From a virus (Duplodnaviria; Caudoviricetes): a stretch of DNA of 56,873 bases. Positions 1-56,873 of the stretch are shown piece by piece (the stretch's first letter is position 1; each line of letters starts with the position of its first letter). The stretch lies in IMG/VR virus record IMGVR_UViG_3300025809_000002, positions 1-56,873 of that record; one strand, 5' to 3'. Position numbers and translations under genes: made by a program. The notes beneath the pieces are model-generated. The model was not told the DNA's origin, did no database searches, and was given only the letters and a program-made list of their open reading frames with translations.

Positions 1-127
1 AAATTACTTGCTCCAAAGGAGGACAGCAATGAATGAGTTGTACGATCAAGTTGAGGAACTGTTAGACGAACACCATGAGGCTGAGATCAGCGCTCTGTTA
101 GGTATCTCTGATACAGTCGCTAAGCTA
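1..127. repeat. Terminal direct repeat, left copy (circular assembly overlap)
   Basis: 1-127 is identical to 56747-56873 and cuts through genes. Confidence 0.95.
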
Positions 128-295
128 ATGGTGAGGGATATCCGCAGTCACATCACTGACTGGAGACCTGAGCGAAGTGGAGATGTCTGGGCTATTTTCA
201 GCGAAGACTATTCTGCTGAATACATAGACGCTGAAGGTAACTATCAATGCTTTGACACTGAAGCAGAGGCACTGGCATACATAAAGGAGATGTAG
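29..295 (+). CDS. Hypothetical acidic early protein
   Basis: GGAGG RBS before ATG at 29; chained with neighbours. Confidence 0.75.
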   Translation: MNELYDQVEELLDEHHEAEISALLGISDTVAKLMVRDIRSHITDWRPERSGDVWAIFSEDYSAEYIDAEGNYQCFDTEAEALAYIKEM

Positions 296-499
296 ATGTA
301 CACGAAGATACAGGTATGGGGACACTGGCAGGATGATAAAGTGAGGTTCACTCGCACTGTTGCTGTTCTGCACAGCAATTCACAAGCCGCAATGGATGCC
401 GCAATGGACGATGATGAGGTGTTCTTTGTTTTTGAAAAAGGTGAGCCTGTTATGGGAATGCATGACGGCTTCACCATCACCGAGAAGGAGGTGTGTTAA
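296..499 (+). CDS. Hypothetical early protein
   Basis: AAGGAG RBS; abuts the previous stop codon. Confidence 0.7.
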   Translation: MYTKIQVWGHWQDDKVRFTRTVAVLHSNSQAAMDAAMDDDEVFFVFEKGEPVMGMHDGFTITEKEVC

Positions 500-512
500 T
501 ACTTTCTTCCCC

Positions 513-557
513 TAGGGTTTGTCCCTATTCCATTCCATCAAACAGCAGATTTATAAT
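513..557 (+). promoter_or_regulatory. Early promoter: palindrome TAGGGTTTGTCCCTA, 24 bp, TATAAT
   Basis: Same architecture at 54878 and 56103. Confidence 0.7.
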
Positions 558-602
558 GTAAACAGCAACGATTTTGTTGCACACTTTTCTAAAGGAAATA
601 TC

Positions 603-1487
603 ATGGCTCAAAACCTAATCTTCTCACGCTCTTCAACCAACGGTGAACTGAGCGCTGACCGTATGAATTACTTGGCTCCTGCCATCTTCGCTGACAGCGT
701 CAAGGACAGCCTGTCACCCCGCTATGCTCAGCTTCGTACCGCTGACGTTCTGCCAGTGCTTGCTGACCACGGCTTTGTCCCTGTTCAAGCCGCTCAGAAG
801 CGGAGTCGTAAGACATCAGCTGAACACACTCAGCACATGGTTGCCTTTGCTCACCGTGACAGCATCCCCTCTGTGTCTGGGCTTGAGGCATACAACCCTG
901 ATGCTAGCCGAGGTGAGATCATCCTGTATAACAGTCACGATGGCACTGGCTCTATCAAGCTGTTTGCAGGAGCATACAGATTTATCTGTAGCAACGGCAT
1001 CGTAGCAGGTGACGGCTACCAGTCTCGCCTCTACCACAACCAAGCCAACGTCAACAGCTTTGAGTTGATGCTCACCAACACAGTGAAGCGTTTGCCTGTG
1101 CTGTTGGAGCAGATTGAGAAGATGCGTGGCGTTCAGCTGACCCGAGATGCTCAGCGTGAGATGGCTACACAGTCAGCACTAACCCGTTGGAAGTGGACAC
1201 CTGAGCAGGTTGAGGATGCAGTGATCAAGGGCAGCTTTGCCACTGGTCACACAGTGAGTAGCTTGCTATCTGTTAACCGCTTCGCTGACTACGAAGAAGA
1301 TGCGTGGACTGTGTTCAACCGTATTCAAGAGAACGTCATCCGAGGTGGTGCGATGATCAAGAGTTTCAGTGAGCGTAATACTGATGGTGCCTACCGTAAG
1401 AGCCGTGCAGTTAACAGCGTGGCAGAGAATGTCCGAGTTAACCGTGAGTTGTGGGACATTGCAGAAAACATCTGCGAGATTGCTTAA
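603..1487 (+). CDS. DUF932-family protein
   Basis: NSHDG and R.ICSNG motifs; AAGGA RBS before ATG 603. Confidence 0.8.
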   Translation: MAQNLIFSRSSTNGELSADRMNYLAPAIFADSVKDSLSPRYAQLRTADVLPVLADHGFVPVQAAQKRSRKTSAEHTQHMVAFAHRDSIPSVSGLEAYNPDASRGEIILYNSHDGTGSIKLFAGAYRFICSNGIVAGDGYQSRLYHNQANVNSFELMLTNTVKRLPVLLEQIEKMRGVQLTRDAQREMATQSALTRWKWTPEQVEDAVIKGSFATGHTVSSLLSVNRFADYEEDAWTVFNRIQENVIRGGAMIKSFSERNTDGAYRKSRAVNSVAENVRVNRELWDIAENICEIA

Positions 1488-1536
1488 TTTTTAATCAACG
1501 GAGGGGCACTGTCCCCTCTGTCCTTGGAGGAAATAC

Positions 1537-1767
1537 ATGATGACTAATTCAGAATATTTCGCCCTTGACCAGTGGCTGTGCGATTACCCCGATGACATGA
1601 CGTATGCTGAAATCATAGAGCGTCTGTCTGCCCCTAACGAATGGAGAGTGGACGACATCACGGTCTGGTACTTGGTTGAGAACAACACGACAGATCAAGT
1701 CGCACAGTTTATTGAAGATACTAAGGATGCACATGAACGTAGCCTCACATTTGGAGAACAGCAATGA
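1537..1767 (+). CDS. Hypothetical protein
   Basis: GGAGG RBS; ATGA coupling to the next gene. Confidence 0.7.
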   Translation: MMTNSEYFALDQWLCDYPDDMTYAEIIERLSAPNEWRVDDITVWYLVENNTTDQVAQFIEDTKDAHERSLTFGEQQ

Positions 1768-1982
1768 TGAAAGAACGAGCCGCTGATTGGGCACCAAGCG
1801 ACAGCCTCCTTGACTTAGTGGTGGAGCAGTACAGACAAGATGACATGGACGGCGACGTAACAGCATTCTATGACTTGCTTGACCGTCTGCCACGGGAGGT
1901 GCTGATTGCGTATCTATCCAATAGCCGACAGCAAGATGCGATATTAACTGGCGTGATAACTGAAGAGGAGGTGAGCGCATGA
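1764..1982 (+). CDS. Hypothetical protein
   Basis: GGAG RBS; ATGA overlaps. Confidence 0.65.
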   Translation: MMKERAADWAPSDSLLDLVVEQYRQDDMDGDVTAFYDLLDRLPREVLIAYLSNSRQQDAILTGVITEEEVSA

Positions 1983-2185
1983 TTGAAGAGTTTCCCCGCA
2001 AGTATTACATCCAAACGAGAACTATACATGGATGGCACCGCTTGCACCCTGAGAACTACCCGTCCCTGATTGATGCGGTGTATGGGATGGAGCGGCACAT
2101 TGACAGTATGTTCTTTGAACATGGAGAGATGTTGCCATCAGGAATATTCCGAATTGTTAAATGCAAACCAAGGAAATTAAAATGA
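1979..2185 (+). CDS. Hypothetical protein
   Basis: GGAGGT RBS; ATGA overlaps. Confidence 0.65.
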   Translation: MIEEFPRKYYIQTRTIHGWHRLHPENYPSLIDAVYGMERHIDSMFFEHGEMLPSGIFRIVKCKPRKLK

Positions 2186-2370
2186 CAAACATTCAAGTTA
2201 CATTTACACAGGATGGCATCACTATGGGGACTATACAGCTAAGCGCAGGTATGGCAACGCTGATTGATATTACTGATATCAATACAGTGTGTCAGACTTT
2301 TCGCACCAACTTTAACGCAATGGGTGAGCCTTTGGATTTTAAAATTGAATACACATCGGAGGATAATTAA
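2182..2370 (+). CDS. Hypothetical protein
   Basis: AAGGA RBS; ATGA overlap. Confidence 0.6.
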   Translation: MTNIQVTFTQDGITMGTIQLSAGMATLIDITDINTVCQTFRTNFNAMGEPLDFKIEYTSEDN

Positions 2371-2371
2371 A

Positions 2372-2638
2372 ATGGAAAAGACATTCACCGTCACAATGTA
2401 CAGTGACCCCTCTCATGCTTGGGCTAAGGTTAAGCGTCAAGTGTTGGTCAACCTAGGTATTGACAAACAGGTTAGTGAGTACAGCTACCAGTACAAGGAC
2501 AACGTGTACCTTGAGGAAGACTGTGACCTGCACTTGTTGTATCAGCGTCTGCTTAAGGATGAAGTGCGTATGAAATTCGTTGAGAAGTATAGCGAAAATC
2601 CTAGCCGCATCCGTAGTTATGAAAGCTATCACCCATGA
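2372..2638 (+). CDS. Conserved phage hypothetical protein
   Basis: GGAGG RBS; DPSHAW and YLEEDCD motifs. Confidence 0.7.
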   Translation: MEKTFTVTMYSDPSHAWAKVKRQVLVNLGIDKQVSEYSYQYKDNVYLEEDCDLHLLYQRLLKDEVRMKFVEKYSENPSRIRSYESYHP

Positions 2639-3069
2639 GGTCGGTGGTACTGGTGTGCTTGCTGACATTCAGTCAATCGTTGTGGGCACACAAGATTAAC
2701 TTCAATGATATGCAATGCATGGCTGACAACCTACACCATGAAGCGAAGGTTGATGGGATGCGAGGCATGGAGGCGGTGGCATCAGTGGTGATGAACCGAG
2801 TACGTGACTCTCGCTACCCTGACACTGTGTGTGGTGTTGTGTATCAGCCTAGCCAGTTCAGCTGGACGTTGAAGAAGAGGCTCAAGCAGCTGAAGATTAA
2901 GCATGACTGGAAGACGTTAGCTGTAGCTACAATGGCACTGGACGGTAGCTTGATAGACAAGACAGGCGGTGCAACACATTACCATGCGGTGTATGTGACA
3001 CCGTACTGGGGTAAGGTGTATGACTTCACGGTTCAGGTGGGGCATCATCTCTTTTATAGGAAACCATAA
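2635..3069 (+). CDS. SleB-like cell wall hydrolase (Hydrolase_2) with N-terminal signal
   Basis: HEA, AVA.VVMNRV, P.TVC.VVYQP.QFSW, GATHYHA and H.FY motifs. Confidence 0.9.
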   Translation: MRSVVLVCLLTFSQSLWAHKINFNDMQCMADNLHHEAKVDGMRGMEAVASVVMNRVRDSRYPDTVCGVVYQPSQFSWTLKKRLKQLKIKHDWKTLAVATMALDGSLIDKTGGATHYHAVYVTPYWGKVYDFTVQVGHHLFYRKP

Positions 3070-3284
3070 TGATAAGTGGAATTGACATTGAGGATTGGGA
3101 TAGAGGTGACCCTGTGCCTCTATATTCTGTGCGTCCTAAGACGTACATTGAGTGGTTAGGTGTCACGTATTGGTTTGATCATGTTGACGGTAGGGATTGC
3201 TACTGTATGAGATGGGATAACACAATTGTAAAGATCAGTGGGAGCGCAACAGTTGCTCCTCTATTTAAAGGAGAAAACAAATGA
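3069..3284 (+). CDS. Hypothetical protein
   Basis: TAATG coupling; AGGA RBS. Confidence 0.6.
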   Translation: MISGIDIEDWDRGDPVPLYSVRPKTYIEWLGVTYWFDHVDGRDCYCMRWDNTIVKISGSATVAPLFKGENK

Positions 3285-3448
3285 CGTTTGATGATGTACG
3301 ACAAGATATAAAAGCATTGCTAGACACACAGCTATATGATGAGCAGGAGGTGTTGGACTCCATCATCTACAGCTGCGTGATTGCTAAAGAGAAACTAGCA
3401 CGAGAGCCGCAACCTATTGATAACGTAATGAGTAAGGTTAACGGATGA
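3281..3448 (+). CDS. Hypothetical 55-aa protein (not in ORF track)
   Basis: MTFDDVRQDIK...; AAGGAG RBS; ATGA overlaps at both ends. Confidence 0.65.
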   Translation: MTFDDVRQDIKALLDTQLYDEQEVLDSIIYSCVIAKEKLAREPQPIDNVMSKVNG

Positions 3449-4281
3449 CACGAGACCAAGTACTAGGTATGATCATTGGCTGTGCTGTAGGTGATGCCTA
3501 CGGTGCGCCATATGAGTTCATGTCACCAGAAGATGTACGTCCAGCCAAGGGGTATAGCACTGGCGGTACACATGATGTCACCATCGGTGAGTGGACAGAC
3601 GACACTGCTATGATGGTGGCGACAATGGATGCCTACATCACTCACCAAGAGTTTGATGCACAGGCTATCGCCAACAACTTTAAACTGTGGAAAAGCACAG
3701 GTAAGTTTGGTACACGAGGATATGTCTTTGACATAGGACAAACAACGGCGCAAGCCATAGATAGGATTACAGATGACACCCCTTATGCTAGTTCTGCTCA
3801 CACATTTGCCAGTGGTAACGGCTCCATCATGCGAGTTGCCCCTGCCATTGCCGCTAACTTCAACAACCCCGCCAGAGCAATCGGAGAAGCAGTTGCTCTG
3901 TCCCTAATTACTCACGGTAACTCTGACACCATCACCTACATCTCTGCCTTTACGGACGAGGTGATACGTGGTACTAAGAACCCTGTCAATAAACTGTTGC
4001 GTCACTACGATGTGTACCAGACGTACAACACAGGCTCCATCATGCACAGCTACAACGTTGCTCACCTTGCCGCTCACTATGGCTCAGGCTTTGAGGGTGC
4101 GTTGATGGAGGCAGCTAAGCTAGGCTATGACACCGACACCAATTGTGCTGTCACTGGTATGCTTGTTGGTTCTTATATGGGGTATGAGAGTATCCCCAAA
4201 CGTTTCTTAAAAGACTTACAGCAACATGATATGTTGTTAGACATGGCAAATAAAATGTACGACATAGGAGCAAGAGGATGA
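3445..4281 (+). CDS. ADP-ribosylglycohydrolase (ARH/DraG family)
   Basis: G.AVGDA.G.P.EF, WTDDT, GNGSIMR.AP, TH and DTDT metal-binding motifs. Confidence 0.92.
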   Translation: MTRDQVLGMIIGCAVGDAYGAPYEFMSPEDVRPAKGYSTGGTHDVTIGEWTDDTAMMVATMDAYITHQEFDAQAIANNFKLWKSTGKFGTRGYVFDIGQTTAQAIDRITDDTPYASSAHTFASGNGSIMRVAPAIAANFNNPARAIGEAVALSLITHGNSDTITYISAFTDEVIRGTKNPVNKLLRHYDVYQTYNTGSIMHSYNVAHLAAHYGSGFEGALMEAAKLGYDTDTNCAVTGMLVGSYMGYESIPKRFLKDLQQHDMLLDMANKMYDIGARG

Positions 4282-5387
4282 AGCCGTCATACCTGATGGA
4301 AGTTAAGCGTGGTGATGCCATCATCTACAGATACAACCCACCCAAGGATGCGATTGATGCGGGTGTTGTTAAGCGAGTGATGCTTGGCACTGACTTCACT
4401 GCTGCCTGCACCTACATTGAAGAGCAGAATGCTTTGATGTCTGAGTGGAGGAAAGAGCGTAAGTATTTAAAAGAACTAACAAGCAAGAGCAAAGTGTCTG
4501 ACTTAATTAAAAGCTACACTGCCAGCCTGTCATTCACCAAGCTGTCTGCCAAGACGCAGAGTGACTACCTGTACTACCTCAAGTGCTGGTACAAGAGCAA
4601 GGTTGCTGGTGTGCTGATGGAGCAGGCGAAGCTCGGCAACATCGTGACACCTATGTGTCAACGTGTGTATGAGGAACACGCTGGCAATAGCGTTAGCCTA
4701 GCCAACCATAGCCTTGCTGTGTACCGTTTACTTTTTAATTATGCAATTAGGCACGGCTTTACACAATACAATCCATTCACTCATGTGAAGGGACAGAAGA
4801 AGCGTAGTCGCAAGGTGGTATGGGAGAGAGAACACGTTCGTGCTTTCCTTAACACAGCATTCAGTAAGTTTGAGTGGCGCAACGCAGGCTTGATTGTCAA
4901 CATGGCATACGAGTGGGGGCAGCGTCTTGGTGATATGCGAACGCTGACATGGGATAGCTATGATGTAGAGACAGGGACACTAACCTTGACACAGAGCAAG
5001 CGAGGTGCTAAGATCACTATCCCCACCAGCACAGGACTACAAGCAATGCTTGCTCAACAACACGCAGACTTCGGATGGCAACCATACATTGCCCCTGTGC
5101 CTAAGTCTGTGAAGGGTAAGCTGCAACCGTATAGCTTAAACAAGCTGAGTAAGATTGGTAGTGTCATCATGCAAGAGGCAGACCTACCTGATGAGTTAAC
5201 GTTGATGGATCTGAGGCGCACTGCCATCACTGAGATGGTTGATGTGGGTGTACCTATGTCATCCATCATGTCAATGTCTGGTCATGCAACACCATCTTCG
5301 TTGACACCGTACATTAAACACACACTGCGAAGTGCCACTAATGCACAGACCATGAGAGAATTTCCAACCAACTTAATGGAGAGATAA
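4278..5387 (+). CDS. int: Tyrosine recombinase/integrase
   Basis: GQRLGD, K(SKRG), DLRRT, SGH and catalytic Y (PYIK). Confidence 0.88.
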   Translation: MKPSYLMEVKRGDAIIYRYNPPKDAIDAGVVKRVMLGTDFTAACTYIEEQNALMSEWRKERKYLKELTSKSKVSDLIKSYTASLSFTKLSAKTQSDYLYYLKCWYKSKVAGVLMEQAKLGNIVTPMCQRVYEEHAGNSVSLANHSLAVYRLLFNYAIRHGFTQYNPFTHVKGQKKRSRKVVWEREHVRAFLNTAFSKFEWRNAGLIVNMAYEWGQRLGDMRTLTWDSYDVETGTLTLTQSKRGAKITIPTSTGLQAMLAQQHADFGWQPYIAPVPKSVKGKLQPYSLNKLSKIGSVIMQEADLPDELTLMDLRRTAITEMVDVGVPMSSIMSMSGHATPSSLTPYIKHTLRSATNAQTMREFPTNLMER

Positions 5388-5723
5388 ATGGAAACAGGAA
5401 TTAAATTTGACACAGGCAAGCCAGAGTATGGGCTTATACCACCCAACGCCTTGGAAGAGATAGCCAAGGTGCTAACCTATGGCGCACAGAAGTACAGCCG
5501 TGACAACTGGAAGCAGGTGCCTGACAAAGAGCGCCGCTACTTTGATGCTATGCAACGCCACATCTGGGCACATAGACGAGGCGAAGTCAATGACCCTGAG
5601 ACAGGCATGAATCATTTAGCACACGCTGCCTGTTGTATTCTTTATCTTGCAGAGTTTGATCTATCACCTGAGTTTAAACCTGCTGAGCGTAAAAAAGTTA
5701 TCGTAAGGAGGTACATCAAATGA
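5388..5723 (+). CDS. dATP/dGTP diphosphohydrolase-domain protein (DUF5664-like)
   Basis: K.D.GK, GA.KY..DNW, A..RH and D.ETG..HLAHA motifs. Confidence 0.85.
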   Translation: METGIKFDTGKPEYGLIPPNALEEIAKVLTYGAQKYSRDNWKQVPDKERRYFDAMQRHIWAHRRGEVNDPETGMNHLAHAACCILYLAEFDLSPEFKPAERKKVIVRRYIK

Positions 5724-6055
5724 TCATTCAATACATAATGGATAAGATTAACAGCCTTAAAGCCAACGCATTTGACGGTGTGGATTACCAACATGACCGT
5801 GACTTTAGTCGGCTTAAGAATCAAGGGGAGCGTGTATATAGGTTCGTACAGAATGGTGAGTGGACAACGCTGCGTGAGATCTCTGCTGCTACAGGCGCAC
5901 CTGAAGCTAGTGTTAGCGCACACTTACGAGACCTACGCAAGCCTAAGTTTGGTGGGCATACAGTGGAGAAGAAGTATGCAGGCAATGGTCTATATCAGTA
6001 CCGAGTTATCTTTGCTGACGTTACAGAAGATACACAACAAACCTTAAAATTTTAG
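5720..6055 (+). CDS. Winged HTH DNA-binding protein
   Basis: W.TL.EI....G.PEASVSA.LRDLRK..FG motif. Confidence 0.7.
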   Translation: MIIQYIMDKINSLKANAFDGVDYQHDRDFSRLKNQGERVYRFVQNGEWTTLREISAATGAPEASVSAHLRDLRKPKFGGHTVEKKYAGNGLYQYRVIFADVTEDTQQTLKF

Positions 6056-6063
6056 GAACAATT

Positions 6064-6711
6064 ATGACAGTAAAGCTTGTATGGTCAACACCCAAGGGTG
6101 AAGAACTTATTGCCTACATGGCACGGGTGTCAAACCCCAACAACCAAGACAACCCTGAGACAGCACCTAAGCTGTTGAAATACTTGATAAGAAATAAACA
6201 TTGGTCACCATTTGAGATGGTCAATGTCTGTATGGAAATAAAATGCACCCGTGATATTGCACGACAGATCCTACGTCACCGAAGCTTCAGCTTCCAAGAG
6301 TTTAGCCAACGCTATGCAGAAGCATTTGATTGGGAGTTTGGTGAGGCACGGATGCAGGATGAGAAGAACCGACAGAACAGTTTACCCACGCAAGACCGTG
6401 AGCTTGAGCGGTGGTGGCATGATCAACAAGCTAGCCTCACAGCACAGGCAAGAGGTGTGTATGGTGCCGCACTGAATGCAGGCATTGCCAAAGAGGTTGC
6501 TCGTAAGGTGTTGCCAGAGGGACTGACAATGTCCACCATGTACATGAACGGGACGTTGCGTAGCTGGATGCACTACCTTGACATTCGCTGTAACATGGCA
6601 ACACAGAAGGAACACAGGGTAGTGGCAGAGCAGTGCCTTGGTGTGTTGGTTAAAGAGTTCCCCTCTCTGTTTAATCTTCCCTCCGATGCATGGTCAGAAA
6701 GGATTGTGTGA
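6064..6711 (+). CDS. thyX: FAD-dependent thymidylate synthase
   Basis: HWSPFE and RHRSFSFQEFSQRY signature. Confidence 0.95.
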   Translation: MTVKLVWSTPKGEELIAYMARVSNPNNQDNPETAPKLLKYLIRNKHWSPFEMVNVCMEIKCTRDIARQILRHRSFSFQEFSQRYAEAFDWEFGEARMQDEKNRQNSLPTQDRELERWWHDQQASLTAQARGVYGAALNAGIAKEVARKVLPEGLTMSTMYMNGTLRSWMHYLDIRCNMATQKEHRVVAEQCLGVLVKEFPSLFNLPSDAWSERIV

Positions 6712-6938
6712 TGTTAAAAGCAGATGGGTTTGATTCAGCAGCCATAGGTACGGCGTATGTGCGTAACAATGATGTGCTTGTGTACTCAGTAGAGAAGTGT
6801 CTGGATGTGCTGATGCAACAAGGCATGACGATGGACGAAGCAGTGGACTACTTTGAGTTTAATGTGAGCGGTGCTTACGTTGGTGAAAGCACACCCATCT
6901 TTGTGTATGATTTAATGGGAGAGTTAGATGAAGGTTGA
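6711..6938 (+). CDS. Conserved phage hypothetical protein
   Basis: KADGFD.A.IG...EA..YF.FN..GAYVGE.TP pattern. Confidence 0.7.
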   Translation: MLKADGFDSAAIGTAYVRNNDVLVYSVEKCLDVLMQQGMTMDEAVDYFEFNVSGAYVGESTPIFVYDLMGELDEG

Positions 6939-7158
6939 TATCAACGACATTCTCAGTGAGGATTTTCAAGACATAATTGTCACCAAAGAATTAAAAAGAA
7001 TTCATGGTTATATGAGAGAGTATCTAGAAAAGTATGAGGAAAAAGATCATGGGTTCATAGCTATATTCTCTACTGATGAAGAGGAAGACAAGGCGCAGAT
7101 AGAAACAATGAGGGAGGCGCTTGAAATCTTGCTAAAGTATTATGGAGAAGAAGTATGA
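6928..7158 (+). CDS. Hypothetical protein
   Basis: GGAG RBS; operon packing. Confidence 0.6.
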   Translation: MKVDINDILSEDFQDIIVTKELKRIHGYMREYLEKYEEKDHGFIAIFSTDEEEDKAQIETMREALEILLKYYGEEV

Positions 7159-7370
7159 ACGAAATGCAACAAGAAGAACGTGATGCTGAACTACGGGCGT
7201 ATGTTAAAGAGTTTTTTGAAGGATATTTAAACCGTGTAGAGGAGAGTGATAACGGGAAAGAGTTTAACCCAATTACTATAAGCTGTTGTAGAGCGCTTAT
7301 GCTAGAACCGCTGAACAATCTACTAAACAGAATGGCTGAATTGTCTGGAGCAGAAAGGAAGAACACATGA
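7155..7370 (+). CDS. Hypothetical protein
   Basis: ATGA overlaps; RBS. Confidence 0.6.
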   Translation: MNEMQQEERDAELRAYVKEFFEGYLNRVEESDNGKEFNPITISCCRALMLEPLNNLLNRMAELSGAERKNT

Positions 7371-7588
7371 CTGATACTATTGGAACATCAAAAGTAACAT
7401 TAATCCGTGAGAACGAGGATGGTAGTGCAGACTTTCAATGCAACTTTTCACCAGAGGAATTAGATGCGTTGACTAGACTAGGTATATTAACCGCAATACA
7501 GGCGGGGATTGAGGATGCTAAAAAGCTAGACCCAGAAACATATAAAGACTGGCATAGTGAATTTGACCCTGAAGAACATGACCGATAA
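7367..7588 (+). CDS. Hypothetical protein
   Basis: ENEDGSA motif; ATGA overlap. Confidence 0.65.
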   Translation: MTDTIGTSKVTLIRENEDGSADFQCNFSPEELDALTRLGILTAIQAGIEDAKKLDPETYKDWHSEFDPEEHDR

Positions 7589-7787
7589 GATTAGTGGTGA
7601 TGGTGTGGCAATGGTAGACCACAGCTACTACTGGCGTCCATTAGAGACAGCACCTCATGGTGTTAAGCTGCAACTGCTTAGCATCTACGGCGTGGCGTCT
7701 TATGGTTCGCTATCACCATCTATAATTGAAGAGGGCTTCTGGTCAGCATGGGCACCACTACCTAAGATAAAGAAAGAAAACAAATGA
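7578..7787 (+). CDS. Hypothetical protein (W.P.ETAP...W.PLP type)
   Basis: DUF551-like terminal motifs. Confidence 0.6.
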   Translation: MTDKISGDGVAMVDHSYYWRPLETAPHGVKLQLLSIYGVASYGSLSPSIIEEGFWSAWAPLPKIKKENK

Positions 7788-9397
7788 CGTTTGCATTATT
7801 GCATCAACCGTGCGCTAACTGTAAGAGCAGTGACGGCCTCAGCTACAACGAAGACGGAAGTAGTATGTGCTTTGCTTGTAACGAATACACACGCCCTCCT
7901 GAAGATGAAGAATTTATTTTGCCTGTTAAGAAAGAGAAGCCTGTGAACGAAGCCTACCTGAAGCACTTGACCGATGGCAACACTGTGTCCATTACAGAGC
8001 GCCGCATCAGCCGCAACACAGCAGAGAAGTTTGGTGTGGTGCGTGATGGAGATCATTACTATTTCCCTTACTATACGCCGGCGGGTGACGTCACTGCCGC
8101 CAAGGTGAGGGGTGTTAAAGAAAAGACATTCGCCAGTGAAGGACAGTGGAGCAAGGGCACCTTGTTTGGACAGCAACTGTTCACCAGTGGTGGTAAGTAT
8201 CTTACTATAGTTGAGGGAGAGTTTGACGCCCTTGCTGCTTTCCAATTAACAGGTAGCAAGTACCCCGTCGTGTCCATCCGCAACGGTGCAACCAGTGCGC
8301 TCAAGGATTGCAAGGCACAGTATGAATGGATTGATTCCTTTGAGAACATCGTCATCTGCTTTGACAACGACAAGCCGGGTAAGGATGCGGCAAGAGAAGT
8401 GGCTGAGTTGTTTGGTGCTAAGAGTAAGATCTTTAAACACGAAACAGATTACAAAGATGCTTGCGATTATTTAGCTGAGAGCAAGGAGGCTTTGTATGTA
8501 CAGCAATGGTGGAGGGCTGAGGCTTACACCCCTGACGGTATTGTTTCAGGCACCAGCTTGTGGGACTTGGTATCACAGCCGCTTGAACCAGCACAGTGTC
8601 AGTACCCTTGGGTAGGACTGAACGAATTAACTTATGGTATTCGGTACGGTGAGTTGGTGACGATAACTGCCGGAAGCGGATTGGGCAAGAGTCAACTGTT
8701 GCGTGAGATCGTATGGCACTTGTTACAACATACCAAAGACAACGTTGGCTTGATGTTCTTGGAAGAAAGCATTCGTAAGACAGGCTTGTCGCTCATGAGC
8801 ATGGCGGCTAATGTACCTATGCACCTGCCTGACACACCCACCAGTGATGCAGAACGCAAGACGGCATATGACGCAACGCTAGGCACAGGTCGTGTGTTTT
8901 TGTTTGATCACTTCGGTAGCACCAGTGTTGACAACATCGTTAACCGTGTGCGCTACATGGCTAAGGCAATGAACTGCAAGTATATCTTTGTTGACCACAT
9001 ATCCATCATTGTGTCAGCACAGGAGAGCGGCGATGAGCGCAAAGCGATTGACGAAATAATGACAAAGCTTCGTATGCTTGTACAGGAAACCGACATTGCT
9101 TTGTTTGCTGTGTCCCATCTGAAGCGTCCTGAAGGACGAGGCCATGAGGAAGGGGCAGCTACATCACTGGCACAGCTACGAGGCAGTGGATCTATTGCAC
9201 AGCTAAGTGACATTGTTATTGGCGCTGAACGTAACGGTCAAGCTGATGACCCTATTGTTCGCAACACAACCCACGTGCGTGTGCTGAAGAACCGCTTCAG
9301 TGGACAGACAGGACCTGCTTGTCACTTGCTCTATACCAAAGAGACAGGTAGAATGCTGGAGTACAACGAGCCAGAAGAAGACGAACAAACATTTTAA
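7784..9397 (+). CDS. T7 gp4-like DNA primase-helicase
   Basis: N-terminal C2-C2 Zn finger, TOPRIM EGEFD/DND, Walker A AGSGLGKS, DH, LRGSG.IAQLSD, KNR. Confidence 0.95.
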   Translation: MTFALLHQPCANCKSSDGLSYNEDGSSMCFACNEYTRPPEDEEFILPVKKEKPVNEAYLKHLTDGNTVSITERRISRNTAEKFGVVRDGDHYYFPYYTPAGDVTAAKVRGVKEKTFASEGQWSKGTLFGQQLFTSGGKYLTIVEGEFDALAAFQLTGSKYPVVSIRNGATSALKDCKAQYEWIDSFENIVICFDNDKPGKDAAREVAELFGAKSKIFKHETDYKDACDYLAESKEALYVQQWWRAEAYTPDGIVSGTSLWDLVSQPLEPAQCQYPWVGLNELTYGIRYGELVTITAGSGLGKSQLLREIVWHLLQHTKDNVGLMFLEESIRKTGLSLMSMAANVPMHLPDTPTSDAERKTAYDATLGTGRVFLFDHFGSTSVDNIVNRVRYMAKAMNCKYIFVDHISIIVSAQESGDERKAIDEIMTKLRMLVQETDIALFAVSHLKRPEGRGHEEGAATSLAQLRGSGSIAQLSDIVIGAERNGQADDPIVRNTTHVRVLKNRFSGQTGPACHLLYTKETGRMLEYNEPEEDEQTF

Positions 9398-9405
9398 GGA
9401 ACAAG

Positions 9406-11109
9406 ATGCGGGTCTACTTAGACATAGAAACAAACCTTGCACACGACACCATATGGATGTGCGCCACTAAGAAAGGTGACGAGGTGTTGGTGTGGAGAGA
9501 TGCAGATAACTTACAGGAGTATTTAAATGGATTTGTTTTGGTTGCTCATAACGGCATCGGCTTTGATTTTCCTCTACTAAAAAAACTGTGGGGCATAGAA
9601 GTTGCTGATGACTTACAACGGGACACGTTGGTGATGTCTCGGTTATACAATCCTGAACTACTAGCACCTGAAGGTAGCAAAGCTAAGCCGCACAGTCTTG
9701 AAGCATGGGGCTTACGCCTCGGTGATTACAAGGGTGGCTTCACAGACTTTGATGCTGGCTACAGCAAAGAGATGGAAGACTACTGTGTACAAGACGTACA
9801 CGTGTTAGAGAAGCTAGACCTGATGCTGGAGCAGACAATGCAAGAGCTGAAGTTTAGCGAGGAAAGTATTGTTATTGAGCATAAGGTTGCTCAGATTTGT
9901 AAGGGAATGGAACGCAATGGATTTGCACTTAACATTGAGAAGGCTCAGGTCTTGCTGGCAACTTTGTCAGGTGAGATGGTGGATATTGAAACTGAATTTC
10001 AAACTGTTTTTCCTCCGATCATTACGGAACGTATTAGCGAAAAGACCGGGAAGAAATTAAAAGATAAAGTTACAGTCTTTAATCCGGGTAGTCGTAAGCA
10101 GATTGCTGAACGTCTTATTAACAAGGGTGTGAAGCTAACAAAGAAGACAGAGAAGGGCAGCTTCATCATTGATGAGAAGGTGCTGGAAGGTATTGATCTA
10201 CCAGAGGCTAAGATCTTTGGGCGCTACCTGATGATTCAGAAACGTGTAGCTGCTGTCAGTAGCTGGCTTGATCTTGTTGGTGATGACGGTCGTGTGCATG
10301 GGCGAATCATAACTAATGGTGCTGTCACTGGCAGAGCTACACACAACACGCCTAACATGGGGCAGGTGCCAGCAGTGGGTAAGCCTTATGGCGCTGAGTG
10401 CAGGGCTATGTTTGGTGTTGCTCCCGGCATGGTGCAGGTTGGTGTTGACTTATCTGGGATTGAGCTGAGATGTCTTGGGCATTATCTTAATGATCAGGAA
10501 TGGATTGATGAGCTTTTAAAAGGTGACATCCACTGGTTCAATGCACAAAGCTTTGGGCTTGTGGCTAAAGGCACTGTCAAAGATGACAGCAACCCTGAGC
10601 ATAAGACAGCCCGTAACCGTACCAAGACGCTGACATATGGTGTGTTGTATGGAGCAGGTGCAGCTAAGGCCGGGTCTATTGTTGGAGGCAACAGCACACA
10701 TGGTAAGAGATTGATTGATAGCTTTGTTAATAACACACCGGGGCTTGCCGCATTGAAGACAAAGATATCTAAGTTTGCAAAGAAGGGACACTTACCCGGA
10801 CTTGATGGACGTAGGGTTTGGATTCGTAGTGAACACGCTGCATTAAATACTTTGTTGCAATCTGCAGGTGCAATCATTGCCAAGCAGTGGTTGATTGAAT
10901 GTGACAAAGCATTGACTGAAGCTAATGTTCCTGCGAAGTTAATGGCGTGGGTGCATGATGAGGTGCAGTATGAAACAGCACCAGAAAATGCAGACACATT
11001 AAAAGAAATTGTAGAAAAAGCTGCCACAAAAGCAGGCATTGTGCTACAATTTAGATGTCCTGTTGATGCCGAAGGAAAGATCGGAATTAATTGGTACGAG
11101 ACTCACTGA
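9406..11109 (+). CDS. polA: Family A DNA polymerase (T7 gp5-like) with 3'-5' exonuclease
   Basis: DIET, HN...FD, DLSGIELR (motif A), KT..YG.LYG (motif B), VHDE (motif C). Confidence 0.96.
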   Translation: MRVYLDIETNLAHDTIWMCATKKGDEVLVWRDADNLQEYLNGFVLVAHNGIGFDFPLLKKLWGIEVADDLQRDTLVMSRLYNPELLAPEGSKAKPHSLEAWGLRLGDYKGGFTDFDAGYSKEMEDYCVQDVHVLEKLDLMLEQTMQELKFSEESIVIEHKVAQICKGMERNGFALNIEKAQVLLATLSGEMVDIETEFQTVFPPIITERISEKTGKKLKDKVTVFNPGSRKQIAERLINKGVKLTKKTEKGSFIIDEKVLEGIDLPEAKIFGRYLMIQKRVAAVSSWLDLVGDDGRVHGRIITNGAVTGRATHNTPNMGQVPAVGKPYGAECRAMFGVAPGMVQVGVDLSGIELRCLGHYLNDQEWIDELLKGDIHWFNAQSFGLVAKGTVKDDSNPEHKTARNRTKTLTYGVLYGAGAAKAGSIVGGNSTHGKRLIDSFVNNTPGLAALKTKISKFAKKGHLPGLDGRRVWIRSEHAALNTLLQSAGAIIAKQWLIECDKALTEANVPAKLMAWVHDEVQYETAPENADTLKEIVEKAATKAGIVLQFRCPVDAEGKIGINWYETH

Positions 11110-11137
11110 GTCATTTTGTTTTTGATTGGAGTTTATT

Positions 11138-11554
11138 ATGAGTGAAGAAAAGCAACGCATTAAGATTAATGCTGATGTGTATTGGGCACAGTTGAATAAA
11201 GTTAATGATATGTCAGGAAAGTATCAAGTTAACTTGTGTAACCTATCTGATAAAGCAGCTGATGCTTTGGAATCTATGGGTCTATCTATTCAGGAAGACG
11301 CCGAGAAGAAAGCAGACATGGGTAAGTACGTTACTTGTAAGAGTAACAGACCTATTCGTGCGTATGATACGGATGGCGAGGAGCTTGATACGCTCATTGG
11401 TAACAAGAGTCGTTGCAAAGCGCTTGTCAGTACGTATGATTGGACACACAAAAACAAGAAAGGTAAAAGCCCTTCGTTGTTGAAGCTGGTCATCACAGAC
11501 TTGGTTGAGTTTGCTGGTGGTAACGAGATGAGCGCTGACGAAGAAGCTCTGTGA
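11138..11554 (+). CDS. Probable ssDNA-binding protein
   Basis: Lies between pol and exonuclease; IGN.S motif; acidic C-terminal tail. Confidence 0.65.
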   Translation: MSEEKQRIKINADVYWAQLNKVNDMSGKYQVNLCNLSDKAADALESMGLSIQEDAEKKADMGKYVTCKSNRPIRAYDTDGEELDTLIGNKSRCKALVSTYDWTHKNKKGKSPSLLKLVITDLVEFAGGNEMSADEEAL

Positions 11555-12240
11555 TTGCCCTGCTTGACAGCGATATCCTTGCCTACCGCATTGGGTTTGC
11601 CTGTGAAGCAGAGAGTGTCGGTCTTGCTCTTTCTAGATTAGATAAGATCATCACCGACATTCTTCTAGACTGTGATCATGGAGACTTCTTCTATGATGAG
11701 TGGAAGCTTTTCTTAACTGGTAGTAATAACTTCAGGAAAGAGATAGCAACCACCGCAGTCTACAAAGGCAACCGCACTGCGCCTAAGCCGCAACATCTAC
11801 CTGCTTTACGTAAGCATATGATTGAGCAGTGGGGAGCAGTGGTGGCAGAGGGGGAAGAAGCTGATGACGCAATAGCGATTGAAGGAACTAAGTATGGTGA
11901 TTCATGTATTATGATATCGCTGGACAAAGACTTTGATCAGATACCCGGATGGCATTACAACTTTGTAAAGAAGAAACACTACTATGTAGATCAAGCACAG
12001 GGTGATCGTTTCTTTTATACACAGATACTCACTGGCGATAAGGCAGATAACATCATAGGTTTGTTTAGGGTTGGTCCTGTTAAGGCTGCGAAGCTATTAG
12101 AAGAGACAACAACTGTTAAAGAAATGTATGATGCTTGTGTCAAAGCCTACGATGGTAATGCTGACAGGGTGATAGAAAATGCAAGACTTTTATGGCTAAG
12201 AAGATATGACAACGAATTATGGGAACCTCCCGCAGACTAA
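11551..12240 (+). CDS. 5'-3' exonuclease / RNase H (T7 gp6-like)
   Basis: D.D.LAY, YKGNR, EADD, DKD, GD.ADNI.G motifs. Confidence 0.92.
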   Translation: MIALLDSDILAYRIGFACEAESVGLALSRLDKIITDILLDCDHGDFFYDEWKLFLTGSNNFRKEIATTAVYKGNRTAPKPQHLPALRKHMIEQWGAVVAEGEEADDAIAIEGTKYGDSCIMISLDKDFDQIPGWHYNFVKKKHYYVDQAQGDRFFYTQILTGDKADNIIGLFRVGPVKAAKLLEETTTVKEMYDACVKAYDGNADRVIENARLLWLRRYDNELWEPPAD

Positions 12241-12547
12241 CCTAGAAGGTGATGACGTTGTTATTGTCTTACGTCCTAAAAAGAAAGATGGTGAGTGGAC
12301 AGGCTTGTATGACATTATCCAGTCAGTGGTGGAGCCATCCACACTGGCAGGGAAAGATGCGTACAGTGTTGCGTTCACTAGCTTGCTCATGGCTTTGTTA
12401 CCTCAGTACCTCAGCGAAGATGAAGACTTCAATGACCACTACATAGAGTACATTTTTGCTGAACACGCTGATCTTGTAGAACAGTTATTAGAGAAGCACA
12501 ACCTTGTTAAAGATATGTTGCAAGGATTTACTGGAAAGTTACATTGA
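12206..12547 (+). CDS. Hypothetical protein
   Basis: Fills the operon gap; start uncertain. Confidence 0.6.
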   Translation: MTTNYGNLPQTNLEGDDVVIVLRPKKKDGEWTGLYDIIQSVVEPSTLAGKDAYSVAFTSLLMALLPQYLSEDEDFNDHYIEYIFAEHADLVEQLLEKHNLVKDMLQGFTGKLH

Positions 12548-12548
12548 T

Positions 12549-12725
12549 ATGAAAGTAGTTATTAAATTCTCCTTGACTGTTGAGGAAGCAGATCTCCCGA
12601 TCTCTTTCCTTGATGATCAATACTTTGCTGAAGTGTTACGAGAGAACATTGAAGATGTTTTTTTAGGAGCTGACATCTCTGACTTCACAATTGAAGATGT
12701 CACAGTGGATGTAAAGGGAGAATGA
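12549..12725 (+). CDS. Hypothetical acidic protein
   Basis: ATG directly after the previous stop codon. Confidence 0.55.
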   Translation: MKVVIKFSLTVEEADLPISFLDDQYFAEVLRENIEDVFLGADISDFTIEDVTVDVKGE

Positions 12726-12726
12726 T

Positions 12727-13125
12727 ATAGCTGCGAAGAAGAAACCAGTAGAGAAACCGTACAACGGTGGTACTTGGACAGCCTCTCGTATGACCAGCTT
12801 TATCAAGGGAGGCTTACGAACCCTGTCAAGGAAGTGGCCTCAGAAGTACGAAGCAATTAGCTTGGCTAATGTAGGTAGGCGGTTTGATCCGAAGACAGGT
12901 AAAGAAAGTTATCGCTACAAGTGTGCTGCCTGTGGTAATATCTTTAAGTCAACGGAGATTCAAGCAGATCACATTGATCCTGTAGTGTCGGTGGAAGATG
13001 GATTTATTGATTGGAATGAATATATCAAGAGGCTGTTCTGTGAGGCGGACAACTACCAAGTTCTTTGTGTAGCTTGTCACGGAGTTAAGACCGACAATGA
13101 GCGTAAGCAGAGGAAAAAGAAATGA
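12727..13125 (+). CDS. HNH endonuclease (probable ATA start at 12727; first ATG at 12790)
   Basis: C..C, DHI.PV and N.QVLC..CH..KT motifs. Confidence 0.85.
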   Translation: MAAKKKPVEKPYNGGTWTASRMTSFIKGGLRTLSRKWPQKYEAISLANVGRRFDPKTGKESYRYKCAACGNIFKSTEIQADHIDPVVSVEDGFIDWNEYIKRLFCEADNYQVLCVACHGVKTDNERKQRKKK

Positions 13126-13352
13126 AGATAGAAATTGATGATGAGTATGCAGATGAGGTGGTGGCAGCAATACTGCGTGAGATCTACGTTGATTCTTTAT
13201 ATGAGATCAAGATGGACGATAGACACACAGATGATCTAGAATGTTTAGAGGAGCTTATCATTCATATCCCTCCTGTGCTTTCCTACCTCATGCCAACAGG
13301 AGCTTACGAAGAGTTTATGCAACGTGTTAAGGAGATGAAAGAAAATGATTGA
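13122..13352 (+). CDS. Hypothetical protein
   Basis: ATGA overlap; GAGG RBS. Confidence 0.6.
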   Translation: MKIEIDDEYADEVVAAILREIYVDSLYEIKMDDRHTDDLECLEELIIHIPPVLSYLMPTGAYEEFMQRVKEMKEND

Positions 13353-13665
13353 TGTAGATGACTACCAAGTTAAGGCAATGAAGTTTCGTTTGCCCTCAGC
13401 CAATGGAACCTATGCGTTATTAAACCTCGCTGGTGAGGCCGGAGAAGCCCTTAGCTTGGCAGCAAAGTTTATTAGGGATGGTGACCAGTACCCTGAAGAC
13501 TATCGTAAGAGCATGAAGAAAGAACTAGGCGACATCATGTGGATGGTAGCTGCTGTCGCTAAGGATCACGGCCTGTTAATGTCTGATATTTGCCGAGGAA
13601 ATCTGGACAAATTGCAGAGCAGACAGGACAGAAATGTCATAAATGGTAGTGGCGATGAGCGCTAA
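13345..13665 (+). CDS. mazG: MazG-like NTP pyrophosphohydrolase
   Basis: GEAGE, KELGD.MW and N..KL..R..R..I.GSGD.R motifs. Confidence 0.88.
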   Translation: MIDVDDYQVKAMKFRLPSANGTYALLNLAGEAGEALSLAAKFIRDGDQYPEDYRKSMKKELGDIMWMVAAVAKDHGLLMSDICRGNLDKLQSRQDRNVINGSGDER

Positions 13666-13689
13666 TTTGTGCTATAACTAAACTCCACC

Positions 13690-13710
13690 AGCAGCTTCGG
13701 CTGCTTTTTT
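13690..13710 (+). terminator. Rho-independent terminator-like hairpin
   Basis: AGCAGC-TTCG-GCTGCT followed by a T run. Confidence 0.7.
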
Positions 13711-13732
13711 AATCACTAATACAAAGGTACTA

Positions 13733-15505
13733 ATGTCTATAACAATTGACCCCTCTCGTGATAGCTTATTTGATACTTTAGGACTACAACGTCTTAGAGA
13801 AAGCTACATGATGGAAGAAGAAACAAGCCCTCAAGAAAGGTTCGCTTATGTATCACAAGCTTTCTCCTCTAATCCTGAACATGCTCAGCGGCTTTACGAG
13901 TATAGCTCTAAGCATTGGCTGTCTTATAGCACTCCCATTCTTTCTTTTGGGCGCAGTAAGCGTGGCCTACCTATTAGTTGCTTCCTCAATTACATGGATG
14001 ATAGCGCAGAAGGTTTGGTCAATAACCTGTCTGAGACTAACTGGCTTTCAATGCTTGGAGGTGGTGTTGGTGTCCACCTTGGTATTCGTAACAGTGACGA
14101 TAAATCTACTGGGGTGATGCCCCACCTTAAGATGTATGATGCAAGCTCTCTGGCATACCGTCAGGGGCGCACACGGAGAGGAAGCTATGCTGCATTCTTG
14201 GATGTTAGTCACCCTGACATTACTCAGTTTTTGGAAATGCGTAAACCTACTGGGGATCAAAATCTACGCACCCTCAACCTCAATCATGGTATTAATATCA
14301 GCGATAAGTTCATGGATATTATTGAGGTATGCATGAAAGACCCAGAGGCCAATGATGACTGGCCTTTGATTAACCCTGCTAACGGTGAAGTGGCTGAGGT
14401 GGTGAGCGCTAAAGGGCTGTGGCAGAAGATGCTTGACCTGCGTATGCAGACAGGTGAGCCATACTTCATCTTCATTGACACCGCCAACCGAGCCATGCCT
14501 CAGTGGTTACAGGATAAAGGACTGAAGATCAACGGATCTAATCTGTGTACTGAAATCTTCTTGCCTACAAGTGCTGATCGCACAGCAGTATGCTGCTTGT
14601 CTAGCCTTAACTTGGAGTACTATGATGACTGGAAAGAGGTGGAGAAATTTATCCCAGATGTTATGGAGATGCTTGATAACGTTCTTCAATATTTTATTGA
14701 TAACGCCCCTAATCATATTCACCGGGCTATTCTTTCTGCTACCGCTGAGAGGTCTGTTGGACTGGGCACTCTAGGATTCCATGCCTACCTACAGAAAAAC
14801 AATTTACCTATTGATGGTGTGATGGCAAAGCTCACCAACAAAGATATCTTTAGCCACATTAAAAAGGAGTGTGAACGTGCAGACGCTGATCTTGTTATTG
14901 AAAGAGGGCCTTGCCCGGATGCAGCTAGCGCTGGTATGCTGCGTAGGTTTAGCCACCATATGGCTATTGCTCCCAATGCTTCTTCCAGTCTTATTATGGG
15001 TAACACTTCGCCATCCGTGGAACCGTATAGAGCAAATGTTTTTAGGCAGGATACCTTAAGTGGAGCATTTGTATACCGCAACCGCTTCCTTACTAAACGC
15101 CTTGCTGATCTTGGTATGGACGATGATGACACTTGGTCTTCTATTATTGCCCACGATGGTAGCATCCAGCATCTGGATGTCCCAGAAGATCTGAAGGAAG
15201 TATTTAAGACAGCAATGGAGATTGACCAGCGATGGTTGGTGGAGCTGGCAGCAGATCGCCAAGCCTTTGTGGACCAAGGCCAGAGTATTAATCTATTCTT
15301 CCAACCAAACACAACCATTGCCTACCTACATGCTGTACATTTTATGGCGTGGAAGCAGGGGCTGAAGAGCCTGTATTACCTACGCTCTGACAAGGTGCGT
15401 AAGGCTGATAAGGTGGGGGCGCAGATCCAGCGCCAACGTATTGAAGAAACAATTGACATGACAGCCATTGCTAATGGTGAAACATGTCTAGCATGTGAGG
15501 GTTGA
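13733..15505 (+). CDS. nrdA: Ribonucleotide reductase class I alpha subunit
   Basis: SCF, GGG.G, QG..RRG, SNLCTE, APNASS, LYY and C-terminal C..C. Confidence 0.96.
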   Translation: MSITIDPSRDSLFDTLGLQRLRESYMMEEETSPQERFAYVSQAFSSNPEHAQRLYEYSSKHWLSYSTPILSFGRSKRGLPISCFLNYMDDSAEGLVNNLSETNWLSMLGGGVGVHLGIRNSDDKSTGVMPHLKMYDASSLAYRQGRTRRGSYAAFLDVSHPDITQFLEMRKPTGDQNLRTLNLNHGINISDKFMDIIEVCMKDPEANDDWPLINPANGEVAEVVSAKGLWQKMLDLRMQTGEPYFIFIDTANRAMPQWLQDKGLKINGSNLCTEIFLPTSADRTAVCCLSSLNLEYYDDWKEVEKFIPDVMEMLDNVLQYFIDNAPNHIHRAILSATAERSVGLGTLGFHAYLQKNNLPIDGVMAKLTNKDIFSHIKKECERADADLVIERGPCPDAASAGMLRRFSHHMAIAPNASSSLIMGNTSPSVEPYRANVFRQDTLSGAFVYRNRFLTKRLADLGMDDDDTWSSIIAHDGSIQHLDVPEDLKEVFKTAMEIDQRWLVELAADRQAFVDQGQSINLFFQPNTTIAYLHAVHFMAWKQGLKSLYYLRSDKVRKADKVGAQIQRQRIEETIDMTAIANGETCLACEG

Positions 15506-15762
15506 TGATGAAGATGCTTAAATTTTATGCACAGTGGTGCGCTCCATGTAAAGCACTAAGCCTTGTTATGGAGAAGGTCAATCATAATATTCCTGTGGGG
15601 TATATTGATATTGAAAAGGAAAGAGATGTTGCTGTTTACTACGGCGTTAGATCTGTTCCTTTGTTGCTGTTGATAGACGAGAACGATAATATTATTAACC
15701 GTCACAACGGTGCGATGACTGAAGATGAGTTTAAGAAATTTATAAAGGTAAAAGATGACTAA
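15505..15762 (+). CDS. trxA: Thioredoxin
   Basis: WCAPC active site; VRSVP. Confidence 0.9.
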   Translation: MMKMLKFYAQWCAPCKALSLVMEKVNHNIPVGYIDIEKERDVAVYYGVRSVPLLLLIDENDNIINRHNGAMTEDEFKKFIKVKDD

Positions 15763-16717
15763 CAAAAAACCACAACTAACTGAAGATCGCAACACATTCA
15801 AGCCGTTCAAGTACCCTTGGGCATATGATGCTTGGCTTCAGCATGAGCAGAGCCACTGGCTGCACACTGAGGTGCCTATGGGTGAAGACCTGAAAGACTA
15901 CCAGAATAAACTGAAGAAGGAAGAGAAAGAATTCCTTACAAAGATCTTACGCTTCTTTGTACAAGGGGACTTGGACATTGGTGACGGCTACTACACCCAT
16001 TACCTGCCTGTGTTTAAGCAGCCAGAGGTGCGGATGATGATGTCAGGCTTTGCTGGTCGTGAAGCCCTACACGTTGCTGCTTACGCCCACCTGATTGAGA
16101 CCCTAGGCTTGCCTGAGAAGACCTACAACGAGTTCCTACAGTACGGTGAGATGGTGGAGAAGCATGACTACTACCAGAACCTAGGCGATGCACCAATGGC
16201 AGAGAAGATTGCCACGATTAGCGCCTTTGGTGAGGGGATGCAGCTGTTCTCTAGCTTTGTTATGTTGCTCAACTTCGCCCGTCACGGCAAGCTTAAGGGA
16301 CTAGGTCAGATCATTGCTTGGTCCATCGTGGATGAGACGCAACACGCTGAGGGTATGATCAAGGTGTACCGTGATTGGGTTAAACAGAACCCAGAAGAAA
16401 GCAGCAGTGACCGCATCAAAGAGATTGCTCAAGAGATGGTGGCGCTGGAAGACAAGTTCATTGACCTCGCCTTCGGTATGTACGAGGTTGAAGGACTGAC
16501 AGCAGAGGAAGTAAAAGAATACATCCGCTACATTGCTGACCGTCGCTTGATCAGCATGGGCATGAAGGGTGTGTTCAAGATTAAGAAGAACCCTATGCCT
16601 TGGGTTGATGGAATGCTTGGTGTTAGTCACACAAACTTCTTTGAGCAGCGTGTCACAGATTATTCTAAAGGTGCCACTAAAGGTACATGGGATGATGTGT
16701 GGGGTAAGGCAGCTTAA
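15755..16717 (+). CDS. nrdB: Ribonucleotide reductase class Ia beta subunit
   Basis: D ligand, EALH...Y radical Tyr, EG..LF, DETQH, NFFE. Confidence 0.95.
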   Translation: MTNKKPQLTEDRNTFKPFKYPWAYDAWLQHEQSHWLHTEVPMGEDLKDYQNKLKKEEKEFLTKILRFFVQGDLDIGDGYYTHYLPVFKQPEVRMMMSGFAGREALHVAAYAHLIETLGLPEKTYNEFLQYGEMVEKHDYYQNLGDAPMAEKIATISAFGEGMQLFSSFVMLLNFARHGKLKGLGQIIAWSIVDETQHAEGMIKVYRDWVKQNPEESSSDRIKEIAQEMVALEDKFIDLAFGMYEVEGLTAEEVKEYIRYIADRRLISMGMKGVFKIKKNPMPWVDGMLGVSHTNFFEQRVTDYSKGATKGTWDDVWGKAA

Positions 16718-16749
16718 TGTGTTACAATATTTCTTTTTGAAAGCTTTTT

Positions 16750-16935
16750 ATGATACGATTTGCACTAAGGCAAGGTATTGGATTTGACATTGAATACAAT
16801 GATGAAATCTGTTATATTGCTATAGGAGAAGACGGTCGTGAAATGATGTTGGGATTTAATGGCATGATCATTAAACTCCCTTTCATTCAGATTGATTGGG
16901 GTGAGATGTATGAATTGGAGATTAATCAGAAATGA
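16750..16935 (+). CDS. Hypothetical protein
   Basis: ORF in operon; ATGA overlap with the next gene. Confidence 0.55.
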   Translation: MIRFALRQGIGFDIEYNDEICYIAIGEDGREMMLGFNGMIIKLPFIQIDWGEMYELEINQK

Positions 16936-17117
16936 GCGATAACAAACCAAGAGTTTCGTACCAGTTTAAGGAAGGACACTATGCCTTCTTTAAAGGTAAA
17001 ATGAATAACCTACATCACCCCGAATCACATCGGGGCAAAGAATGGCAGCGGGGTTTTGACAGAGCCTATTTTGAAAACTTAGATAGGATCACTCGCCATG
17101 CAGAACAAAAGGTTTGA
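16932..17117 (+). CDS. Hypothetical protein
   Basis: GGAG RBS; F..G..AF...EWQRGF..AYF pattern. Confidence 0.65.
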   Translation: MSDNKPRVSYQFKEGHYAFFKGKMNNLHHPESHRGKEWQRGFDRAYFENLDRITRHAEQKV

Positions 17118-17526
17118 TAAAGAATTGTTTGACAAGTACGACAAGATGGGACGAGACATTGTCAAATCCTATGTCGGACAGTGGGGCATGGTTGCTGAAG
17201 ATAACCCTGATAGATACGGTGTAGACCTGAATCTATATGCCGAAGGTAAGCTGGTAGGGGTTGCTGAGGTTGAGGTGCGAAACTCTTGGAAGACTGTAGA
17301 GTTTCCTTACGAAGATCTTAATGTACCCCACAGAAAGAAGAAGCTGTTAGAGAATGACATTGACACCTTCTTCTTCTCCATCAATGCTGAAGGGTCTGCC
17401 TTGTTCTTCTGTAAAGCAGAAGATGTGCTGTCATCAGAGGTGAAAGAAAGCCGCAACAAGTATGTTTATAAAGGGGAACACTTCTACAAAGTCCCCCTTG
17501 ATAAGCTTACTCATGTAGCTTTGTAA
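17098..17526 (+). CDS. Putative PD-(D/E)xK-type nuclease
   Basis: D.YGVDL...EVEVR..W pattern. Confidence 0.55.
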   Translation: MQNKRFDKELFDKYDKMGRDIVKSYVGQWGMVAEDNPDRYGVDLNLYAEGKLVGVAEVEVRNSWKTVEFPYEDLNVPHRKKKLLENDIDTFFFSINAEGSALFFCKAEDVLSSEVKESRNKYVYKGEHFYKVPLDKLTHVAL

Positions 17527-17603
17527 CTGTCCCTAGCTCAATCGGATAGAGCAACAGCCTTCTAAGCTGTAGGTTGCTGGTTCAATTCCAGCGGGGCAGG
17601 CCA
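17527..17603 (+). tRNA. tRNA-Arg(TCT)
   Basis: Acceptor stem CTGTCCC/GGGGCAG, D-arm GCTC/GAGC, anticodon arm ACAGC-CTTCTAA-GCTGT, T-arm GGTTCAATTCC, encoded CCA. Confidence 0.95.
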
Positions 17604-20600
17604 TTACTTCCTGCTAGCCAGTCCACCCTTTGCCAACTTAGAAGCTGCTTCTTGGATGGCTCTGGTGGCTGGTACTCTGTTATCTGATTTACGGATATCA
17701 TCCATGTTGTCTGCAATCTTACGCAGCAGCTTAGCTCTCTCCACAGACCCCTGCTTCTCTAACACATCTGCAATGTTTCGCAGTGGGGTGGGATACAAAG
17801 GTGAAGCAGCCACCCGTGCTGTGTACTGCTGACCCATCCCTGTCTTTGTTGATGTGATCTTTGCAGCTGCAGCGTAGGATTTAAACAATTCACGCACAGC
17901 TTTGTATGAATTATTAGCAGCGATCCTCTGCTCTTTCTCTGGGAGTGCTTGGAATTTCTTAGTGTCGTTAGCAACAGCTGCATATGAGTTATACATCTGT
18001 ATAGCTGCACTACGCTTCTCAGCAATCGGCTCATAATCAGCAAGCTTACTTGCCGCAGACTCATCTGCTTTGTTAATCATCAGCTTGTCTGCTTCAACAA
18101 ATGCATCCTCTGTTTCATTCATGTTACCTGTGCGAGGTAGAGATAATGGGCGAGTTGATAAGGGGTCACCACTAATGCTCTGAGCAATGACATCCAAGTC
18201 TTGATTGTTATAAGCTTCTCTAGGCATGTTTACACGGCTGAACAAGTAGTCAGCATAAGGCATCTTTGTAGAAACAATAGCTGACGGGTCTCTTCCACCA
18301 AAAGAACCTGTATTAAATTGCAAGTTTAAGTCTTTGGTGAAAGACGGAGCAGCCACTTCCAGCTCTGTCTGTTTAAACCTTTCTCTTTGTGGTTTAGCAA
18401 AACCTGACTTAGCCAATCCTTCTGCTCTATTTGGATTACCGTGGAAGAGTTCAATCGGAGGTGTGTCTTTGTACTTAACACGAAGACGATCTAGTTCCTT
18501 TTGTTTCTTCTGTGCAAGATCTTTAAACAATGATCTATCTTTTGCTTTACTTGGGTCAGCTTCTCTTTTATTTAATACTCTAAAGTCACCTTGTGTGATA
18601 CCAATAACAGAATCTTCAACACCTTCTACCTTTAGCTTAGGGAATCGTTGTGTACGAACCTCACGTATCTGTTCAATCATATCATTACGATCATTCAGAT
18701 TGTTAATTGTTTTCAACGGACCTTTGATTGCACGGTCGGACACCATAACAACAGGCTCTTCATCAACAGGCTGCATCAAACCTTTAGTAGTTGGCGGAGC
18801 TTCGGCTTCCTTCTGTGCAACAGTCTTGGTAAAGTCGTAGGCACCTTCATCATCTATGAAGTCAAAGATGCTGCCAGCACCGGGGTGTGGTTCGTCATCT
18901 ACATCTTTGCCCATGTGAATAAACACAGTGTTGTCATACTTCTCTGGGTGGTTCTTCTTTAAGAACTCCATTGAAGAAGCACCCTCAAACTCTGAAGCCT
19001 TTGCTTCAGCAGCAGCAACTTCTTCTGGTGCATACTTAGACAAACCACTGACTTGTATTGTGGAAGGAGGTATCGCTTCTTCTGTTTGCTTAGCTAGCGA
19101 TGCTTCAATTTCTGGGGCTACAGGGGGCGTAGCTTTGACGGCAGCTTTTTTCTGCATCTCTTCCATCAGATCTGCTGATGTCTTCTTGCCTGAAGATTTA
19201 ACCAATCCTTTTAAAGCTGCTTTACCTACAAAGCCGCCAGCAGCCATCTCTATAGCTTTCATTTTTTTCTCGTACACATCTATAGCCATGTAGTCTTTCG
19301 CTTTTTCCAGCGTTACACCATCATGATCATCAGCATACATCTCATTGATAAGCATCCGCTTTTCTTGAGAGAATTTATTGTATTTATTTTTATACACTTT
19401 CTGTATATCAGCGGCCTTGTATGTACCATTGACAATCTTCTTAGCTATAGCTGTGCTACGGTTAATACTGCTTTTTAAAGCAAGGCGTTTCTTCAGCGGG
19501 GATAATGCTTGATATGTAGGACTCTTAAGTGTATTACCAACATTTCTCATCACTTGATTGTTAGCTTCCTCAGTATATAAACGGTCGTATTCTTTATCAC
19601 CAGAGGGACTACCATACAAACGCCAAGCCTCAAAGTTAAGTTTGGCAACTTCCCTTTCAATAGGATTTTTATATGGATCTTTTCTAAAACCAACTAAGCG
19701 GTTAAAGAACTGACCTTCTCTAATGATAGGTCCTTCACGTAACCGAGGTATTGCTTCAGGTAAATCTTCTTTCCATCCGGGAATCCTAGACTGTATACGT
19801 TTCTTTACAGCGTCTGTATTTATAAGAGGTAGGTCACCCTCAAAACCTAAAGCGTTTACTGCCGGTCCTACAATTGGTACATCTTTAACTCTAACAGTAG
19901 CGTCTGTATCAATAACATTAGGGTCACGGGCAACAGCCCCTTCTTCGTTAATTAAATCATACAAGTCATAGAAATTTTTAACGACAAAAGGTTGTGTAAA
20001 TCTAGTAGCAAAATCACCAAACATCTTACCAACAGTTATAGCCCACTGCTCTGCTTCTTTTTCTGTATCAATAGAAGCAATAAGCTGATCTGCTATTACG
20101 TTTTGAGAACCTGCTGGCATCTTCATGCCGACAACAGCTTGATAAGCGTCTGATATTTTATATGGAACACCTTGTTCAGCCCGTGCGAATAAGTCAGCAA
20201 CAGCAAAGTAAGGAGCAAGAGGGAACAAGGCACGAATATCTGTAGTGCTTCCATCATCATTCTTAACGTTGTACCACTCTGTATCTAGATTATTCATCCT
20301 GTAATCGTATGCAGCCATCAGACCACCAAGTCCAACACTGCCTTGCATAACTTTTAAATTACCGTCCCGCAAAGCTTTTGTAGCTTTGTCTGTTTCGCCT
20401 GCATTTTTAGCAATAATGTATTTAGCATAATCAGAGCCACCTCCTACAAGACCTCCGATAGGACTATATCTATACTGGAAAGCCATAGCATTAGCCATAA
20501 ATCTAGGGAAAGGAATAGCTAATGAGCTGCCGGGCCATTGCTCAATAAGACGAATAATCCTCCCGGCTCCTGCTTCAAAGGCTCCTTCTATACCTCTCTT

Positions 20601-22754
20601 GCCGGGCTTAGGCATATAACTAAACGAAGCTTTTAGTGCATCATCAACAGCACGGCTAAGGACTGCTGTAGGAATTAGCTTACCTTCCTGTATCATCTTG
20701 TACATATCCATGCCTTGCCTACGCATACTTGTCTCAACGGAGGCAGTGAAGATAGCTCGTCTAAAGAATACATCCTGTGCTGTGTTTAGTACGTTAGCCA
20801 TCTTACCTATACGAGAGATATCTCTGTTAGATGTTTCTTGTAAAGCACTAAGTAGGTTGTTGCGTAGGGTAGGAGAATGCTCTAGCAGAATGTCAGTAAC
20901 CTCACCAGCCAGTCCGTTCTTTTTCATGTATACAAAAGTGCGGGTAGCATCTTGGAGACTGCCAGCTAAAGAATCTGCTGCTCTCTTAAAACCTTTACCT
21001 TGAACTCCATCTTTAACTGCAACACCTAAAGAATAAAGAAGACCTTCCATGATATCAGAGCCAGACTTAGCAGTTAGACCTATAGCAGTGCCTGCAACGT
21101 TACGCATAGTGGTATCAACGCCACTGGTAATCCACGCCTTACCTTCTCTCTCTACACGGTTGACTCCATTTAAACCAGCACGGAATATTTCCCAAGCTCC
21201 TGTAGATTTCTCATCGTAGAGGTCCTTCATTTGCTTATCAAACTCAGGATCAGCACCTCTAAGTCTTTTCATCAATTGAGATGCATTAGAGTATTGCTGC
21301 ATAATTCTAGCAGCATCGGACACCGTCACCTTATTTGCCGCAGCAAAGTCAGCAGGGGTTAATCCCTCCGCACGAATAGCTCTTTCTAACACAGCATCAT
21401 CAATGGTATCTAAAGAAGCAAACACCCTCTCAATAGCATCACTTGTTTTCTGTGATGGCTTAATCATAAACTCAGGGTCATCTTGAATGACACGCAACGC
21501 AACACGCACAGCTCTGCCACTAAGTTCAGTGGCAATCTTAGCGTCCACCATAGCGCTGGCTGGTCCAAACTGATCTAGTATCTTAGCGCCTTCTTTCTTC
21601 ACGAAGTTAGAAACTTCTTCATCAATCTGTTTATTAACAGGATCAATTAGTTTCTTCTCCAAGGAAGTAACAGGAGATGTAGGTGACTGAGGAATAACTT
21701 CCTCTGCTCTTTTCTTTAACTCTTCTTTAAGAAAGCCTTCTTTTGGTTTTGTTCTAGTAGCGGCTTTACCACCAGCATAACCAGCAGTGGCTCCAGATAG
21801 AAGCATAGCAGCGCCTACTCGCCAAGGGTTAAGCTCATCCACCTCTTCACCCGCTGCCTCAGACACTGCTTGTTGAATGCGCTGATCAACAATATCTCCA
21901 CCACCGCCAACAAGAGCTTCAGTGGCTACAGATGTACCAATAGTGGTGGCTTTCTTAATGGCTTCAGAGGTGGCTTTACTTACTGCAACGCCAGCCCCTT
22001 TACCAAAGATAAAACCTAGGTAGTTTAGAGGGTCAGTTACAATTGCTTTAACAGCATCAGCATAAGGACGGAAACCTGCCTGACCTCCCTTCTCAGTGAC
22101 GCCTGCTGTTTCTTGGTACACCTTATGGACAAGAGCGGTCTTTGCCGCATCCTCTGGAGAAGCGTTGCGGATGTAGTTAAGCTCAGGTAATGCTTCCATG
22201 AGAACGTTAAGCTCTTTCCCTCTCATGCTCTCCATCCAATCAGCCACGAATTCTTGTCTAGTTTCGGTGGTCTTCTCACCACGTCTCATTCTAATTAAGT
22301 CTTCGGTTGTAGCAGTGCGATCAGATTCCAGATTAGTTATGTCACCTTTAAACTCACGGCCTGATCTAGCTTTAGCGTAGTCTTGGATAATATTAAACAG
22401 ATCATCCCTTTGCCATAAGTCATCAAACGTGTATGTAGAAGGGGCGCTCTTTTCTGGCTCCATATCCATACCAGCAAACTCGCTAGTGGGGTCAATGGGC
22501 ATGAAGCCTGCTGTAGGTACGTCAGAGGTGGTTGCTACAGGTGTTTCGTTTAACTGGCGAAGTTCTTGTTCATAGTCAACTGGCTGCTCTGTTTTAGTTT
22601 CGGTGGTCTGCTCACCACGCCTCATGCTAATTAAGTCTTCGGTTGTAGCAGTGCGATCAGAGTCAAGACTCAGTTGGCGTAGCTCTTCCTCGTAATCAAC
22701 AGCCTGTTCTGCTTCTAAATTCCGCAGCTCTTCTTCGTAGTTAATATCTGCCAT
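17604..22754 (-). CDS. Large internal virion (ejection) protein, 1716 aa, with ART-like C-terminal region
   Basis: Size and last position in the late arm; helical composition; FHG...SFT...ETE segment. Confidence 0.75.
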   Translation of the reverse strand: MADINYEEELRNLEAEQAVDYEEELRQLSLDSDRTATTEDLISMRRGEQTTETKTEQPVDYEQELRQLNETPVATTSDVPTAGFMPIDPTSEFAGMDMEPEKSAPSTYTFDDLWQRDDLFNIIQDYAKARSGREFKGDITNLESDRTATTEDLIRMRRGEKTTETRQEFVADWMESMRGKELNVLMEALPELNYIRNASPEDAAKTALVHKVYQETAGVTEKGGQAGFRPYADAVKAIVTDPLNYLGFIFGKGAGVAVSKATSEAIKKATTIGTSVATEALVGGGGDIVDQRIQQAVSEAAGEEVDELNPWRVGAAMLLSGATAGYAGGKAATRTKPKEGFLKEELKKRAEEVIPQSPTSPVTSLEKKLIDPVNKQIDEEVSNFVKKEGAKILDQFGPASAMVDAKIATELSGRAVRVALRVIQDDPEFMIKPSQKTSDAIERVFASLDTIDDAVLERAIRAEGLTPADFAAANKVTVSDAARIMQQYSNASQLMKRLRGADPEFDKQMKDLYDEKSTGAWEIFRAGLNGVNRVEREGKAWITSGVDTTMRNVAGTAIGLTAKSGSDIMEGLLYSLGVAVKDGVQGKGFKRAADSLAGSLQDATRTFVYMKKNGLAGEVTDILLEHSPTLRNNLLSALQETSNRDISRIGKMANVLNTAQDVFFRRAIFTASVETSMRRQGMDMYKMIQEGKLIPTAVLSRAVDDALKASFSYMPKPGKRGIEGAFEAGAGRIIRLIEQWPGSSLAIPFPRFMANAMAFQYRYSPIGGLVGGGSDYAKYIIAKNAGETDKATKALRDGNLKVMQGSVGLGGLMAAYDYRMNNLDTEWYNVKNDDGSTTDIRALFPLAPYFAVADLFARAEQGVPYKISDAYQAVVGMKMPAGSQNVIADQLIASIDTEKEAEQWAITVGKMFGDFATRFTQPFVVKNFYDLYDLINEEGAVARDPNVIDTDATVRVKDVPIVGPAVNALGFEGDLPLINTDAVKKRIQSRIPGWKEDLPEAIPRLREGPIIREGQFFNRLVGFRKDPYKNPIEREVAKLNFEAWRLYGSPSGDKEYDRLYTEEANNQVMRNVGNTLKSPTYQALSPLKKRLALKSSINRSTAIAKKIVNGTYKAADIQKVYKNKYNKFSQEKRMLINEMYADDHDGVTLEKAKDYMAIDVYEKKMKAIEMAAGGFVGKAALKGLVKSSGKKTSADLMEEMQKKAAVKATPPVAPEIEASLAKQTEEAIPPSTIQVSGLSKYAPEEVAAAEAKASEFEGASSMEFLKKNHPEKYDNTVFIHMGKDVDDEPHPGAGSIFDFIDDEGAYDFTKTVAQKEAEAPPTTKGLMQPVDEEPVVMVSDRAIKGPLKTINNLNDRNDMIEQIREVRTQRFPKLKVEGVEDSVIGITQGDFRVLNKREADPSKAKDRSLFKDLAQKKQKELDRLRVKYKDTPPIELFHGNPNRAEGLAKSGFAKPQRERFKQTELEVAAPSFTKDLNLQFNTGSFGGRDPSAIVSTKMPYADYLFSRVNMPREAYNNQDLDVIAQSISGDPLSTRPLSLPRTGNMNETEDAFVEADKLMINKADESAASKLADYEPIAEKRSAAIQMYNSYAAVANDTKKFQALPEKEQRIAANNSYKAVRELFKSYAAAAKITSTKTGMGQQYTARVAASPLYPTPLRNIADVLEKQGSVERAKLLRKIADNMDDIRKSDNRVPATRAIQEAASKLAKGGLASRK

Positions 22755-22757
22755 AGC

Positions 22758-24194
22758 TTATTCTCCTATTATGGCATATCCATTTTTTTTCATATCTTCC
22801 ATGATTGTAGCTACATCTGTTGGTAAGGTATTATTACGGTTTTCAGCTCTCTTAGCTGCCATTTGTCTAATTTGGTCCATTGTAACTTTTTTCTCTTGAG
22901 GAGCTTCCTGTGCTGCTGGTGCTGCTTGTCCTGTCGCTGGCGGTAACACCACCTTTGGCTTTTCTTGTCCATCGGTATTAGGATCAGCAGAAGGCATAGG
23001 CGTAAAGATTGGTCTACCTTGATCATCAAAAGGTATTAGCATGGAGCGCAGAGCGGTAGCTACGTCTGTGTTAACAGGCACACCATTTTTATCTAGGTAA
23101 GGCTGTGCCATTTTCTCAATAACAGATCTTGCATAATCGTTCACTTCTTTTCTCTTCGCAGAATCTTGACCGATATAGTTGTAAGTACCACTACCATCTG
23201 GTAATGTCTCAATGATTAGATCTTTTGACTGCTCTGGACCAAATTTTTCATTGAGCGCTCTAGACGCAGTGCTAGAGAACAGTCGTGCTAATATACTAAC
23301 AGTAGGAACACCGCTGTCTTCTTTCTTGCCCTTAGCTTCAATAGCTAATACTCTGTCGTATTCTTTTTCAGCTGCTGCTCGTATCTCTGGTGTTTCACCA
23401 TTTAGCATAGTCATCTTTAAAGCACCAACAGTTGAAGCCCAGTTAGCTTTGTCTGGGTCAAGAGTATCTTTAATTGTTCGTAAACCATCGTAGGTATTCT
23501 TAGCTGAGAGAGCTTGCTCACTATCTTTACCATATTCAGAAACAGCATCAGCATATGACATACCTGCTTCTTGTAAACGCCCTTCAATTGTTTTCTTCTT
23601 CTTCAAGAACCCCGAAGAAACACTACCCATAGAACCTAAGTCAGAAACAGGGGCAGCGCCTTCTGCATATGCGTCCAGCTCGTCAGCACCCACACCATAC
23701 TGCTCAGCGTACATCTGTCTTTTTCTTTCGCTGGGAGAAACATCAATGAAACCAAGCAGTTTATTAGTCTGTCCTTCAGCCGGTTTCACTTCACCAACTT
23801 GTGGCTGCACTCTCTGTTGCACCAAGTCCATTGCTGTTGTAAATTTTTCAGGCATCTCTCCAACTTTTACATAGTTAGATAAGATATTAGCTTTCTCATC
23901 ATCACTGAAGCCCTCTTCATGAGCCTTCATCAAAGTGTCGTAGTTAGTCTCGGTACTGATAGCAGCTGCTATTTGCTGTTCCGTCGCCATAGGGTAAACA
24001 GAGCTAAAGTTTTTAACTCTAGTTTCATAAACCTTTCTTAACTCGGAGGCTTCTTTCTGCCGTGTCAATCTGTTAGAAGCGGCTAAGTTAAAACGATTAG
24101 AAAGAATCTTTTCTTCTTTTTCCCGCTCATCTTCAATACGAGTGGCTAAAGTTTTAGCGAAGCCTGTAGCAAAACCTTTTAAATTAATCCCCAT
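22758..24194 (-). CDS. Internal virion protein
   Basis: Position; amphipathic N-terminus GFATGFA; helical. Confidence 0.65.
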   Translation of the reverse strand: MGINLKGFATGFAKTLATRIEDEREKEEKILSNRFNLAASNRLTRQKEASELRKVYETRVKNFSSVYPMATEQQIAAAISTETNYDTLMKAHEEGFSDDEKANILSNYVKVGEMPEKFTTAMDLVQQRVQPQVGEVKPAEGQTNKLLGFIDVSPSERKRQMYAEQYGVGADELDAYAEGAAPVSDLGSMGSVSSGFLKKKKTIEGRLQEAGMSYADAVSEYGKDSEQALSAKNTYDGLRTIKDTLDPDKANWASTVGALKMTMLNGETPEIRAAAEKEYDRVLAIEAKGKKEDSGVPTVSILARLFSSTASRALNEKFGPEQSKDLIIETLPDGSGTYNYIGQDSAKRKEVNDYARSVIEKMAQPYLDKNGVPVNTDVATALRSMLIPFDDQGRPIFTPMPSADPNTDGQEKPKVVLPPATGQAAPAAQEAPQEKKVTMDQIRQMAAKRAENRNNTLPTDVATIMEDMKKNGYAIIGE

Positions 24195-24660
24195 TATTTT
24201 CTCCTCTTGCCATCAAGCCTTTTGGCTGAGGTTCTTCTTTATCCTTAACAGAAGATTTTACTTCTGCAATAATTTCTTTTAACATTTTTTCACTAACAGC
24301 TTTAGGTTTCTTTGAATCTTCAGGGGTAGTTTTATAACCAACACCACTGATATCGCCAATAGTCTTAATGATCTCAGCAATAATAGGGAAGGCAATTAAA
24401 CCAACATCAACAGAGTGGATGCCTTGCATTACGGATGCCTTCATAAACGTGTTAGCTAAGTCTGTTACAGTGGCATCTCTAGAAAGAACGTCAGCGATGC
24501 CGTCAACAGCCTCATCGCTTGTTAAGCGTTCTGTGTAGAAGTCTACGACATCAGCAAGTTTCACGTACTTTGGAGGCTGCTCCCAAGGATAATTACCCGG
24601 CTCACCTGTTAGTGACATACCGGGTACGGGGTTAGTATTGAATACAAGATCAGCGTCCAT
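24184..24660 (-). CDS. Putative virion protein
   Basis: P.PG.SLT.EP.NYPWE.PP motif. Confidence 0.7.
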   Translation of the reverse strand: MDADLVFNTNPVPGMSLTGEPGNYPWEQPPKYVKLADVVDFYTERLTSDEAVDGIADVLSRDATVTDLANTFMKASVMQGIHSVDVGLIAFPIIAEIIKTIGDISGVGYKTTPEDSKKPKAVSEKMLKEIIAEVKSSVKDKEEPQPKGLMARGENNGD

Positions 24661-24853
24661 TGATCAACTCCTGTTTTGTTTTTCTAATCATAGAGATATA
24701 ATTAGCAACCTGACTGTCTGTGTCAGTGCCTTGTTTTGTTTTTGTTGGTATCTTGGAAGGAGACAGTAAACCAGAAGCTGGTGTTTTCTTTACTTTCGGA
24801 TCTTCAGCAAGCATGCTGTCAATCTTCTTCATATACTTAGAATAGTTTTTCAT
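24650..24853 (-). CDS. Small basic hypothetical protein
   Basis: ATG at 24853; packed between neighbours. Confidence 0.6.
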   Translation of the reverse strand: MKNYSKYMKKIDSMLAEDPKVKKTPASGLLSPSKIPTKTKQGTDTDSQVANYISMIRKTKQELINGR

Positions 24854-24858
24854 AATTA

Positions 24859-27333
24859 TTAACTTGTTACAACAGCAGCAACCACACTTCCGATTGCGTT
24901 CCACAATGAGCCATCCTCAGCAGAACCTGCTGCTGATACCTTAGCTTCTGCCTCAAGCTGAGCAATGGCTAAGTTGGTCATCCTATTGACAGAGTTTTCA
25001 TACGCATTAAAGGCGTTAGAAATTTGATCTCTGTACAACTGCGTCTCATTATTATACTCAGCCAGTGTCATCTGTGTCATGTTCTGAGCATTTAAATAAT
25101 TAGCTGAGTTCTCTGCAGCAGTGTTAGCTGTGGAAATATCTCTACGCCATTGTGCATTAGCTTGATCAATGACCAATCGGTTTGTGCTGTTAAATTGATC
25201 TCTGGCATTCTGTGCCTCTGTGTTTAGTTTAACAATGGCATTAGCTTGGTCAACGTTAAACTGCTCAACCGCATTCTTTTGTGCGGCATTGAACTGATTT
25301 ACCTGAGAAGTTAGAGAAGCCATGAACTGGTTAGTCTGGTTTTCTGAGGTGGCATTGAATTGCTTAGCAGCATTGTCAGCAGCAGTGTCGGTTAACAAAG
25401 CATTTGTATTTGTTTGCGCTTTAAATATACTTGTCTGCTGCTCATTACCTAAGTTAGCCAAGTCCATCTGCAAGAAGCTCTGTGCATTAACAACCTGAGC
25501 TTGTTGTCTGTTGTTTAAGTTAGTTGTCTCAAGTGTTGCAATCTGTGCAGCCTCTGCCATCACCACAGCTTGTTGGTTGCTAAGGTTAGCAAGGTCTACA
25601 CTCTGCGCCATGCGAGCATTCTCCAAAGCAATCTGTTGACTGGCAGTGAAGTTCATGTTAGCAATGTCAGAAACCTTAGCAGCGTTTGTCACCTTCACTT
25701 GGAAAGCCTGATCAAACTCCTGCCCCAAGAAAGCAGCACGTTGCTGAGCAGCTAACACAGCTGTCTGCTGCTTGTTGCTCAGGTTCTGCAGGCCCATCTG
25801 CTCAAACACTTTAGCATCAGCAGAGGCAATAGGAACAGCAGCTTCCATTGCTGCCTGAATGATTGCTTGACCTGCCATACTAGAAGCGCTAAGTCCTCTA
25901 GCTGACATCTGTGCCACAGCAGAGCGCATTGTAGAAGCTGCCCACGGTGGTGGGTTGCCTGCGTCAAAGTTAGACAGCACTTTATTAAGCTGACCCTGCA
26001 CAGTCATGTCTTCAGTGACAGTGCCTTGAGCAGCAGAGGCTGCGGTTTGTGCTGCCAATGCCTCAGCCTGTGTCATGTCAACACCAGTGCCGCTGATCAT
26101 CTCACCAGCCTGCGCTGTTCTAGCATCAGGTGCATCCACCTCCTGCGCCTTGTCCAGTGTCTCTGCTGTCAAATCGCCCACAGCTGTTGTTGTGGGGTCT
26201 TTCTCTTGTGCTTTCACTTTTTTTGTTACATCGCCCTCGGCTGCGCTTAGTTTATCTAATTCTGTTTGCACCCCGGCAGCTGCTTCAGACGCACTCATCG
26301 TCTCAGCTGTCATAGGGGTAGGTGCTCCTACTGTAGCTGCTGTGCCCGCTTGGTCTGCTGTGCCTTGAGCTGCTGTTGCAGGAGCTAAGCCTTCGGTGCC
26401 AACGTCCTGCTCAGCAGTGGCAGTGATCTGAGCAGCTGTCATTGTAGGTGCGGCACCCGCAACAGGCTTACCTTGATCGTCAGTTGTTGTTCTACTTGCT
26501 AAGGCTGCTTTTGCTTGGGTAAGTTCTGTCTGAGCGGCTGCTTTTGAAGCGGCATCTGTAGCAGCAGCCACCTTAGCTTCTAGGTCCGTCACTGTTTTTT
26601 CAAGTTGAACCATCTGAGGGGATTTAACATCTGCGGGAGCTTGCCCAGTAAACGTGTTGTACCCTGCTTGAATATTAGAATCAAGAAGACCTTTACTCCT
26701 AAAATATTTAACAGCTGCTGCTCGTGTTTCCTCTGTATCTGCACCGCCAGCTGAGGCTATGTATTGTTGATAAGCAGCGGCAATTTGAGCAGGGGTGCTT
26801 GTAGCAGAAATGTTTTCTGCAAGGTCTAATTTAGGCGGGGTAGCTGCTGGCGCTGCTGGTGTCGTAGCTACTGGTGCTGCTGGTGTTGGTGTCGTAGCTG
26901 CTGGTGCTGCAGCAGTTATAGCTGGTGTTGTCGCTGCTGGCGTTGGTGTTGTATACGCTGTATACCCTGCTTGAATATTAGTGTCACTAATACCTTTATC
27001 TTGTAGAAACTTAGCGGCTGCTACTCTGTTAGCCTCAGTGTCACCACCAGCAGTATCAGTATATGCTTTATAAGCAGTACTAATCTGTTCAGGTGTGCTA
27101 TCAGCTGTTAATTGTTCTGCTATGTTTCCGCCAGCAGCATACTTACGCACCTTACGTTGGCTGGTCAATCCACCCTTTGCCATGCGCTGAACATACTTGT
27201 TAGTCACCATGTTATACTTGGCAGACAGTGCAGGAGAAGAAGCAAGGAACGATTCAAAGCCCTGCATAGGCCCTTCATATCCAAGCTTACGAGCAAGGAT
27301 TTCTTTTTGTCCTGATGTAAATTCTTTTTTCAT
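24859..27333 (-). CDS. Internal virion protein (Ala/Gln-rich, QFN repeats)
   Basis: NL.N.QQ and QFN.. repeats; hydrophobic C-terminus. Confidence 0.7.
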   Translation of the reverse strand: MKKEFTSGQKEILARKLGYEGPMQGFESFLASSPALSAKYNMVTNKYVQRMAKGGLTSQRKVRKYAAGGNIAEQLTADSTPEQISTAYKAYTDTAGGDTEANRVAAAKFLQDKGISDTNIQAGYTAYTTPTPAATTPAITAAAPAATTPTPAAPVATTPAAPAATPPKLDLAENISATSTPAQIAAAYQQYIASAGGADTEETRAAAVKYFRSKGLLDSNIQAGYNTFTGQAPADVKSPQMVQLEKTVTDLEAKVAAATDAASKAAAQTELTQAKAALASRTTTDDQGKPVAGAAPTMTAAQITATAEQDVGTEGLAPATAAQGTADQAGTAATVGAPTPMTAETMSASEAAAGVQTELDKLSAAEGDVTKKVKAQEKDPTTTAVGDLTAETLDKAQEVDAPDARTAQAGEMISGTGVDMTQAEALAAQTAASAAQGTVTEDMTVQGQLNKVLSNFDAGNPPPWAASTMRSAVAQMSARGLSASSMAGQAIIQAAMEAAVPIASADAKVFEQMGLQNLSNKQQTAVLAAQQRAAFLGQEFDQAFQVKVTNAAKVSDIANMNFTASQQIALENARMAQSVDLANLSNQQAVVMAEAAQIATLETTNLNNRQQAQVVNAQSFLQMDLANLGNEQQTSIFKAQTNTNALLTDTAADNAAKQFNATSENQTNQFMASLTSQVNQFNAAQKNAVEQFNVDQANAIVKLNTEAQNARDQFNSTNRLVIDQANAQWRRDISTANTAAENSANYLNAQNMTQMTLAEYNNETQLYRDQISNAFNAYENSVNRMTNLAIAQLEAEAKVSAAGSAEDGSLWNAIGSVVAAVVTS

Positions 27334-27335
27334 AT

Positions 27336-27641
27336 TTATCTCTTATCAACAGCATTCGCTAAGTATTGTAACATGTTTGGGTTATCCTTTAACAAACTTA
27401 GTAACCCAACAGTGGTACAGTACACCTGTCTTTCTGTTAGATTTAATTGAAATCTTTCATCCAATGCGTGAATGCATTCATGAAGGAGGGTGTCAGCTTC
27501 GTCATAAACAGTCTGGTCTGCTTGTATCTTTATGATGCCTTTAGCCGTATATGTTTCCCCGTAGCTATCAGGAAACTCTTCAGCTGTAAGAAGCTGTACT
27601 GTGTACTCTTTCCCTATAACTGTAAGAGAAGAGGGGATCAT
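27336..27641 (-). CDS. HExxH metallopeptidase-like protein
   Basis: TLLHECIHAL followed by a downstream E. Confidence 0.7.
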   Translation of the reverse strand: MIPSSLTVIGKEYTVQLLTAEEFPDSYGETYTAKGIIKIQADQTVYDEADTLLHECIHALDERFQLNLTERQVYCTTVGLLSLLKDNPNMLQYLANAVDKR

Positions 27642-28096
27642 TGGATTCCTGTTACATATTTAGTTTTACCATTAACCTTGGTTGCTGTCAAGACCTGTGC
27701 TTTCAGGTCTTTAGCGTCATAGGCACAATGCACCCACCCACTATTGGGGTCACCCTCAGTATAAAACTCAAGAATTAGTTGTGTGAATTGTAGGTTATCT
27801 CTAATCCAAATAGCCAGCTCTTTATTATCTAGACCAGTAACTTCAAAGTCAGCAGCAAAGCCGTAGCAATGTTGGCTGGTTTTAGAGCCGCCAATAGAAG
27901 AATTAAGTAGAGGACTACGATAACCGCTGGTCACTTTAACACTGCCGAATTTATCTCTAACAACTTGCAGGACATTGTCAACCAAAGCCTGCAGGTTAGC
28001 TGTGACAACCTCGTCTGGTGTGTTATCAATTCCTTTACGGATTGCTGTGGAAGATTTAATCATCTCAGCTAGACTGAAGTTTGTAGATAATTTCAT
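27638..28096 (-). CDS. Endolysin, peptidase M15A family
   Basis: SGYRS..N..IGGS..SQH..G.AAD and WVH motifs. Confidence 0.9.
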   Translation of the reverse strand: MKLSTNFSLAEMIKSSTAIRKGIDNTPDEVVTANLQALVDNVLQVVRDKFGSVKVTSGYRSPLLNSSIGGSKTSQHCYGFAADFEVTGLDNKELAIWIRDNLQFTQLILEFYTEGDPNSGWVHCAYDAKDLKAQVLTATKVNGKTKYVTGIQ

Positions 28097-28488
28097 TTTG
28101 TTATTCCAGTTTTCTTTTCATATGTACGCAAGCCACCTAAACCTAACATACCTAAGAGTACAGGCATCAGCGAACTCATATCAAACTGAGGAAGAGGTGG
28201 TATAGAAATTCCGGCAGCAGCGGTACCGAATATAAGAATGGGCTGGATAATAAAGTGATAAGCAAAAGCAATACCACAAACCCACCCAATGAAAGGTCGC
28301 CATCCTCCTTTGAACAAAGAACCACTAGCAGCTTCTGCTTTATTAACTTCAATCTGAGACATAGCCAGCTGTTGGGCATGCTTCTCAGACATCGTAGCAA
28401 TTTCGTGGGCAAGTGCATTCTTCTGGTCCTTGTCTTCAACGAACTTATCTAGCAGCCCTGAGACAGGACCAATCAAAGCTTGTAGCAT
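28093..28488 (-). CDS. Holin (GTA-type 3TM family)
   Basis: GWRPFIGWVCG and LGMLGLGGLRT.EK; adjacent to endolysin. Confidence 0.85.
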   Translation of the reverse strand: MLQALIGPVSGLLDKFVEDKDQKNALAHEIATMSEKHAQQLAMSQIEVNKAEAASGSLFKGGWRPFIGWVCGIAFAYHFIIQPILIFGTAAAGISIPPLPQFDMSSLMPVLLGMLGLGGLRTYEKKTGITK

Positions 28489-28805
28489 TATTTGTCTTTC
28501 TTAGCTTGGTAAGCAGAAGCTCCAAAAAAGCTCGCTAAAATCAGGCTAGTGCTAGGGAAATAGATTGTTGCCATAGCACCTAAAATATCTGATGCTTTAT
28601 CCAGCGCCAGCAAACTAGAGGCAACAACAAACAAAGGGTAGCTAAGCATACCTGCCAACACCCACCACACCATCCTGCGTTGTTGGTCTCGCTGAGCATC
28701 GGCATCTTCAATCTCTAAACGCTTTCTCTTTAGCTCCAGCTGAAACTCATCAGGTGTTAACACACCGTCCCCGTTGATGTCGGCTTGTTTAAATTCATCT
28801 GTCAT
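28488..28805 (-). CDS. EF-hand-like, two-TM membrane protein
   Basis: DINGDGVLTPDEF plus two hydrophobic helices. Confidence 0.7.
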   Translation of the reverse strand: MTDEFKQADINGDGVLTPDEFQLELKRKRLEIEDADAQRDQQRRMVWWVLAGMLSYPLFVVASSLLALDKASDILGAMATIYFPSTSLILASFFGASAYQAKKDK

Positions 28806-29245
28806 ACTTGGCCTTTCGTTACAATAAGCCAGATAATTCCAGCTACAATGACTAGCCCTGTCACAACAGCAGCTACAATTAAAACCCCATTAATCCAAGC
28901 CCACAGTTTCTCTTTACGTTTTATCTGGGCTAAGACAATCTCTCTAGCCTCAGCCTCTCGTTTACGTTTGGCCTCAGCTTGAAACTTTAACCAATCATCC
29001 CACAGACCTGCTCGGCCTTGGTAGATGAATAACTCTTGGATAGCCGCCTCATGTTGTTTAATCTGTTCAAGAGCAAAGAAAGCCTCTGAGTCTGACCCAG
29101 ACTTATTAGCCTTCTTTGCTAACTCTGACTTAGAATCAAAGAACTTAAAGATGTGCTGACCAGCTGCCATGATGTCCCCACCGTTGGCTATGGTTTCTTT
29201 AATCACACCAAAGGCAGCATTGGCTATTGCCAGTTCAGCAAGCAT
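28802..29245 (-). CDS. Membrane-anchored hypothetical protein
   Basis: Coiled coil plus a C-terminal TM helix. Confidence 0.7.
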   Translation of the reverse strand: MLAELAIANAAFGVIKETIANGGDIMAAGQHIFKFFDSKSELAKKANKSGSDSEAFFALEQIKQHEAAIQELFIYQGRAGLWDDWLKFQAEAKRKREAEAREIVLAQIKRKEKLWAWINGVLIVAAVVTGLVIVAGIIWLIVTKGQV

Positions 29246-29448
29246 TATCTATTCCATGTTGTTACAAACCAAGCAACAAATCCAGAGACAGCAGAGGCCA
29301 TAGCCATTCCCATCCAGAAGCCACCCTTGCTTTTGTTAGCTAAAGCTAGAAGTTCTTTAATATCGCTCTCCATGCTTTCTACTTTGCAGGTTAAATTTTC
29401 AACCTGTGCTGTTAGTTTTCCATACTCTACGGGGTCAATGCTTGTCAT
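29245..29448 (-). CDS. Small coiled-coil/TM protein (lysis cluster)
   Basis: IDPVEYG.L..V..L and C-terminal TM. Confidence 0.7.
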   Translation of the reverse strand: MTSIDPVEYGKLTAQVENLTCKVESMESDIKELLALANKSKGGFWMGMAMASAVSGFVAWFVTTWNR

Positions 29449-29451
29449 TTA

Positions 29452-29964
29452 TTACTCCGGCTTCTCAGGCCATGTGATGTCATTAGGAAAACCCGCCTGT
29501 GCGCTTACGTCACGCAAGGCTTGTCGGTAGGTTGCCCACTCTGTTGACACCGTTGTGCCGCCCTCAAAGGCTTTGATAGCCATCCAGTCGCATGAGGCGA
29601 TTAAACCGTCACGGGTAGCACGGGCGGCAGTAGCGGCCTCTGCATCCTTACGGGCTGTGTACGCTTCTTCTTGCTCTGCCTTGGTGTGAGCCGTACCATC
29701 TTCGTCAGTGTAATCAGAGAACATATCACGTTCAACATACGCCTGCACCCAGTTACCATTGGCATCCTGAGTAACACCATTGCGACTGACCACCTTGTAC
29801 TCACCTGAAGCCGCTGGAGCAGGAGCCGCCAGCACTGGGTCAATTCCTAAGAATTCACAGATGTCAGCAGTCCATACCCGAGGCAGAGATGTGTTAGGCA
29901 TTGAGCGGCGAATCTCGCCTTGTGTGTTTACTGCACCAGTGGTGCGATTACGATATTCAGACAT
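29452..29964 (-). CDS. Tail fibre assembly chaperone-like protein
   Basis: R..RD.L...DW, W..YRQALRD and FP..I.WP motifs. Confidence 0.8.
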   Translation of the reverse strand: MSEYRNRTTGAVNTQGEIRRSMPNTSLPRVWTADICEFLGIDPVLAAPAPAASGEYKVVSRNGVTQDANGNWVQAYVERDMFSDYTDEDGTAHTKAEQEEAYTARKDAEAATAARATRDGLIASCDWMAIKAFEGGTTVSTEWATYRQALRDVSAQAGFPNDITWPEKPE

Positions 29965-29994
29965 GATATTGATCCTTTAAAAGTCTGTTGAGGG

Positions 29995-31926
29995 TTAGGC
30001 AATTGCCAAGAAGATGTACGTGTCGTTATTTACGTTTGTGTCTACGTCACTTCCCGAAATAAAATTAACGGTAAAGCCGCTTGCGGCGGCGTCAAGTCGG
30101 TCTGTGTTTGTAACTTCAGCATCTGTATTGTTTAGCTGTAAATACGGGTCGTTCCCTGCAACAATACCCCTAGTTGTATCAAACACAAGCCAACTGCCGC
30201 TGTTACTAGATCGTTTCACCAGCACAAATCTAGCGCCGTTACTAAACCCACAGTCAATAGTCTGAGTTGTTCCGTTACCAACATAACTGCCCACCTTACT
30301 TACGCCCGGGCAGGATGCGAAGAGATAGGCTACGCTTGCTCCGTTATTTGCAACCCATCCACCAGTAAATGTTTGGAATGTCGTAGAAGTTGCTGAAAAG
30401 TAAGTACTTGCCGTAGGAGTTAGCGCAAACGTGGAGTCCAATATCCCATATGTTTTTGTGGGCTGAGACAGCGCAGAGCAATAAACATACCAACTAAAAG
30501 TTCCTGTTCTGCTTTTTAAAATTACAAGCTCAGGAGACACGCCTAGGTTATGTGTGAACGACAAATTGCCAGAAGAATCTCCGTTAGGGCAAACCACATC
30601 AAAGAAGCCGGGGGCACGGCGGAACATCCAAGAGTAGCGATAAGCGGCTATTTGTGTATTATTTCTCCAGCCATCCTGAAAGTCAAAAGTAAAACCTGTA
30701 TTTCCTGTTTCTGCTTGTGTAAGCTCCAAAGCCATCCAAGCTTTACTGGTTAAACGTGAAGATACAAAACCACTAGACCCGTCTGTTTGTTTATAAAATG
30801 CCATATCTACTGGAAAACCAGAGTTAAATGCAGGTGGTGTCGGCGCTGTTGCCCCACTTGTATCCATAGCGAACACCTCAGTCCCAGACTCAGGAGTCTT
30901 CATCGGCCCACGGCGGATGGCGATGTAGATGTAGGTGTCCCCGTTAGGGTAGTCAGCATCATTAAAGCCAGCACCTGTTAACTTAAACCCTGTGGGTGTT
31001 AATTCAAACTGACCACCTAAAGAAAACGGACCTTCAGCCTCACTACTGTTAGGCTTTAAATAATAATCACTACCACCACTTACAATGCCACGCATATTGT
31101 CAACTATAATCCAGTTAGAGGTGGCATCTGCGCTTTTTACAAGAATCCACTGAGGCTCAAACCCTAGGTCTACCTCTCTTTCGTCCGGATAGTTAGACGT
31201 ATAACTCCCACAGCTAATAACATTCTGCTCGCCATCGTCGCCAAAGCCCCCTGCATCGTGGGCGAATAGGTAGGCAACATAAGTGCCACCTGTACTATTT
31301 ACTCCAGTGCTTATAACTGTAAAAGTAGAATCATCCACCGCTGTAATATTTGATCCAACAGTAGCCGCACCTGTATCAAATAAAAGGCGGCTCCCTGTAA
31401 TCCCACCAGAAAGACCATTGTGGAAAATCGTCCAAACAGAAGAAGCATTTGTTCTTTTAATAATAATACATCCGGGTACACTTCCAAGTGAATGTGGAAT
31501 TTCCCGACCACTAACACCATCACCCGTCCACGTCACCACATCAAAGAACTTTGGAGCCTTGCGGAATGTCCATGAGGCGTATGTCTCTGGGCTATGATTT
31601 ACATACCAAAAAGAATCAGAACCAAGAGAATACCCATTAGAATTAAATGACGTAATCATATCGGTAGTGTTATTAAAACCACCTGTTTCGTCACTTTTCA
31701 AAAACTTAGTATTTCCATTTACCGTATCAAATAGCGCATGGTTATATCCAGAAGCGCTTCTTACTTTTGTCCAAACCAACCCACCCTCACCCGCCAGATC
31801 AATCCCGTTGGTGATGGTCTGCGTAGAGCTGTTGCCTGCGTAGAGGTAGGTGCTGAACACATCTTCAACATATTCACCCCCGCCACCAACACCAGCGGCG
31901 GCTTGAACTACGTCACGTACTGCCAT
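29995..31926 (-). CDS. Tail fibre / receptor-binding protein with repeated beta domains
   Basis: Repeats AP.FFDVV...H.LG..P and GSY...D.GF...VK; ATG 31926 in TAATG overlap. Confidence 0.8.
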   Translation of the reverse strand: MAVRDVVQAAAGVGGGGEYVEDVFSTYLYAGNSSTQTITNGIDLAGEGGLVWTKVRSASGYNHALFDTVNGNTKFLKSDETGGFNNTTDMITSFNSNGYSLGSDSFWYVNHSPETYASWTFRKAPKFFDVVTWTGDGVSGREIPHSLGSVPGCIIIKRTNASSVWTIFHNGLSGGITGSRLLFDTGAATVGSNITAVDDSTFTVISTGVNSTGGTYVAYLFAHDAGGFGDDGEQNVISCGSYTSNYPDEREVDLGFEPQWILVKSADATSNWIIVDNMRGIVSGGSDYYLKPNSSEAEGPFSLGGQFELTPTGFKLTGAGFNDADYPNGDTYIYIAIRRGPMKTPESGTEVFAMDTSGATAPTPPAFNSGFPVDMAFYKQTDGSSGFVSSRLTSKAWMALELTQAETGNTGFTFDFQDGWRNNTQIAAYRYSWMFRRAPGFFDVVCPNGDSSGNLSFTHNLGVSPELVILKSRTGTFSWYVYCSALSQPTKTYGILDSTFALTPTASTYFSATSTTFQTFTGGWVANNGASVAYLFASCPGVSKVGSYVGNGTTQTIDCGFSNGARFVLVKRSSNSGSWLVFDTTRGIVAGNDPYLQLNNTDAEVTNTDRLDAAASGFTVNFISGSDVDTNVNNDTYIFLAIA

Positions 31927-32513
31927 TACGCCATCCCCAATCCGAGGACAAAGCCTCTCCAAGTTGTGCCACCGTCTGAGGTGAAGAATGCCAGTGTGTC
32001 AACACCAGCGGCTGTCAGTGTGGGAGCCGTTGCCGCCGCCCAAGTTACACCTGAGAAGAACGTTAAAGCCGCAGAGCCACCGTTGGTCACCTCAAGCACA
32101 AATGCGCTTACAGAGCCACTAGAAGCCACGTTGCTGACCGTTAGTGTTTGAGCGCCTGACAAAGTGTAGGTGAAGTAGTTGCCAGCAGACAGATCAATGT
32201 CGTGAGCGCCCATTGCCACCTTGGTCTCAACAACACCAGTGATGGTTTTACCGGACAACACTTGCGTATCAGTTGTACCTACAACAGCTCCACTAGGGAA
32301 TGTAGGAAGTGTTGGTGTGCCGCTCACATCAGCATATGCACCTGTAGTTGCCACTGTTGCCAGCGTTGGTGTGCCGCTCACATCAGCATATGCACCTGTA
32401 GTTGCCACTGTTGCCAGTGTTGGTGTGCCGCTCACTTCTGCATAGGCCACAGTACCGTCTGCCAATACGTTACCAGTTGATACTGTCGTTGCTAATGTTT
32501 GTGCTTTACTCAT
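31926..32513 (-). CDS. Tail fibre connector protein
   Basis: 18-aa internal repeats; C-terminal P.LT..GVD...F...DGGTTW domain. Confidence 0.7.
   Translation of the reverse strand: MSKAQTLATTVSTGNVLADGTVAYAEVSGTPTLATVATTGAYADVSGTPTLATVATTGAYADVSGTPTLPTFPSGAVVGTTDTQVLSGKTITGVVETKVAMGAHDIDLSAGNYFTYTLSGAQTLTVSNVASSGSVSAFVLEVTNGGSAALTFFSGVTWAAATAPTLTAAGVDTLAFFTSDGGTTWRGFVLGLGMA
32311..32448. repeat. 54-bp in-frame tandem repeat (~2.5 copies; AYADVSGTPTLATVATTG)
   Basis: GTTGGTGTGCCGCTCAC at 32311, 32365 and 32419. Confidence 0.9.
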
Positions 32514-32529
32514 TTGTTATTTCTCCGTC

Positions 32530-32862
32530 TTATGTATTCAGAGCATCAAGGCGATCCCACACCCAAGTAGCGGCAGCGGCTGGGTCAAAAGGGACAGGGT
32601 CAGCATCAGGGGTTTCACCGGGCGTTGTCCAGTCAGCACCCACAGCCGTCAGATACGTCTGTAAATCAGCCTTAGTTGCAACGTGTTCTGCGTCACCAAT
32701 CTCATCATTCTCAGAGATGCCAATCAGCACCCAGTCACGGGGGCTTGGTGTTGTCAGGTCTTCAACTGCGTATGCGCCACCAACACTGCCCTCATGGAAA
32801 CAGAGAAACGTTGGGATTGTGCCTTCAGCAGTGAGGCGGTACTTAATGCATTTATGTGTCAT
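32530..32862 (-). CDS. Hypothetical protein in tail fibre cluster
   Basis: AAGGA RBS; operon position. Confidence 0.7.
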   Translation of the reverse strand: MTHKCIKYRLTAEGTIPTFLCFHEGSVGGAYAVEDLTTPSPRDWVLIGISENDEIGDAEHVATKADLQTYLTAVGADWTTPGETPDADPVPFDPAAAATWVWDRLDALNT

Positions 32863-32863
32863 G

Positions 32864-33685
32864 TTATGTTTCCTTATATTCTAAACGGTTGGTCAGGCTG
32901 GTTTCGTCATACACCATGAAGCCACGGCGTGAAGCAAATGTCTCTGGGTCTTTAGCCCACTTGTCTGCACAGGCTTCCAACCAGCGCATGGTCATCTCAT
33001 GTGTTGGAGCGTTGCCTTTAGAAATAATCTCGTTTTCCATATTGAGGTAGGCAAACACTTCAGCCTGCGCTTGTGCAGCGTTGATGCCCAAGTCAAACAA
33101 GTAGATGAGGTTGCCTTCGTCAATCATGCCGTTGCGACTACGGGCAGCGTTCAAGCCCTGCTTCATGCAAGTCATAATGTGGTAGCGAGATTCTTCTTGC
33201 TCGTAGTCTTCTTCTGTAATGGTTTCCTTACCAACCTTTTCAAGCAACTGCTTGTGCTGGTTTACCATAAAATTCATCTTTCGTAAAGCCCCATTTACGT
33301 GGTTCTGCGTTCCCTCTATGTGGCTGTTCAGTTCCAAGATCTCAATCTCTAACAGTTCACGGTCAAGGTCATCGGTGCAGGAAGCAATCTCACGCTCTTT
33401 TTTCTTGAGTTCGTTTTGCTTCTTACGCAGACCGATGTAGGCTTCTTGCAGGGCAGAGCGTGTCTTGTCAATCTCAGCAAGCGTGTGCTTGATAGAGCGA
33501 ATAGGCGTGATGGCTGTAACGTCCAATGTCACAGACATAAATTGGCTGTGGGACTTGTGGAAGTTGCTGGTGTCTTTCTCCACCATCGGCATCCGGTCTT
33601 GGATGTTCTTTAACATCACGCCGTACTCTGGCTTTTTAATCGCCAGTGCGGTGTTCATGTTGCCTAGTATTAGATCGTTGCTCAA
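32864..33685 (-). CDS. Coiled-coil protein in tail fibre cluster
   Basis: AGGAG RBS, TTG start, heptad region. Confidence 0.75.
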   Translation of the reverse strand: MSNDLILGNMNTALAIKKPEYGVMLKNIQDRMPMVEKDTSNFHKSHSQFMSVTLDVTAITPIRSIKHTLAEIDKTRSALQEAYIGLRKKQNELKKKEREIASCTDDLDRELLEIEILELNSHIEGTQNHVNGALRKMNFMVNQHKQLLEKVGKETITEEDYEQEESRYHIMTCMKQGLNAARSRNGMIDEGNLIYLFDLGINAAQAQAEVFAYLNMENEIISKGNAPTHEMTMRWLEACADKWAKDPETFASRRGFMVYDETSLTNRLEYKET

Positions 33686-33709
33686 AAGATTCTCCTGTTT
33701 AAAATTTTG

Positions 33710-34738
33710 TTATAACCCGCCGTGTCCGTTTGAACAGGCGGCTAAATAACTGCGGCTCAGTGTTAAATCACCGAAATCCGTAGCGTTTCCTGCGGAGGAT
33801 ATGGTTACATAACTTGTTGTGTTAGTGAAGTCACCGGGATAACCACCTCCAAAAACTCCACGAATACTAGAAGAACACGCCGCTAATCCAGATGTTGCGG
33901 CTGTTAAGTCCCCAAAATCAGAGGCGTTGCCAGTTGAGGCAATGGTTACGTAATCAATTACATTTGAGTTTGAAGCCCCGGTAGTGCCGCCTCCAAACAA
34001 TCCACGAGTGCCGGAAGAACAGCTTGATCCGTAGTATCTAGCAACAGTAAGATCGCCAAAATCTGTGGCGTTCCCTGTAGTGGAAATCGTAATGTACTGA
34101 ATTACATTAGGTGTATCGCTGCTTCCAGCAAATAAGCCTCGTGTTGTTGAGGCGCACCCAAAAAGCCCCCTGATGGCAGCAAGCAAATCCCCAAAGTCTA
34201 AAGCGTTGCCTGTTGTTGCAATTGTTACGTAGTCAATAATATTGACATTACCCCCTGAGCCTTCACCACCTCCAAACAATCCACGAGTGCCAGATGAGCA
34301 AGCTGTTAACTCTGCACGGGCAAGTGTAAGATCACCAAAATCCAATGCACTGCCAAAGCTGGCTATAGTTACATAATCTATGACATTGAATATTGTTGCC
34401 CCAGCGTAACCACCACCAAACAATCCACGAGTGCCAGATGAGCAAGCTGAAAGAGCTTGCCTAGCTGCGGTCAAGTCCCCAAAATCAGAGGCGTTTCCTG
34501 TTGACATAATTGACACGTAATCAATCACGTTTACGTTTCCGGAGCTTGATCCCCCACCCCCGAAAATTCCACGATTTGCTGGATCAACATTCCCAGCAAC
34601 GGGCCACAGCCCCTGCTTCTGCCAATAGGCCACCTGATCCAGCGTCCACACACCTGATGCAGTGCCGTCTTGAAATGGGCCTGCTGGTACTACAGGGGTG
34701 TCGCTAACAACAGCACCGGGCCATTTTTTGATACTCAT
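33710..34738 (-). CDS. Kelch-like beta-propeller receptor-binding protein
   Basis: About six ~47-aa repeats RGLFGGG..N.IDYVTIA.TGNA.DFGDLT.AR. Confidence 0.75.
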   Translation of the reverse strand: MSIKKWPGAVVSDTPVVPAGPFQDGTASGVWTLDQVAYWQKQGLWPVAGNVDPANRGIFGGGGSSSGNVNVIDYVSIMSTGNASDFGDLTAARQALSACSSGTRGLFGGGYAGATIFNVIDYVTIASFGSALDFGDLTLARAELTACSSGTRGLFGGGEGSGGNVNIIDYVTIATTGNALDFGDLLAAIRGLFGCASTTRGLFAGSSDTPNVIQYITISTTGNATDFGDLTVARYYGSSCSSGTRGLFGGGTTGASNSNVIDYVTIASTGNASDFGDLTAATSGLAACSSSIRGVFGGGYPGDFTNTTSYVTISSAGNATDFGDLTLSRSYLAACSNGHGGL

Positions 34739-35952
34739 TGAAGTCCTCCGTGGGCAGATGAGCAAGCTGCTGATGCGTTTGTTGCTGTAGACAAGTCGCC
34801 AAAGTCACTGGCTGTTCCGCCAGAAGGAAAGCCTAGGTATTCTATTGTGTTTAAACTAATACTGCTGGAATTTCGTCCGTGTCCAAACAACCCTCTTGTA
34901 TTAGAAGAAGCACAAGCAACATTTTCCCTAGCTGCCGTTAAATTACCAAAACTGGTAGAATTTCCCGTCGTTGCGATAGTAATTTGTTCTATTGATGACG
35001 TAATGCTGGGATTGGTTCCGCCTACAAATATTCCAACCGTAGAAGAAGAACAACTCCCGTGATTGCTACGAGCCGCAGAAAGATCGCCAAAGTCTATTGC
35101 GTTTCCAGTTGAAGCGATTGTGGCGTAATCAATTACATTAGTCCTTGCCCCACTCTCGCCACCAGCCCAGACGGCTCTAGTAGGTGAAGCACACCCAGCA
35201 AAGGCACTGCGTGTAATCGTCATATCGCCGTAATCAATTGCGTTTCCAGTTGAAGCAATTGTGACATAGCTAATATTATTTACAGTGCTGCCACCAGAAA
35301 TTAAACCTCTTGTTGCGTTTGATGATCCAACTGTGTATGTCCCTGTGTATAACATATCACCAAAGTCAGTAGCGTTACCAGAAGATGCAAAGGTCACATA
35401 CTGAATTACGTTTGTATTAACAAATCCTTGTGTTCTTCCACAAGCGAAAACGCCTCTGTAAGATGAGGCAAAAGACGACATACTTGCGGTTGGGTTTAGT
35501 AAATCACCAAAGTCGGTGGAGTTTCCTAATGTGCTAATAATTACTTGGTCAATAACATTAGAAAAATTAGTTGTGTTGCTATCATATGACCCGCCCCACA
35601 AGGCAATTGCCGCAGCAGGACTCACACTCCCACTTGTACCCGCAGGGCCATACTGAACACCGTTGGTTGCTTGCACCCCAAACGTGTAGGCTGTCCCGTT
35701 GGTTAACCCAGTTACAGTCAATGGAGATGATGCACCAGTAGCAGTAAAGCCACCCGGCGTTGATGTGGCAAGGTAGCCTGTAACGCCAGCAGGTATGCCG
35801 GTAAATGTAGGCTGAGTAAACGTCACCGTTGCCTGTGTATCTCCAGCAGTAGCACTTACATTAGTCGGCGCTCCGGGAGATTGAGGCCACTGTAAACTAG
35901 CCTTGGCCTGCATCTGGGCAGGGAGATTCCATACACCTGAATAGCTTGGCAT
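34735..35952 (-). CDS. FN3-like plus Kelch-like propeller receptor-binding protein
   Basis: P.APT.VSA...VTGLTNGTAYTF.V.A.N domain followed by DFGDL repeats. Confidence 0.75.
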   Translation of the reverse strand: MPSYSGVWNLPAQMQAKASLQWPQSPGAPTNVSATAGDTQATVTFTQPTFTGIPAGVTGYLATSTPGGFTATGASSPLTVTGLTNGTAYTFGVQATNGVQYGPAGTSGSVSPAAAIALWGGSYDSNTTNFSNVIDQVIISTLGNSTDFGDLLNPTASMSSFASSYRGVFACGRTQGFVNTNVIQYVTFASSGNATDFGDMLYTGTYTVGSSNATRGLISGGSTVNNISYVTIASTGNAIDYGDMTITRSAFAGCASPTRAVWAGGESGARTNVIDYATIASTGNAIDFGDLSAARSNHGSCSSSTVGIFVGGTNPSITSSIEQITIATTGNSTSFGNLTAARENVACASSNTRGLFGHGRNSSSISLNTIEYLGFPSGGTASDFGDLSTATNASAACSSAHGGLQ

Positions 35953-36359
35953 TAGATCACCTCAATCCATGATGTTGTGTCTTCGTCCCAGCGGTAGATT
36001 TTTTCATCGGCGGGGTAGGGCGTCGGGGCTTTAAAGGAGCAGATCGTTTCATCAAACACCCAAGAGGCGAAACCTGATTCTGCCCAGTCCGCCTTAACGG
36101 CGTCTTGCTTGGCGGCTATTTCTTCCGCAGTCATTGAACGAACATGATGCACGTCAGTTACTACGCTACCTTGCCATTCGTATGTAACACCCTCATAGAC
36201 TTCGTAAACACCAGCAACAGGGGCTTCAATGCGCACGAACCGAGCAAACGATTCAGGCAAGTTGTCTGTATCAATGTTGGGGAAGGCCTGCTGAAAGTTA
36301 TCCCCAAAAATAGGATGCTCAAAGGGCTGACCATTGCGTATTTGAATAAACAGTTCCAT
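35952..36359 (-). CDS. Tail fibre assembly-like protein
   Basis: SW.FDE..C...AP.PYP.D...Y.WDE...W motif. Confidence 0.65.
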   Translation of the reverse strand: MELFIQIRNGQPFEHPIFGDNFQQAFPNIDTDNLPESFARFVRIEAPVAGVYEVYEGVTYEWQGSVVTDVHHVRSMTAEEIAAKQDAVKADWAESGFASWVFDETICSFKAPTPYPADEKIYRWDEDTTSWIEVI

Positions 36360-37339
36360 TAAAGATCACCTGTATTTGTTGATGGGAATTGGCGTGTGTC
36401 GCCGGGCCAAATGATGCGGACACCACCTACGCCGCCCACGCCGCCAGCTGGGTTTCCACCCGAACCGCCACCATGAACACCCCCGTTGGGTGTGGTTCCA
36501 CCTGTTGCTGAACTACCTAGACCAAGTAGGCCAACACCTCCACCACCAACATAAGGCCAACCGCCGCTGCTGCCACCACCGCCAGTGCTGGGGACGCTAC
36601 TGCCTCCCCAAACAGCCGAACCCCCGTCACCAGTGTAGCCACCAGCGCCGCCGCCGCTATATCCGGGGTTTCCTGATGCGCCACGGCCTCCAGAATACCC
36701 TGCGTCATACGTTCCACTTGGAACGCCGCCTGCAGCCGCTGCTGCACTCCTGCCTCCACCCGCAGTCATTGTGCCGAAACCTGCTGTAAATGTTGAATTT
36801 CCCCCATCGCTTCCTGACGCACCACCACCGGCGCTAATACCACTAGCGCCTACAACGACAGTGTATGAACTACCCGGCACAACGGTAATGTTGTTTTTAT
36901 ACGCTAAAGCGCCACCACCGCCTCCACCAGCCCCAGCTCCAACAGAGACGACCGATACTGTAGTAACCTCAGCAGGAGCAACCCATGAATAAGTGCCTGC
37001 TGTTGTGTATGCTTGCTGGCCTTGCGCTAACGGCGTCACGCTATTACTAGCCGCACTAAACGGCCCCGGCCCATAAGTATTCAGTGCCCACACCGTAAAT
37101 GTGTACGCCGTACCATTGGTCAATCCTGTAACGGATACAGGTGATGATGCCGTAATACCACCGGGGTTTGAGACAACGTAATACGCAGATACAGCAGAGC
37201 CACCCACATTAGATGGCGGCGTAAAGGACACGTCAGCCGATTGATCGCCACCAGACGCCGACACACCGGTAGGCGCATCAGGGTTTTTTAGCGGGTCAAA
37301 GCCGGGGCGTATAAAGCCAGATGGAGATCGCATACTCAT
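36359..37339 (-). CDS. FN3-like plus glycine-rich tail fibre protein
   Basis: FN3 motif; Gly-rich domain ending G.VRIIW. Confidence 0.75.
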   Translation of the reverse strand: MSMRSPSGFIRPGFDPLKNPDAPTGVSASGGDQSADVSFTPPSNVGGSAVSAYYVVSNPGGITASSPVSVTGLTNGTAYTFTVWALNTYGPGPFSAASNSVTPLAQGQQAYTTAGTYSWVAPAEVTTVSVVSVGAGAGGGGGGALAYKNNITVVPGSSYTVVVGASGISAGGGASGSDGGNSTFTAGFGTMTAGGGRSAAAAAGGVPSGTYDAGYSGGRGASGNPGYSGGGAGGYTGDGGSAVWGGSSVPSTGGGGSSGGWPYVGGGGVGLLGLGSSATGGTTPNGGVHGGGSGGNPAGGVGGVGGVRIIWPGDTRQFPSTNTGDL

Positions 37340-37351
37340 GTTGCGCTCCGG

Positions 37352-37732
37352 TTAGCTTGCACTAATTACTTCATAAGAGATCGTGTAACTAATCTTGCTT
37401 GCCGTGCCAGAAGTCACAACAATTGATTTGTCTTCTTCAAGATAGATTGAGGTTGTCTTATCAGCAACGATTAGCGAGGCATCAGACGGTACAGACACCG
37501 TTGACACAATGGCGTGGCTTGTGCCACTACCAGCCGCCGCTTCATTGATCGCCACAGTTACGTCAACAGCGTTAGTGCCGTCAATGTTTGCCGCCACGAT
37601 CTGATTGATCTTCAACACTGTGCCACTGGCTGCGGCGTTAGCCAGCAAGACGTTAGAAGCCGTGTCTGTTGGTGTTAGATATGCGGTCTTTCCGTAGATG
37701 CTGGTGACCGATACGATGTTTGGGTTTGCCAT
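37352..37732 (-). CDS. Small tail fibre adaptor-like beta protein
   Basis: MANPNIV...AN.DG...IYLEE...ISYE; follows the main fibre. Confidence 0.65.
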   Translation of the reverse strand: MANPNIVSVTSIYGKTAYLTPTDTASNVLLANAAASGTVLKINQIVAANIDGTNAVDVTVAINEAAAGSGTSHAIVSTVSVPSDASLIVADKTTSIYLEEDKSIVVTSGTASKISYTISYEVISAS

Positions 37733-37744
37733 TGTGTGTGTTCC

Positions 37745-40078
37745 TTAAAATCCAAATACTATTGCCATTGCGATAGCTTTACCTGTAGTGAATCCGGGAG
37801 CAGGAGTCACGAAAGACAGCGAACCGCTGCCGTCAGTTTTCAATAGTTGATCTGATGTACCGTCTGTTGTAGGTAGTGTAAACGTTCCTACAAAAGATGT
37901 CAAGTTGCTGTCATAGGCTTGTATTGTACTACCAATGTCTGCGTCATTCAGCAAAGTGGCATCGTAGGCTTGTACTGTGACACCAATGTCTGACGATTGT
38001 AAAGCCGAATCAGCCAACGCACCCTGAGCTGTTGTAGCAAACCGTGCATCAGCAGCCGCCTTAGTGTAGACATCTCCTAAAGCAAAAGCGCCATACGCCA
38101 CGATGTCAATCAAGTCACCAGCAGTTGCGCCTGTAGCTAGTACAATGTCTGTACCGCTGGTGGCTGTGAAGTCTGTGCCTGTAACAAGCTTGACACCGTT
38201 TTGGTAAACATCTACAAAGCCAGCATCATAGATGATGGCAAAGGTTGTTTGGCTTGCTGTTGCTGTATACACTGCACGTTCAGAAGTGCCATTTACGGCA
38301 GAGCCTGCAGCAACCCAGCTAGAGCCGGTGTAGACACGCATTTGCTCGGCAGTGGTATCCCAGTACAAAGCACCAGTTAACAGCGCATTACCGTCGTTGT
38401 CCAGAGTAGGCGTAGAAGACTTGCTTCCTAGATAGCGGTCATCAAAGGCATCGTAGCTGTCAGCAGCAGCTGTTGCAGCTAATTCTGCAGCAGTGGCAGA
38501 ACCCGAAGCTTGTGTCGCACTGGTTGATGCATTGCCTTCGGAAGTTGCTGCGTTACTTTCAGAAGTGGCGGCATTTGATGCAGAAATAGCAGCTGCTGTA
38601 GCAGAACCCAGTATACCGTCCACATATGTTTTGGTAGTGGCATCTTGATCAGCAGTTGGGTCACCAAGACCTGTTATCTTATTTGTTCCTAACGCAATTG
38701 CGCCAGACATTGTGCCACCAGTTAAAGGAAGATTAAGTGCATCAGCAGTGTCTACATAAGTTTTAGTGGCAGCGTCTTGGTTTGCTGTTGGGTCACCTAA
38801 GCCTGTAATCTTATTAGTGCCCATCGCAATGGCACCACTCATTGTGCCACCAGCAAGAGCCAGTTTTAAAGCATCAGCAGTATCTACATAGGTTTTTGTT
38901 GCAGCGTCTTGGGCAAGAGTGGGGTCACCGACACCAGTGATCTTGTTTGTCCCCATTGCAATGGAGCCAGACATTGTGCCACCAGCCAAAGGAAGCTTTG
39001 TTGCGATGCTGTTGGTAACAGTGGTGGAGAAGTTGGCGTCATCACCAAGAGCTGCTGCCAGCTCATTCAACGTATCAAGAGCAGCAGGAGCTGCGTCAAT
39101 CACGTTAGCAATTGATGTATCAACATATCCTTTGGTTGCAGCGTCAGCGGTTGCGGTTGGTGTACCAAGACCAGTGATCTTGTTCGTTCCCATCGCAATA
39201 GCACCTGACATGGTACCACCGGACAGGTTCAGCTTCAACGCATCAGCAGCGTCTACGTATCCTTTTGTAGCTGCATCACCAGTGTTTGTAGGAGAGGTTA
39301 AGTTTGTGATGGTCGCTGAAGTGCCAGCGTTCATGTTCAAACCACCGTTAATCACCACATCGTTAAATGTAGATGACCCGCTAGAGGCTGTGACGTTACC
39401 CGTCAAATCTCCAGTGACGTTCCCTGTCACGTTGCCTGTGAGGTTACCAGTTACATTACCAGTGACGTTGCCCGTCAGTCCACCAGCAAAGCCAGTGGTT
39501 GCTGTAACCAACGTACCAGTGATAGCTTGAGCAGCAGCGCCGCCGATAACAGCGCCGTCAATAGTACCTGCGTTAATATCAGCAGAAGCAATAGTTGCTG
39601 CTGTGTTTACGGTTAAGTTAGTTGCAGTGACTGCAGCTGGTGTTGTTGCCCCCACCACAGTGCCATCAATAGTGCCACCGTTAATGTCAGCAGTGTCAGC
39701 AACTAAGCTGTCAATGTTTGCTGTACCGTCAATGTACAAGTCTTTAAACTGAGCGCCAGAAGAACCCAAGTCAATGTCATCATCTGTAACAGGTACAACG
39801 GCTCCATCTTGGAAGCGTACCTGCTCAACAGGTGCTGCAGAAACTTCAACAAACACACCAACACGGTTGTTGCTTGTATCAACAGCAACTTTATTTTTAG
39901 CATCTATGTCAGCAATGACAGGTACGAAAGCACCTTCGGCTGCTGTGCCGTCATGCTTGTGTCCAGTGGTTGCAGCTAATGCGTCACGAAGTGCATTGAA
40001 TTCGTTATTAAGAGGCGTAGCACGTACAACAGCGGTAGGTACTATGTCAGCAGAAGATTGTCTTGTGTATCCAGCCAA
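37745..40078 (-). CDS. Major tail fibre protein
   Basis: MAGYTRQS anchor, GNVT repeats, DAATK.YVD repeats, LDTL.ELA.AL; TTG start with AGGAG. Confidence 0.88.
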   Translation of the reverse strand: MAGYTRQSSADIVPTAVVRATPLNNEFNALRDALAATTGHKHDGTAAEGAFVPVIADIDAKNKVAVDTSNNRVGVFVEVSAAPVEQVRFQDGAVVPVTDDDIDLGSSGAQFKDLYIDGTANIDSLVADTADINGGTIDGTVVGATTPAAVTATNLTVNTAATIASADINAGTIDGAVIGGAAAQAITGTLVTATTGFAGGLTGNVTGNVTGNLTGNVTGNVTGDLTGNVTASSGSSTFNDVVINGGLNMNAGTSATITNLTSPTNTGDAATKGYVDAADALKLNLSGGTMSGAIAMGTNKITGLGTPTATADAATKGYVDTSIANVIDAAPAALDTLNELAAALGDDANFSTTVTNSIATKLPLAGGTMSGSIAMGTNKITGVGDPTLAQDAATKTYVDTADALKLALAGGTMSGAIAMGTNKITGLGDPTANQDAATKTYVDTADALNLPLTGGTMSGAIALGTNKITGLGDPTADQDATTKTYVDGILGSATAAAISASNAATSESNAATSEGNASTSATQASGSATAAELAATAAADSYDAFDDRYLGSKSSTPTLDNDGNALLTGALYWDTTAEQMRVYTGSSWVAAGSAVNGTSERAVYTATASQTTFAIIYDAGFVDVYQNGVKLVTGTDFTATSGTDIVLATGATAGDLIDIVAYGAFALGDVYTKAAADARFATTAQGALADSALQSSDIGVTVQAYDATLLNDADIGSTIQAYDSNLTSFVGTFTLPTTDGTSDQLLKTDGSGSLSFVTPAPGFTTGKAIAMAIVFGF

Positions 40079-40089
40079 TTGTTTTCTCC

Positions 40090-41646
40090 TTATCGCCTGT
40101 CATTGACAGCGTAATTTAATACGATGCCTTGAATGTCATGACTAGCGTTTGTGTCATTTGTTACATATCTGAAAGCTATAGAGAACCCAGAGCCTGAGAT
40201 ATTAGTTTTTGTTACTGGTGAAGGGTTTCCATCATAAATAGCAGCTGCATCATAAACAGCTTCGTTATAATATGCAGCCGCACCTTGTGTGTTTATGGTG
40301 TAGTTAGCAGGATTAAATACCCCCTGACTATCATCAAAATCATACGACACACCTAACAAAATTTCAGAGGCCCCTTCGCTTCTTAAGAATGTAGTGGTGT
40401 TGTAAAAGTTTTTACGAATCGTTGGGTCTTGAAAGTAGTAGTAAGGTGTTTGATAAATTGAAAGAATTTCAGCATTATCAAAAGATGTACCACTTTCCTG
40501 CAGATGCACTTTACCAGCAGCATCCCCGTGGATAAGAACCTCATCAACACCAATATAACCGCTAGAGGCTGCTGTCGCAGGGATTCCAAAGATCTGTGAA
40601 TACTCAAAATTAAAACCTTGAGCTGTCTGACGTAATCCTCCAAGCAAACCAAAGTTGCCTTCAGCAGGTAAGAAGAATCTAAACTGAGACTTTGTACGAA
40701 GCACAACGCTTGTTAAAGTTTCTGGGTCTGTACTACCTGCTACAATTTCTTGAATGATGGCGTTGATTGTAAATTGAATTTGCTTGGAGATTGTTTGCAG
40801 CTCAACGTCACCAATATTAGAAGTTCCTGAGATAGGTCTAAATCCGTCAGGACCTAAGAATATAAGGCTTCCGCCTAGTTCTACCACACTATCAGGAACA
40901 AGGCAACCTAAGTTGGTAGTGACCTCAGACACAACAAAGTCAGCAAGGCTATTACCATTTAATCGTTTGATTTGATTCTTACCAAAGATATATAAAGTAT
41001 CCCGAAAAGATTTAATCTGTACAATCTCAAAACCGACATTGATAACTCCAGCTCCATTAGCAGGAGAAAAGTTTGTCTCTGATACAGGGGAAGAGAAATA
41101 TAAATTGTAAGCTTCGGCAGGATCACCACACAAAAACATATGGTTCTTATATGGGCTGGAATACTTAGGGGCACTCGGCGCATTAGTGTCTGTGATCTGT
41201 GTATACGTTATACCGTCATACACAGCAGCAGGATTAATACCGTCAGTTAATAAAAGCTTAGGAGCACCCCAATTAAAACGAGAGAAGCGTACTTTATTAA
41301 CGCCTGTCATACTGACAGAGACGGGTGTTGTCACTGCCACCCAGTCAGTTGTGCCTACATCCCAACGAAAGAAATAATCAGTACCTACTGAAGGCTTGCG
41401 GCAAGCAAAGATATTATCATTAATGCCTTCTAGAATAGCAACGCCTAAGACATTACCTGTCCCCGGTACAGTGCCATAGGTATTAGTAAAACCGCTAAGT
41501 CTCCTATAACCACCAGTAATAGAAGGCTCATAGTTAATTAGCTGCGTAGCTGAACCGGGTGTATCTTCTCCTTGAGACAGCACATCCCTGTTGGTGTTCA
41601 TGCCACCAACACAGTTTACCTTAAACGCATTAATTCTATCTGCCAT
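40090..41646 (-). CDS. Tail nozzle (tubular protein B-like)
   Basis: Beta-rich, GG.N N-terminus; follows the adaptor. Confidence 0.75.
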   Translation of the reverse strand: MADRINAFKVNCVGGMNTNRDVLSQGEDTPGSATQLINYEPSITGGYRRLSGFTNTYGTVPGTGNVLGVAILEGINDNIFACRKPSVGTDYFFRWDVGTTDWVAVTTPVSVSMTGVNKVRFSRFNWGAPKLLLTDGINPAAVYDGITYTQITDTNAPSAPKYSSPYKNHMFLCGDPAEAYNLYFSSPVSETNFSPANGAGVINVGFEIVQIKSFRDTLYIFGKNQIKRLNGNSLADFVVSEVTTNLGCLVPDSVVELGGSLIFLGPDGFRPISGTSNIGDVELQTISKQIQFTINAIIQEIVAGSTDPETLTSVVLRTKSQFRFFLPAEGNFGLLGGLRQTAQGFNFEYSQIFGIPATAASSGYIGVDEVLIHGDAAGKVHLQESGTSFDNAEILSIYQTPYYYFQDPTIRKNFYNTTTFLRSEGASEILLGVSYDFDDSQGVFNPANYTINTQGAAAYYNEAVYDAAAIYDGNPSPVTKTNISGSGFSIAFRYVTNDTNASHDIQGIVLNYAVNDRR

Positions 41647-42353
41647 TAAATAATTCTACCGCTTAAAGGTCTAGATGATAAAGCTGTTGACGTAATATAC
41701 AACGGCTCATCCAGATACAAACGACGCATCGTCTTAATACCTTGATCAAATCTTGTCTGATGGATAGAAGCACTTTGTTCGTTAGAGCGATACACCATCA
41801 TGTATACCATCGCTCCATCTAATATAACGCTAGAGAATCGGTCAGGAATAATACATACATCATCAGCAGCCACCATGTTAGCAGGGAAAGACCAGTATTT
41901 GTATTCAATCTCATAAGCACGATCAGGAAGAGGCGTGACACCAAATTTAAGATCTTGTGTCTGATAAACATAGCGGGGAGAGTTATACCCTCCAACACCA
42001 TTCAAATCATCTTGTGGGCGATACTTGCTGATGTAGTCAACATAGCTCAACGTATCCAGCTTACCCGGCTGATTAATACTATCAAATGTTTTAAGGTAGA
42101 AGCTCTCCCAATCAACACTAGACATATCAGCAGGAAAATCGTATACAGATTGACCAATGGTCATTGTCTGTGTATAAGTCTGCAGAGTGAAAGGCCACTC
42201 CTGTGCCACATGTAAGATTTCTCTAACGGATGAATTGATAGCGGTTTTAGCAAGAGCTTGAATATTACGTGCGGTTGGAAGCTCAGATGAGTCCATCGGC
42301 ACTTCGCCCAAGCGTTGTAGCAATTCATTCGTTAAAGAAAGGTAGGTAGCCAT
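41646..42353 (-). CDS. Head-tail adaptor (tubular protein A-like)
   Basis: YL.L.N..L.RL.E, WPF and P.PD..Y motifs. Confidence 0.8.
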   Translation of the reverse strand: MATYLSLTNELLQRLGEVPMDSSELPTARNIQALAKTAINSSVREILHVAQEWPFTLQTYTQTMTIGQSVYDFPADMSSVDWESFYLKTFDSINQPGKLDTLSYVDYISKYRPQDDLNGVGGYNSPRYVYQTQDLKFGVTPLPDRAYEIEYKYWSFPANMVAADDVCIIPDRFSSVILDGAMVYMMVYRSNEQSASIHQTRFDQGIKTMRRLYLDEPLYITSTALSSRPLSGRII

Positions 42354-42367
42354 AATAATATATAAGT

Positions 42368-42403
42368 AAAAAGAAGGAACCGCCGCAGAGCAGCAGTCCC
42401 CTC
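42368..42403 (-). terminator. Rho-independent terminator after the capsid gene
   Basis: GAGGGGACTGCTGC-TCT-GCGGCGGTTCCTTC followed by TTTTT. Confidence 0.85.
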
Positions 42404-42414
42404 TCAGTCAGCGT

Positions 42415-43482
42415 TTAGGCTACGTTGTAAGCAGCCGTCACGATGCCTTCAGGACGAAGGATCTTGCGACCGTACAAGTGCATGCCACGAACGATGTCAG
42501 CAAAGCTGTCGGGATCACGGTAAGACTCAGTCTTAGTGATCTGCTCAGCCGTTGCAACTGCGCTTTGATGACCAGCGGTAAGAACACCGTAGTTGGTATC
42601 TTGCTCAGTAGCACCAGCAGTGCCAGCACCAGTGCCGATCTGTGGCAAGTTGTTAGACACATACACTTTGAAACCGTGCAAGTTGTTCAACACCAAGCCG
42701 TTCTGCATACCAGAACCACCGAAGTCACCGTTCAACAAACGGCTGTCCTCGTCCTTCAACATTTCCATGAAGACAGGATCGACAACCAACCAGCGACCGT
42801 TGCTGTCAACGAACTTCTGGTCCAACAAACGAGCCATACGAGCAACCAGCATCAAAGGAGATACAGTAGTCGTAGGGATGGAAGTTGCACCGGGAAGGCG
42901 AGGAGCCAACGGAATAGAGCCACCAGTAGAGGCGCTAGTCAAGTTGCTGAATGACTCACGGAAAAGCTTCATAGAAGCCAACAGTTCGTCAGCACCAGCA
43001 GTGGTGTCAGCCTTAGTACCAGCAGGAGCGGTACGGGCAGTGTCAGCCACGCCGTTCTTGGCAGACTGCTTGAAGCCAGTCATGTAACCAAGGATGTCTT
43101 GGTCATAGTTGTCACGCAGGCGATAACCAGCACGTTCGGTGGACAGAGACATCCAGTTCACATGTGAGTGAGCGGCTTCAATGTCATCAACCTTGAATGC
43201 GAAGTAGTTGCCTTGGTCAACAACCAGCGTGAAGTCAGCATCGTCGATGTCATCAGGTGCAATCGTCGTGCCACGGTTATACGCCTTTACTGAGATTTCA
43301 GGTTCTTTAATAATACGAACACTGTCACCGTAGTTAGCGATCTCACCGAAGTAGTCGTTGTTAGTGATGGCTTCTGCGATAGAAGACTTACGGAAAGCAA
43401 GTTGAACCTGCTTGGAATAAATTACGGGGCTGAAGTTGCCATTAGGCAAGTTCGTGTAACCCGCTGCGGATGGGAAAGCCAT
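42415..43482 (-). CDS. Major capsid protein
   Basis: NLPNGNFSPVIYSK, GD.V.I, DQ..YF.F.VDD, R.LVV.P, D.VRG...YG.KILRP; strong codon bias. Confidence 0.92.
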   Translation of the reverse strand: MAFPSAAGYTNLPNGNFSPVIYSKQVQLAFRKSSIAEAITNNDYFGEIANYGDSVRIIKEPEISVKAYNRGTTIAPDDIDDADFTLVVDQGNYFAFKVDDIEAAHSHVNWMSLSTERAGYRLRDNYDQDILGYMTGFKQSAKNGVADTARTAPAGTKADTTAGADELLASMKLFRESFSNLTSASTGGSIPLAPRLPGATSIPTTTVSPLMLVARMARLLDQKFVDSNGRWLVVDPVFMEMLKDEDSRLLNGDFGGSGMQNGLVLNNLHGFKVYVSNNLPQIGTGAGTAGATEQDTNYGVLTAGHQSAVATAEQITKTESYRDPDSFADIVRGMHLYGRKILRPEGIVTAAYNVA

Positions 43483-43728
43483 TATATATCTCCTTGATGT
43501 TAGGCTTAATTCACTGAAATACCTACTCAGGGCCGTACTCGTTTAGGTGGCTAATACAGAAAGTTCTAGATTCTTTCTGCATTAACGGCTAAAGGTACTG
43601 GGTTGTCTCGTAGCCTATAGACAGTGATACATAGGACATTTCTGTCCGTTTTGGGTTAGGCTTAAAGGTGTGTCTCTAGAAGACGGCTTTGTTGCCTAGT
43701 GAGGAGAAGGGGAGAATTCCCCAACCCC
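43483..43728 (-). ncRNA. Structured 5' leader of the capsid mRNA (candidate cis-regulatory RNA)
   Basis: Several hairpins including GGACA-GAAA-TGTCC and a 14-bp stem; two AAGCCTAAC copies. Confidence 0.6.
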
Positions 43729-43734
43729 TAGTAA

Positions 43735-43763
43735 GTTATACAGAAGTATTCACTTTCTGTCAA
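43735..43763 (-). promoter_or_regulatory. Sigma70-type promoter for the capsid gene
   Basis: TTGACA-17 bp-TATAAC. Confidence 0.85.
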
Positions 43764-43770
43764 CTAATTT

Positions 43771-44619
43771 TTAACGTGCATTTCCTGTAACGTCATACAC
43801 GAATTTATTGGTGCGCTGTGCCGTTAGGATTGCCTCAGCATTTTTTTCAAACTCGTTCATAGACATCTTCTCCACCTGACTCTCATAGATGAGACCTTCA
43901 GTGTTGGCAGCAGATGGTGCCGAGCGTGAGCCTCGACCAATAGCAGAAGCTAAATCTTTGTCAGAAGTTTTCTTACTAGCTTTAATACCTTTGTCTGACT
44001 TATAGAGATCAATAGCTCTAGCCGCAGCTTTTGCATCAGTATCATTGTCATACAAAGCTTGCTGTACCCAATTAGGTTGTTCTTCAACCCATTCATGAAA
44101 TTCATCTTGATCACGTATTTCTCCAAAATCAGGGTGCAGGCGTGTCAGCTCAACTTCTGCTTTTTCTCTAGCATTGTTTTTCTCAGCTTCATCAATCTTC
44201 TTCAGCCGATCTTCAATACCAGTGGATTGTTCTTTTGCTTTCTTAATTGCAATTGTTTCTACAATCTTGTAGACATCAGGGTACTCTGACGCCCAAGCAT
44301 TAAGTTCGTCTTCTGACTTAGGTAGACGAATTTCTTTCTTGGTTGTTTTTGTTAGTTGTTCTTTTAAAGAATCAATCTGCGTTTGCAGGTCATCTTGCAA
44401 CTTTTGACTATGGCGACGAAGGTCACCGTAGCGTTTCTTAAATGTCCTCTCTTCAGAACCCTCTGGTTCTTTCTCGTCATCGTCTTTCTCAACAGGGTTT
44501 TCTCTAGCCTCTGTCAGCGCTTTAATCTCTTCCTCTGTTTGACGAATTCTTTCTTCACTAGCATTACGCCGTCCAAATGCAACCACTGGTTTTGCAACAG
44601 GTATAATAACTTCACTCAT
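43771..44619 (-). CDS. Scaffolding protein
   Basis: Coiled coil, E.TFKKRYGDLRRH, HPDF; upstream of the capsid gene. Confidence 0.8.
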   Translation of the reverse strand: MSEVIIPVAKPVVAFGRRNASEERIRQTEEEIKALTEARENPVEKDDDEKEPEGSEERTFKKRYGDLRRHSQKLQDDLQTQIDSLKEQLTKTTKKEIRLPKSEDELNAWASEYPDVYKIVETIAIKKAKEQSTGIEDRLKKIDEAEKNNAREKAEVELTRLHPDFGEIRDQDEFHEWVEEQPNWVQQALYDNDTDAKAAARAIDLYKSDKGIKASKKTSDKDLASAIGRGSRSAPSAANTEGLIYESQVEKMSMNEFEKNAEAILTAQRTNKFVYDVTGNAR

Positions 44620-44744
44620 CTTTTTTCCTTTAAGTTGGGGCTAACAGTAGCAACACTCTGTGTTGGGAATTAGGTAGCCATTGACGGTGGGTTGTTGTTG
44701 AGTATTGGTCAGCCCACCACTGATCCCAATATTTATATTATATC

Positions 44745-46199
44745 TTATTTCTTAGCAGCTAAACCTTTTTTAGTAGGTTTTGCTTTTGCAGGACGTTTCT
44801 TTACCATACCGCCTTTAGCCATATTACCGGCATCATCTTCCTCACCGTATCCGCCGGAGCCATCATCCATGCTAAAGCCGCCGGGGGTTTCACCACCGCT
44901 AGGGCTAGAGCTATAAACGTTAGGGTTGGAGCTAACGGGTGCTGAAGGCCTACCGGGGTCTGCCGCATCAGGATTAACTTCGTTGGCATCTACATCGGTG
45001 CCTTTAGCACTTTCAGTACCAACAACCGAGGCAATCTCTCCATTGCTATTATAGGTAACAATCGCATTCGGGTTTGAAGAGTCTACACCTTTAAGTGCTT
45101 TATCATATAAAGATTTTTGTGCTTTAGCGTATGGCGTCTCAGGGATAAAAGAAAACTTTGATCGTGCATAGGTTGCTACTTTTGCAGCTGCCTTAGCTGC
45201 TGTTGGGTTTTGTGCGTAGAATTGAGCTAGCTTACCATAATCAGTTTCTGTCGTTGCTTGCGTTTCTCCGCTTCCGCTTACGTCTGTAATAGATTTAGCA
45301 GCTTCTTTTTCATCAGCGGCTTTACCTACAAGTTTTTCTACAGGTTCTTTTGTTTCTTTAAAACCTTCAGGAATAGATGTAGAAGGTTTACCATTTAAGT
45401 ATGTAATAAACATAACCCTGCCATCAGGGTGTTTAAAATATCTTACATCTACAACAGGGTTCTTAGTCCAATCCATCTTAGTAGCATCAGCTTCTGTAAC
45501 AATACCCCCAAGAGCAAACCCTTCTGGCATTGCGTCATCACCTTCTTCTGCCATGATGTCATCAATCTCTGCTTCAAAATCTTCATCACCTTGTTCGCTA
45601 AATGTTTGGTCAGGATTTGCAACTTCCTCAGCATTCCCCATCTGGCCCATTTCGTTCATACGTTGTAGGCCCTGCTTTGCTTTATCCCGCATAGCCATCA
45701 GCTTCTCTAGGCCAATGTAACGAACAACATCAGCAGGCACAACAAACTCGCCCTCGCTAAGCTGTGCTGGAATATCATCAGCAACTTCTTCTCGTAAAGA
45801 ACCCGGAGGAACTTCTACACCGTTGACGCTTTCGCCACTGTCATCCATCATGCCGCCTTCGGCGAATAGTTTATTCATTTGTTCCACGTTGCCACCCTTT
45901 GCATATTTCTCTGGAGCATTAGCGCCCCCTGCATCTGATTTTCTAATAGCATCATCTACAGCTTCTTTAATAGACTCAAAAGATCTATACTCGTTTTTAG
46001 TATTTAAAGCATTCTCAATTGCTTCATCTTCGGATACAATCTGACCGTTCCAAAGTGAAGGAATGTTTGTGGGCTTACCTTTGTTTAAGCGGGGGTCTGT
46101 GACAGTGATACTAACCTCACTCATATCTTCACCTGAATCGCTCTTAACAGTAGGAAGACCATCGTGTGTCTTTAAATTATTTTGACCCATTAATTTCAT
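44745..46199 (-). CDS. Virion-associated protein with DDIPA.LSEGEFV domain and four AxGG motifs
   Basis: Translation; position between portal and scaffold. Confidence 0.75.
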   Translation of the reverse strand: MKLMGQNNLKTHDGLPTVKSDSGEDMSEVSITVTDPRLNKGKPTNIPSLWNGQIVSEDEAIENALNTKNEYRSFESIKEAVDDAIRKSDAGGANAPEKYAKGGNVEQMNKLFAEGGMMDDSGESVNGVEVPPGSLREEVADDIPAQLSEGEFVVPADVVRYIGLEKLMAMRDKAKQGLQRMNEMGQMGNAEEVANPDQTFSEQGDEDFEAEIDDIMAEEGDDAMPEGFALGGIVTEADATKMDWTKNPVVDVRYFKHPDGRVMFITYLNGKPSTSIPEGFKETKEPVEKLVGKAADEKEAAKSITDVSGSGETQATTETDYGKLAQFYAQNPTAAKAAAKVATYARSKFSFIPETPYAKAQKSLYDKALKGVDSSNPNAIVTYNSNGEIASVVGTESAKGTDVDANEVNPDAADPGRPSAPVSSNPNVYSSSPSGGETPGGFSMDDGSGGYGEEDDAGNMAKGGMVKKRPAKAKPTKKGLAAKK

Positions 46200-46392
46200 C
46201 CCTTAATTGCTTCAGCTTCTTAAGAGCCATGACTGCGCCTTGTGCCCTGTGTATTTCTACAGTATTGGTGGCCTGCTCTAAAGACTTCTGCTGAATGCTG
46301 GTGTAATAATCAACCATATCTTCAAAGGCTTGCCACTGAGTAGGAGCTGAGACCAGAGGCTTTAAAGCACTTAGCCACTTCTTCTCTGTCAT
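46177..46392 (-). CDS. Small conserved protein downstream of portal
   Basis: HRAQG...L..L..LRD motif. Confidence 0.75.
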   Translation of the reverse strand: MTEKKWLSALKPLVSAPTQWQAFEDMVDYYTSIQQKSLEQATNTVEIHRAQGAVMALKKLKQLRDEINGSK

Positions 46393-48506
46393 TGCATCGG
46401 TCCTTGTGGAGCCGCTGGTGCAGCAGGAGGTGCTGCCTGTGCAGGAGCGCCACTAAATCCTTGCTCACCCGGAGCAGGTGCTGTACCCACGCCCATGTTG
46501 CCGCCACCACCACCAGAAGTATCTGACACAGGAGGAGGACCACCAGCACCAGCAGCAGCTGGCTCAGGGGCTGGTTGCATCTTCTGCAGAATCAACGCCT
46601 GTCTAGCTGCTTCGTCCATGTTGTTCGCCACCAAGTCGGGATCAAGATCCATACTCTTAGCAATTTCACGCACAATGTAAGGCAGCTTAGCAAATGGAGC
46701 CAGTGCAGGGTTCTGAATAACTTGTAAGAATTGCAGCAGACGCTGTGAGCGCACTTCGTTCTGCATCAAGCTTTCAGTACCACGGGCTTTAACTTCTAAG
46801 TCACCAGCAGCTTCTGGGTCATAATCAAACTGCATGTTAAAGGCAAAGAAAGCCTCTCCCATTGGACGCAGTAGATAATCATCCACGTTCTTAATCACAG
46901 TCTTGATGCCGCCGCTTGCCGCATTCATCAGCATAGAGATGCCAGAGGCTGTGCGTCCAACACCAGCTACGCCAGTTTGACCGTGCGAGAATGAAGGAAG
47001 ACCTGTAGACTCATCAGCAAGCTGCCGTGCTTTGTCAAACATCTGCAGGTTTTCTTGCGAGACGTTGGGGAACTTAGTACCAAAAAGCGCTTGACCGGGT
47101 GCGCCCCCTTGTCGGCGAAACACTTTGCCGGGGTGGATGGTTAAGTCTTGACCGGGAACAAGGTTTGTTTCATCAACCTCAAACACAAGATTGCCCGACA
47201 GGACCGCATTATCCACCGACAGACGCATAAACCCATTCATAAGAGTTTGGGTATCATCCATGTTCTCGGCGATACCGACACCAAAAAAGGAGTAGGGGTT
47301 TAGTTCATATGGAACAGCATAATACGGAATCCTGACGGGCTTAAAAGGATTTAAAACAAGACGGATAATCTTACCATTGGTAAACCAGATGTTAGCTTGC
47401 AACTCGGGCATATCTTCTAACTCTTTAGGAATCTTAATGTCATTCTGCTCTAAGAGTTCAACATCAACAACGCCCCAGTACTCTAACACCTCATAACGCT
47501 CAACACCAGTGTCAGTTTGATAATCATTTAAATCATCTTCCCAAGATTTCTTAACATAGTCAGGACCATTAGCAATCACCATGTCAATGACGTTGCTACG
47601 AAACATAGGACGCTTCTTCAGCCCACGCAACTGTGTGCTGCTCATCTTATGACGCTCAATAAAGTATTGCATCTCATCAGTGTTGCTGGCGTCAGGATCA
47701 GGGTACGCATTCCACACACTTACATGAGAAGTTTGTGGCATTGTCTTGATGATGGGATTATATTTACCTTCTTCGTCCCATCGTGGATATTCTTTATCCA
47801 CAGCAAAAGGACCCTTCATAATACCTGTACCAAACAGCGCCATCTCAAAAGCAGCAGATCGTAGTTGCTTGTTGGCGTTGCTCTCGTCAAGCTGGTCCAT
47901 AATCTTCTTCTGCATCTTCTTAGCAGCAACCATCGCCGGGTGGAAAGTGACTGAAGTTGGTGTTGCGCCTGCACCTTCTTTAACGTCTAGCTCAGCAAGC
48001 TTCTCTTTCAAAGGACCAAGCATATCTGCTAGTGATGTTGCAGTGGCACCTTTAGGAAAGTCTTTACCGTCTCCTTTATAGCCAAACAATGAAGATTGTT
48101 CTTCTGGCATATCTGCCATCTTAGGGTCAGCCTCAACGTGTACGCTCTCAGCTACACCCTCTGGTAGGATGGTGGGTTCAATAGAAAGAGGGAATGTATT
48201 ATTAGCAAACAATACATCAGTGATCTGACCATACGCAGCTAGAGTCTTAGTCTTTGTAACTTTTATAAAGACACGACTCTTCTCTGCCTCAGTAAATTGA
48301 ACGTCAGTGCCGTAGATTCCACGATAGTTGCGATACGCACGGAGCCAACGATCTTCGTCAGAGCGACGAGCATCCTCAGCACGGGAGAAGCGCTCATCCA
48401 AAAAGGCCATCAAGCCATTAGCTTGTAATATATCTTCGTAGACATCCTTGCTGTCAGGAAGTCCTACAGCTTTATCATCCATAAAAGGGGTGTCAGATTT
48501 GTTCAT
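46389..48506 (-). CDS. Portal protein
   Basis: 705 aa after TerL; LFGTGI.KGP, FFG.G.AE and RTASG.SM motifs. Confidence 0.9.
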   Translation of the reverse strand: MNKSDTPFMDDKAVGLPDSKDVYEDILQANGLMAFLDERFSRAEDARRSDEDRWLRAYRNYRGIYGTDVQFTEAEKSRVFIKVTKTKTLAAYGQITDVLFANNTFPLSIEPTILPEGVAESVHVEADPKMADMPEEQSSLFGYKGDGKDFPKGATATSLADMLGPLKEKLAELDVKEGAGATPTSVTFHPAMVAAKKMQKKIMDQLDESNANKQLRSAAFEMALFGTGIMKGPFAVDKEYPRWDEEGKYNPIIKTMPQTSHVSVWNAYPDPDASNTDEMQYFIERHKMSSTQLRGLKKRPMFRSNVIDMVIANGPDYVKKSWEDDLNDYQTDTGVERYEVLEYWGVVDVELLEQNDIKIPKELEDMPELQANIWFTNGKIIRLVLNPFKPVRIPYYAVPYELNPYSFFGVGIAENMDDTQTLMNGFMRLSVDNAVLSGNLVFEVDETNLVPGQDLTIHPGKVFRRQGGAPGQALFGTKFPNVSQENLQMFDKARQLADESTGLPSFSHGQTGVAGVGRTASGISMLMNAASGGIKTVIKNVDDYLLRPMGEAFFAFNMQFDYDPEAAGDLEVKARGTESLMQNEVRSQRLLQFLQVIQNPALAPFAKLPYIVREIAKSMDLDPDLVANNMDEAARQALILQKMQPAPEPAAAGAGGPPPVSDTSGGGGGNMGVGTAPAPGEQGFSGAPAQAAPPAAPAAPQGPMQ

Positions 48507-48528
48507 GTTTTAGTTATACCATAAATTA

Positions 48529-50109
48529 TTAGTAACCAAAAGTTTTATCTGTTGGTTGATACACACGTTGTGAAGCTGGATTGTAATCAAAAATGCTTGA
48601 ACTACGTGGGCGAGACATAAGACCATAACGTAGGGCGTCATAGGTGTGGTCATTCTTAACCTTAGTGTCTACGTCTTCTACGTTTGTTTTATCAAGAGGC
48701 AGCGAAGGCAAGTCAGCAATAAGCTGAGTGCAGTTGCTAAAGATTGTCATTCGGGGTGCTTCGGTGAACGGATCAATCTGCAAGCGACGATGCACCTCGT
48801 TCTTACCAGCCACACGGCTACCAGCACTCCTATCAGCAGGACGCCAACGGCACCCCTTCATAATCATACGTTCAGCAATAGAAGGACCAGTGTCGCCCCG
48901 CTTATGCCAGCAGCTACTATCCAACACACCGTAACGAATTGGTTCATTATCTTCCATTTCTAGCACCATATTGGCTAAATCTTCTGCCAATACCTTAGTG
49001 ACGTAAAGTTCACGGTATACAACGATGGACTCATCAGGAGCAACAGCAAACCAAATAACAGCGGAGAAACTTCCATAACCATAATCACAAGCCCTAAAAC
49101 GTACCCAATCTCTTGGGATGGCATAGGGTTCTACAACGTGTATGGCCCTGTTAAACTCAGAGAATGCTGCACCTTCTGCAACATCCCAGTTACCATCAAG
49201 CAATTGCTTGCGCTGATGCTCTGGCAATGACAGCAACATCGTCTCATAGTCGCCAGTCTGTGCCAGATGCGGGTTGTCCACCAGTTTTGCTGGTATAAAC
49301 CTACGTTTAAATAGGGGGTCTCCCTCTTTACTGTGTCCTGTAGGGTAGGTCATCACCTCCCCTGTCTCTGTATCCGTGGCCCAGAAGGACTTACCTGCTG
49401 GTGAAGGGTCAATAAAGGTCTTCTTAACCCACGAATGCCCCTTGTTACCGGGGTTTGTTGACGCTCTCATGTACACAGGCAGGTCTGGTGCCGTGCTACG
49501 TAAGCGTGAACGCATATAATTCCACGCAAAAGGCGTTGCCCACTGCGTAAGCTCGTCAAATCCTATCCAACTGAAGGAAAGTCCTTGATATCTTAAGACA
49601 TCTTCGTCCCTATCTAGGTAGGACATCCACAATCTACCCCCACTTGGGGCTTCCCACTGCATCTTTCGCTCACTCCACTTGATGCCGGGGTAGATTTTGG
49701 GGTATAGCTCTTGGCTTTTCCAAATAAGTTCCCGTAATTCCTCTGTAGTGTGGCGCAAAAGCAGCCCAGAAAACTGTGGGTGGGGCAAATACCGCAAAGG
49801 ATCTGCCAACATTGCGTAGGATTTACCTCCACCAGCAGCTCCACCGTACAAAACCTCCCTATCTGCCGCCGCCAGAAACGCTGTCTGCGGTCCGGGGTTG
49901 GGAGCAAAGATAATATTCTCATTCTCTGCTGTCGGCAAGCTCTGTAGCTGCCCGCTCTCTGAGGGCGACGTAATGATCGCTGCGGAAGAAGGGGTTGGTT
50001 TCTTTGCGCTTTGTTTTTTCTTCGTACTCTTCAATTTTGTTGAGCGCTTGCGTGAGCCTTCGGGCAAGCTCCCTGTAGTATCTAGCTTTGCTCTTATAGG
50101 ACTGCTCAC
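48529..50109 (-). CDS. terL: Terminase large subunit (start uncertain)
   Basis: GGAAGGGKS, FDELTQ, STNPG, DYG and DH.YDALRY motifs. Confidence 0.95.
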   Translation of the reverse strand: MSSPIRAKLDTTGSLPEGSRKRSTKLKSTKKKQSAKKPTPSSAAIITSPSESGQLQSLPTAENENIIFAPNPGPQTAFLAAADREVLYGGAAGGGKSYAMLADPLRYLPHPQFSGLLLRHTTEELRELIWKSQELYPKIYPGIKWSERKMQWEAPSGGRLWMSYLDRDEDVLRYQGLSFSWIGFDELTQWATPFAWNYMRSRLRSTAPDLPVYMRASTNPGNKGHSWVKKTFIDPSPAGKSFWATDTETGEVMTYPTGHSKEGDPLFKRRFIPAKLVDNPHLAQTGDYETMLLSLPEHQRKQLLDGNWDVAEGAAFSEFNRAIHVVEPYAIPRDWVRFRACDYGYGSFSAVIWFAVAPDESIVVYRELYVTKVLAEDLANMVLEMEDNEPIRYGVLDSSCWHKRGDTGPSIAERMIMKGCRWRPADRSAGSRVAGKNEVHRRLQIDPFTEAPRMTIFSNCTQLIADLPSLPLDKTNVEDVDTKVKNDHTYDALRYGLMSRPRSSSIFDYNPASQRVYQPTDKTFGY

Positions 50110-50395
50110 TTCTTACCCTTTTTAATAACCCTGTGTAGGTGATGCTCCTGCCTGTTCTTGTTGTTAACCAAGCTGCTACCTGTCTGGCGCTGTATTTCTT
50201 TAAATGCTTCTTTGCCTGCTCTAGAAAGTCTAGCTCCAGCGGGATCGGCTTCCATACTCCCTCATCGTCTGGGTCCTCTTCGTATCCAAACGGTGCAACC
50301 ACGTAGTTGATGGGCTTAGGAATAGACACCCATACATCCTCTTCACGAGGCTGAGGCAATATCCAAGTACCGAAGTCTCTTTCATTCTGCTGCAT
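49919..50395 (-). CDS. HTH/recombinase-like DNA-binding protein
   Basis: PFGY and YS.RQVA.WL...TGR.I...GL motifs. Confidence 0.7.
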   Translation of the reverse strand: MQQNERDFGTWILPQPREEDVWVSIPKPINYVVAPFGYEEDPDDEGVWKPIPLELDFLEQAKKHLKKYSARQVAAWLTTRTGRSITYTGLLKRVRSEQSYKSKARYYRELARRLTQALNKIEEYEEKTKRKETNPFFRSDHYVALRERAATELADSRE

Positions 50396-50750
50396 CTTTT
50401 GCTGGGAGAATCATGATACCGTTGCTGGCCTGAATCTCCATCTTCTCTGTCTTAACAACACCTGCACGATCTAACAGATCTTTAGCAGCGTTAAGCTTCT
50501 CTTTGATGCCAAGCTCTGTTGGGTCAACCAATCCACTAACAACTGCCATTGCCGCTCTAGGAGCGTTGGTTGCAATGTACAGCTGAGTGGCCTCAATGAT
50601 CTCTGCCTTCAGTGTGTCCATGATCATCTTAGTGGCGTAGCCTTCGCTGTAGCCAGCAAGCTTACGAGCCTTTGCAGGGTTGCCACCAGCCTCTCCGAAA
50701 AGCACCTCAATGAATTTCTGCTGCTGTTCGTTTAATTCTCTCTTAGCCAT
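50382..50750 (-). CDS. terS: Terminase small subunit
   Basis: L.E.Q.KF...A.KLAGYS and AA..LLDRAG motifs. Confidence 0.75.
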   Translation of the reverse strand: MAKRELNEQQQKFIEVLFGEAGGNPAKARKLAGYSEGYATKMIMDTLKAEIIEATQLYIATNAPRAAMAVVSGLVDPTELGIKEKLNAAKDLLDRAGVVKTEKMEIQASNGIMILPAKDAAE

Positions 50751-50761
50751 ATTGTCTCTCT

Positions 50762-51115
50762 TTATTGTCTAGATGTGGGGTCGTAATATTCTTCAACAGT
50801 GAGGGTGGCATCAATGGTGGAGCCTGCCTCTGGTGTGAAGCAGATGTGGTCACCAGCATTCAATGTTAAATAGCTACCATCTAGCTTTAAGAAGTTGTAA
50901 GCAGAAATAACATAGCCGCCAATAATATAAAATTCTGAGTCGCTGTGTGAATTGTACCATTTAATAGCTAGTGTTTTATTACCACTGCCTAGGTTGGCAG
51001 CAAACAGCAACACAATATGTGAGGTGTAGTTATTGGGGCAGGTGTAGACGATGTTTTCCACACCCGCCGTGAGCTGCATGCCCACACTTCTACTCTTGAA
51101 GATGTTGCGATCCAT
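50762..51115 (-). CDS. Small beta-rich putative virion protein
   Basis: YTCP...AN...L.AGD pattern. Confidence 0.65.
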   Translation of the reverse strand: MDRNIFKSRSVGMQLTAGVENIVYTCPNNYTSHIVLLFAANLGSGNKTLAIKWYNSHSDSEFYIIGGYVISAYNFLKLDGSYLTLNAGDHICFTPEAGSTIDATLTVEEYYDPTSRQ

Positions 51116-51825
51116 TACTTCTTCTTGCCAGTTTCTTCACGAGCTTTCTTTTGCAAAGCTTTTTTCTTAGCAGCCATCTTGTCTTGCTCAGCTCTAAACT
51201 CAGCTTGACTTTGAATAGGCTTCAGTGCTGCTTTAGGTTTATCTTTCTTAGCGGGAGCATCTCGGCGAGTTAAACCACGCTCTTTATTTAATAAATCCCT
51301 TAGCGTTTTATCTGTACCATACTTCTTCTTAAAAGCGTCCAGCTCTGCTTTGCTAACAAACACCTTACCGTTCTTAACTTCTCTACCACCAAGCATTTTC
51401 TTCTCAGTTTTAGGCGCTGCTTTAGGCGTTATTTTAGGGGCTGCTTTTTCCTTTGTTGTTGAACCACTAGGTGCTACACCGCCACGGCTATCTTTAGCTT
51501 CTGCTTTAGGTTTAGCTTTTGCTTCAGCTTTATCTTTAATCGCTGACACAGCACCTACTCCTGCGGCGGCTACATTCGCTGCTGCCGCTGCTTTCGCAAC
51601 ACCACTTGAACCTTTTGATTTTTTTGCTGCCGCTGCTGCTTCTTTAGCAATATCTCTAACAGGGCCTCCTTGACCTTTTGCTTTTTCTACCTGCTTTGCT
51701 ATACGCAATATTGATGCATCAGTTACATCATTCATGTTTAGGTCTTTAAGCTTCTTACCCTTCTTTAAGGCAGAAGCGCCTCTAGCGAGAAAAGGTGCCG
51801 CTCTAACTATTAGTGGTAATACCAT
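51115..51825 (-). CDS. Lys/Ala-rich basic protein
   Basis: Composition; TAATG coupling. Confidence 0.7.
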   Translation of the reverse strand: MVLPLIVRAAPFLARGASALKKGKKLKDLNMNDVTDASILRIAKQVEKAKGQGGPVRDIAKEAAAAAKKSKGSSGVAKAAAAANVAAAGVGAVSAIKDKAEAKAKPKAEAKDSRGGVAPSGSTTKEKAAPKITPKAAPKTEKKMLGGREVKNGKVFVSKAELDAFKKKYGTDKTLRDLLNKERGLTRRDAPAKKDKPKAALKPIQSQAEFRAEQDKMAAKKKALQKKAREETGKKK

Positions 51826-51827
51826 GA

Positions 51828-52265
51828 TTATTTACTCCCTGATGCTTTAACACTAGCTCCGCAATTTGCGTAGCCGCCTTTTGCCATCTTCTTAGCTGGC
51901 TTCTTTTTATCCGTCAAACCAACCATCACAGCAACCACTGGTGACTGGCGGGTCATCTCTTTCTTAGCAGCAGGCTTCTTAACAGCACCACCTTTAGCCA
52001 TAGCACTGTCCTTCATCATGCTGCCGTCCGGCATCTTGTGCATGCCTTTCATTTTAGTGGCATCGCCCCCGTACATGTAGCCCTTCTTCTTAACAGCACC
52101 ACCCTTAGCCATTGTCTCACCGCCCTTAACAGCCTTGTCATAGAACTCAAGCTCAATGGCGTTGGCTCTATCTAACATCTCATTACGAGCTTCCTGTGGA
52201 ATGCTCTTGTCTTTTGCTTGCGCTCTTAAACGCTTAATCTCTGCTGCCGCTGCTTTCTTGTCCAT
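51828..52265 (-). CDS. Basic protein with MAKGG repeats
   Basis: Three MAKGG copies, HKMPDG motif; AAGGA RBS. Confidence 0.75.
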   Translation of the reverse strand: MDKKAAAAEIKRLRAQAKDKSIPQEARNEMLDRANAIELEFYDKAVKGGETMAKGGAVKKKGYMYGGDATKMKGMHKMPDGSMMKDSAMAKGGAVKKPAAKKEMTRQSPVVAVMVGLTDKKKPAKKMAKGGYANCGASVKASGSK

Positions 52266-52290
52266 TTTGTTTCCTTGGGGTTGTTAATCG

Positions 52291-52677
52291 TTATGCACGA
52301 TACTTCTTTGCTTTATCAGCCACCTTCTGGGGCTGCTTAACAAACTGCTTACCTGCCTTATTGCCAGCGGCTTTAGCAGCATTCGTCGCCTTCTTCTCAG
52401 AGGCCGTCAACGAATTCCATGCCTTCTCAGGCAAATATCTTTTCTTCCCCTCTGACGGCTTACCATCCGAGGTGGTCCACTTCTCTTTTGTCCATTTGCT
52501 TAGGCTCTTCTGCTGACCCGTCTTAGCGCCACTGTAGCCGCCACCAGCCTTCTTATATTCAGCTGCCAATAGCTGGGCCTTCCTAGCACTCCATTCGCCA
52601 GCGTCGCCCCCTTTAGAGGACGCCATCACCTTCTTCTTCAACCGCTCACGCAGCTCTGGTTTTGTATAACTCACCAC
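52291..52677 (-). CDS. Basic conserved protein (DUF5872-like)
   Basis: YTKP.LR, WSARKAQ, L.KW..E.W and RYLP motifs. Confidence 0.7.
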   Translation of the reverse strand: MVSYTKPELRERLKKKVMASSKGGDAGEWSARKAQLLAAEYKKAGGGYSGAKTGQQKSLSKWTKEKWTTSDGKPSEGKKRYLPEKAWNSLTASEKKATNAAKAAGNKAGKQFVKQPQKVADKAKKYRA

Positions 52678-52940
52678 TTAACCTTGTCTGCCCAGTAGGC
52701 CGCTGACGTCTTGCCTTTAGAAATGTTAGACGCATGACGGGCTTTAAAGCTTTTCTGCCTAGCCTTGTCCTTGGCTGTTGATGGCGCTGCACCAGCACCT
52801 TTAACACCCTGCTGTCCAAACCTAATTAGCTTAACTGTGTCACCTTCCTTCGCCAACACAGCATGGCTCTTCGTTGGGTGGTTGGGGGTTCGCTTTGGCT
52901 TGTTATAGCCAGAGAATTCTTCAGCGCCTCTTTTAATCAT
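52671..52940 (-). CDS. Basic conserved phage protein
   Basis: IRFGQQG, SFKARH and SAAYWA..KW motifs. Confidence 0.75.
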   Translation of the reverse strand: MIKRGAEEFSGYNKPKRTPNHPTKSHAVLAKEGDTVKLIRFGQQGVKGAGAAPSTAKDKARQKSFKARHASNISKGKTSAAYWADKVKW

Positions 52941-53104
52941 TTTGTAACATCGTAGTGACAGAAAGCAGTGAAAGGGTTTTCTTTGTCTTGGTTAACCAGC
53001 AGCACCTTGTTAACACACTCTTGCTCTGTAGCTATGGAAATATTATGTACCACCTTAATCTCTCCTGTCGGGAAGAACAGCATCAGCACCAAAGCTATCT
53101 TCAT
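52937..53104 (-). CDS. Hypothetical 55-aa protein (not in ORF track)
   Basis: MKIALVLMLFF...C...C; ATGA overlaps at both ends. Confidence 0.6.
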   Translation of the reverse strand: MKIALVLMLFFPTGEIKVVHNISIATEQECVNKVLLVNQDKENPFTAFCHYDVTK

Positions 53105-53331
53105 TTCTTACTCCAGCCTTCTGCCTTCATAGCCTTCTCCACCTGTGGCAGAGGAATAACAAACCCTGTGTTCTTCTCCAAAGCAGCTCTAACATAATAC
53201 ACATCACTGTGGTAGAGAGAAACACTATCCATCTTATCTTTAGCAATAGCCGTCATAGCTGCACTGTAGACAGAGAAGGGAGGTATGTTTAACAATCCTT
53301 CTTCTTCTAGTTGTTGTCTTGTCTTTAACAT
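53101..53331 (-). CDS. First late-arm protein, 76 aa (HSDVYYVRAA)
   Basis: ATG at 53331 coincides with the predicted transcription start. Confidence 0.7.
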   Translation of the reverse strand: MLKTRQQLEEEGLLNIPPFSVYSAAMTAIAKDKMDSVSLYHSDVYYVRAALEKNTGFVIPLPQVEKAMKAEGWSKK

Positions 53332-53337
53332 ATACCT

Positions 53338-53366
53338 ATTATACAGTAATACTTTAGTCTTGTCAA
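53338..53366 (-). promoter_or_regulatory. Perfect sigma70 consensus promoter for the late arm
   Basis: TTGACA-17 bp-TATAAT. Confidence 0.88.
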
Positions 53367-53431
53367 GACATAGGCTTCCTAAAGGTGGTATAGAGCAGAT
53401 GTCTATACCAACCTGTCCCAATGCTGTGTGG

Positions 53432-53607
53432 TCTGTAGATAAGAGATAAGAAGATAACCATTAGTAATTATCTTATGTTCTTAGCTACATCCTTTGTTCT
53501 TATCACATAGTGAAATAGATCTGTAGATAAGAGATATAAGATAATCTATTAGATTATTATTCTTAATCCCTGCTACTTCCTATGTCAATATCACATTGTG
53601 AAAGACA
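53432..53607. repeat. Degenerate 88-bp AT-rich tandem duplication
   Basis: TCTGTAGATAAGAGATA at 53432 and 53520; both units end TCACA(T/A)..GTGAAA-type palindromes. Confidence 0.8.
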
Positions 53608-53878
53608 AGACGTTAAACACAGCACCTAGAAATCCCATAAGGAATATGTTCTTTTATGGTAGTCGTTAGGTCCACCCCCATTGGCAACTACTTTTAACCT
53701 ATACCCATATTAAGTTAGGTCTGGACAGTGCAAGGTGTGAACACTGCCAGTGTACGAGCTTGATAGAGAAGTTGGCCTACCCCTCTACCAGTCCGTGTCT
53801 TTTCTCTTCAGCAGCCGATGCAAGCTCATTGTTTCATAGCACCCAGAAGGTAGGCTGTCACAGAAATCTGTGGCTATG
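53600..53878 (-). ncRNA. Candidate large structured non-coding RNA
   Basis: Own promoter, no credible ORF, at least six stems plus long-range complementarity. Confidence 0.55.
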
Positions 53879-53884
53879 GGGTAT

Positions 53885-53913
53885 GTTATACAGATTTTTT
53901 GCAGCGGTGTCAA
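53885..53913 (-). promoter_or_regulatory. Sigma70-type promoter
   Basis: TTGACA-17 bp-TATAAC. Confidence 0.85.
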
Positions 53914-54049
53914 CAAGTTTTTGTAAAAAGTTTTCTTGGTCCTGTAGGGGGCCTTCATATTCTAACCTTTATTGTAGGTAATAAAAGGTGTTCTTAAGTT
54001 ATTATGTCAGTTGTGCAGATGAACTGTACGTATACACAGTGTCCAATCT

Positions 54050-54870
54050 AAAAAACCCCGTGTGTGGGCGAGGCTGTATATATATAACGCCCACCCCCCA
54101 CCTGTCCCACACCCCCGCCCCCTCTGGCAAGCCTGCGCTCGCCGGCGCATGAGTGACTACGTCACGGCGCAGGTAGATCTTTATGGACTCCCTGAATTCA
54201 CTTGAATACAAAGATCTTCAATGCATTCAAAGGGTTAGAAAATCCTTGGCAACTGATTCAAAATCAGTGTCCTACGGAAATTAGGGACAGAAAACTGCTC
54301 ATTTTTTAAGCACACCCCGTGAAAACCCTAAGTCGGTGTATAATTTTTTGTAGTACTGTCCGATGTAATACTTTCCAGCTTTTATTAACTACGTTAATAG
54401 TCTTTGATACTACCATTGGCAGAACCGCCGATTTCCCCTTACGAAGTAAAGAACCGTGCCAACTTTTTCCTCACAGCTTTGCTGTCATGTGTGACGCCTA
54501 CATCATGATGATCGTGCGAGGCAAACCGACATCGCCGAAAAATGCCGCCGAAAATTACGTCTTTATATTTTTAATTTTTCTCTTAAGCAAAGCGAAAGAG
54601 GAAAAATTTAAATATAAAGACTTTAGAGAAAACCACTTTCAAATCCGCCGAATATCACTTCGGTAACAGCAAAGCTGTGAAGCATCGCTGACTGATCATT
54701 AACAATCTACGATTGCCGTCAGTATGCTCTGGTGACAGCGGAGCTGAAATTGGGCAACCTTGCTATGACATAGGTTAAAGTCATAGGCATTCTGGTAGAT
54801 GATTCGGATAATCTGCCCATGCTACAGCATAGCTGATTGGGGTCGGTTGGCACTGACTGCTGTAGCAGAA
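54050..54870. other. Non-coding divergence region, probable physical genome end/origin
   Basis: C-tracts, TATATATA, mini-hairpins; lies between divergent promoters. Confidence 0.5.
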
Positions 54871-54877
54871 AACAAAA

Positions 54878-54923
54878 TAGGGGTTTTCCCTTATAGCAAT
54901 GCCCTGAATTGCGTTGTTATAAT
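54878..54923 (+). promoter_or_regulatory. Early promoter: TAGGGGTTTTCCCTTA, 24 bp, TGnTATAAT
   Basis: Shared architecture; extended -10. Confidence 0.75.
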
Positions 54924-54971
54924 GGAGGCTCTTCGGCAATGTCGCCGCTATTTATCCTGAAAGGATACACA

Positions 54972-55178
54972 ATGAAACTCATATCCAAAACCCAAGTCAC
55001 TATTGGCACTGAAGACTTCCTTGTAAAGGTTTACAAGGACAGCGATTGGAACGAATATGTTTGCCGTTTATTTATAAACGGTACTGAAAACAAAGACGCC
55101 TCTTATCATACTGATGATAAGTTGGATGCACTGGATACAGCTGTTGCAATGCTTCGTTTTGCTTCGGTAACTGCTTAA
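54972..55178 (+). CDS. First early hypothetical protein
   Basis: AAGGA RBS; EY......Y.TDDK.DA..TA pattern. Confidence 0.75.
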   Translation: MKLISKTQVTIGTEDFLVKVYKDSDWNEYVCRLFINGTENKDASYHTDDKLDALDTAVAMLRFASVTA

Positions 55179-55199
55179 TTTTTCCTGAAAGGAAACATC

Positions 55200-55916
55200 A
55201 TGTACAAAACCAAAAACCTGCTTTCCGTAGGAAACGATGCCAAAACCGTTAAAGGTGAGGCACTAGGTTTTCTGACAGGTATTTTATACCTGTTGCCGTC
55301 AGATCAGTCTGGCTATCAGGTTTGCCCTATGGCTAAGAAGGCACGGTGTGAAACACCCTGTCTCAATTCTGCAGGGCGAGGGGCTTTCAATTCGGTGCAG
55401 CTTTCCCGTCTCAATAAAACCTTATGGTTTTTTGAAGATCGTGACAGCTTCATGGCTCAGTTGGTTAAGAACATTAGTTCTTTGGTTAAGAAGGCTAACA
55501 AACAAGGTTTGTCACCAAGGGTGAGGCTCAACGGCACCAGTGATATCCGATGGGAAACCGTAAGGTTTACTGTTGATGGCACTGAATACAGCAACATCTT
55601 TCAGATGTTCCCTGATGTAATATTTTATGATTACACCAAGGATGCAAATCGCTCAGAATTGCCTAGCAATTATGATCTGACGTTTTCTTACTCTGGTGTA
55701 GACGAATTTCAACCTTATGTTGAAAAGGCACTGGATAAGGGTATGAGAATGGCGGTTGTCTTCCGTAAGGAAAATCAAATCCCTGCCACTTTCCGAGGCA
55801 TCCCCGTTGTCTCTGGAGACAAGTCAGATGTTCGTGACCTTGATGATCAAGGTGTCATTGTTGGGCTTTATGCCAAAGGCAAAGCGGTGTACGACACCAC
55901 TGGCTTTGTTGTTTAA
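55200..55916 (+). CDS. GP88-like (radical-SAM-related) protein
   Basis: CP.A...C...CL..AGRG, RLNGTSDI, FYDYTK and D..D.R..D motifs. Confidence 0.8.
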   Translation: MYKTKNLLSVGNDAKTVKGEALGFLTGILYLLPSDQSGYQVCPMAKKARCETPCLNSAGRGAFNSVQLSRLNKTLWFFEDRDSFMAQLVKNISSLVKKANKQGLSPRVRLNGTSDIRWETVRFTVDGTEYSNIFQMFPDVIFYDYTKDANRSELPSNYDLTFSYSGVDEFQPYVEKALDKGMRMAVVFRKENQIPATFRGIPVVSGDKSDVRDLDDQGVIVGLYAKGKAVYDTTGFVV

Positions 55917-55931
55917 CCAAGGAGAAAAATT

Positions 55932-56105
55932 ATGAATTTTTTACGTAAACACTTCGGCTACCGAGTCTACGGATTCGGCTACTCAAAAGAACACCGCACA
56001 TTCTCTCGCCGTGAGGCACTGGCTTGGGTCAGTTGCTATGACGAAGGGGCTTTGGTGATTCGCCGCCACAAGGTGGTGATGGTCAGACGTAGTCTGTTTG
56101 CTTAG
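55932..56105 (+). CDS. Hypothetical 57-aa protein (not in ORF track)
   Basis: AAGGAG RBS; MNFLRKHFGYRVYG... Confidence 0.65.
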   Translation: MNFLRKHFGYRVYGFGYSKEHRTFSRREALAWVSCYDEGALVIRRHKVVMVRRSLFA

Positions 56106-56147
56106 GGTTTTCACCTATAGCATTGCTCTGATGCAGTGCTATAGAAT
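56103..56147 (+). promoter_or_regulatory. Early promoter: TAGGGTTTTCACCTA, 24 bp, TAGAAT
   Basis: Shared architecture. Confidence 0.7.
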
Positions 56148-56194
56148 GAATGTCCTAGGGCGATGTTGCCCTGCTCTTCCTGAAAGGAAACACC

Positions 56195-56584
56195 ATGAAA
56201 GTCTTCGTATACTTCAACCTGCACCGCAAGTGCTTCAGTGTTAAGGCACTGGAGGGTGCTAAGAAGGGGCGTGTCGTTGCTCATGTCAACGATGCCATCG
56301 TTTACAACCCCACCTTTAAGGTGTCGGAAGCAGGGCGGCAGAGGGTGCTGAGAGAACGTAAGAAGAATGTCCATGCAGGAGTTGTTGGGCAATGGTTTGA
56401 GGGTGAGTTCAACGCCAAGCGTTGTGCTGAGTTGATGGAATACACTGGCAGAGCCGTGACCTATAACCCTTATAGGTTTGACAGCTTTGTATACAAAAAC
56501 ACTGAGACGCCGATCAATGATCAGCCTCGTGTCGCCGCCTTGCACTCTGATGGGGTCAAGGCATCTATATTCGCTAACCTTTAA
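56195..56584 (+). CDS. Conserved phage early protein
   Basis: VY.NLH, GRV..H, GR.RVLRE..KNVHA and YNPY motifs. Confidence 0.8.
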   Translation: MKVFVYFNLHRKCFSVKALEGAKKGRVVAHVNDAIVYNPTFKVSEAGRQRVLRERKKNVHAGVVGQWFEGEFNAKRCAELMEYTGRAVTYNPYRFDSFVYKNTETPINDQPRVAALHSDGVKASIFANL

Positions 56585-56593
56585 GGAAACACA

Positions 56594-56782
56594 ATGAAAA
56601 TAACTGAAGCCTTGGACATCATAGATGATGTTCGCATCAACCTGAGCCAAGGGTTGTTAGAGACGCTGATGATCATGGGGGAAACCCCTGATTATTTCAG
56701 TGACACTGAGATGGTTGCCTACCGTAGGGTGATGGTAGACTTTCGTAAATTACTTGCTCCAAAGGAGGACAGCAATGAATGA
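56594..56782 (+). CDS. Hypothetical protein
   Basis: AAGGA RBS. Confidence 0.65.
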   Translation: MKITEALDIIDDVRINLSQGLLETLMIMGETPDYFSDTEMVAYRRVMVDFRKLLAPKEDSNE

Positions 56783-56873
56783 GTTGTACGATCAAGTTGA
56801 GGAACTGTTAGACGAACACCATGAGGCTGAGATCAGCGCTCTGTTAGGTATCTCTGATACAGTCGCTAAGCTA
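56747..56873. repeat. Terminal direct repeat, right copy
   Basis: Identical to 1-127. Confidence 0.95.

What the first reader, a model, noticed from the sequence alone, without database searches (positions are those of the whole stretch)
17622..52112. [MFYL]-A-x-G-G motif repeated 11 times in four late proteins plus a lambda gpH-like GEFV domain: candidate virion cargo tagging/processing system
Seen: MAKGG three times in the 145-aa protein (52098, 51987, 51873); YAKGG, FAEGG, FALGG and MAKGG in the 484-aa protein (45891, 45852, 45504, 44808); MAKGG and YAAGG in the 824-aa protein (27169, 27127); MAAGG and LAKGG in the 1716-aa protein (19233, 17622). I saw none in early proteins, capsid or fibres. 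The motifs sit at domain boundaries, often beside Lys/Arg runs. The 484-aa gene lies between portal and scaffold, where prohead proteases often sit, and has FAEGG...PAQLSEGEFVVPADVVRYIGLEKL. From memory this resembles the FATGG...GEFV...RIG...YATGG region near the C-terminus of lambda tape measure gpH, which is proteolytically processed. Inference: the GEFV domain recognises AxGG tags, as a protease or docking module, to load or mature ejection polyproteins in a podovirus.
Basis: partly seen in the sequence, partly recalled or inferred. Interest (0 to 1): 0.82.

Follow-up and report, generated by a model that had tools for sequence, protein, structure and literature searches.

The report
Shared docking motif in phage cargo proteins
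A short glycine-glycine motif really does recur in four late proteins of this marine phage, and one of them carries a module like the end of phage lambda's tail tape measure, so these look like proteins carried inside the virus particle rather than a protease system.

Summary
They are coded with different codons. Shuffling gives about 2 (0 of 300 shuffles reach 11).

The window is a complete HMO-2011-type marine podovirus genome. The motifs lie in predicted disordered linkers or at C-terminal tails.

In the 484-aa protein, three motifs flank a very conserved GEFV segment of about 90 residues. More than 3,000 protein clusters carry it. It is as conserved as portal and capsid, inside an otherwise hypervariable protein. 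The gene always lies between portal and scaffold (67 of 67 and 66 of 66 informative loci).

Lambda gpH really has FATGG...GEFV...RIG...YATGG. Profile comparison with tape-measure modules gives moderate support for homology (probability 58%, E 1e-4).

No protease family was found in the genome, and the GEFV segment is not predicted to fold alone.

Best reading: a tape-measure-like anchoring module, plus the same short peptide in other internal or ejection proteins. It would serve to load or hold them on the portal-tail axis.

Cleavage after GG, recognition of the tags in trans, and DNA binding remain open rivals. All mechanism steps are inferred.

The parts
51828..52265 (-). 145-aa very basic late protein with three MAKGG motifs (nt 52098-52112, 51987-52001, 51873-51887); the last is 19 residues from the C-terminus
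   Evidence: Homolog in MW202701 (108 aa, two MAKGG, ends MAKGGMAKKGC) and a weak one in CRP-1. No Pfam or PHROG family.
44745..46199 (-). 484-aa post-portal protein. N-terminal small domain, GEFV module, small beta domain, disordered acidic/Gly-rich region, and a basic C-terminal tail. Motifs at nt 45891-45905, 45852-45866, 45504-45518 and 44808-44822.
45615..45917 (-). GEFV module (aa 95-195, protein P0001), including YAKGG and FAEGG. The GEFV tetrapeptide is at nt 45741-45752.
   Evidence: 3,087 clusters at E<=1e-3. There are 37 invariant columns among 17 sequences. Tape-measure PHROG hits. hhalign against the tape-measure module profile.
27127..27333 (-). N-terminal module of the 824-aa protein (aa 1-69): a predicted three-helix bundle ending in MAKGG (27169-27183), then YAAGG (27127-27141) in a disordered linker
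   Evidence: 91 of 91 homologs keep MAKGG at about position 50; 58 of 91 have a second motif in the first 120 aa. Helices 7-52 have pLDDT 76-90, and residues 54-70 are below 50.
24859..27333 (-). 824-aa all-alpha protein with a conserved Q/N/A-rich C-terminal half; candidate internal or ejection protein
   Evidence: no structural match
17604..22754 (-). 1716-aa last gene of the late block. MAAGG1170 (19233-19247) sits where the MW202701 ortholog ends. LAKGGLASRK is the C-terminus (motif at 17622-17636).
   Evidence: The C-terminus matches the GGLAS[RK]K tail of the GEFV protein family.
46389..48506 (-). portal protein (SU10-type), directly upstream of the 484-aa gene
   Evidence: PF23899 at 3.2e-24 and phrog_332 at 7e-80. 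Portal lies upstream in 67 of 67 loci with at least 1 kb upstream.
43771..44619 (-). 282-aa protein between the 484-aa gene and the capsid gene; called scaffold from its position only
   Evidence: phrog_13678, function unknown. A homolog lies downstream in 66 of 66 loci with at least 1 kb downstream.
42415..43482 (-). major capsid protein; carries no motif
   Evidence: phrog_267 at 4.6e-64
22758..24660 (-). 158-aa and 478-aa genes between the 824-aa and 1716-aa genes. With them they form a four-gene terminal block after the lysis cassette, resembling the T7 internal-virion-protein block in size and order. Neither carries the motif.
   Evidence: the resemblance to T7 is inferred from order and size only

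Best explanation
The motif is a conserved short linear peptide. Its extended form is hydrophobic-A/x-[K/R/E]-G-G-hydrophobic-x-basic. It sits in disordered linkers and C-terminal tails of proteins that this HMO-2011-type podovirus most likely carries inside the virion and ejects.

In the 484-aa post-portal protein the peptide is part of one larger module in the same chain. The order is [YF]AKGG, 13 residues, F-x-[ED]-GG, about 38 residues, GEFV plus a helix, a further hydrophobic-A-x-GG, and a basic tail that in relatives ends GGLAS[RK]K. This module is probably homologous to the one near the C-terminus of lambda-like tape-measure proteins.

I propose that the module anchors a hypervariable cargo protein on the portal-tail axis. 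This would parallel the way the tape-measure C-terminus is held at the tail tip. The free-standing copies in the 145-, 824- and 1716-aa proteins would then be the same docking or exit peptide, used for loading into the procapsid or for holding the protein ready for ejection.

Shown: motif enrichment, motif conservation, gene order, the likeness to tape-measure modules, the absence of recognisable proteases, and predicted disorder. Inferred: virion location, docking, and the partner.
For: The motif is enriched and coded with different codons.

All 6 motifs in the two folded proteins lie in or next to low-confidence segments beside confident domains.

The 824-aa N-terminal module keeps MAKGG in 91 of 91 homologs, and sequences diverge right after the second motif.

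The GEFV module occurs in 3,087 clusters, and in at least 7,467 proteins of 497-2000 aa. The GG of the second motif is invariant in 60 of 60 aligned sequences.

Its identity to HMO-2011 and CRP-1 is 64% and 62%. Portal is 67-69%, capsid 68-70% and terminase 67-69%. The rest of the protein is hypervariable (122-1530 aa; domain start from residue 2 to 957).

The gene lies between portal and scaffold homolog in 67 of 67 and 66 of 66 informative IMG/VR loci.

Of 6 long homologs scanned, 4 hit LPD23, a polyvalent-protein domain; 1 of them scores above the cut-off.

For the tape-measure link. Lambda gpH also ends MRDGGLFSGGGR and the Acba_11 tape measure ends RQGGLLSK. The family tail is ...KRGGLASRK: 43 of 70 complete ORFs fit a broad pattern and 27 of 70 a strict one.

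The 1716-aa protein ends LAKGGLASRK.

In lambda, gpH 818-849 is the only ordered part, and it is held by the gpI plug in the tip (passages of PMC10721106 and PMC12617516).

Phage crAss001 cargo protein 1 has a portal-bound domain and a tail-bound segment (passages of PMC10172136). This is a precedent for the proposed arrangement.
Against: No virion proteomics or structure exists for this phage group in what I could read, so virion location is inferred.

The tape-measure homology is only moderate (58%), and it was 6% with lambda alone. The spacing of the downstream motif also differs: about 75 residues here against about 24 in lambda.

The strict 'A' form is lineage-specific. Only 35 of 80 IMG/VR homologs have a strict motif within 25 residues of the domain start. 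Only 36 of 80 have one within 70 residues after the domain. Only 14 of 70 have one in the last 45 residues, against 46 of 70 for hydrophobic-x-x-GG.

Enrichment over shuffles is clear in only 3 of 7 GEFV-positive relatives: MW202701 7 against 1.1, CRP-207 6 against 1.5, CRP-2 5 against 1.2. HMO-2011, CRP-1, CRP-9 and CRP-3 are not above chance.

T7 internal proteins lack the motif (one LAIGG in gp13), so it is not general to podovirus ejection proteins.

No partner has been identified.
Confidence: 0.42

Rival explanations
1. The GEFV segment is a hub that binds hydrophobic-A-x-GG peptides of other proteins in trans, and so recruits the 145-, 824- and 1716-aa proteins.
For: Among 8 GEFV-positive genomes examined (the window plus 7), 6 have the conserved pre-domain module with the motif in the 824-like protein. 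CRP-9 has the module without GG, and CRP-3 has a motif elsewhere. None of 5 genomes without a strong GEFV hit has it (phiM6, CHOED, Slicky01, HTVC033P, and HTVC115P with a weak hit at 1.7e-7). In the lambda structural genes the strict motif occurs only in gpH (2 motifs in 24 proteins, 7,278 aa).
Against: The positive genomes form one clade, so the co-occurrence is not independent evidence. For CHOED and Slicky01 the post-portal region was not in the fetched loci, so absence of GEFV rests on tblastn alone. The motifs flank GEFV in the same chain in both families. The GEFV segment is not predicted as a folded binding domain (pLDDT 49-77).
Confidence: 0.2
2. The motifs are processing sites cut after Gly-Gly. 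The cut would be made by the GEFV module itself, by a host protease, or by an unrecognised phage protease. It would release targeting modules or cargo domains.
For: The motifs sit at module junctions: after the 824-aa N-terminal bundle, and at residue 1170 of the 1716-aa protein, where an ortholog ends. Lambda gpH is cleaved about 14 kDa from its C-terminus at an unknown site by an unknown catalyst (passages of PMC12617516). A cut after FATGG737 would give a 12.2 kDa fragment. The Glu of GEFV is conserved in both families.
Against: No protease family was detected in the complete genome. Motifs 5-25 residues from a C-terminus make little sense as cleavage sites. Where homologs are split into two genes, the 8 upstream ORFs do not end in the motif. 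Related T7-type podoviruses have no prohead protease (my own knowledge). No processing was seen in phiRIO-1 virions, but that is a different group (passage of PMC4819975).
Confidence: 0.13
3. The motif with its Lys/Arg run is a DNA-binding tail of the KGG/RGG kind. It lets small basic proteins and cargo tails pack with, and leave with, the genome.
For: There are strongly basic contexts, such as MAKGGAVKKK and MAKGGMVKKRPAKAKPTKKGLAAKK. HMO-2011 has a 50-aa ORF with three MMRGGMA-type repeats and other small basic proteins. T7 gp6.7 and gp7.3, small basic ejected proteins, have AFGGKK and AGG-type segments (and its annotation notes).
Against: This does not explain the acidic contexts of FAEGG and FALGG or the invariant GEFV core. 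It also does not explain the motif in tape-measure proteins, which sit at the tail tip away from DNA.
Confidence: 0.12
4. The motif is a flexible-linker or turn sequence inherited with shuffled modules and has no common function.
For: Gly-Gly is common in linkers. The strict form is lineage-specific. HTVC033P shows 7 matches that are mostly YAGGG in Gly-rich fibre-like proteins, an unrelated class.
Against: MAKGG is invariant in 91 of 91 homologs while the flanks vary. The GG is invariant in 60 of 60. The same tail signature appears on unrelated proteins.
Confidence: 0.06

Closest known systems
C-terminal module of lambda-type tail tape-measure proteins (gpH residues about 730-785 and the C-terminal tail)
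   Same: The order is the same: hydrophobic-A-x-GG, Gly-rich stretch, P-x-G, GE[FY]V, an acidic residue, R-x-G, L..L, and a second hydrophobic-A-x-GG. There is also a GGL-type C-terminal tail. The module is found in tape-measure genes of 1,012 phage records.
   Different: Here it lies in a gene beside the portal of a podovirus, not at the end of a long helical ruler in a tail gene cluster. There is a 12-residue insertion before GEFV. The downstream motif is about 75 residues away rather than about 24. The profile match is only moderate. The function of the lambda segment is itself unknown, and it is unresolved in structures (passages of PMC10721106 and PMC12617516).
Phage polyvalent proteins and MuF/SPP1 gp7-type head proteins encoded next to the portal
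   Same: The gene is next to the portal. A conserved part is joined to hypervariable, multi-domain extensions. LPD23 hits occur in 4 of 6 long homologs. The concept comes from passages of PMC5512222.
   Different: No MuF domain was detected. No effector domain was identified in the window's protein.
crAss001 cargo protein 1 (gp45)
   Same: It is a cargo protein with a compact portal-bound domain and a separate segment held in the tail, ready for ejection (passages of PMC10172136). This is the arrangement I propose.
   Different: No sequence relation was found. PF25725 is not found in the window. The ESM Atlas score of 0.81 is within the noise range the tool itself describes.
T7 internal virion proteins gp13-16 and the small ejected proteins gp6.7 and gp7.3
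   Same: There is a terminal block of one small and two or three large late genes. Small basic proteins are encoded before the portal gene. The adaptor and nozzle are related to the T7-type tail: HMO-2011 gp44 is listed as a tubular tail B homolog (table seen in passages of PMC4819975).
   Different: No sequence similarity was found, and the T7 proteins lack the strict motif.
T4 capsid targeting sequence on internal proteins
   Same: A short peptide that directs cargo into the prohead (recalled knowledge).
   Different: The T4 tag is N-terminal and is removed by the gp21 prohead protease. Here no protease is detectable, and most motifs are internal or C-terminal.

Membership tests
Lambda-type tape-measure C-terminal module | hydrophobic-A/S-x-GG followed within about 20-40 residues by GE[FYV]V | tested here: met
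   FAEGG112 to GEFV150 in the window. In 7 phage tape measures examined the form is FA.GG in 5 and FS.GG in 2.
Lambda-type tape-measure C-terminal module | after GE[FY]V: an acidic residue, R-x-G, and an L..L helix start | tested here: met
   GEFVVPADVVRYIGLEKL against GEFVFTKEATSRIGVGNLYRL; aligned by hhalign
Lambda-type tape-measure C-terminal module | second Y-A-x-GG about 20-25 residues after GEFV | tested here: not met
   The next motif (FALGG228) is 75 residues after GEFV. YA.GG is present at the short spacing in 6 of 7 tape measures.
Lambda-type tape-measure C-terminal module | statistically significant profile similarity | tested here: inconclusive
   hhalign probability 58%, E 9.8e-5, with 243 against 10 sequences. 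It was 6%, E 0.006, against lambda alone. Tape-measure PHROGs score E 1.9e-4, 3e-4, 9e-4 and 0.14.
Tail tape-measure protein (whole protein) | long helical ruler encoded in a tail cluster after chaperone genes, in a long-tailed phage | tested here: not met
   The gene lies between portal and scaffold of a phage with SU10-type portal and adaptor and a nozzle homolog. No TMP Pfam family was found.
Prohead maturation protease | recognisable S78/U35, S77, S49 or ClpP-type domain | tested here: not met
   No Pfam or PHROG protease hit for the 484-aa protein. Six-frame searches for PF04586, PF03420 and PF01343 find nothing. ClpP was not searched on its own.
JAB or NlpC/P60 Gly-Gly-directed peptidase system (as lambda gpK) | JAB or NlpC/P60 domain encoded in the genome | tested here: not met
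   PF14464 and PF00877 are absent from the window. Lambda gpK has NlpC/P60 (3.4e-13) and a partial Prok-JAB match below cut-off (6e-5).
Polyvalent / MuF-like packaged protein | MuF or a listed polyvalent-protein domain, with the gene beside the portal | tested here: inconclusive
   The position beside the portal is met. There is no MuF domain. LPD23 is found in 4 of 6 long homologs, but only 1 is above cut-off (29.8 against 27 bits), and none in the window's own protein.
crAss cargo protein 1 | PF25725 domain | tested here: not met
   no match at E<=10
Virion cargo or ejection protein (functional class) | presence in purified virions and ejection into the host | not testable with these tools
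   No proteomics for HMO-2011-type phages appeared in the passages read (PMC9038755, PMC4819975).

The most novel reading that the evidence does not exclude
The hydrophobic-A-x-GG / GEFV / GGL-tail unit is one ancient exit-channel module, shared by the tape measures of long-tailed phages and by the ejection proteins of an abundant group of marine podoviruses. On this reading these podoviruses carry a tape-measure relative next to their portal. The free-standing motifs mark every protein that must queue on the portal axis. In lambda, the FATGG and YATGG sites that flank GEFV would be the unmapped gpH to gpH* processing sites. A cut after G737 leaves 12.2 kDa. The tail-assembly protein gpK, which has NlpC/P60 and a JAB-like segment, might make the cut.
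Probability: 0.12. Interest if true: 0.8.

Novelty: new variant of a known kind. Interest (0 to 1): 0.55.

Why it matters
HMO-2011-type phages are described as a dominant and widely distributed marine viral group (abstract of PMC9038755), yet nothing is known about how they load or eject internal proteins.

The GEFV module is one of the most conserved pieces of these genomes. It occurs in thousands of metagenomic proteins that carry no annotation.

Linking it to the unresolved, uncharacterised segment of lambda gpH gives both fields a concrete target. For marine podoviruses it offers a handle on cargo loading. For lambda it offers candidate positions for the gpH cleavage, whose site and catalyst are stated to be unknown (passage of PMC12617516).

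If the motif is only a linker, the finding is a useful annotation and nothing more.

Tried and rejected
1. Complex prediction with the GEFV region (aa 92-240, alignment A2) and the 824-aa N-terminal module (aa 1-80, alignment A3): no answer (score 0.18, mark 0.32). This counts neither for nor against binding.

2. PDB sequence searches with P0001 and with profile A1: only chance-level hits.

3. Foldseek against PDB with the 484-aa and 824-aa models: nothing at E<=0.001. Both models have large low-confidence parts.

4. Pfam on the isolated segments of the 484-aa protein, the 1716-aa C-terminal extension and the 478-aa protein at E<=1: nothing.

5. The ESM Atlas gave crAss_CARG1 at 0.81 for the GEFV region, which is noise level. 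It was not confirmed by HMM. There was no usable hit for 1716-aa residues 1195-1716.

6. Polyprotein test. In 8 loci where an extra gene lies between portal and the GEFV gene, the upstream ORFs do not end in the motif.

7. The search for homologous proteins with lambda gpH 722-800 listed almost only near-identical E. coli tape measures, which were useless for a diverse profile. I built the tape-measure profile from 6 phage records plus lambda and one Mannheimia protein instead.

8. Literature. 'tape measure' with 'GEFV' gave 0 papers. The motif strings gave 312 papers; the 15 listed are unrelated, mostly primer sequences. No description of the post-portal protein appeared in passages of PMC9038755. 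I cannot claim the motif is undescribed beyond these searches.

10. The adenovirus-protease consensus (M/I/L)-x-G-G (recalled) was considered. The register differs, because the hydrophobic residue is one position further from GG here.
Full report
**What the window is.** The 56,873-base window is a whole virus record with direct terminal repeats. Its portal, capsid and terminase genes are closest to MW202701, Roseobacter phages CRP-1, -2, -9, -207 and -603, and Puniceispirillum phage HMO-2011. It is therefore an HMO-2011-type marine podovirus.

Late genes are on the minus strand from about 52.7 kb down to 17.6 kb. In order they are:
- small basic proteins
- TerS (50382-50750)
- TerL (48529-50109)
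- SU10-type portal (46389-48506)
- the 484-aa gene
- a 282-aa gene taken as scaffold from its position
- capsid (42415-43482)
- SU10-type adaptor (41646-42353)
- a nozzle homolog (40090-41646)
- fibre genes
- a tail assembly chaperone
- holin and M15 endolysin
- a terminal block of 824, 158, 478 and 1716 aa

These assignments rest.

**The observation.** All 11 motifs are present at the stated places.
- None of the other 50 ORFs of 100 aa or more has the strict motif.
- Across all six reading frames there is only one more match, in an ORF-poor stretch.
- Codons differ between copies.
- Shuffling each of the 54 proteins gives a mean of 2.04 (maximum 6; 0 of 300 reach 11). For MAKGG the figures are 5 observed against 0.02.
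- The motif was defined after seeing the data, so I put more weight on conservation.

**Where the motifs sit.** The AlphaFold2 model of the 484-aa protein (60-row alignment) has mean pLDDT 61.7.
- It has confident small domains at about 30-90 and 250-285.
- It has low confidence over 98-104, 144-150, 220-234 and 454-466.
- The GEFV stretch (100-200) scores only 49-77.

The 824-aa model (55 rows, mean 68.3) has a three-helix N-terminal bundle (helices 7-16, 23-32, 34-52) that ends exactly at MAKGG51. Residues 54-70 fall below 50.

So all 6 motifs in these two proteins lie in or at the edge of predicted disorder next to folded parts. Three of the four proteins carry a motif 9-24 residues from the C-terminus.

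**Conservation of the 824-aa N-terminal module.**
- A search with residues 1-80 found 91 proteins of 505-1250 aa. All 91 keep MAKGG at position 50-51.
- 58 of the 91 have a second hydrophobic-A-x-GG in the first 120 residues. Sequences diverge right after it.
- In named relatives the same module precedes the conserved C-terminal half even when it is internal. In CRP-1 it is MAEGG497 and in CRP-2 MAIGG447.

**The GEFV module.** Residues 95-195 (P0001) hit 3,087 clusters at E<=1e-3 and 2,358 at E<=1e-10. The hits are proteins of 126-1590 aa at 60-70% identity. A second search found at least 7,467 proteins of 497-2000 aa, nearly all unnamed.
- The architecture recurs: [YF]AKGG, 13 residues, F-x-[ED]-GG, about 38 residues, GEFV, then a helix.
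- The GG of the second motif and 33 other positions are invariant in 60 of 60 sequences.
- Identity of this segment to HMO-2011 and CRP-1 (64% and 62%) equals that of portal, capsid and terminase (67-70%). The rest of the protein does not align.
- In 80 IMG/VR loci the gene lies after the portal in 67 of 67 loci with at least 1 kb upstream. It lies before the scaffold homolog in 66 of 66 loci with at least 1 kb downstream. The domain starts anywhere from residue 2 to 957.
- Four of 6 long homologs hit the polyvalent-protein domain LPD23, one of them above cut-off.

**The strict motif is a local flavour.** Among the 80 homologs:
- 35 have a strict motif within 25 residues of the domain start.
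- 36 have one within 70 residues after the domain.
- Of 70 complete ORFs, 14 have a strict motif in the last 45 residues, against 46 with hydrophobic-x-x-GG.
- The common C-terminal tail is ...hydrophobic-x-x-GGL-x-KKK...K-[KR]-GGLAS[RK]K. A broad pattern fits 43 of 70 and a strict one 27 of 70.
- The window's 1716-aa protein ends LAKGGLASRK, the same signature on an unrelated protein.
- Its internal MAAGG1170 lies where the 1218-aa MW202701 ortholog ends with FNKGGLATQM.... The window's protein therefore looks like that ortholog plus a 540-residue extension carrying a new tail.

A GEFV profile finds the module in MW202701, HMO-2011 and CRP-1, -2, -3, -9 and -207. It finds it weakly in HTVC115P (1.7e-7). 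It does not find it in HTVC033P or phiM6. The CHOED and Slicky01 loci did not include the portal region.

Motif counts against shuffles:

| Phage | Observed | Shuffle mean |
|---|---|---|
| MW202701 | 7 | 1.1 |
| CRP-207 | 6 | 1.5 |
| CRP-2 | 5 | 1.2 |
| HMO-2011 | 3 | 1.25 |
| CRP-9 | 2 | 1.0 |
| CRP-3 | 2 | 1.5 |
| CRP-1 | 1 | 1.5 |
| HTVC115P | 2 | 0.98 |
| CHOED | 1 | 1.1 |
| phiM6 | 0 | 1.0 |
| Slicky01 | 0 | 0.76 |
| HTVC033P | 7 | 1.6 |

Six of the 7 HTVC033P matches are [YF]AGGG or MANGG in two Gly-rich fibre-like proteins, and the seventh is MADGG in the capsid protein. This is a different class from the motif under study.

The 824-like protein carries the module with the motif in 6 of 8 GEFV-positive genomes and in 0 of 5 others. 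All positives belong to one clade, so this agrees with co-occurrence but is not independent evidence. T7 head, tail and internal proteins (14 proteins, 5,111 aa) have one strict match.

**Lambda and tape measures.** In the lambda structural genes the strict motif occurs only in gpH.
- The module is found by tblastn in 1,012 phage records. Of the 40 rows listed, 30 were annotated as tape-measure or tail proteins; the other 10 were labelled hypothetical protein or had no annotation.
- Seven tape measures I extracted share G-F-[AS]-x-GG-Y-T-G-x-GG-K-Y-x-P-x-G-x-V-H-x-GE-[FYV]-V...R-x-G...L..L...G-Y-A-x-GG.
- A Mannheimia protein has three tandem copies.
- Profile against profile, the marine module aligns motif for motif with the tape-measure module, apart from a 12-residue insertion (probability 58%, E 9.8e-5).
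- Four tape-measure PHROGs score E 1.9e-4 to 0.14.
- I read this as probable but unproven homology.

In lambda structures only gpH 818-849 is ordered, held by the gpI plug. The segment with the module is unresolved. The gpH cleavage site and its catalyst are stated to be unknown (passages of PMC10721106 and PMC12617516).

**Protease idea.**
- No protease family appears in any late protein I scanned except the M15 endolysin.
- Six-frame searches for S78, S77, S49, Prok-JAB and NlpC/P60 find nothing.
- The GEFV segment is not predicted to be globular.
- Split-gene relatives do not break at the motif.
- Processing by a host enzyme or self-cleavage cannot be excluded.

**Mechanism.** The simplest account of all this has two parts.
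- First, the 484-aa family is a portal-neighbour cargo protein. Its only constrained part is a tape-measure-like anchoring module.
- Second, the same short peptide, often as a basic C-terminal tail, marks the other internal proteins.

It would work by docking on a conserved surface of the portal-adaptor-nozzle axis or the procapsid interior. This parallels the tape-measure C-terminus in the lambda tip and the portal- and tail-bound segments of crAss001 cargo protein 1 (passages of PMC10172136). This step is inference. The one complex prediction I could run gave no verdict and is listed only under what was tried.

**Limits.**
- There are no proteomic or structural data for this phage group.
- Supplementary files of the papers were closed and could hold virion proteomics.
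- The early-gene proteins were not scanned against family libraries, though they carry no motif.
- Statements about T4 targeting sequences, adenovirus protease sites, the Gly-Gly preference of JAB peptidases and the lack of a T7 prohead protease are from my own knowledge.

Noticed in passing
window 1-56873: The window is a complete virus genome with direct terminal repeats. It has an ORF-poor stretch at about 53.4-55.2 kb between the late block and the next plus-strand genes, possibly a regulatory or origin region.
   Followed up: partly
window 24859-27333 (aa 71-128 and 170-229): The 824-aa protein has two confidently predicted tandem helical repeats of about 60 residues (pLDDT above 90), separated by Pro/Thr/Ala-rich linkers. 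A very long C-terminal helix follows (630-823).
   Followed up: partly
window 52291-52677: The 128-aa basic protein joins two PHROGs (17747 and 14910). Its two halves match two separate small genes in HMO-2011 and CRP-1, so it is a gene fusion here or a split there.
   Followed up: partly
window 27638-28805: A lysis cassette sits inside the structural block: an EF-hand protein (105 aa), a GTA-type three-TM holin (131 aa) and an M15 peptidase endolysin (152 aa). It lies just upstream of the 824-aa gene.
   Followed up: no
window 17604-22754 (aa 1-170): The N-terminus of the 1716-aa protein contains direct repeats (VDYEEELRQL twice; DRTATTEDLI.MRRGE.TTET twice).
   Followed up: no
P0356 (Mannheimia tape measure, 1183 aa): It has three tandem copies of the tape-measure module (F[AS].GG...GEYV...RLG). 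The module can therefore be duplicated as a unit.
   Followed up: partly
L001 (HMO-2011) 4503-4655 and 2642-3679: A 50-aa ORF made almost wholly of MMRGGMA-type repeats with Lys runs, and a 345-aa protein ending FNRGGMVKKRKK. These are relaxed forms of the motif (no Ala) in small basic proteins upstream of TerS.
   Followed up: partly
L101 (T7) genes 6.7 and 7.3: These small basic ejected proteins, encoded just before the portal gene, have AFGGKK at the C-terminus (gp6.7) and VAGGLAGLAGG and RAGGKK (gp7.3). The likeness to the 145-aa class is loose and was not tested for significance.
   Followed up: no
P0291, P0294, P0298 and other homologs of the 824-aa N-terminal module: Eleven of the 91 homologs carry PF13884 (the S74 intramolecular chaperone typical of fibre and spike C-termini), and four carry PF13946. 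The N-terminal module is therefore joined to quite different bodies.
   Followed up: no
L100 (lambda) 14276-14875: Lambda gpK shows NlpC/P60 (3.4e-13) plus a partial Prok-JAB match below cut-off (6e-5). It is a tail-assembly protein that mass spectrometry did not find in virions (passage of PMC10721106).
   Followed up: partly
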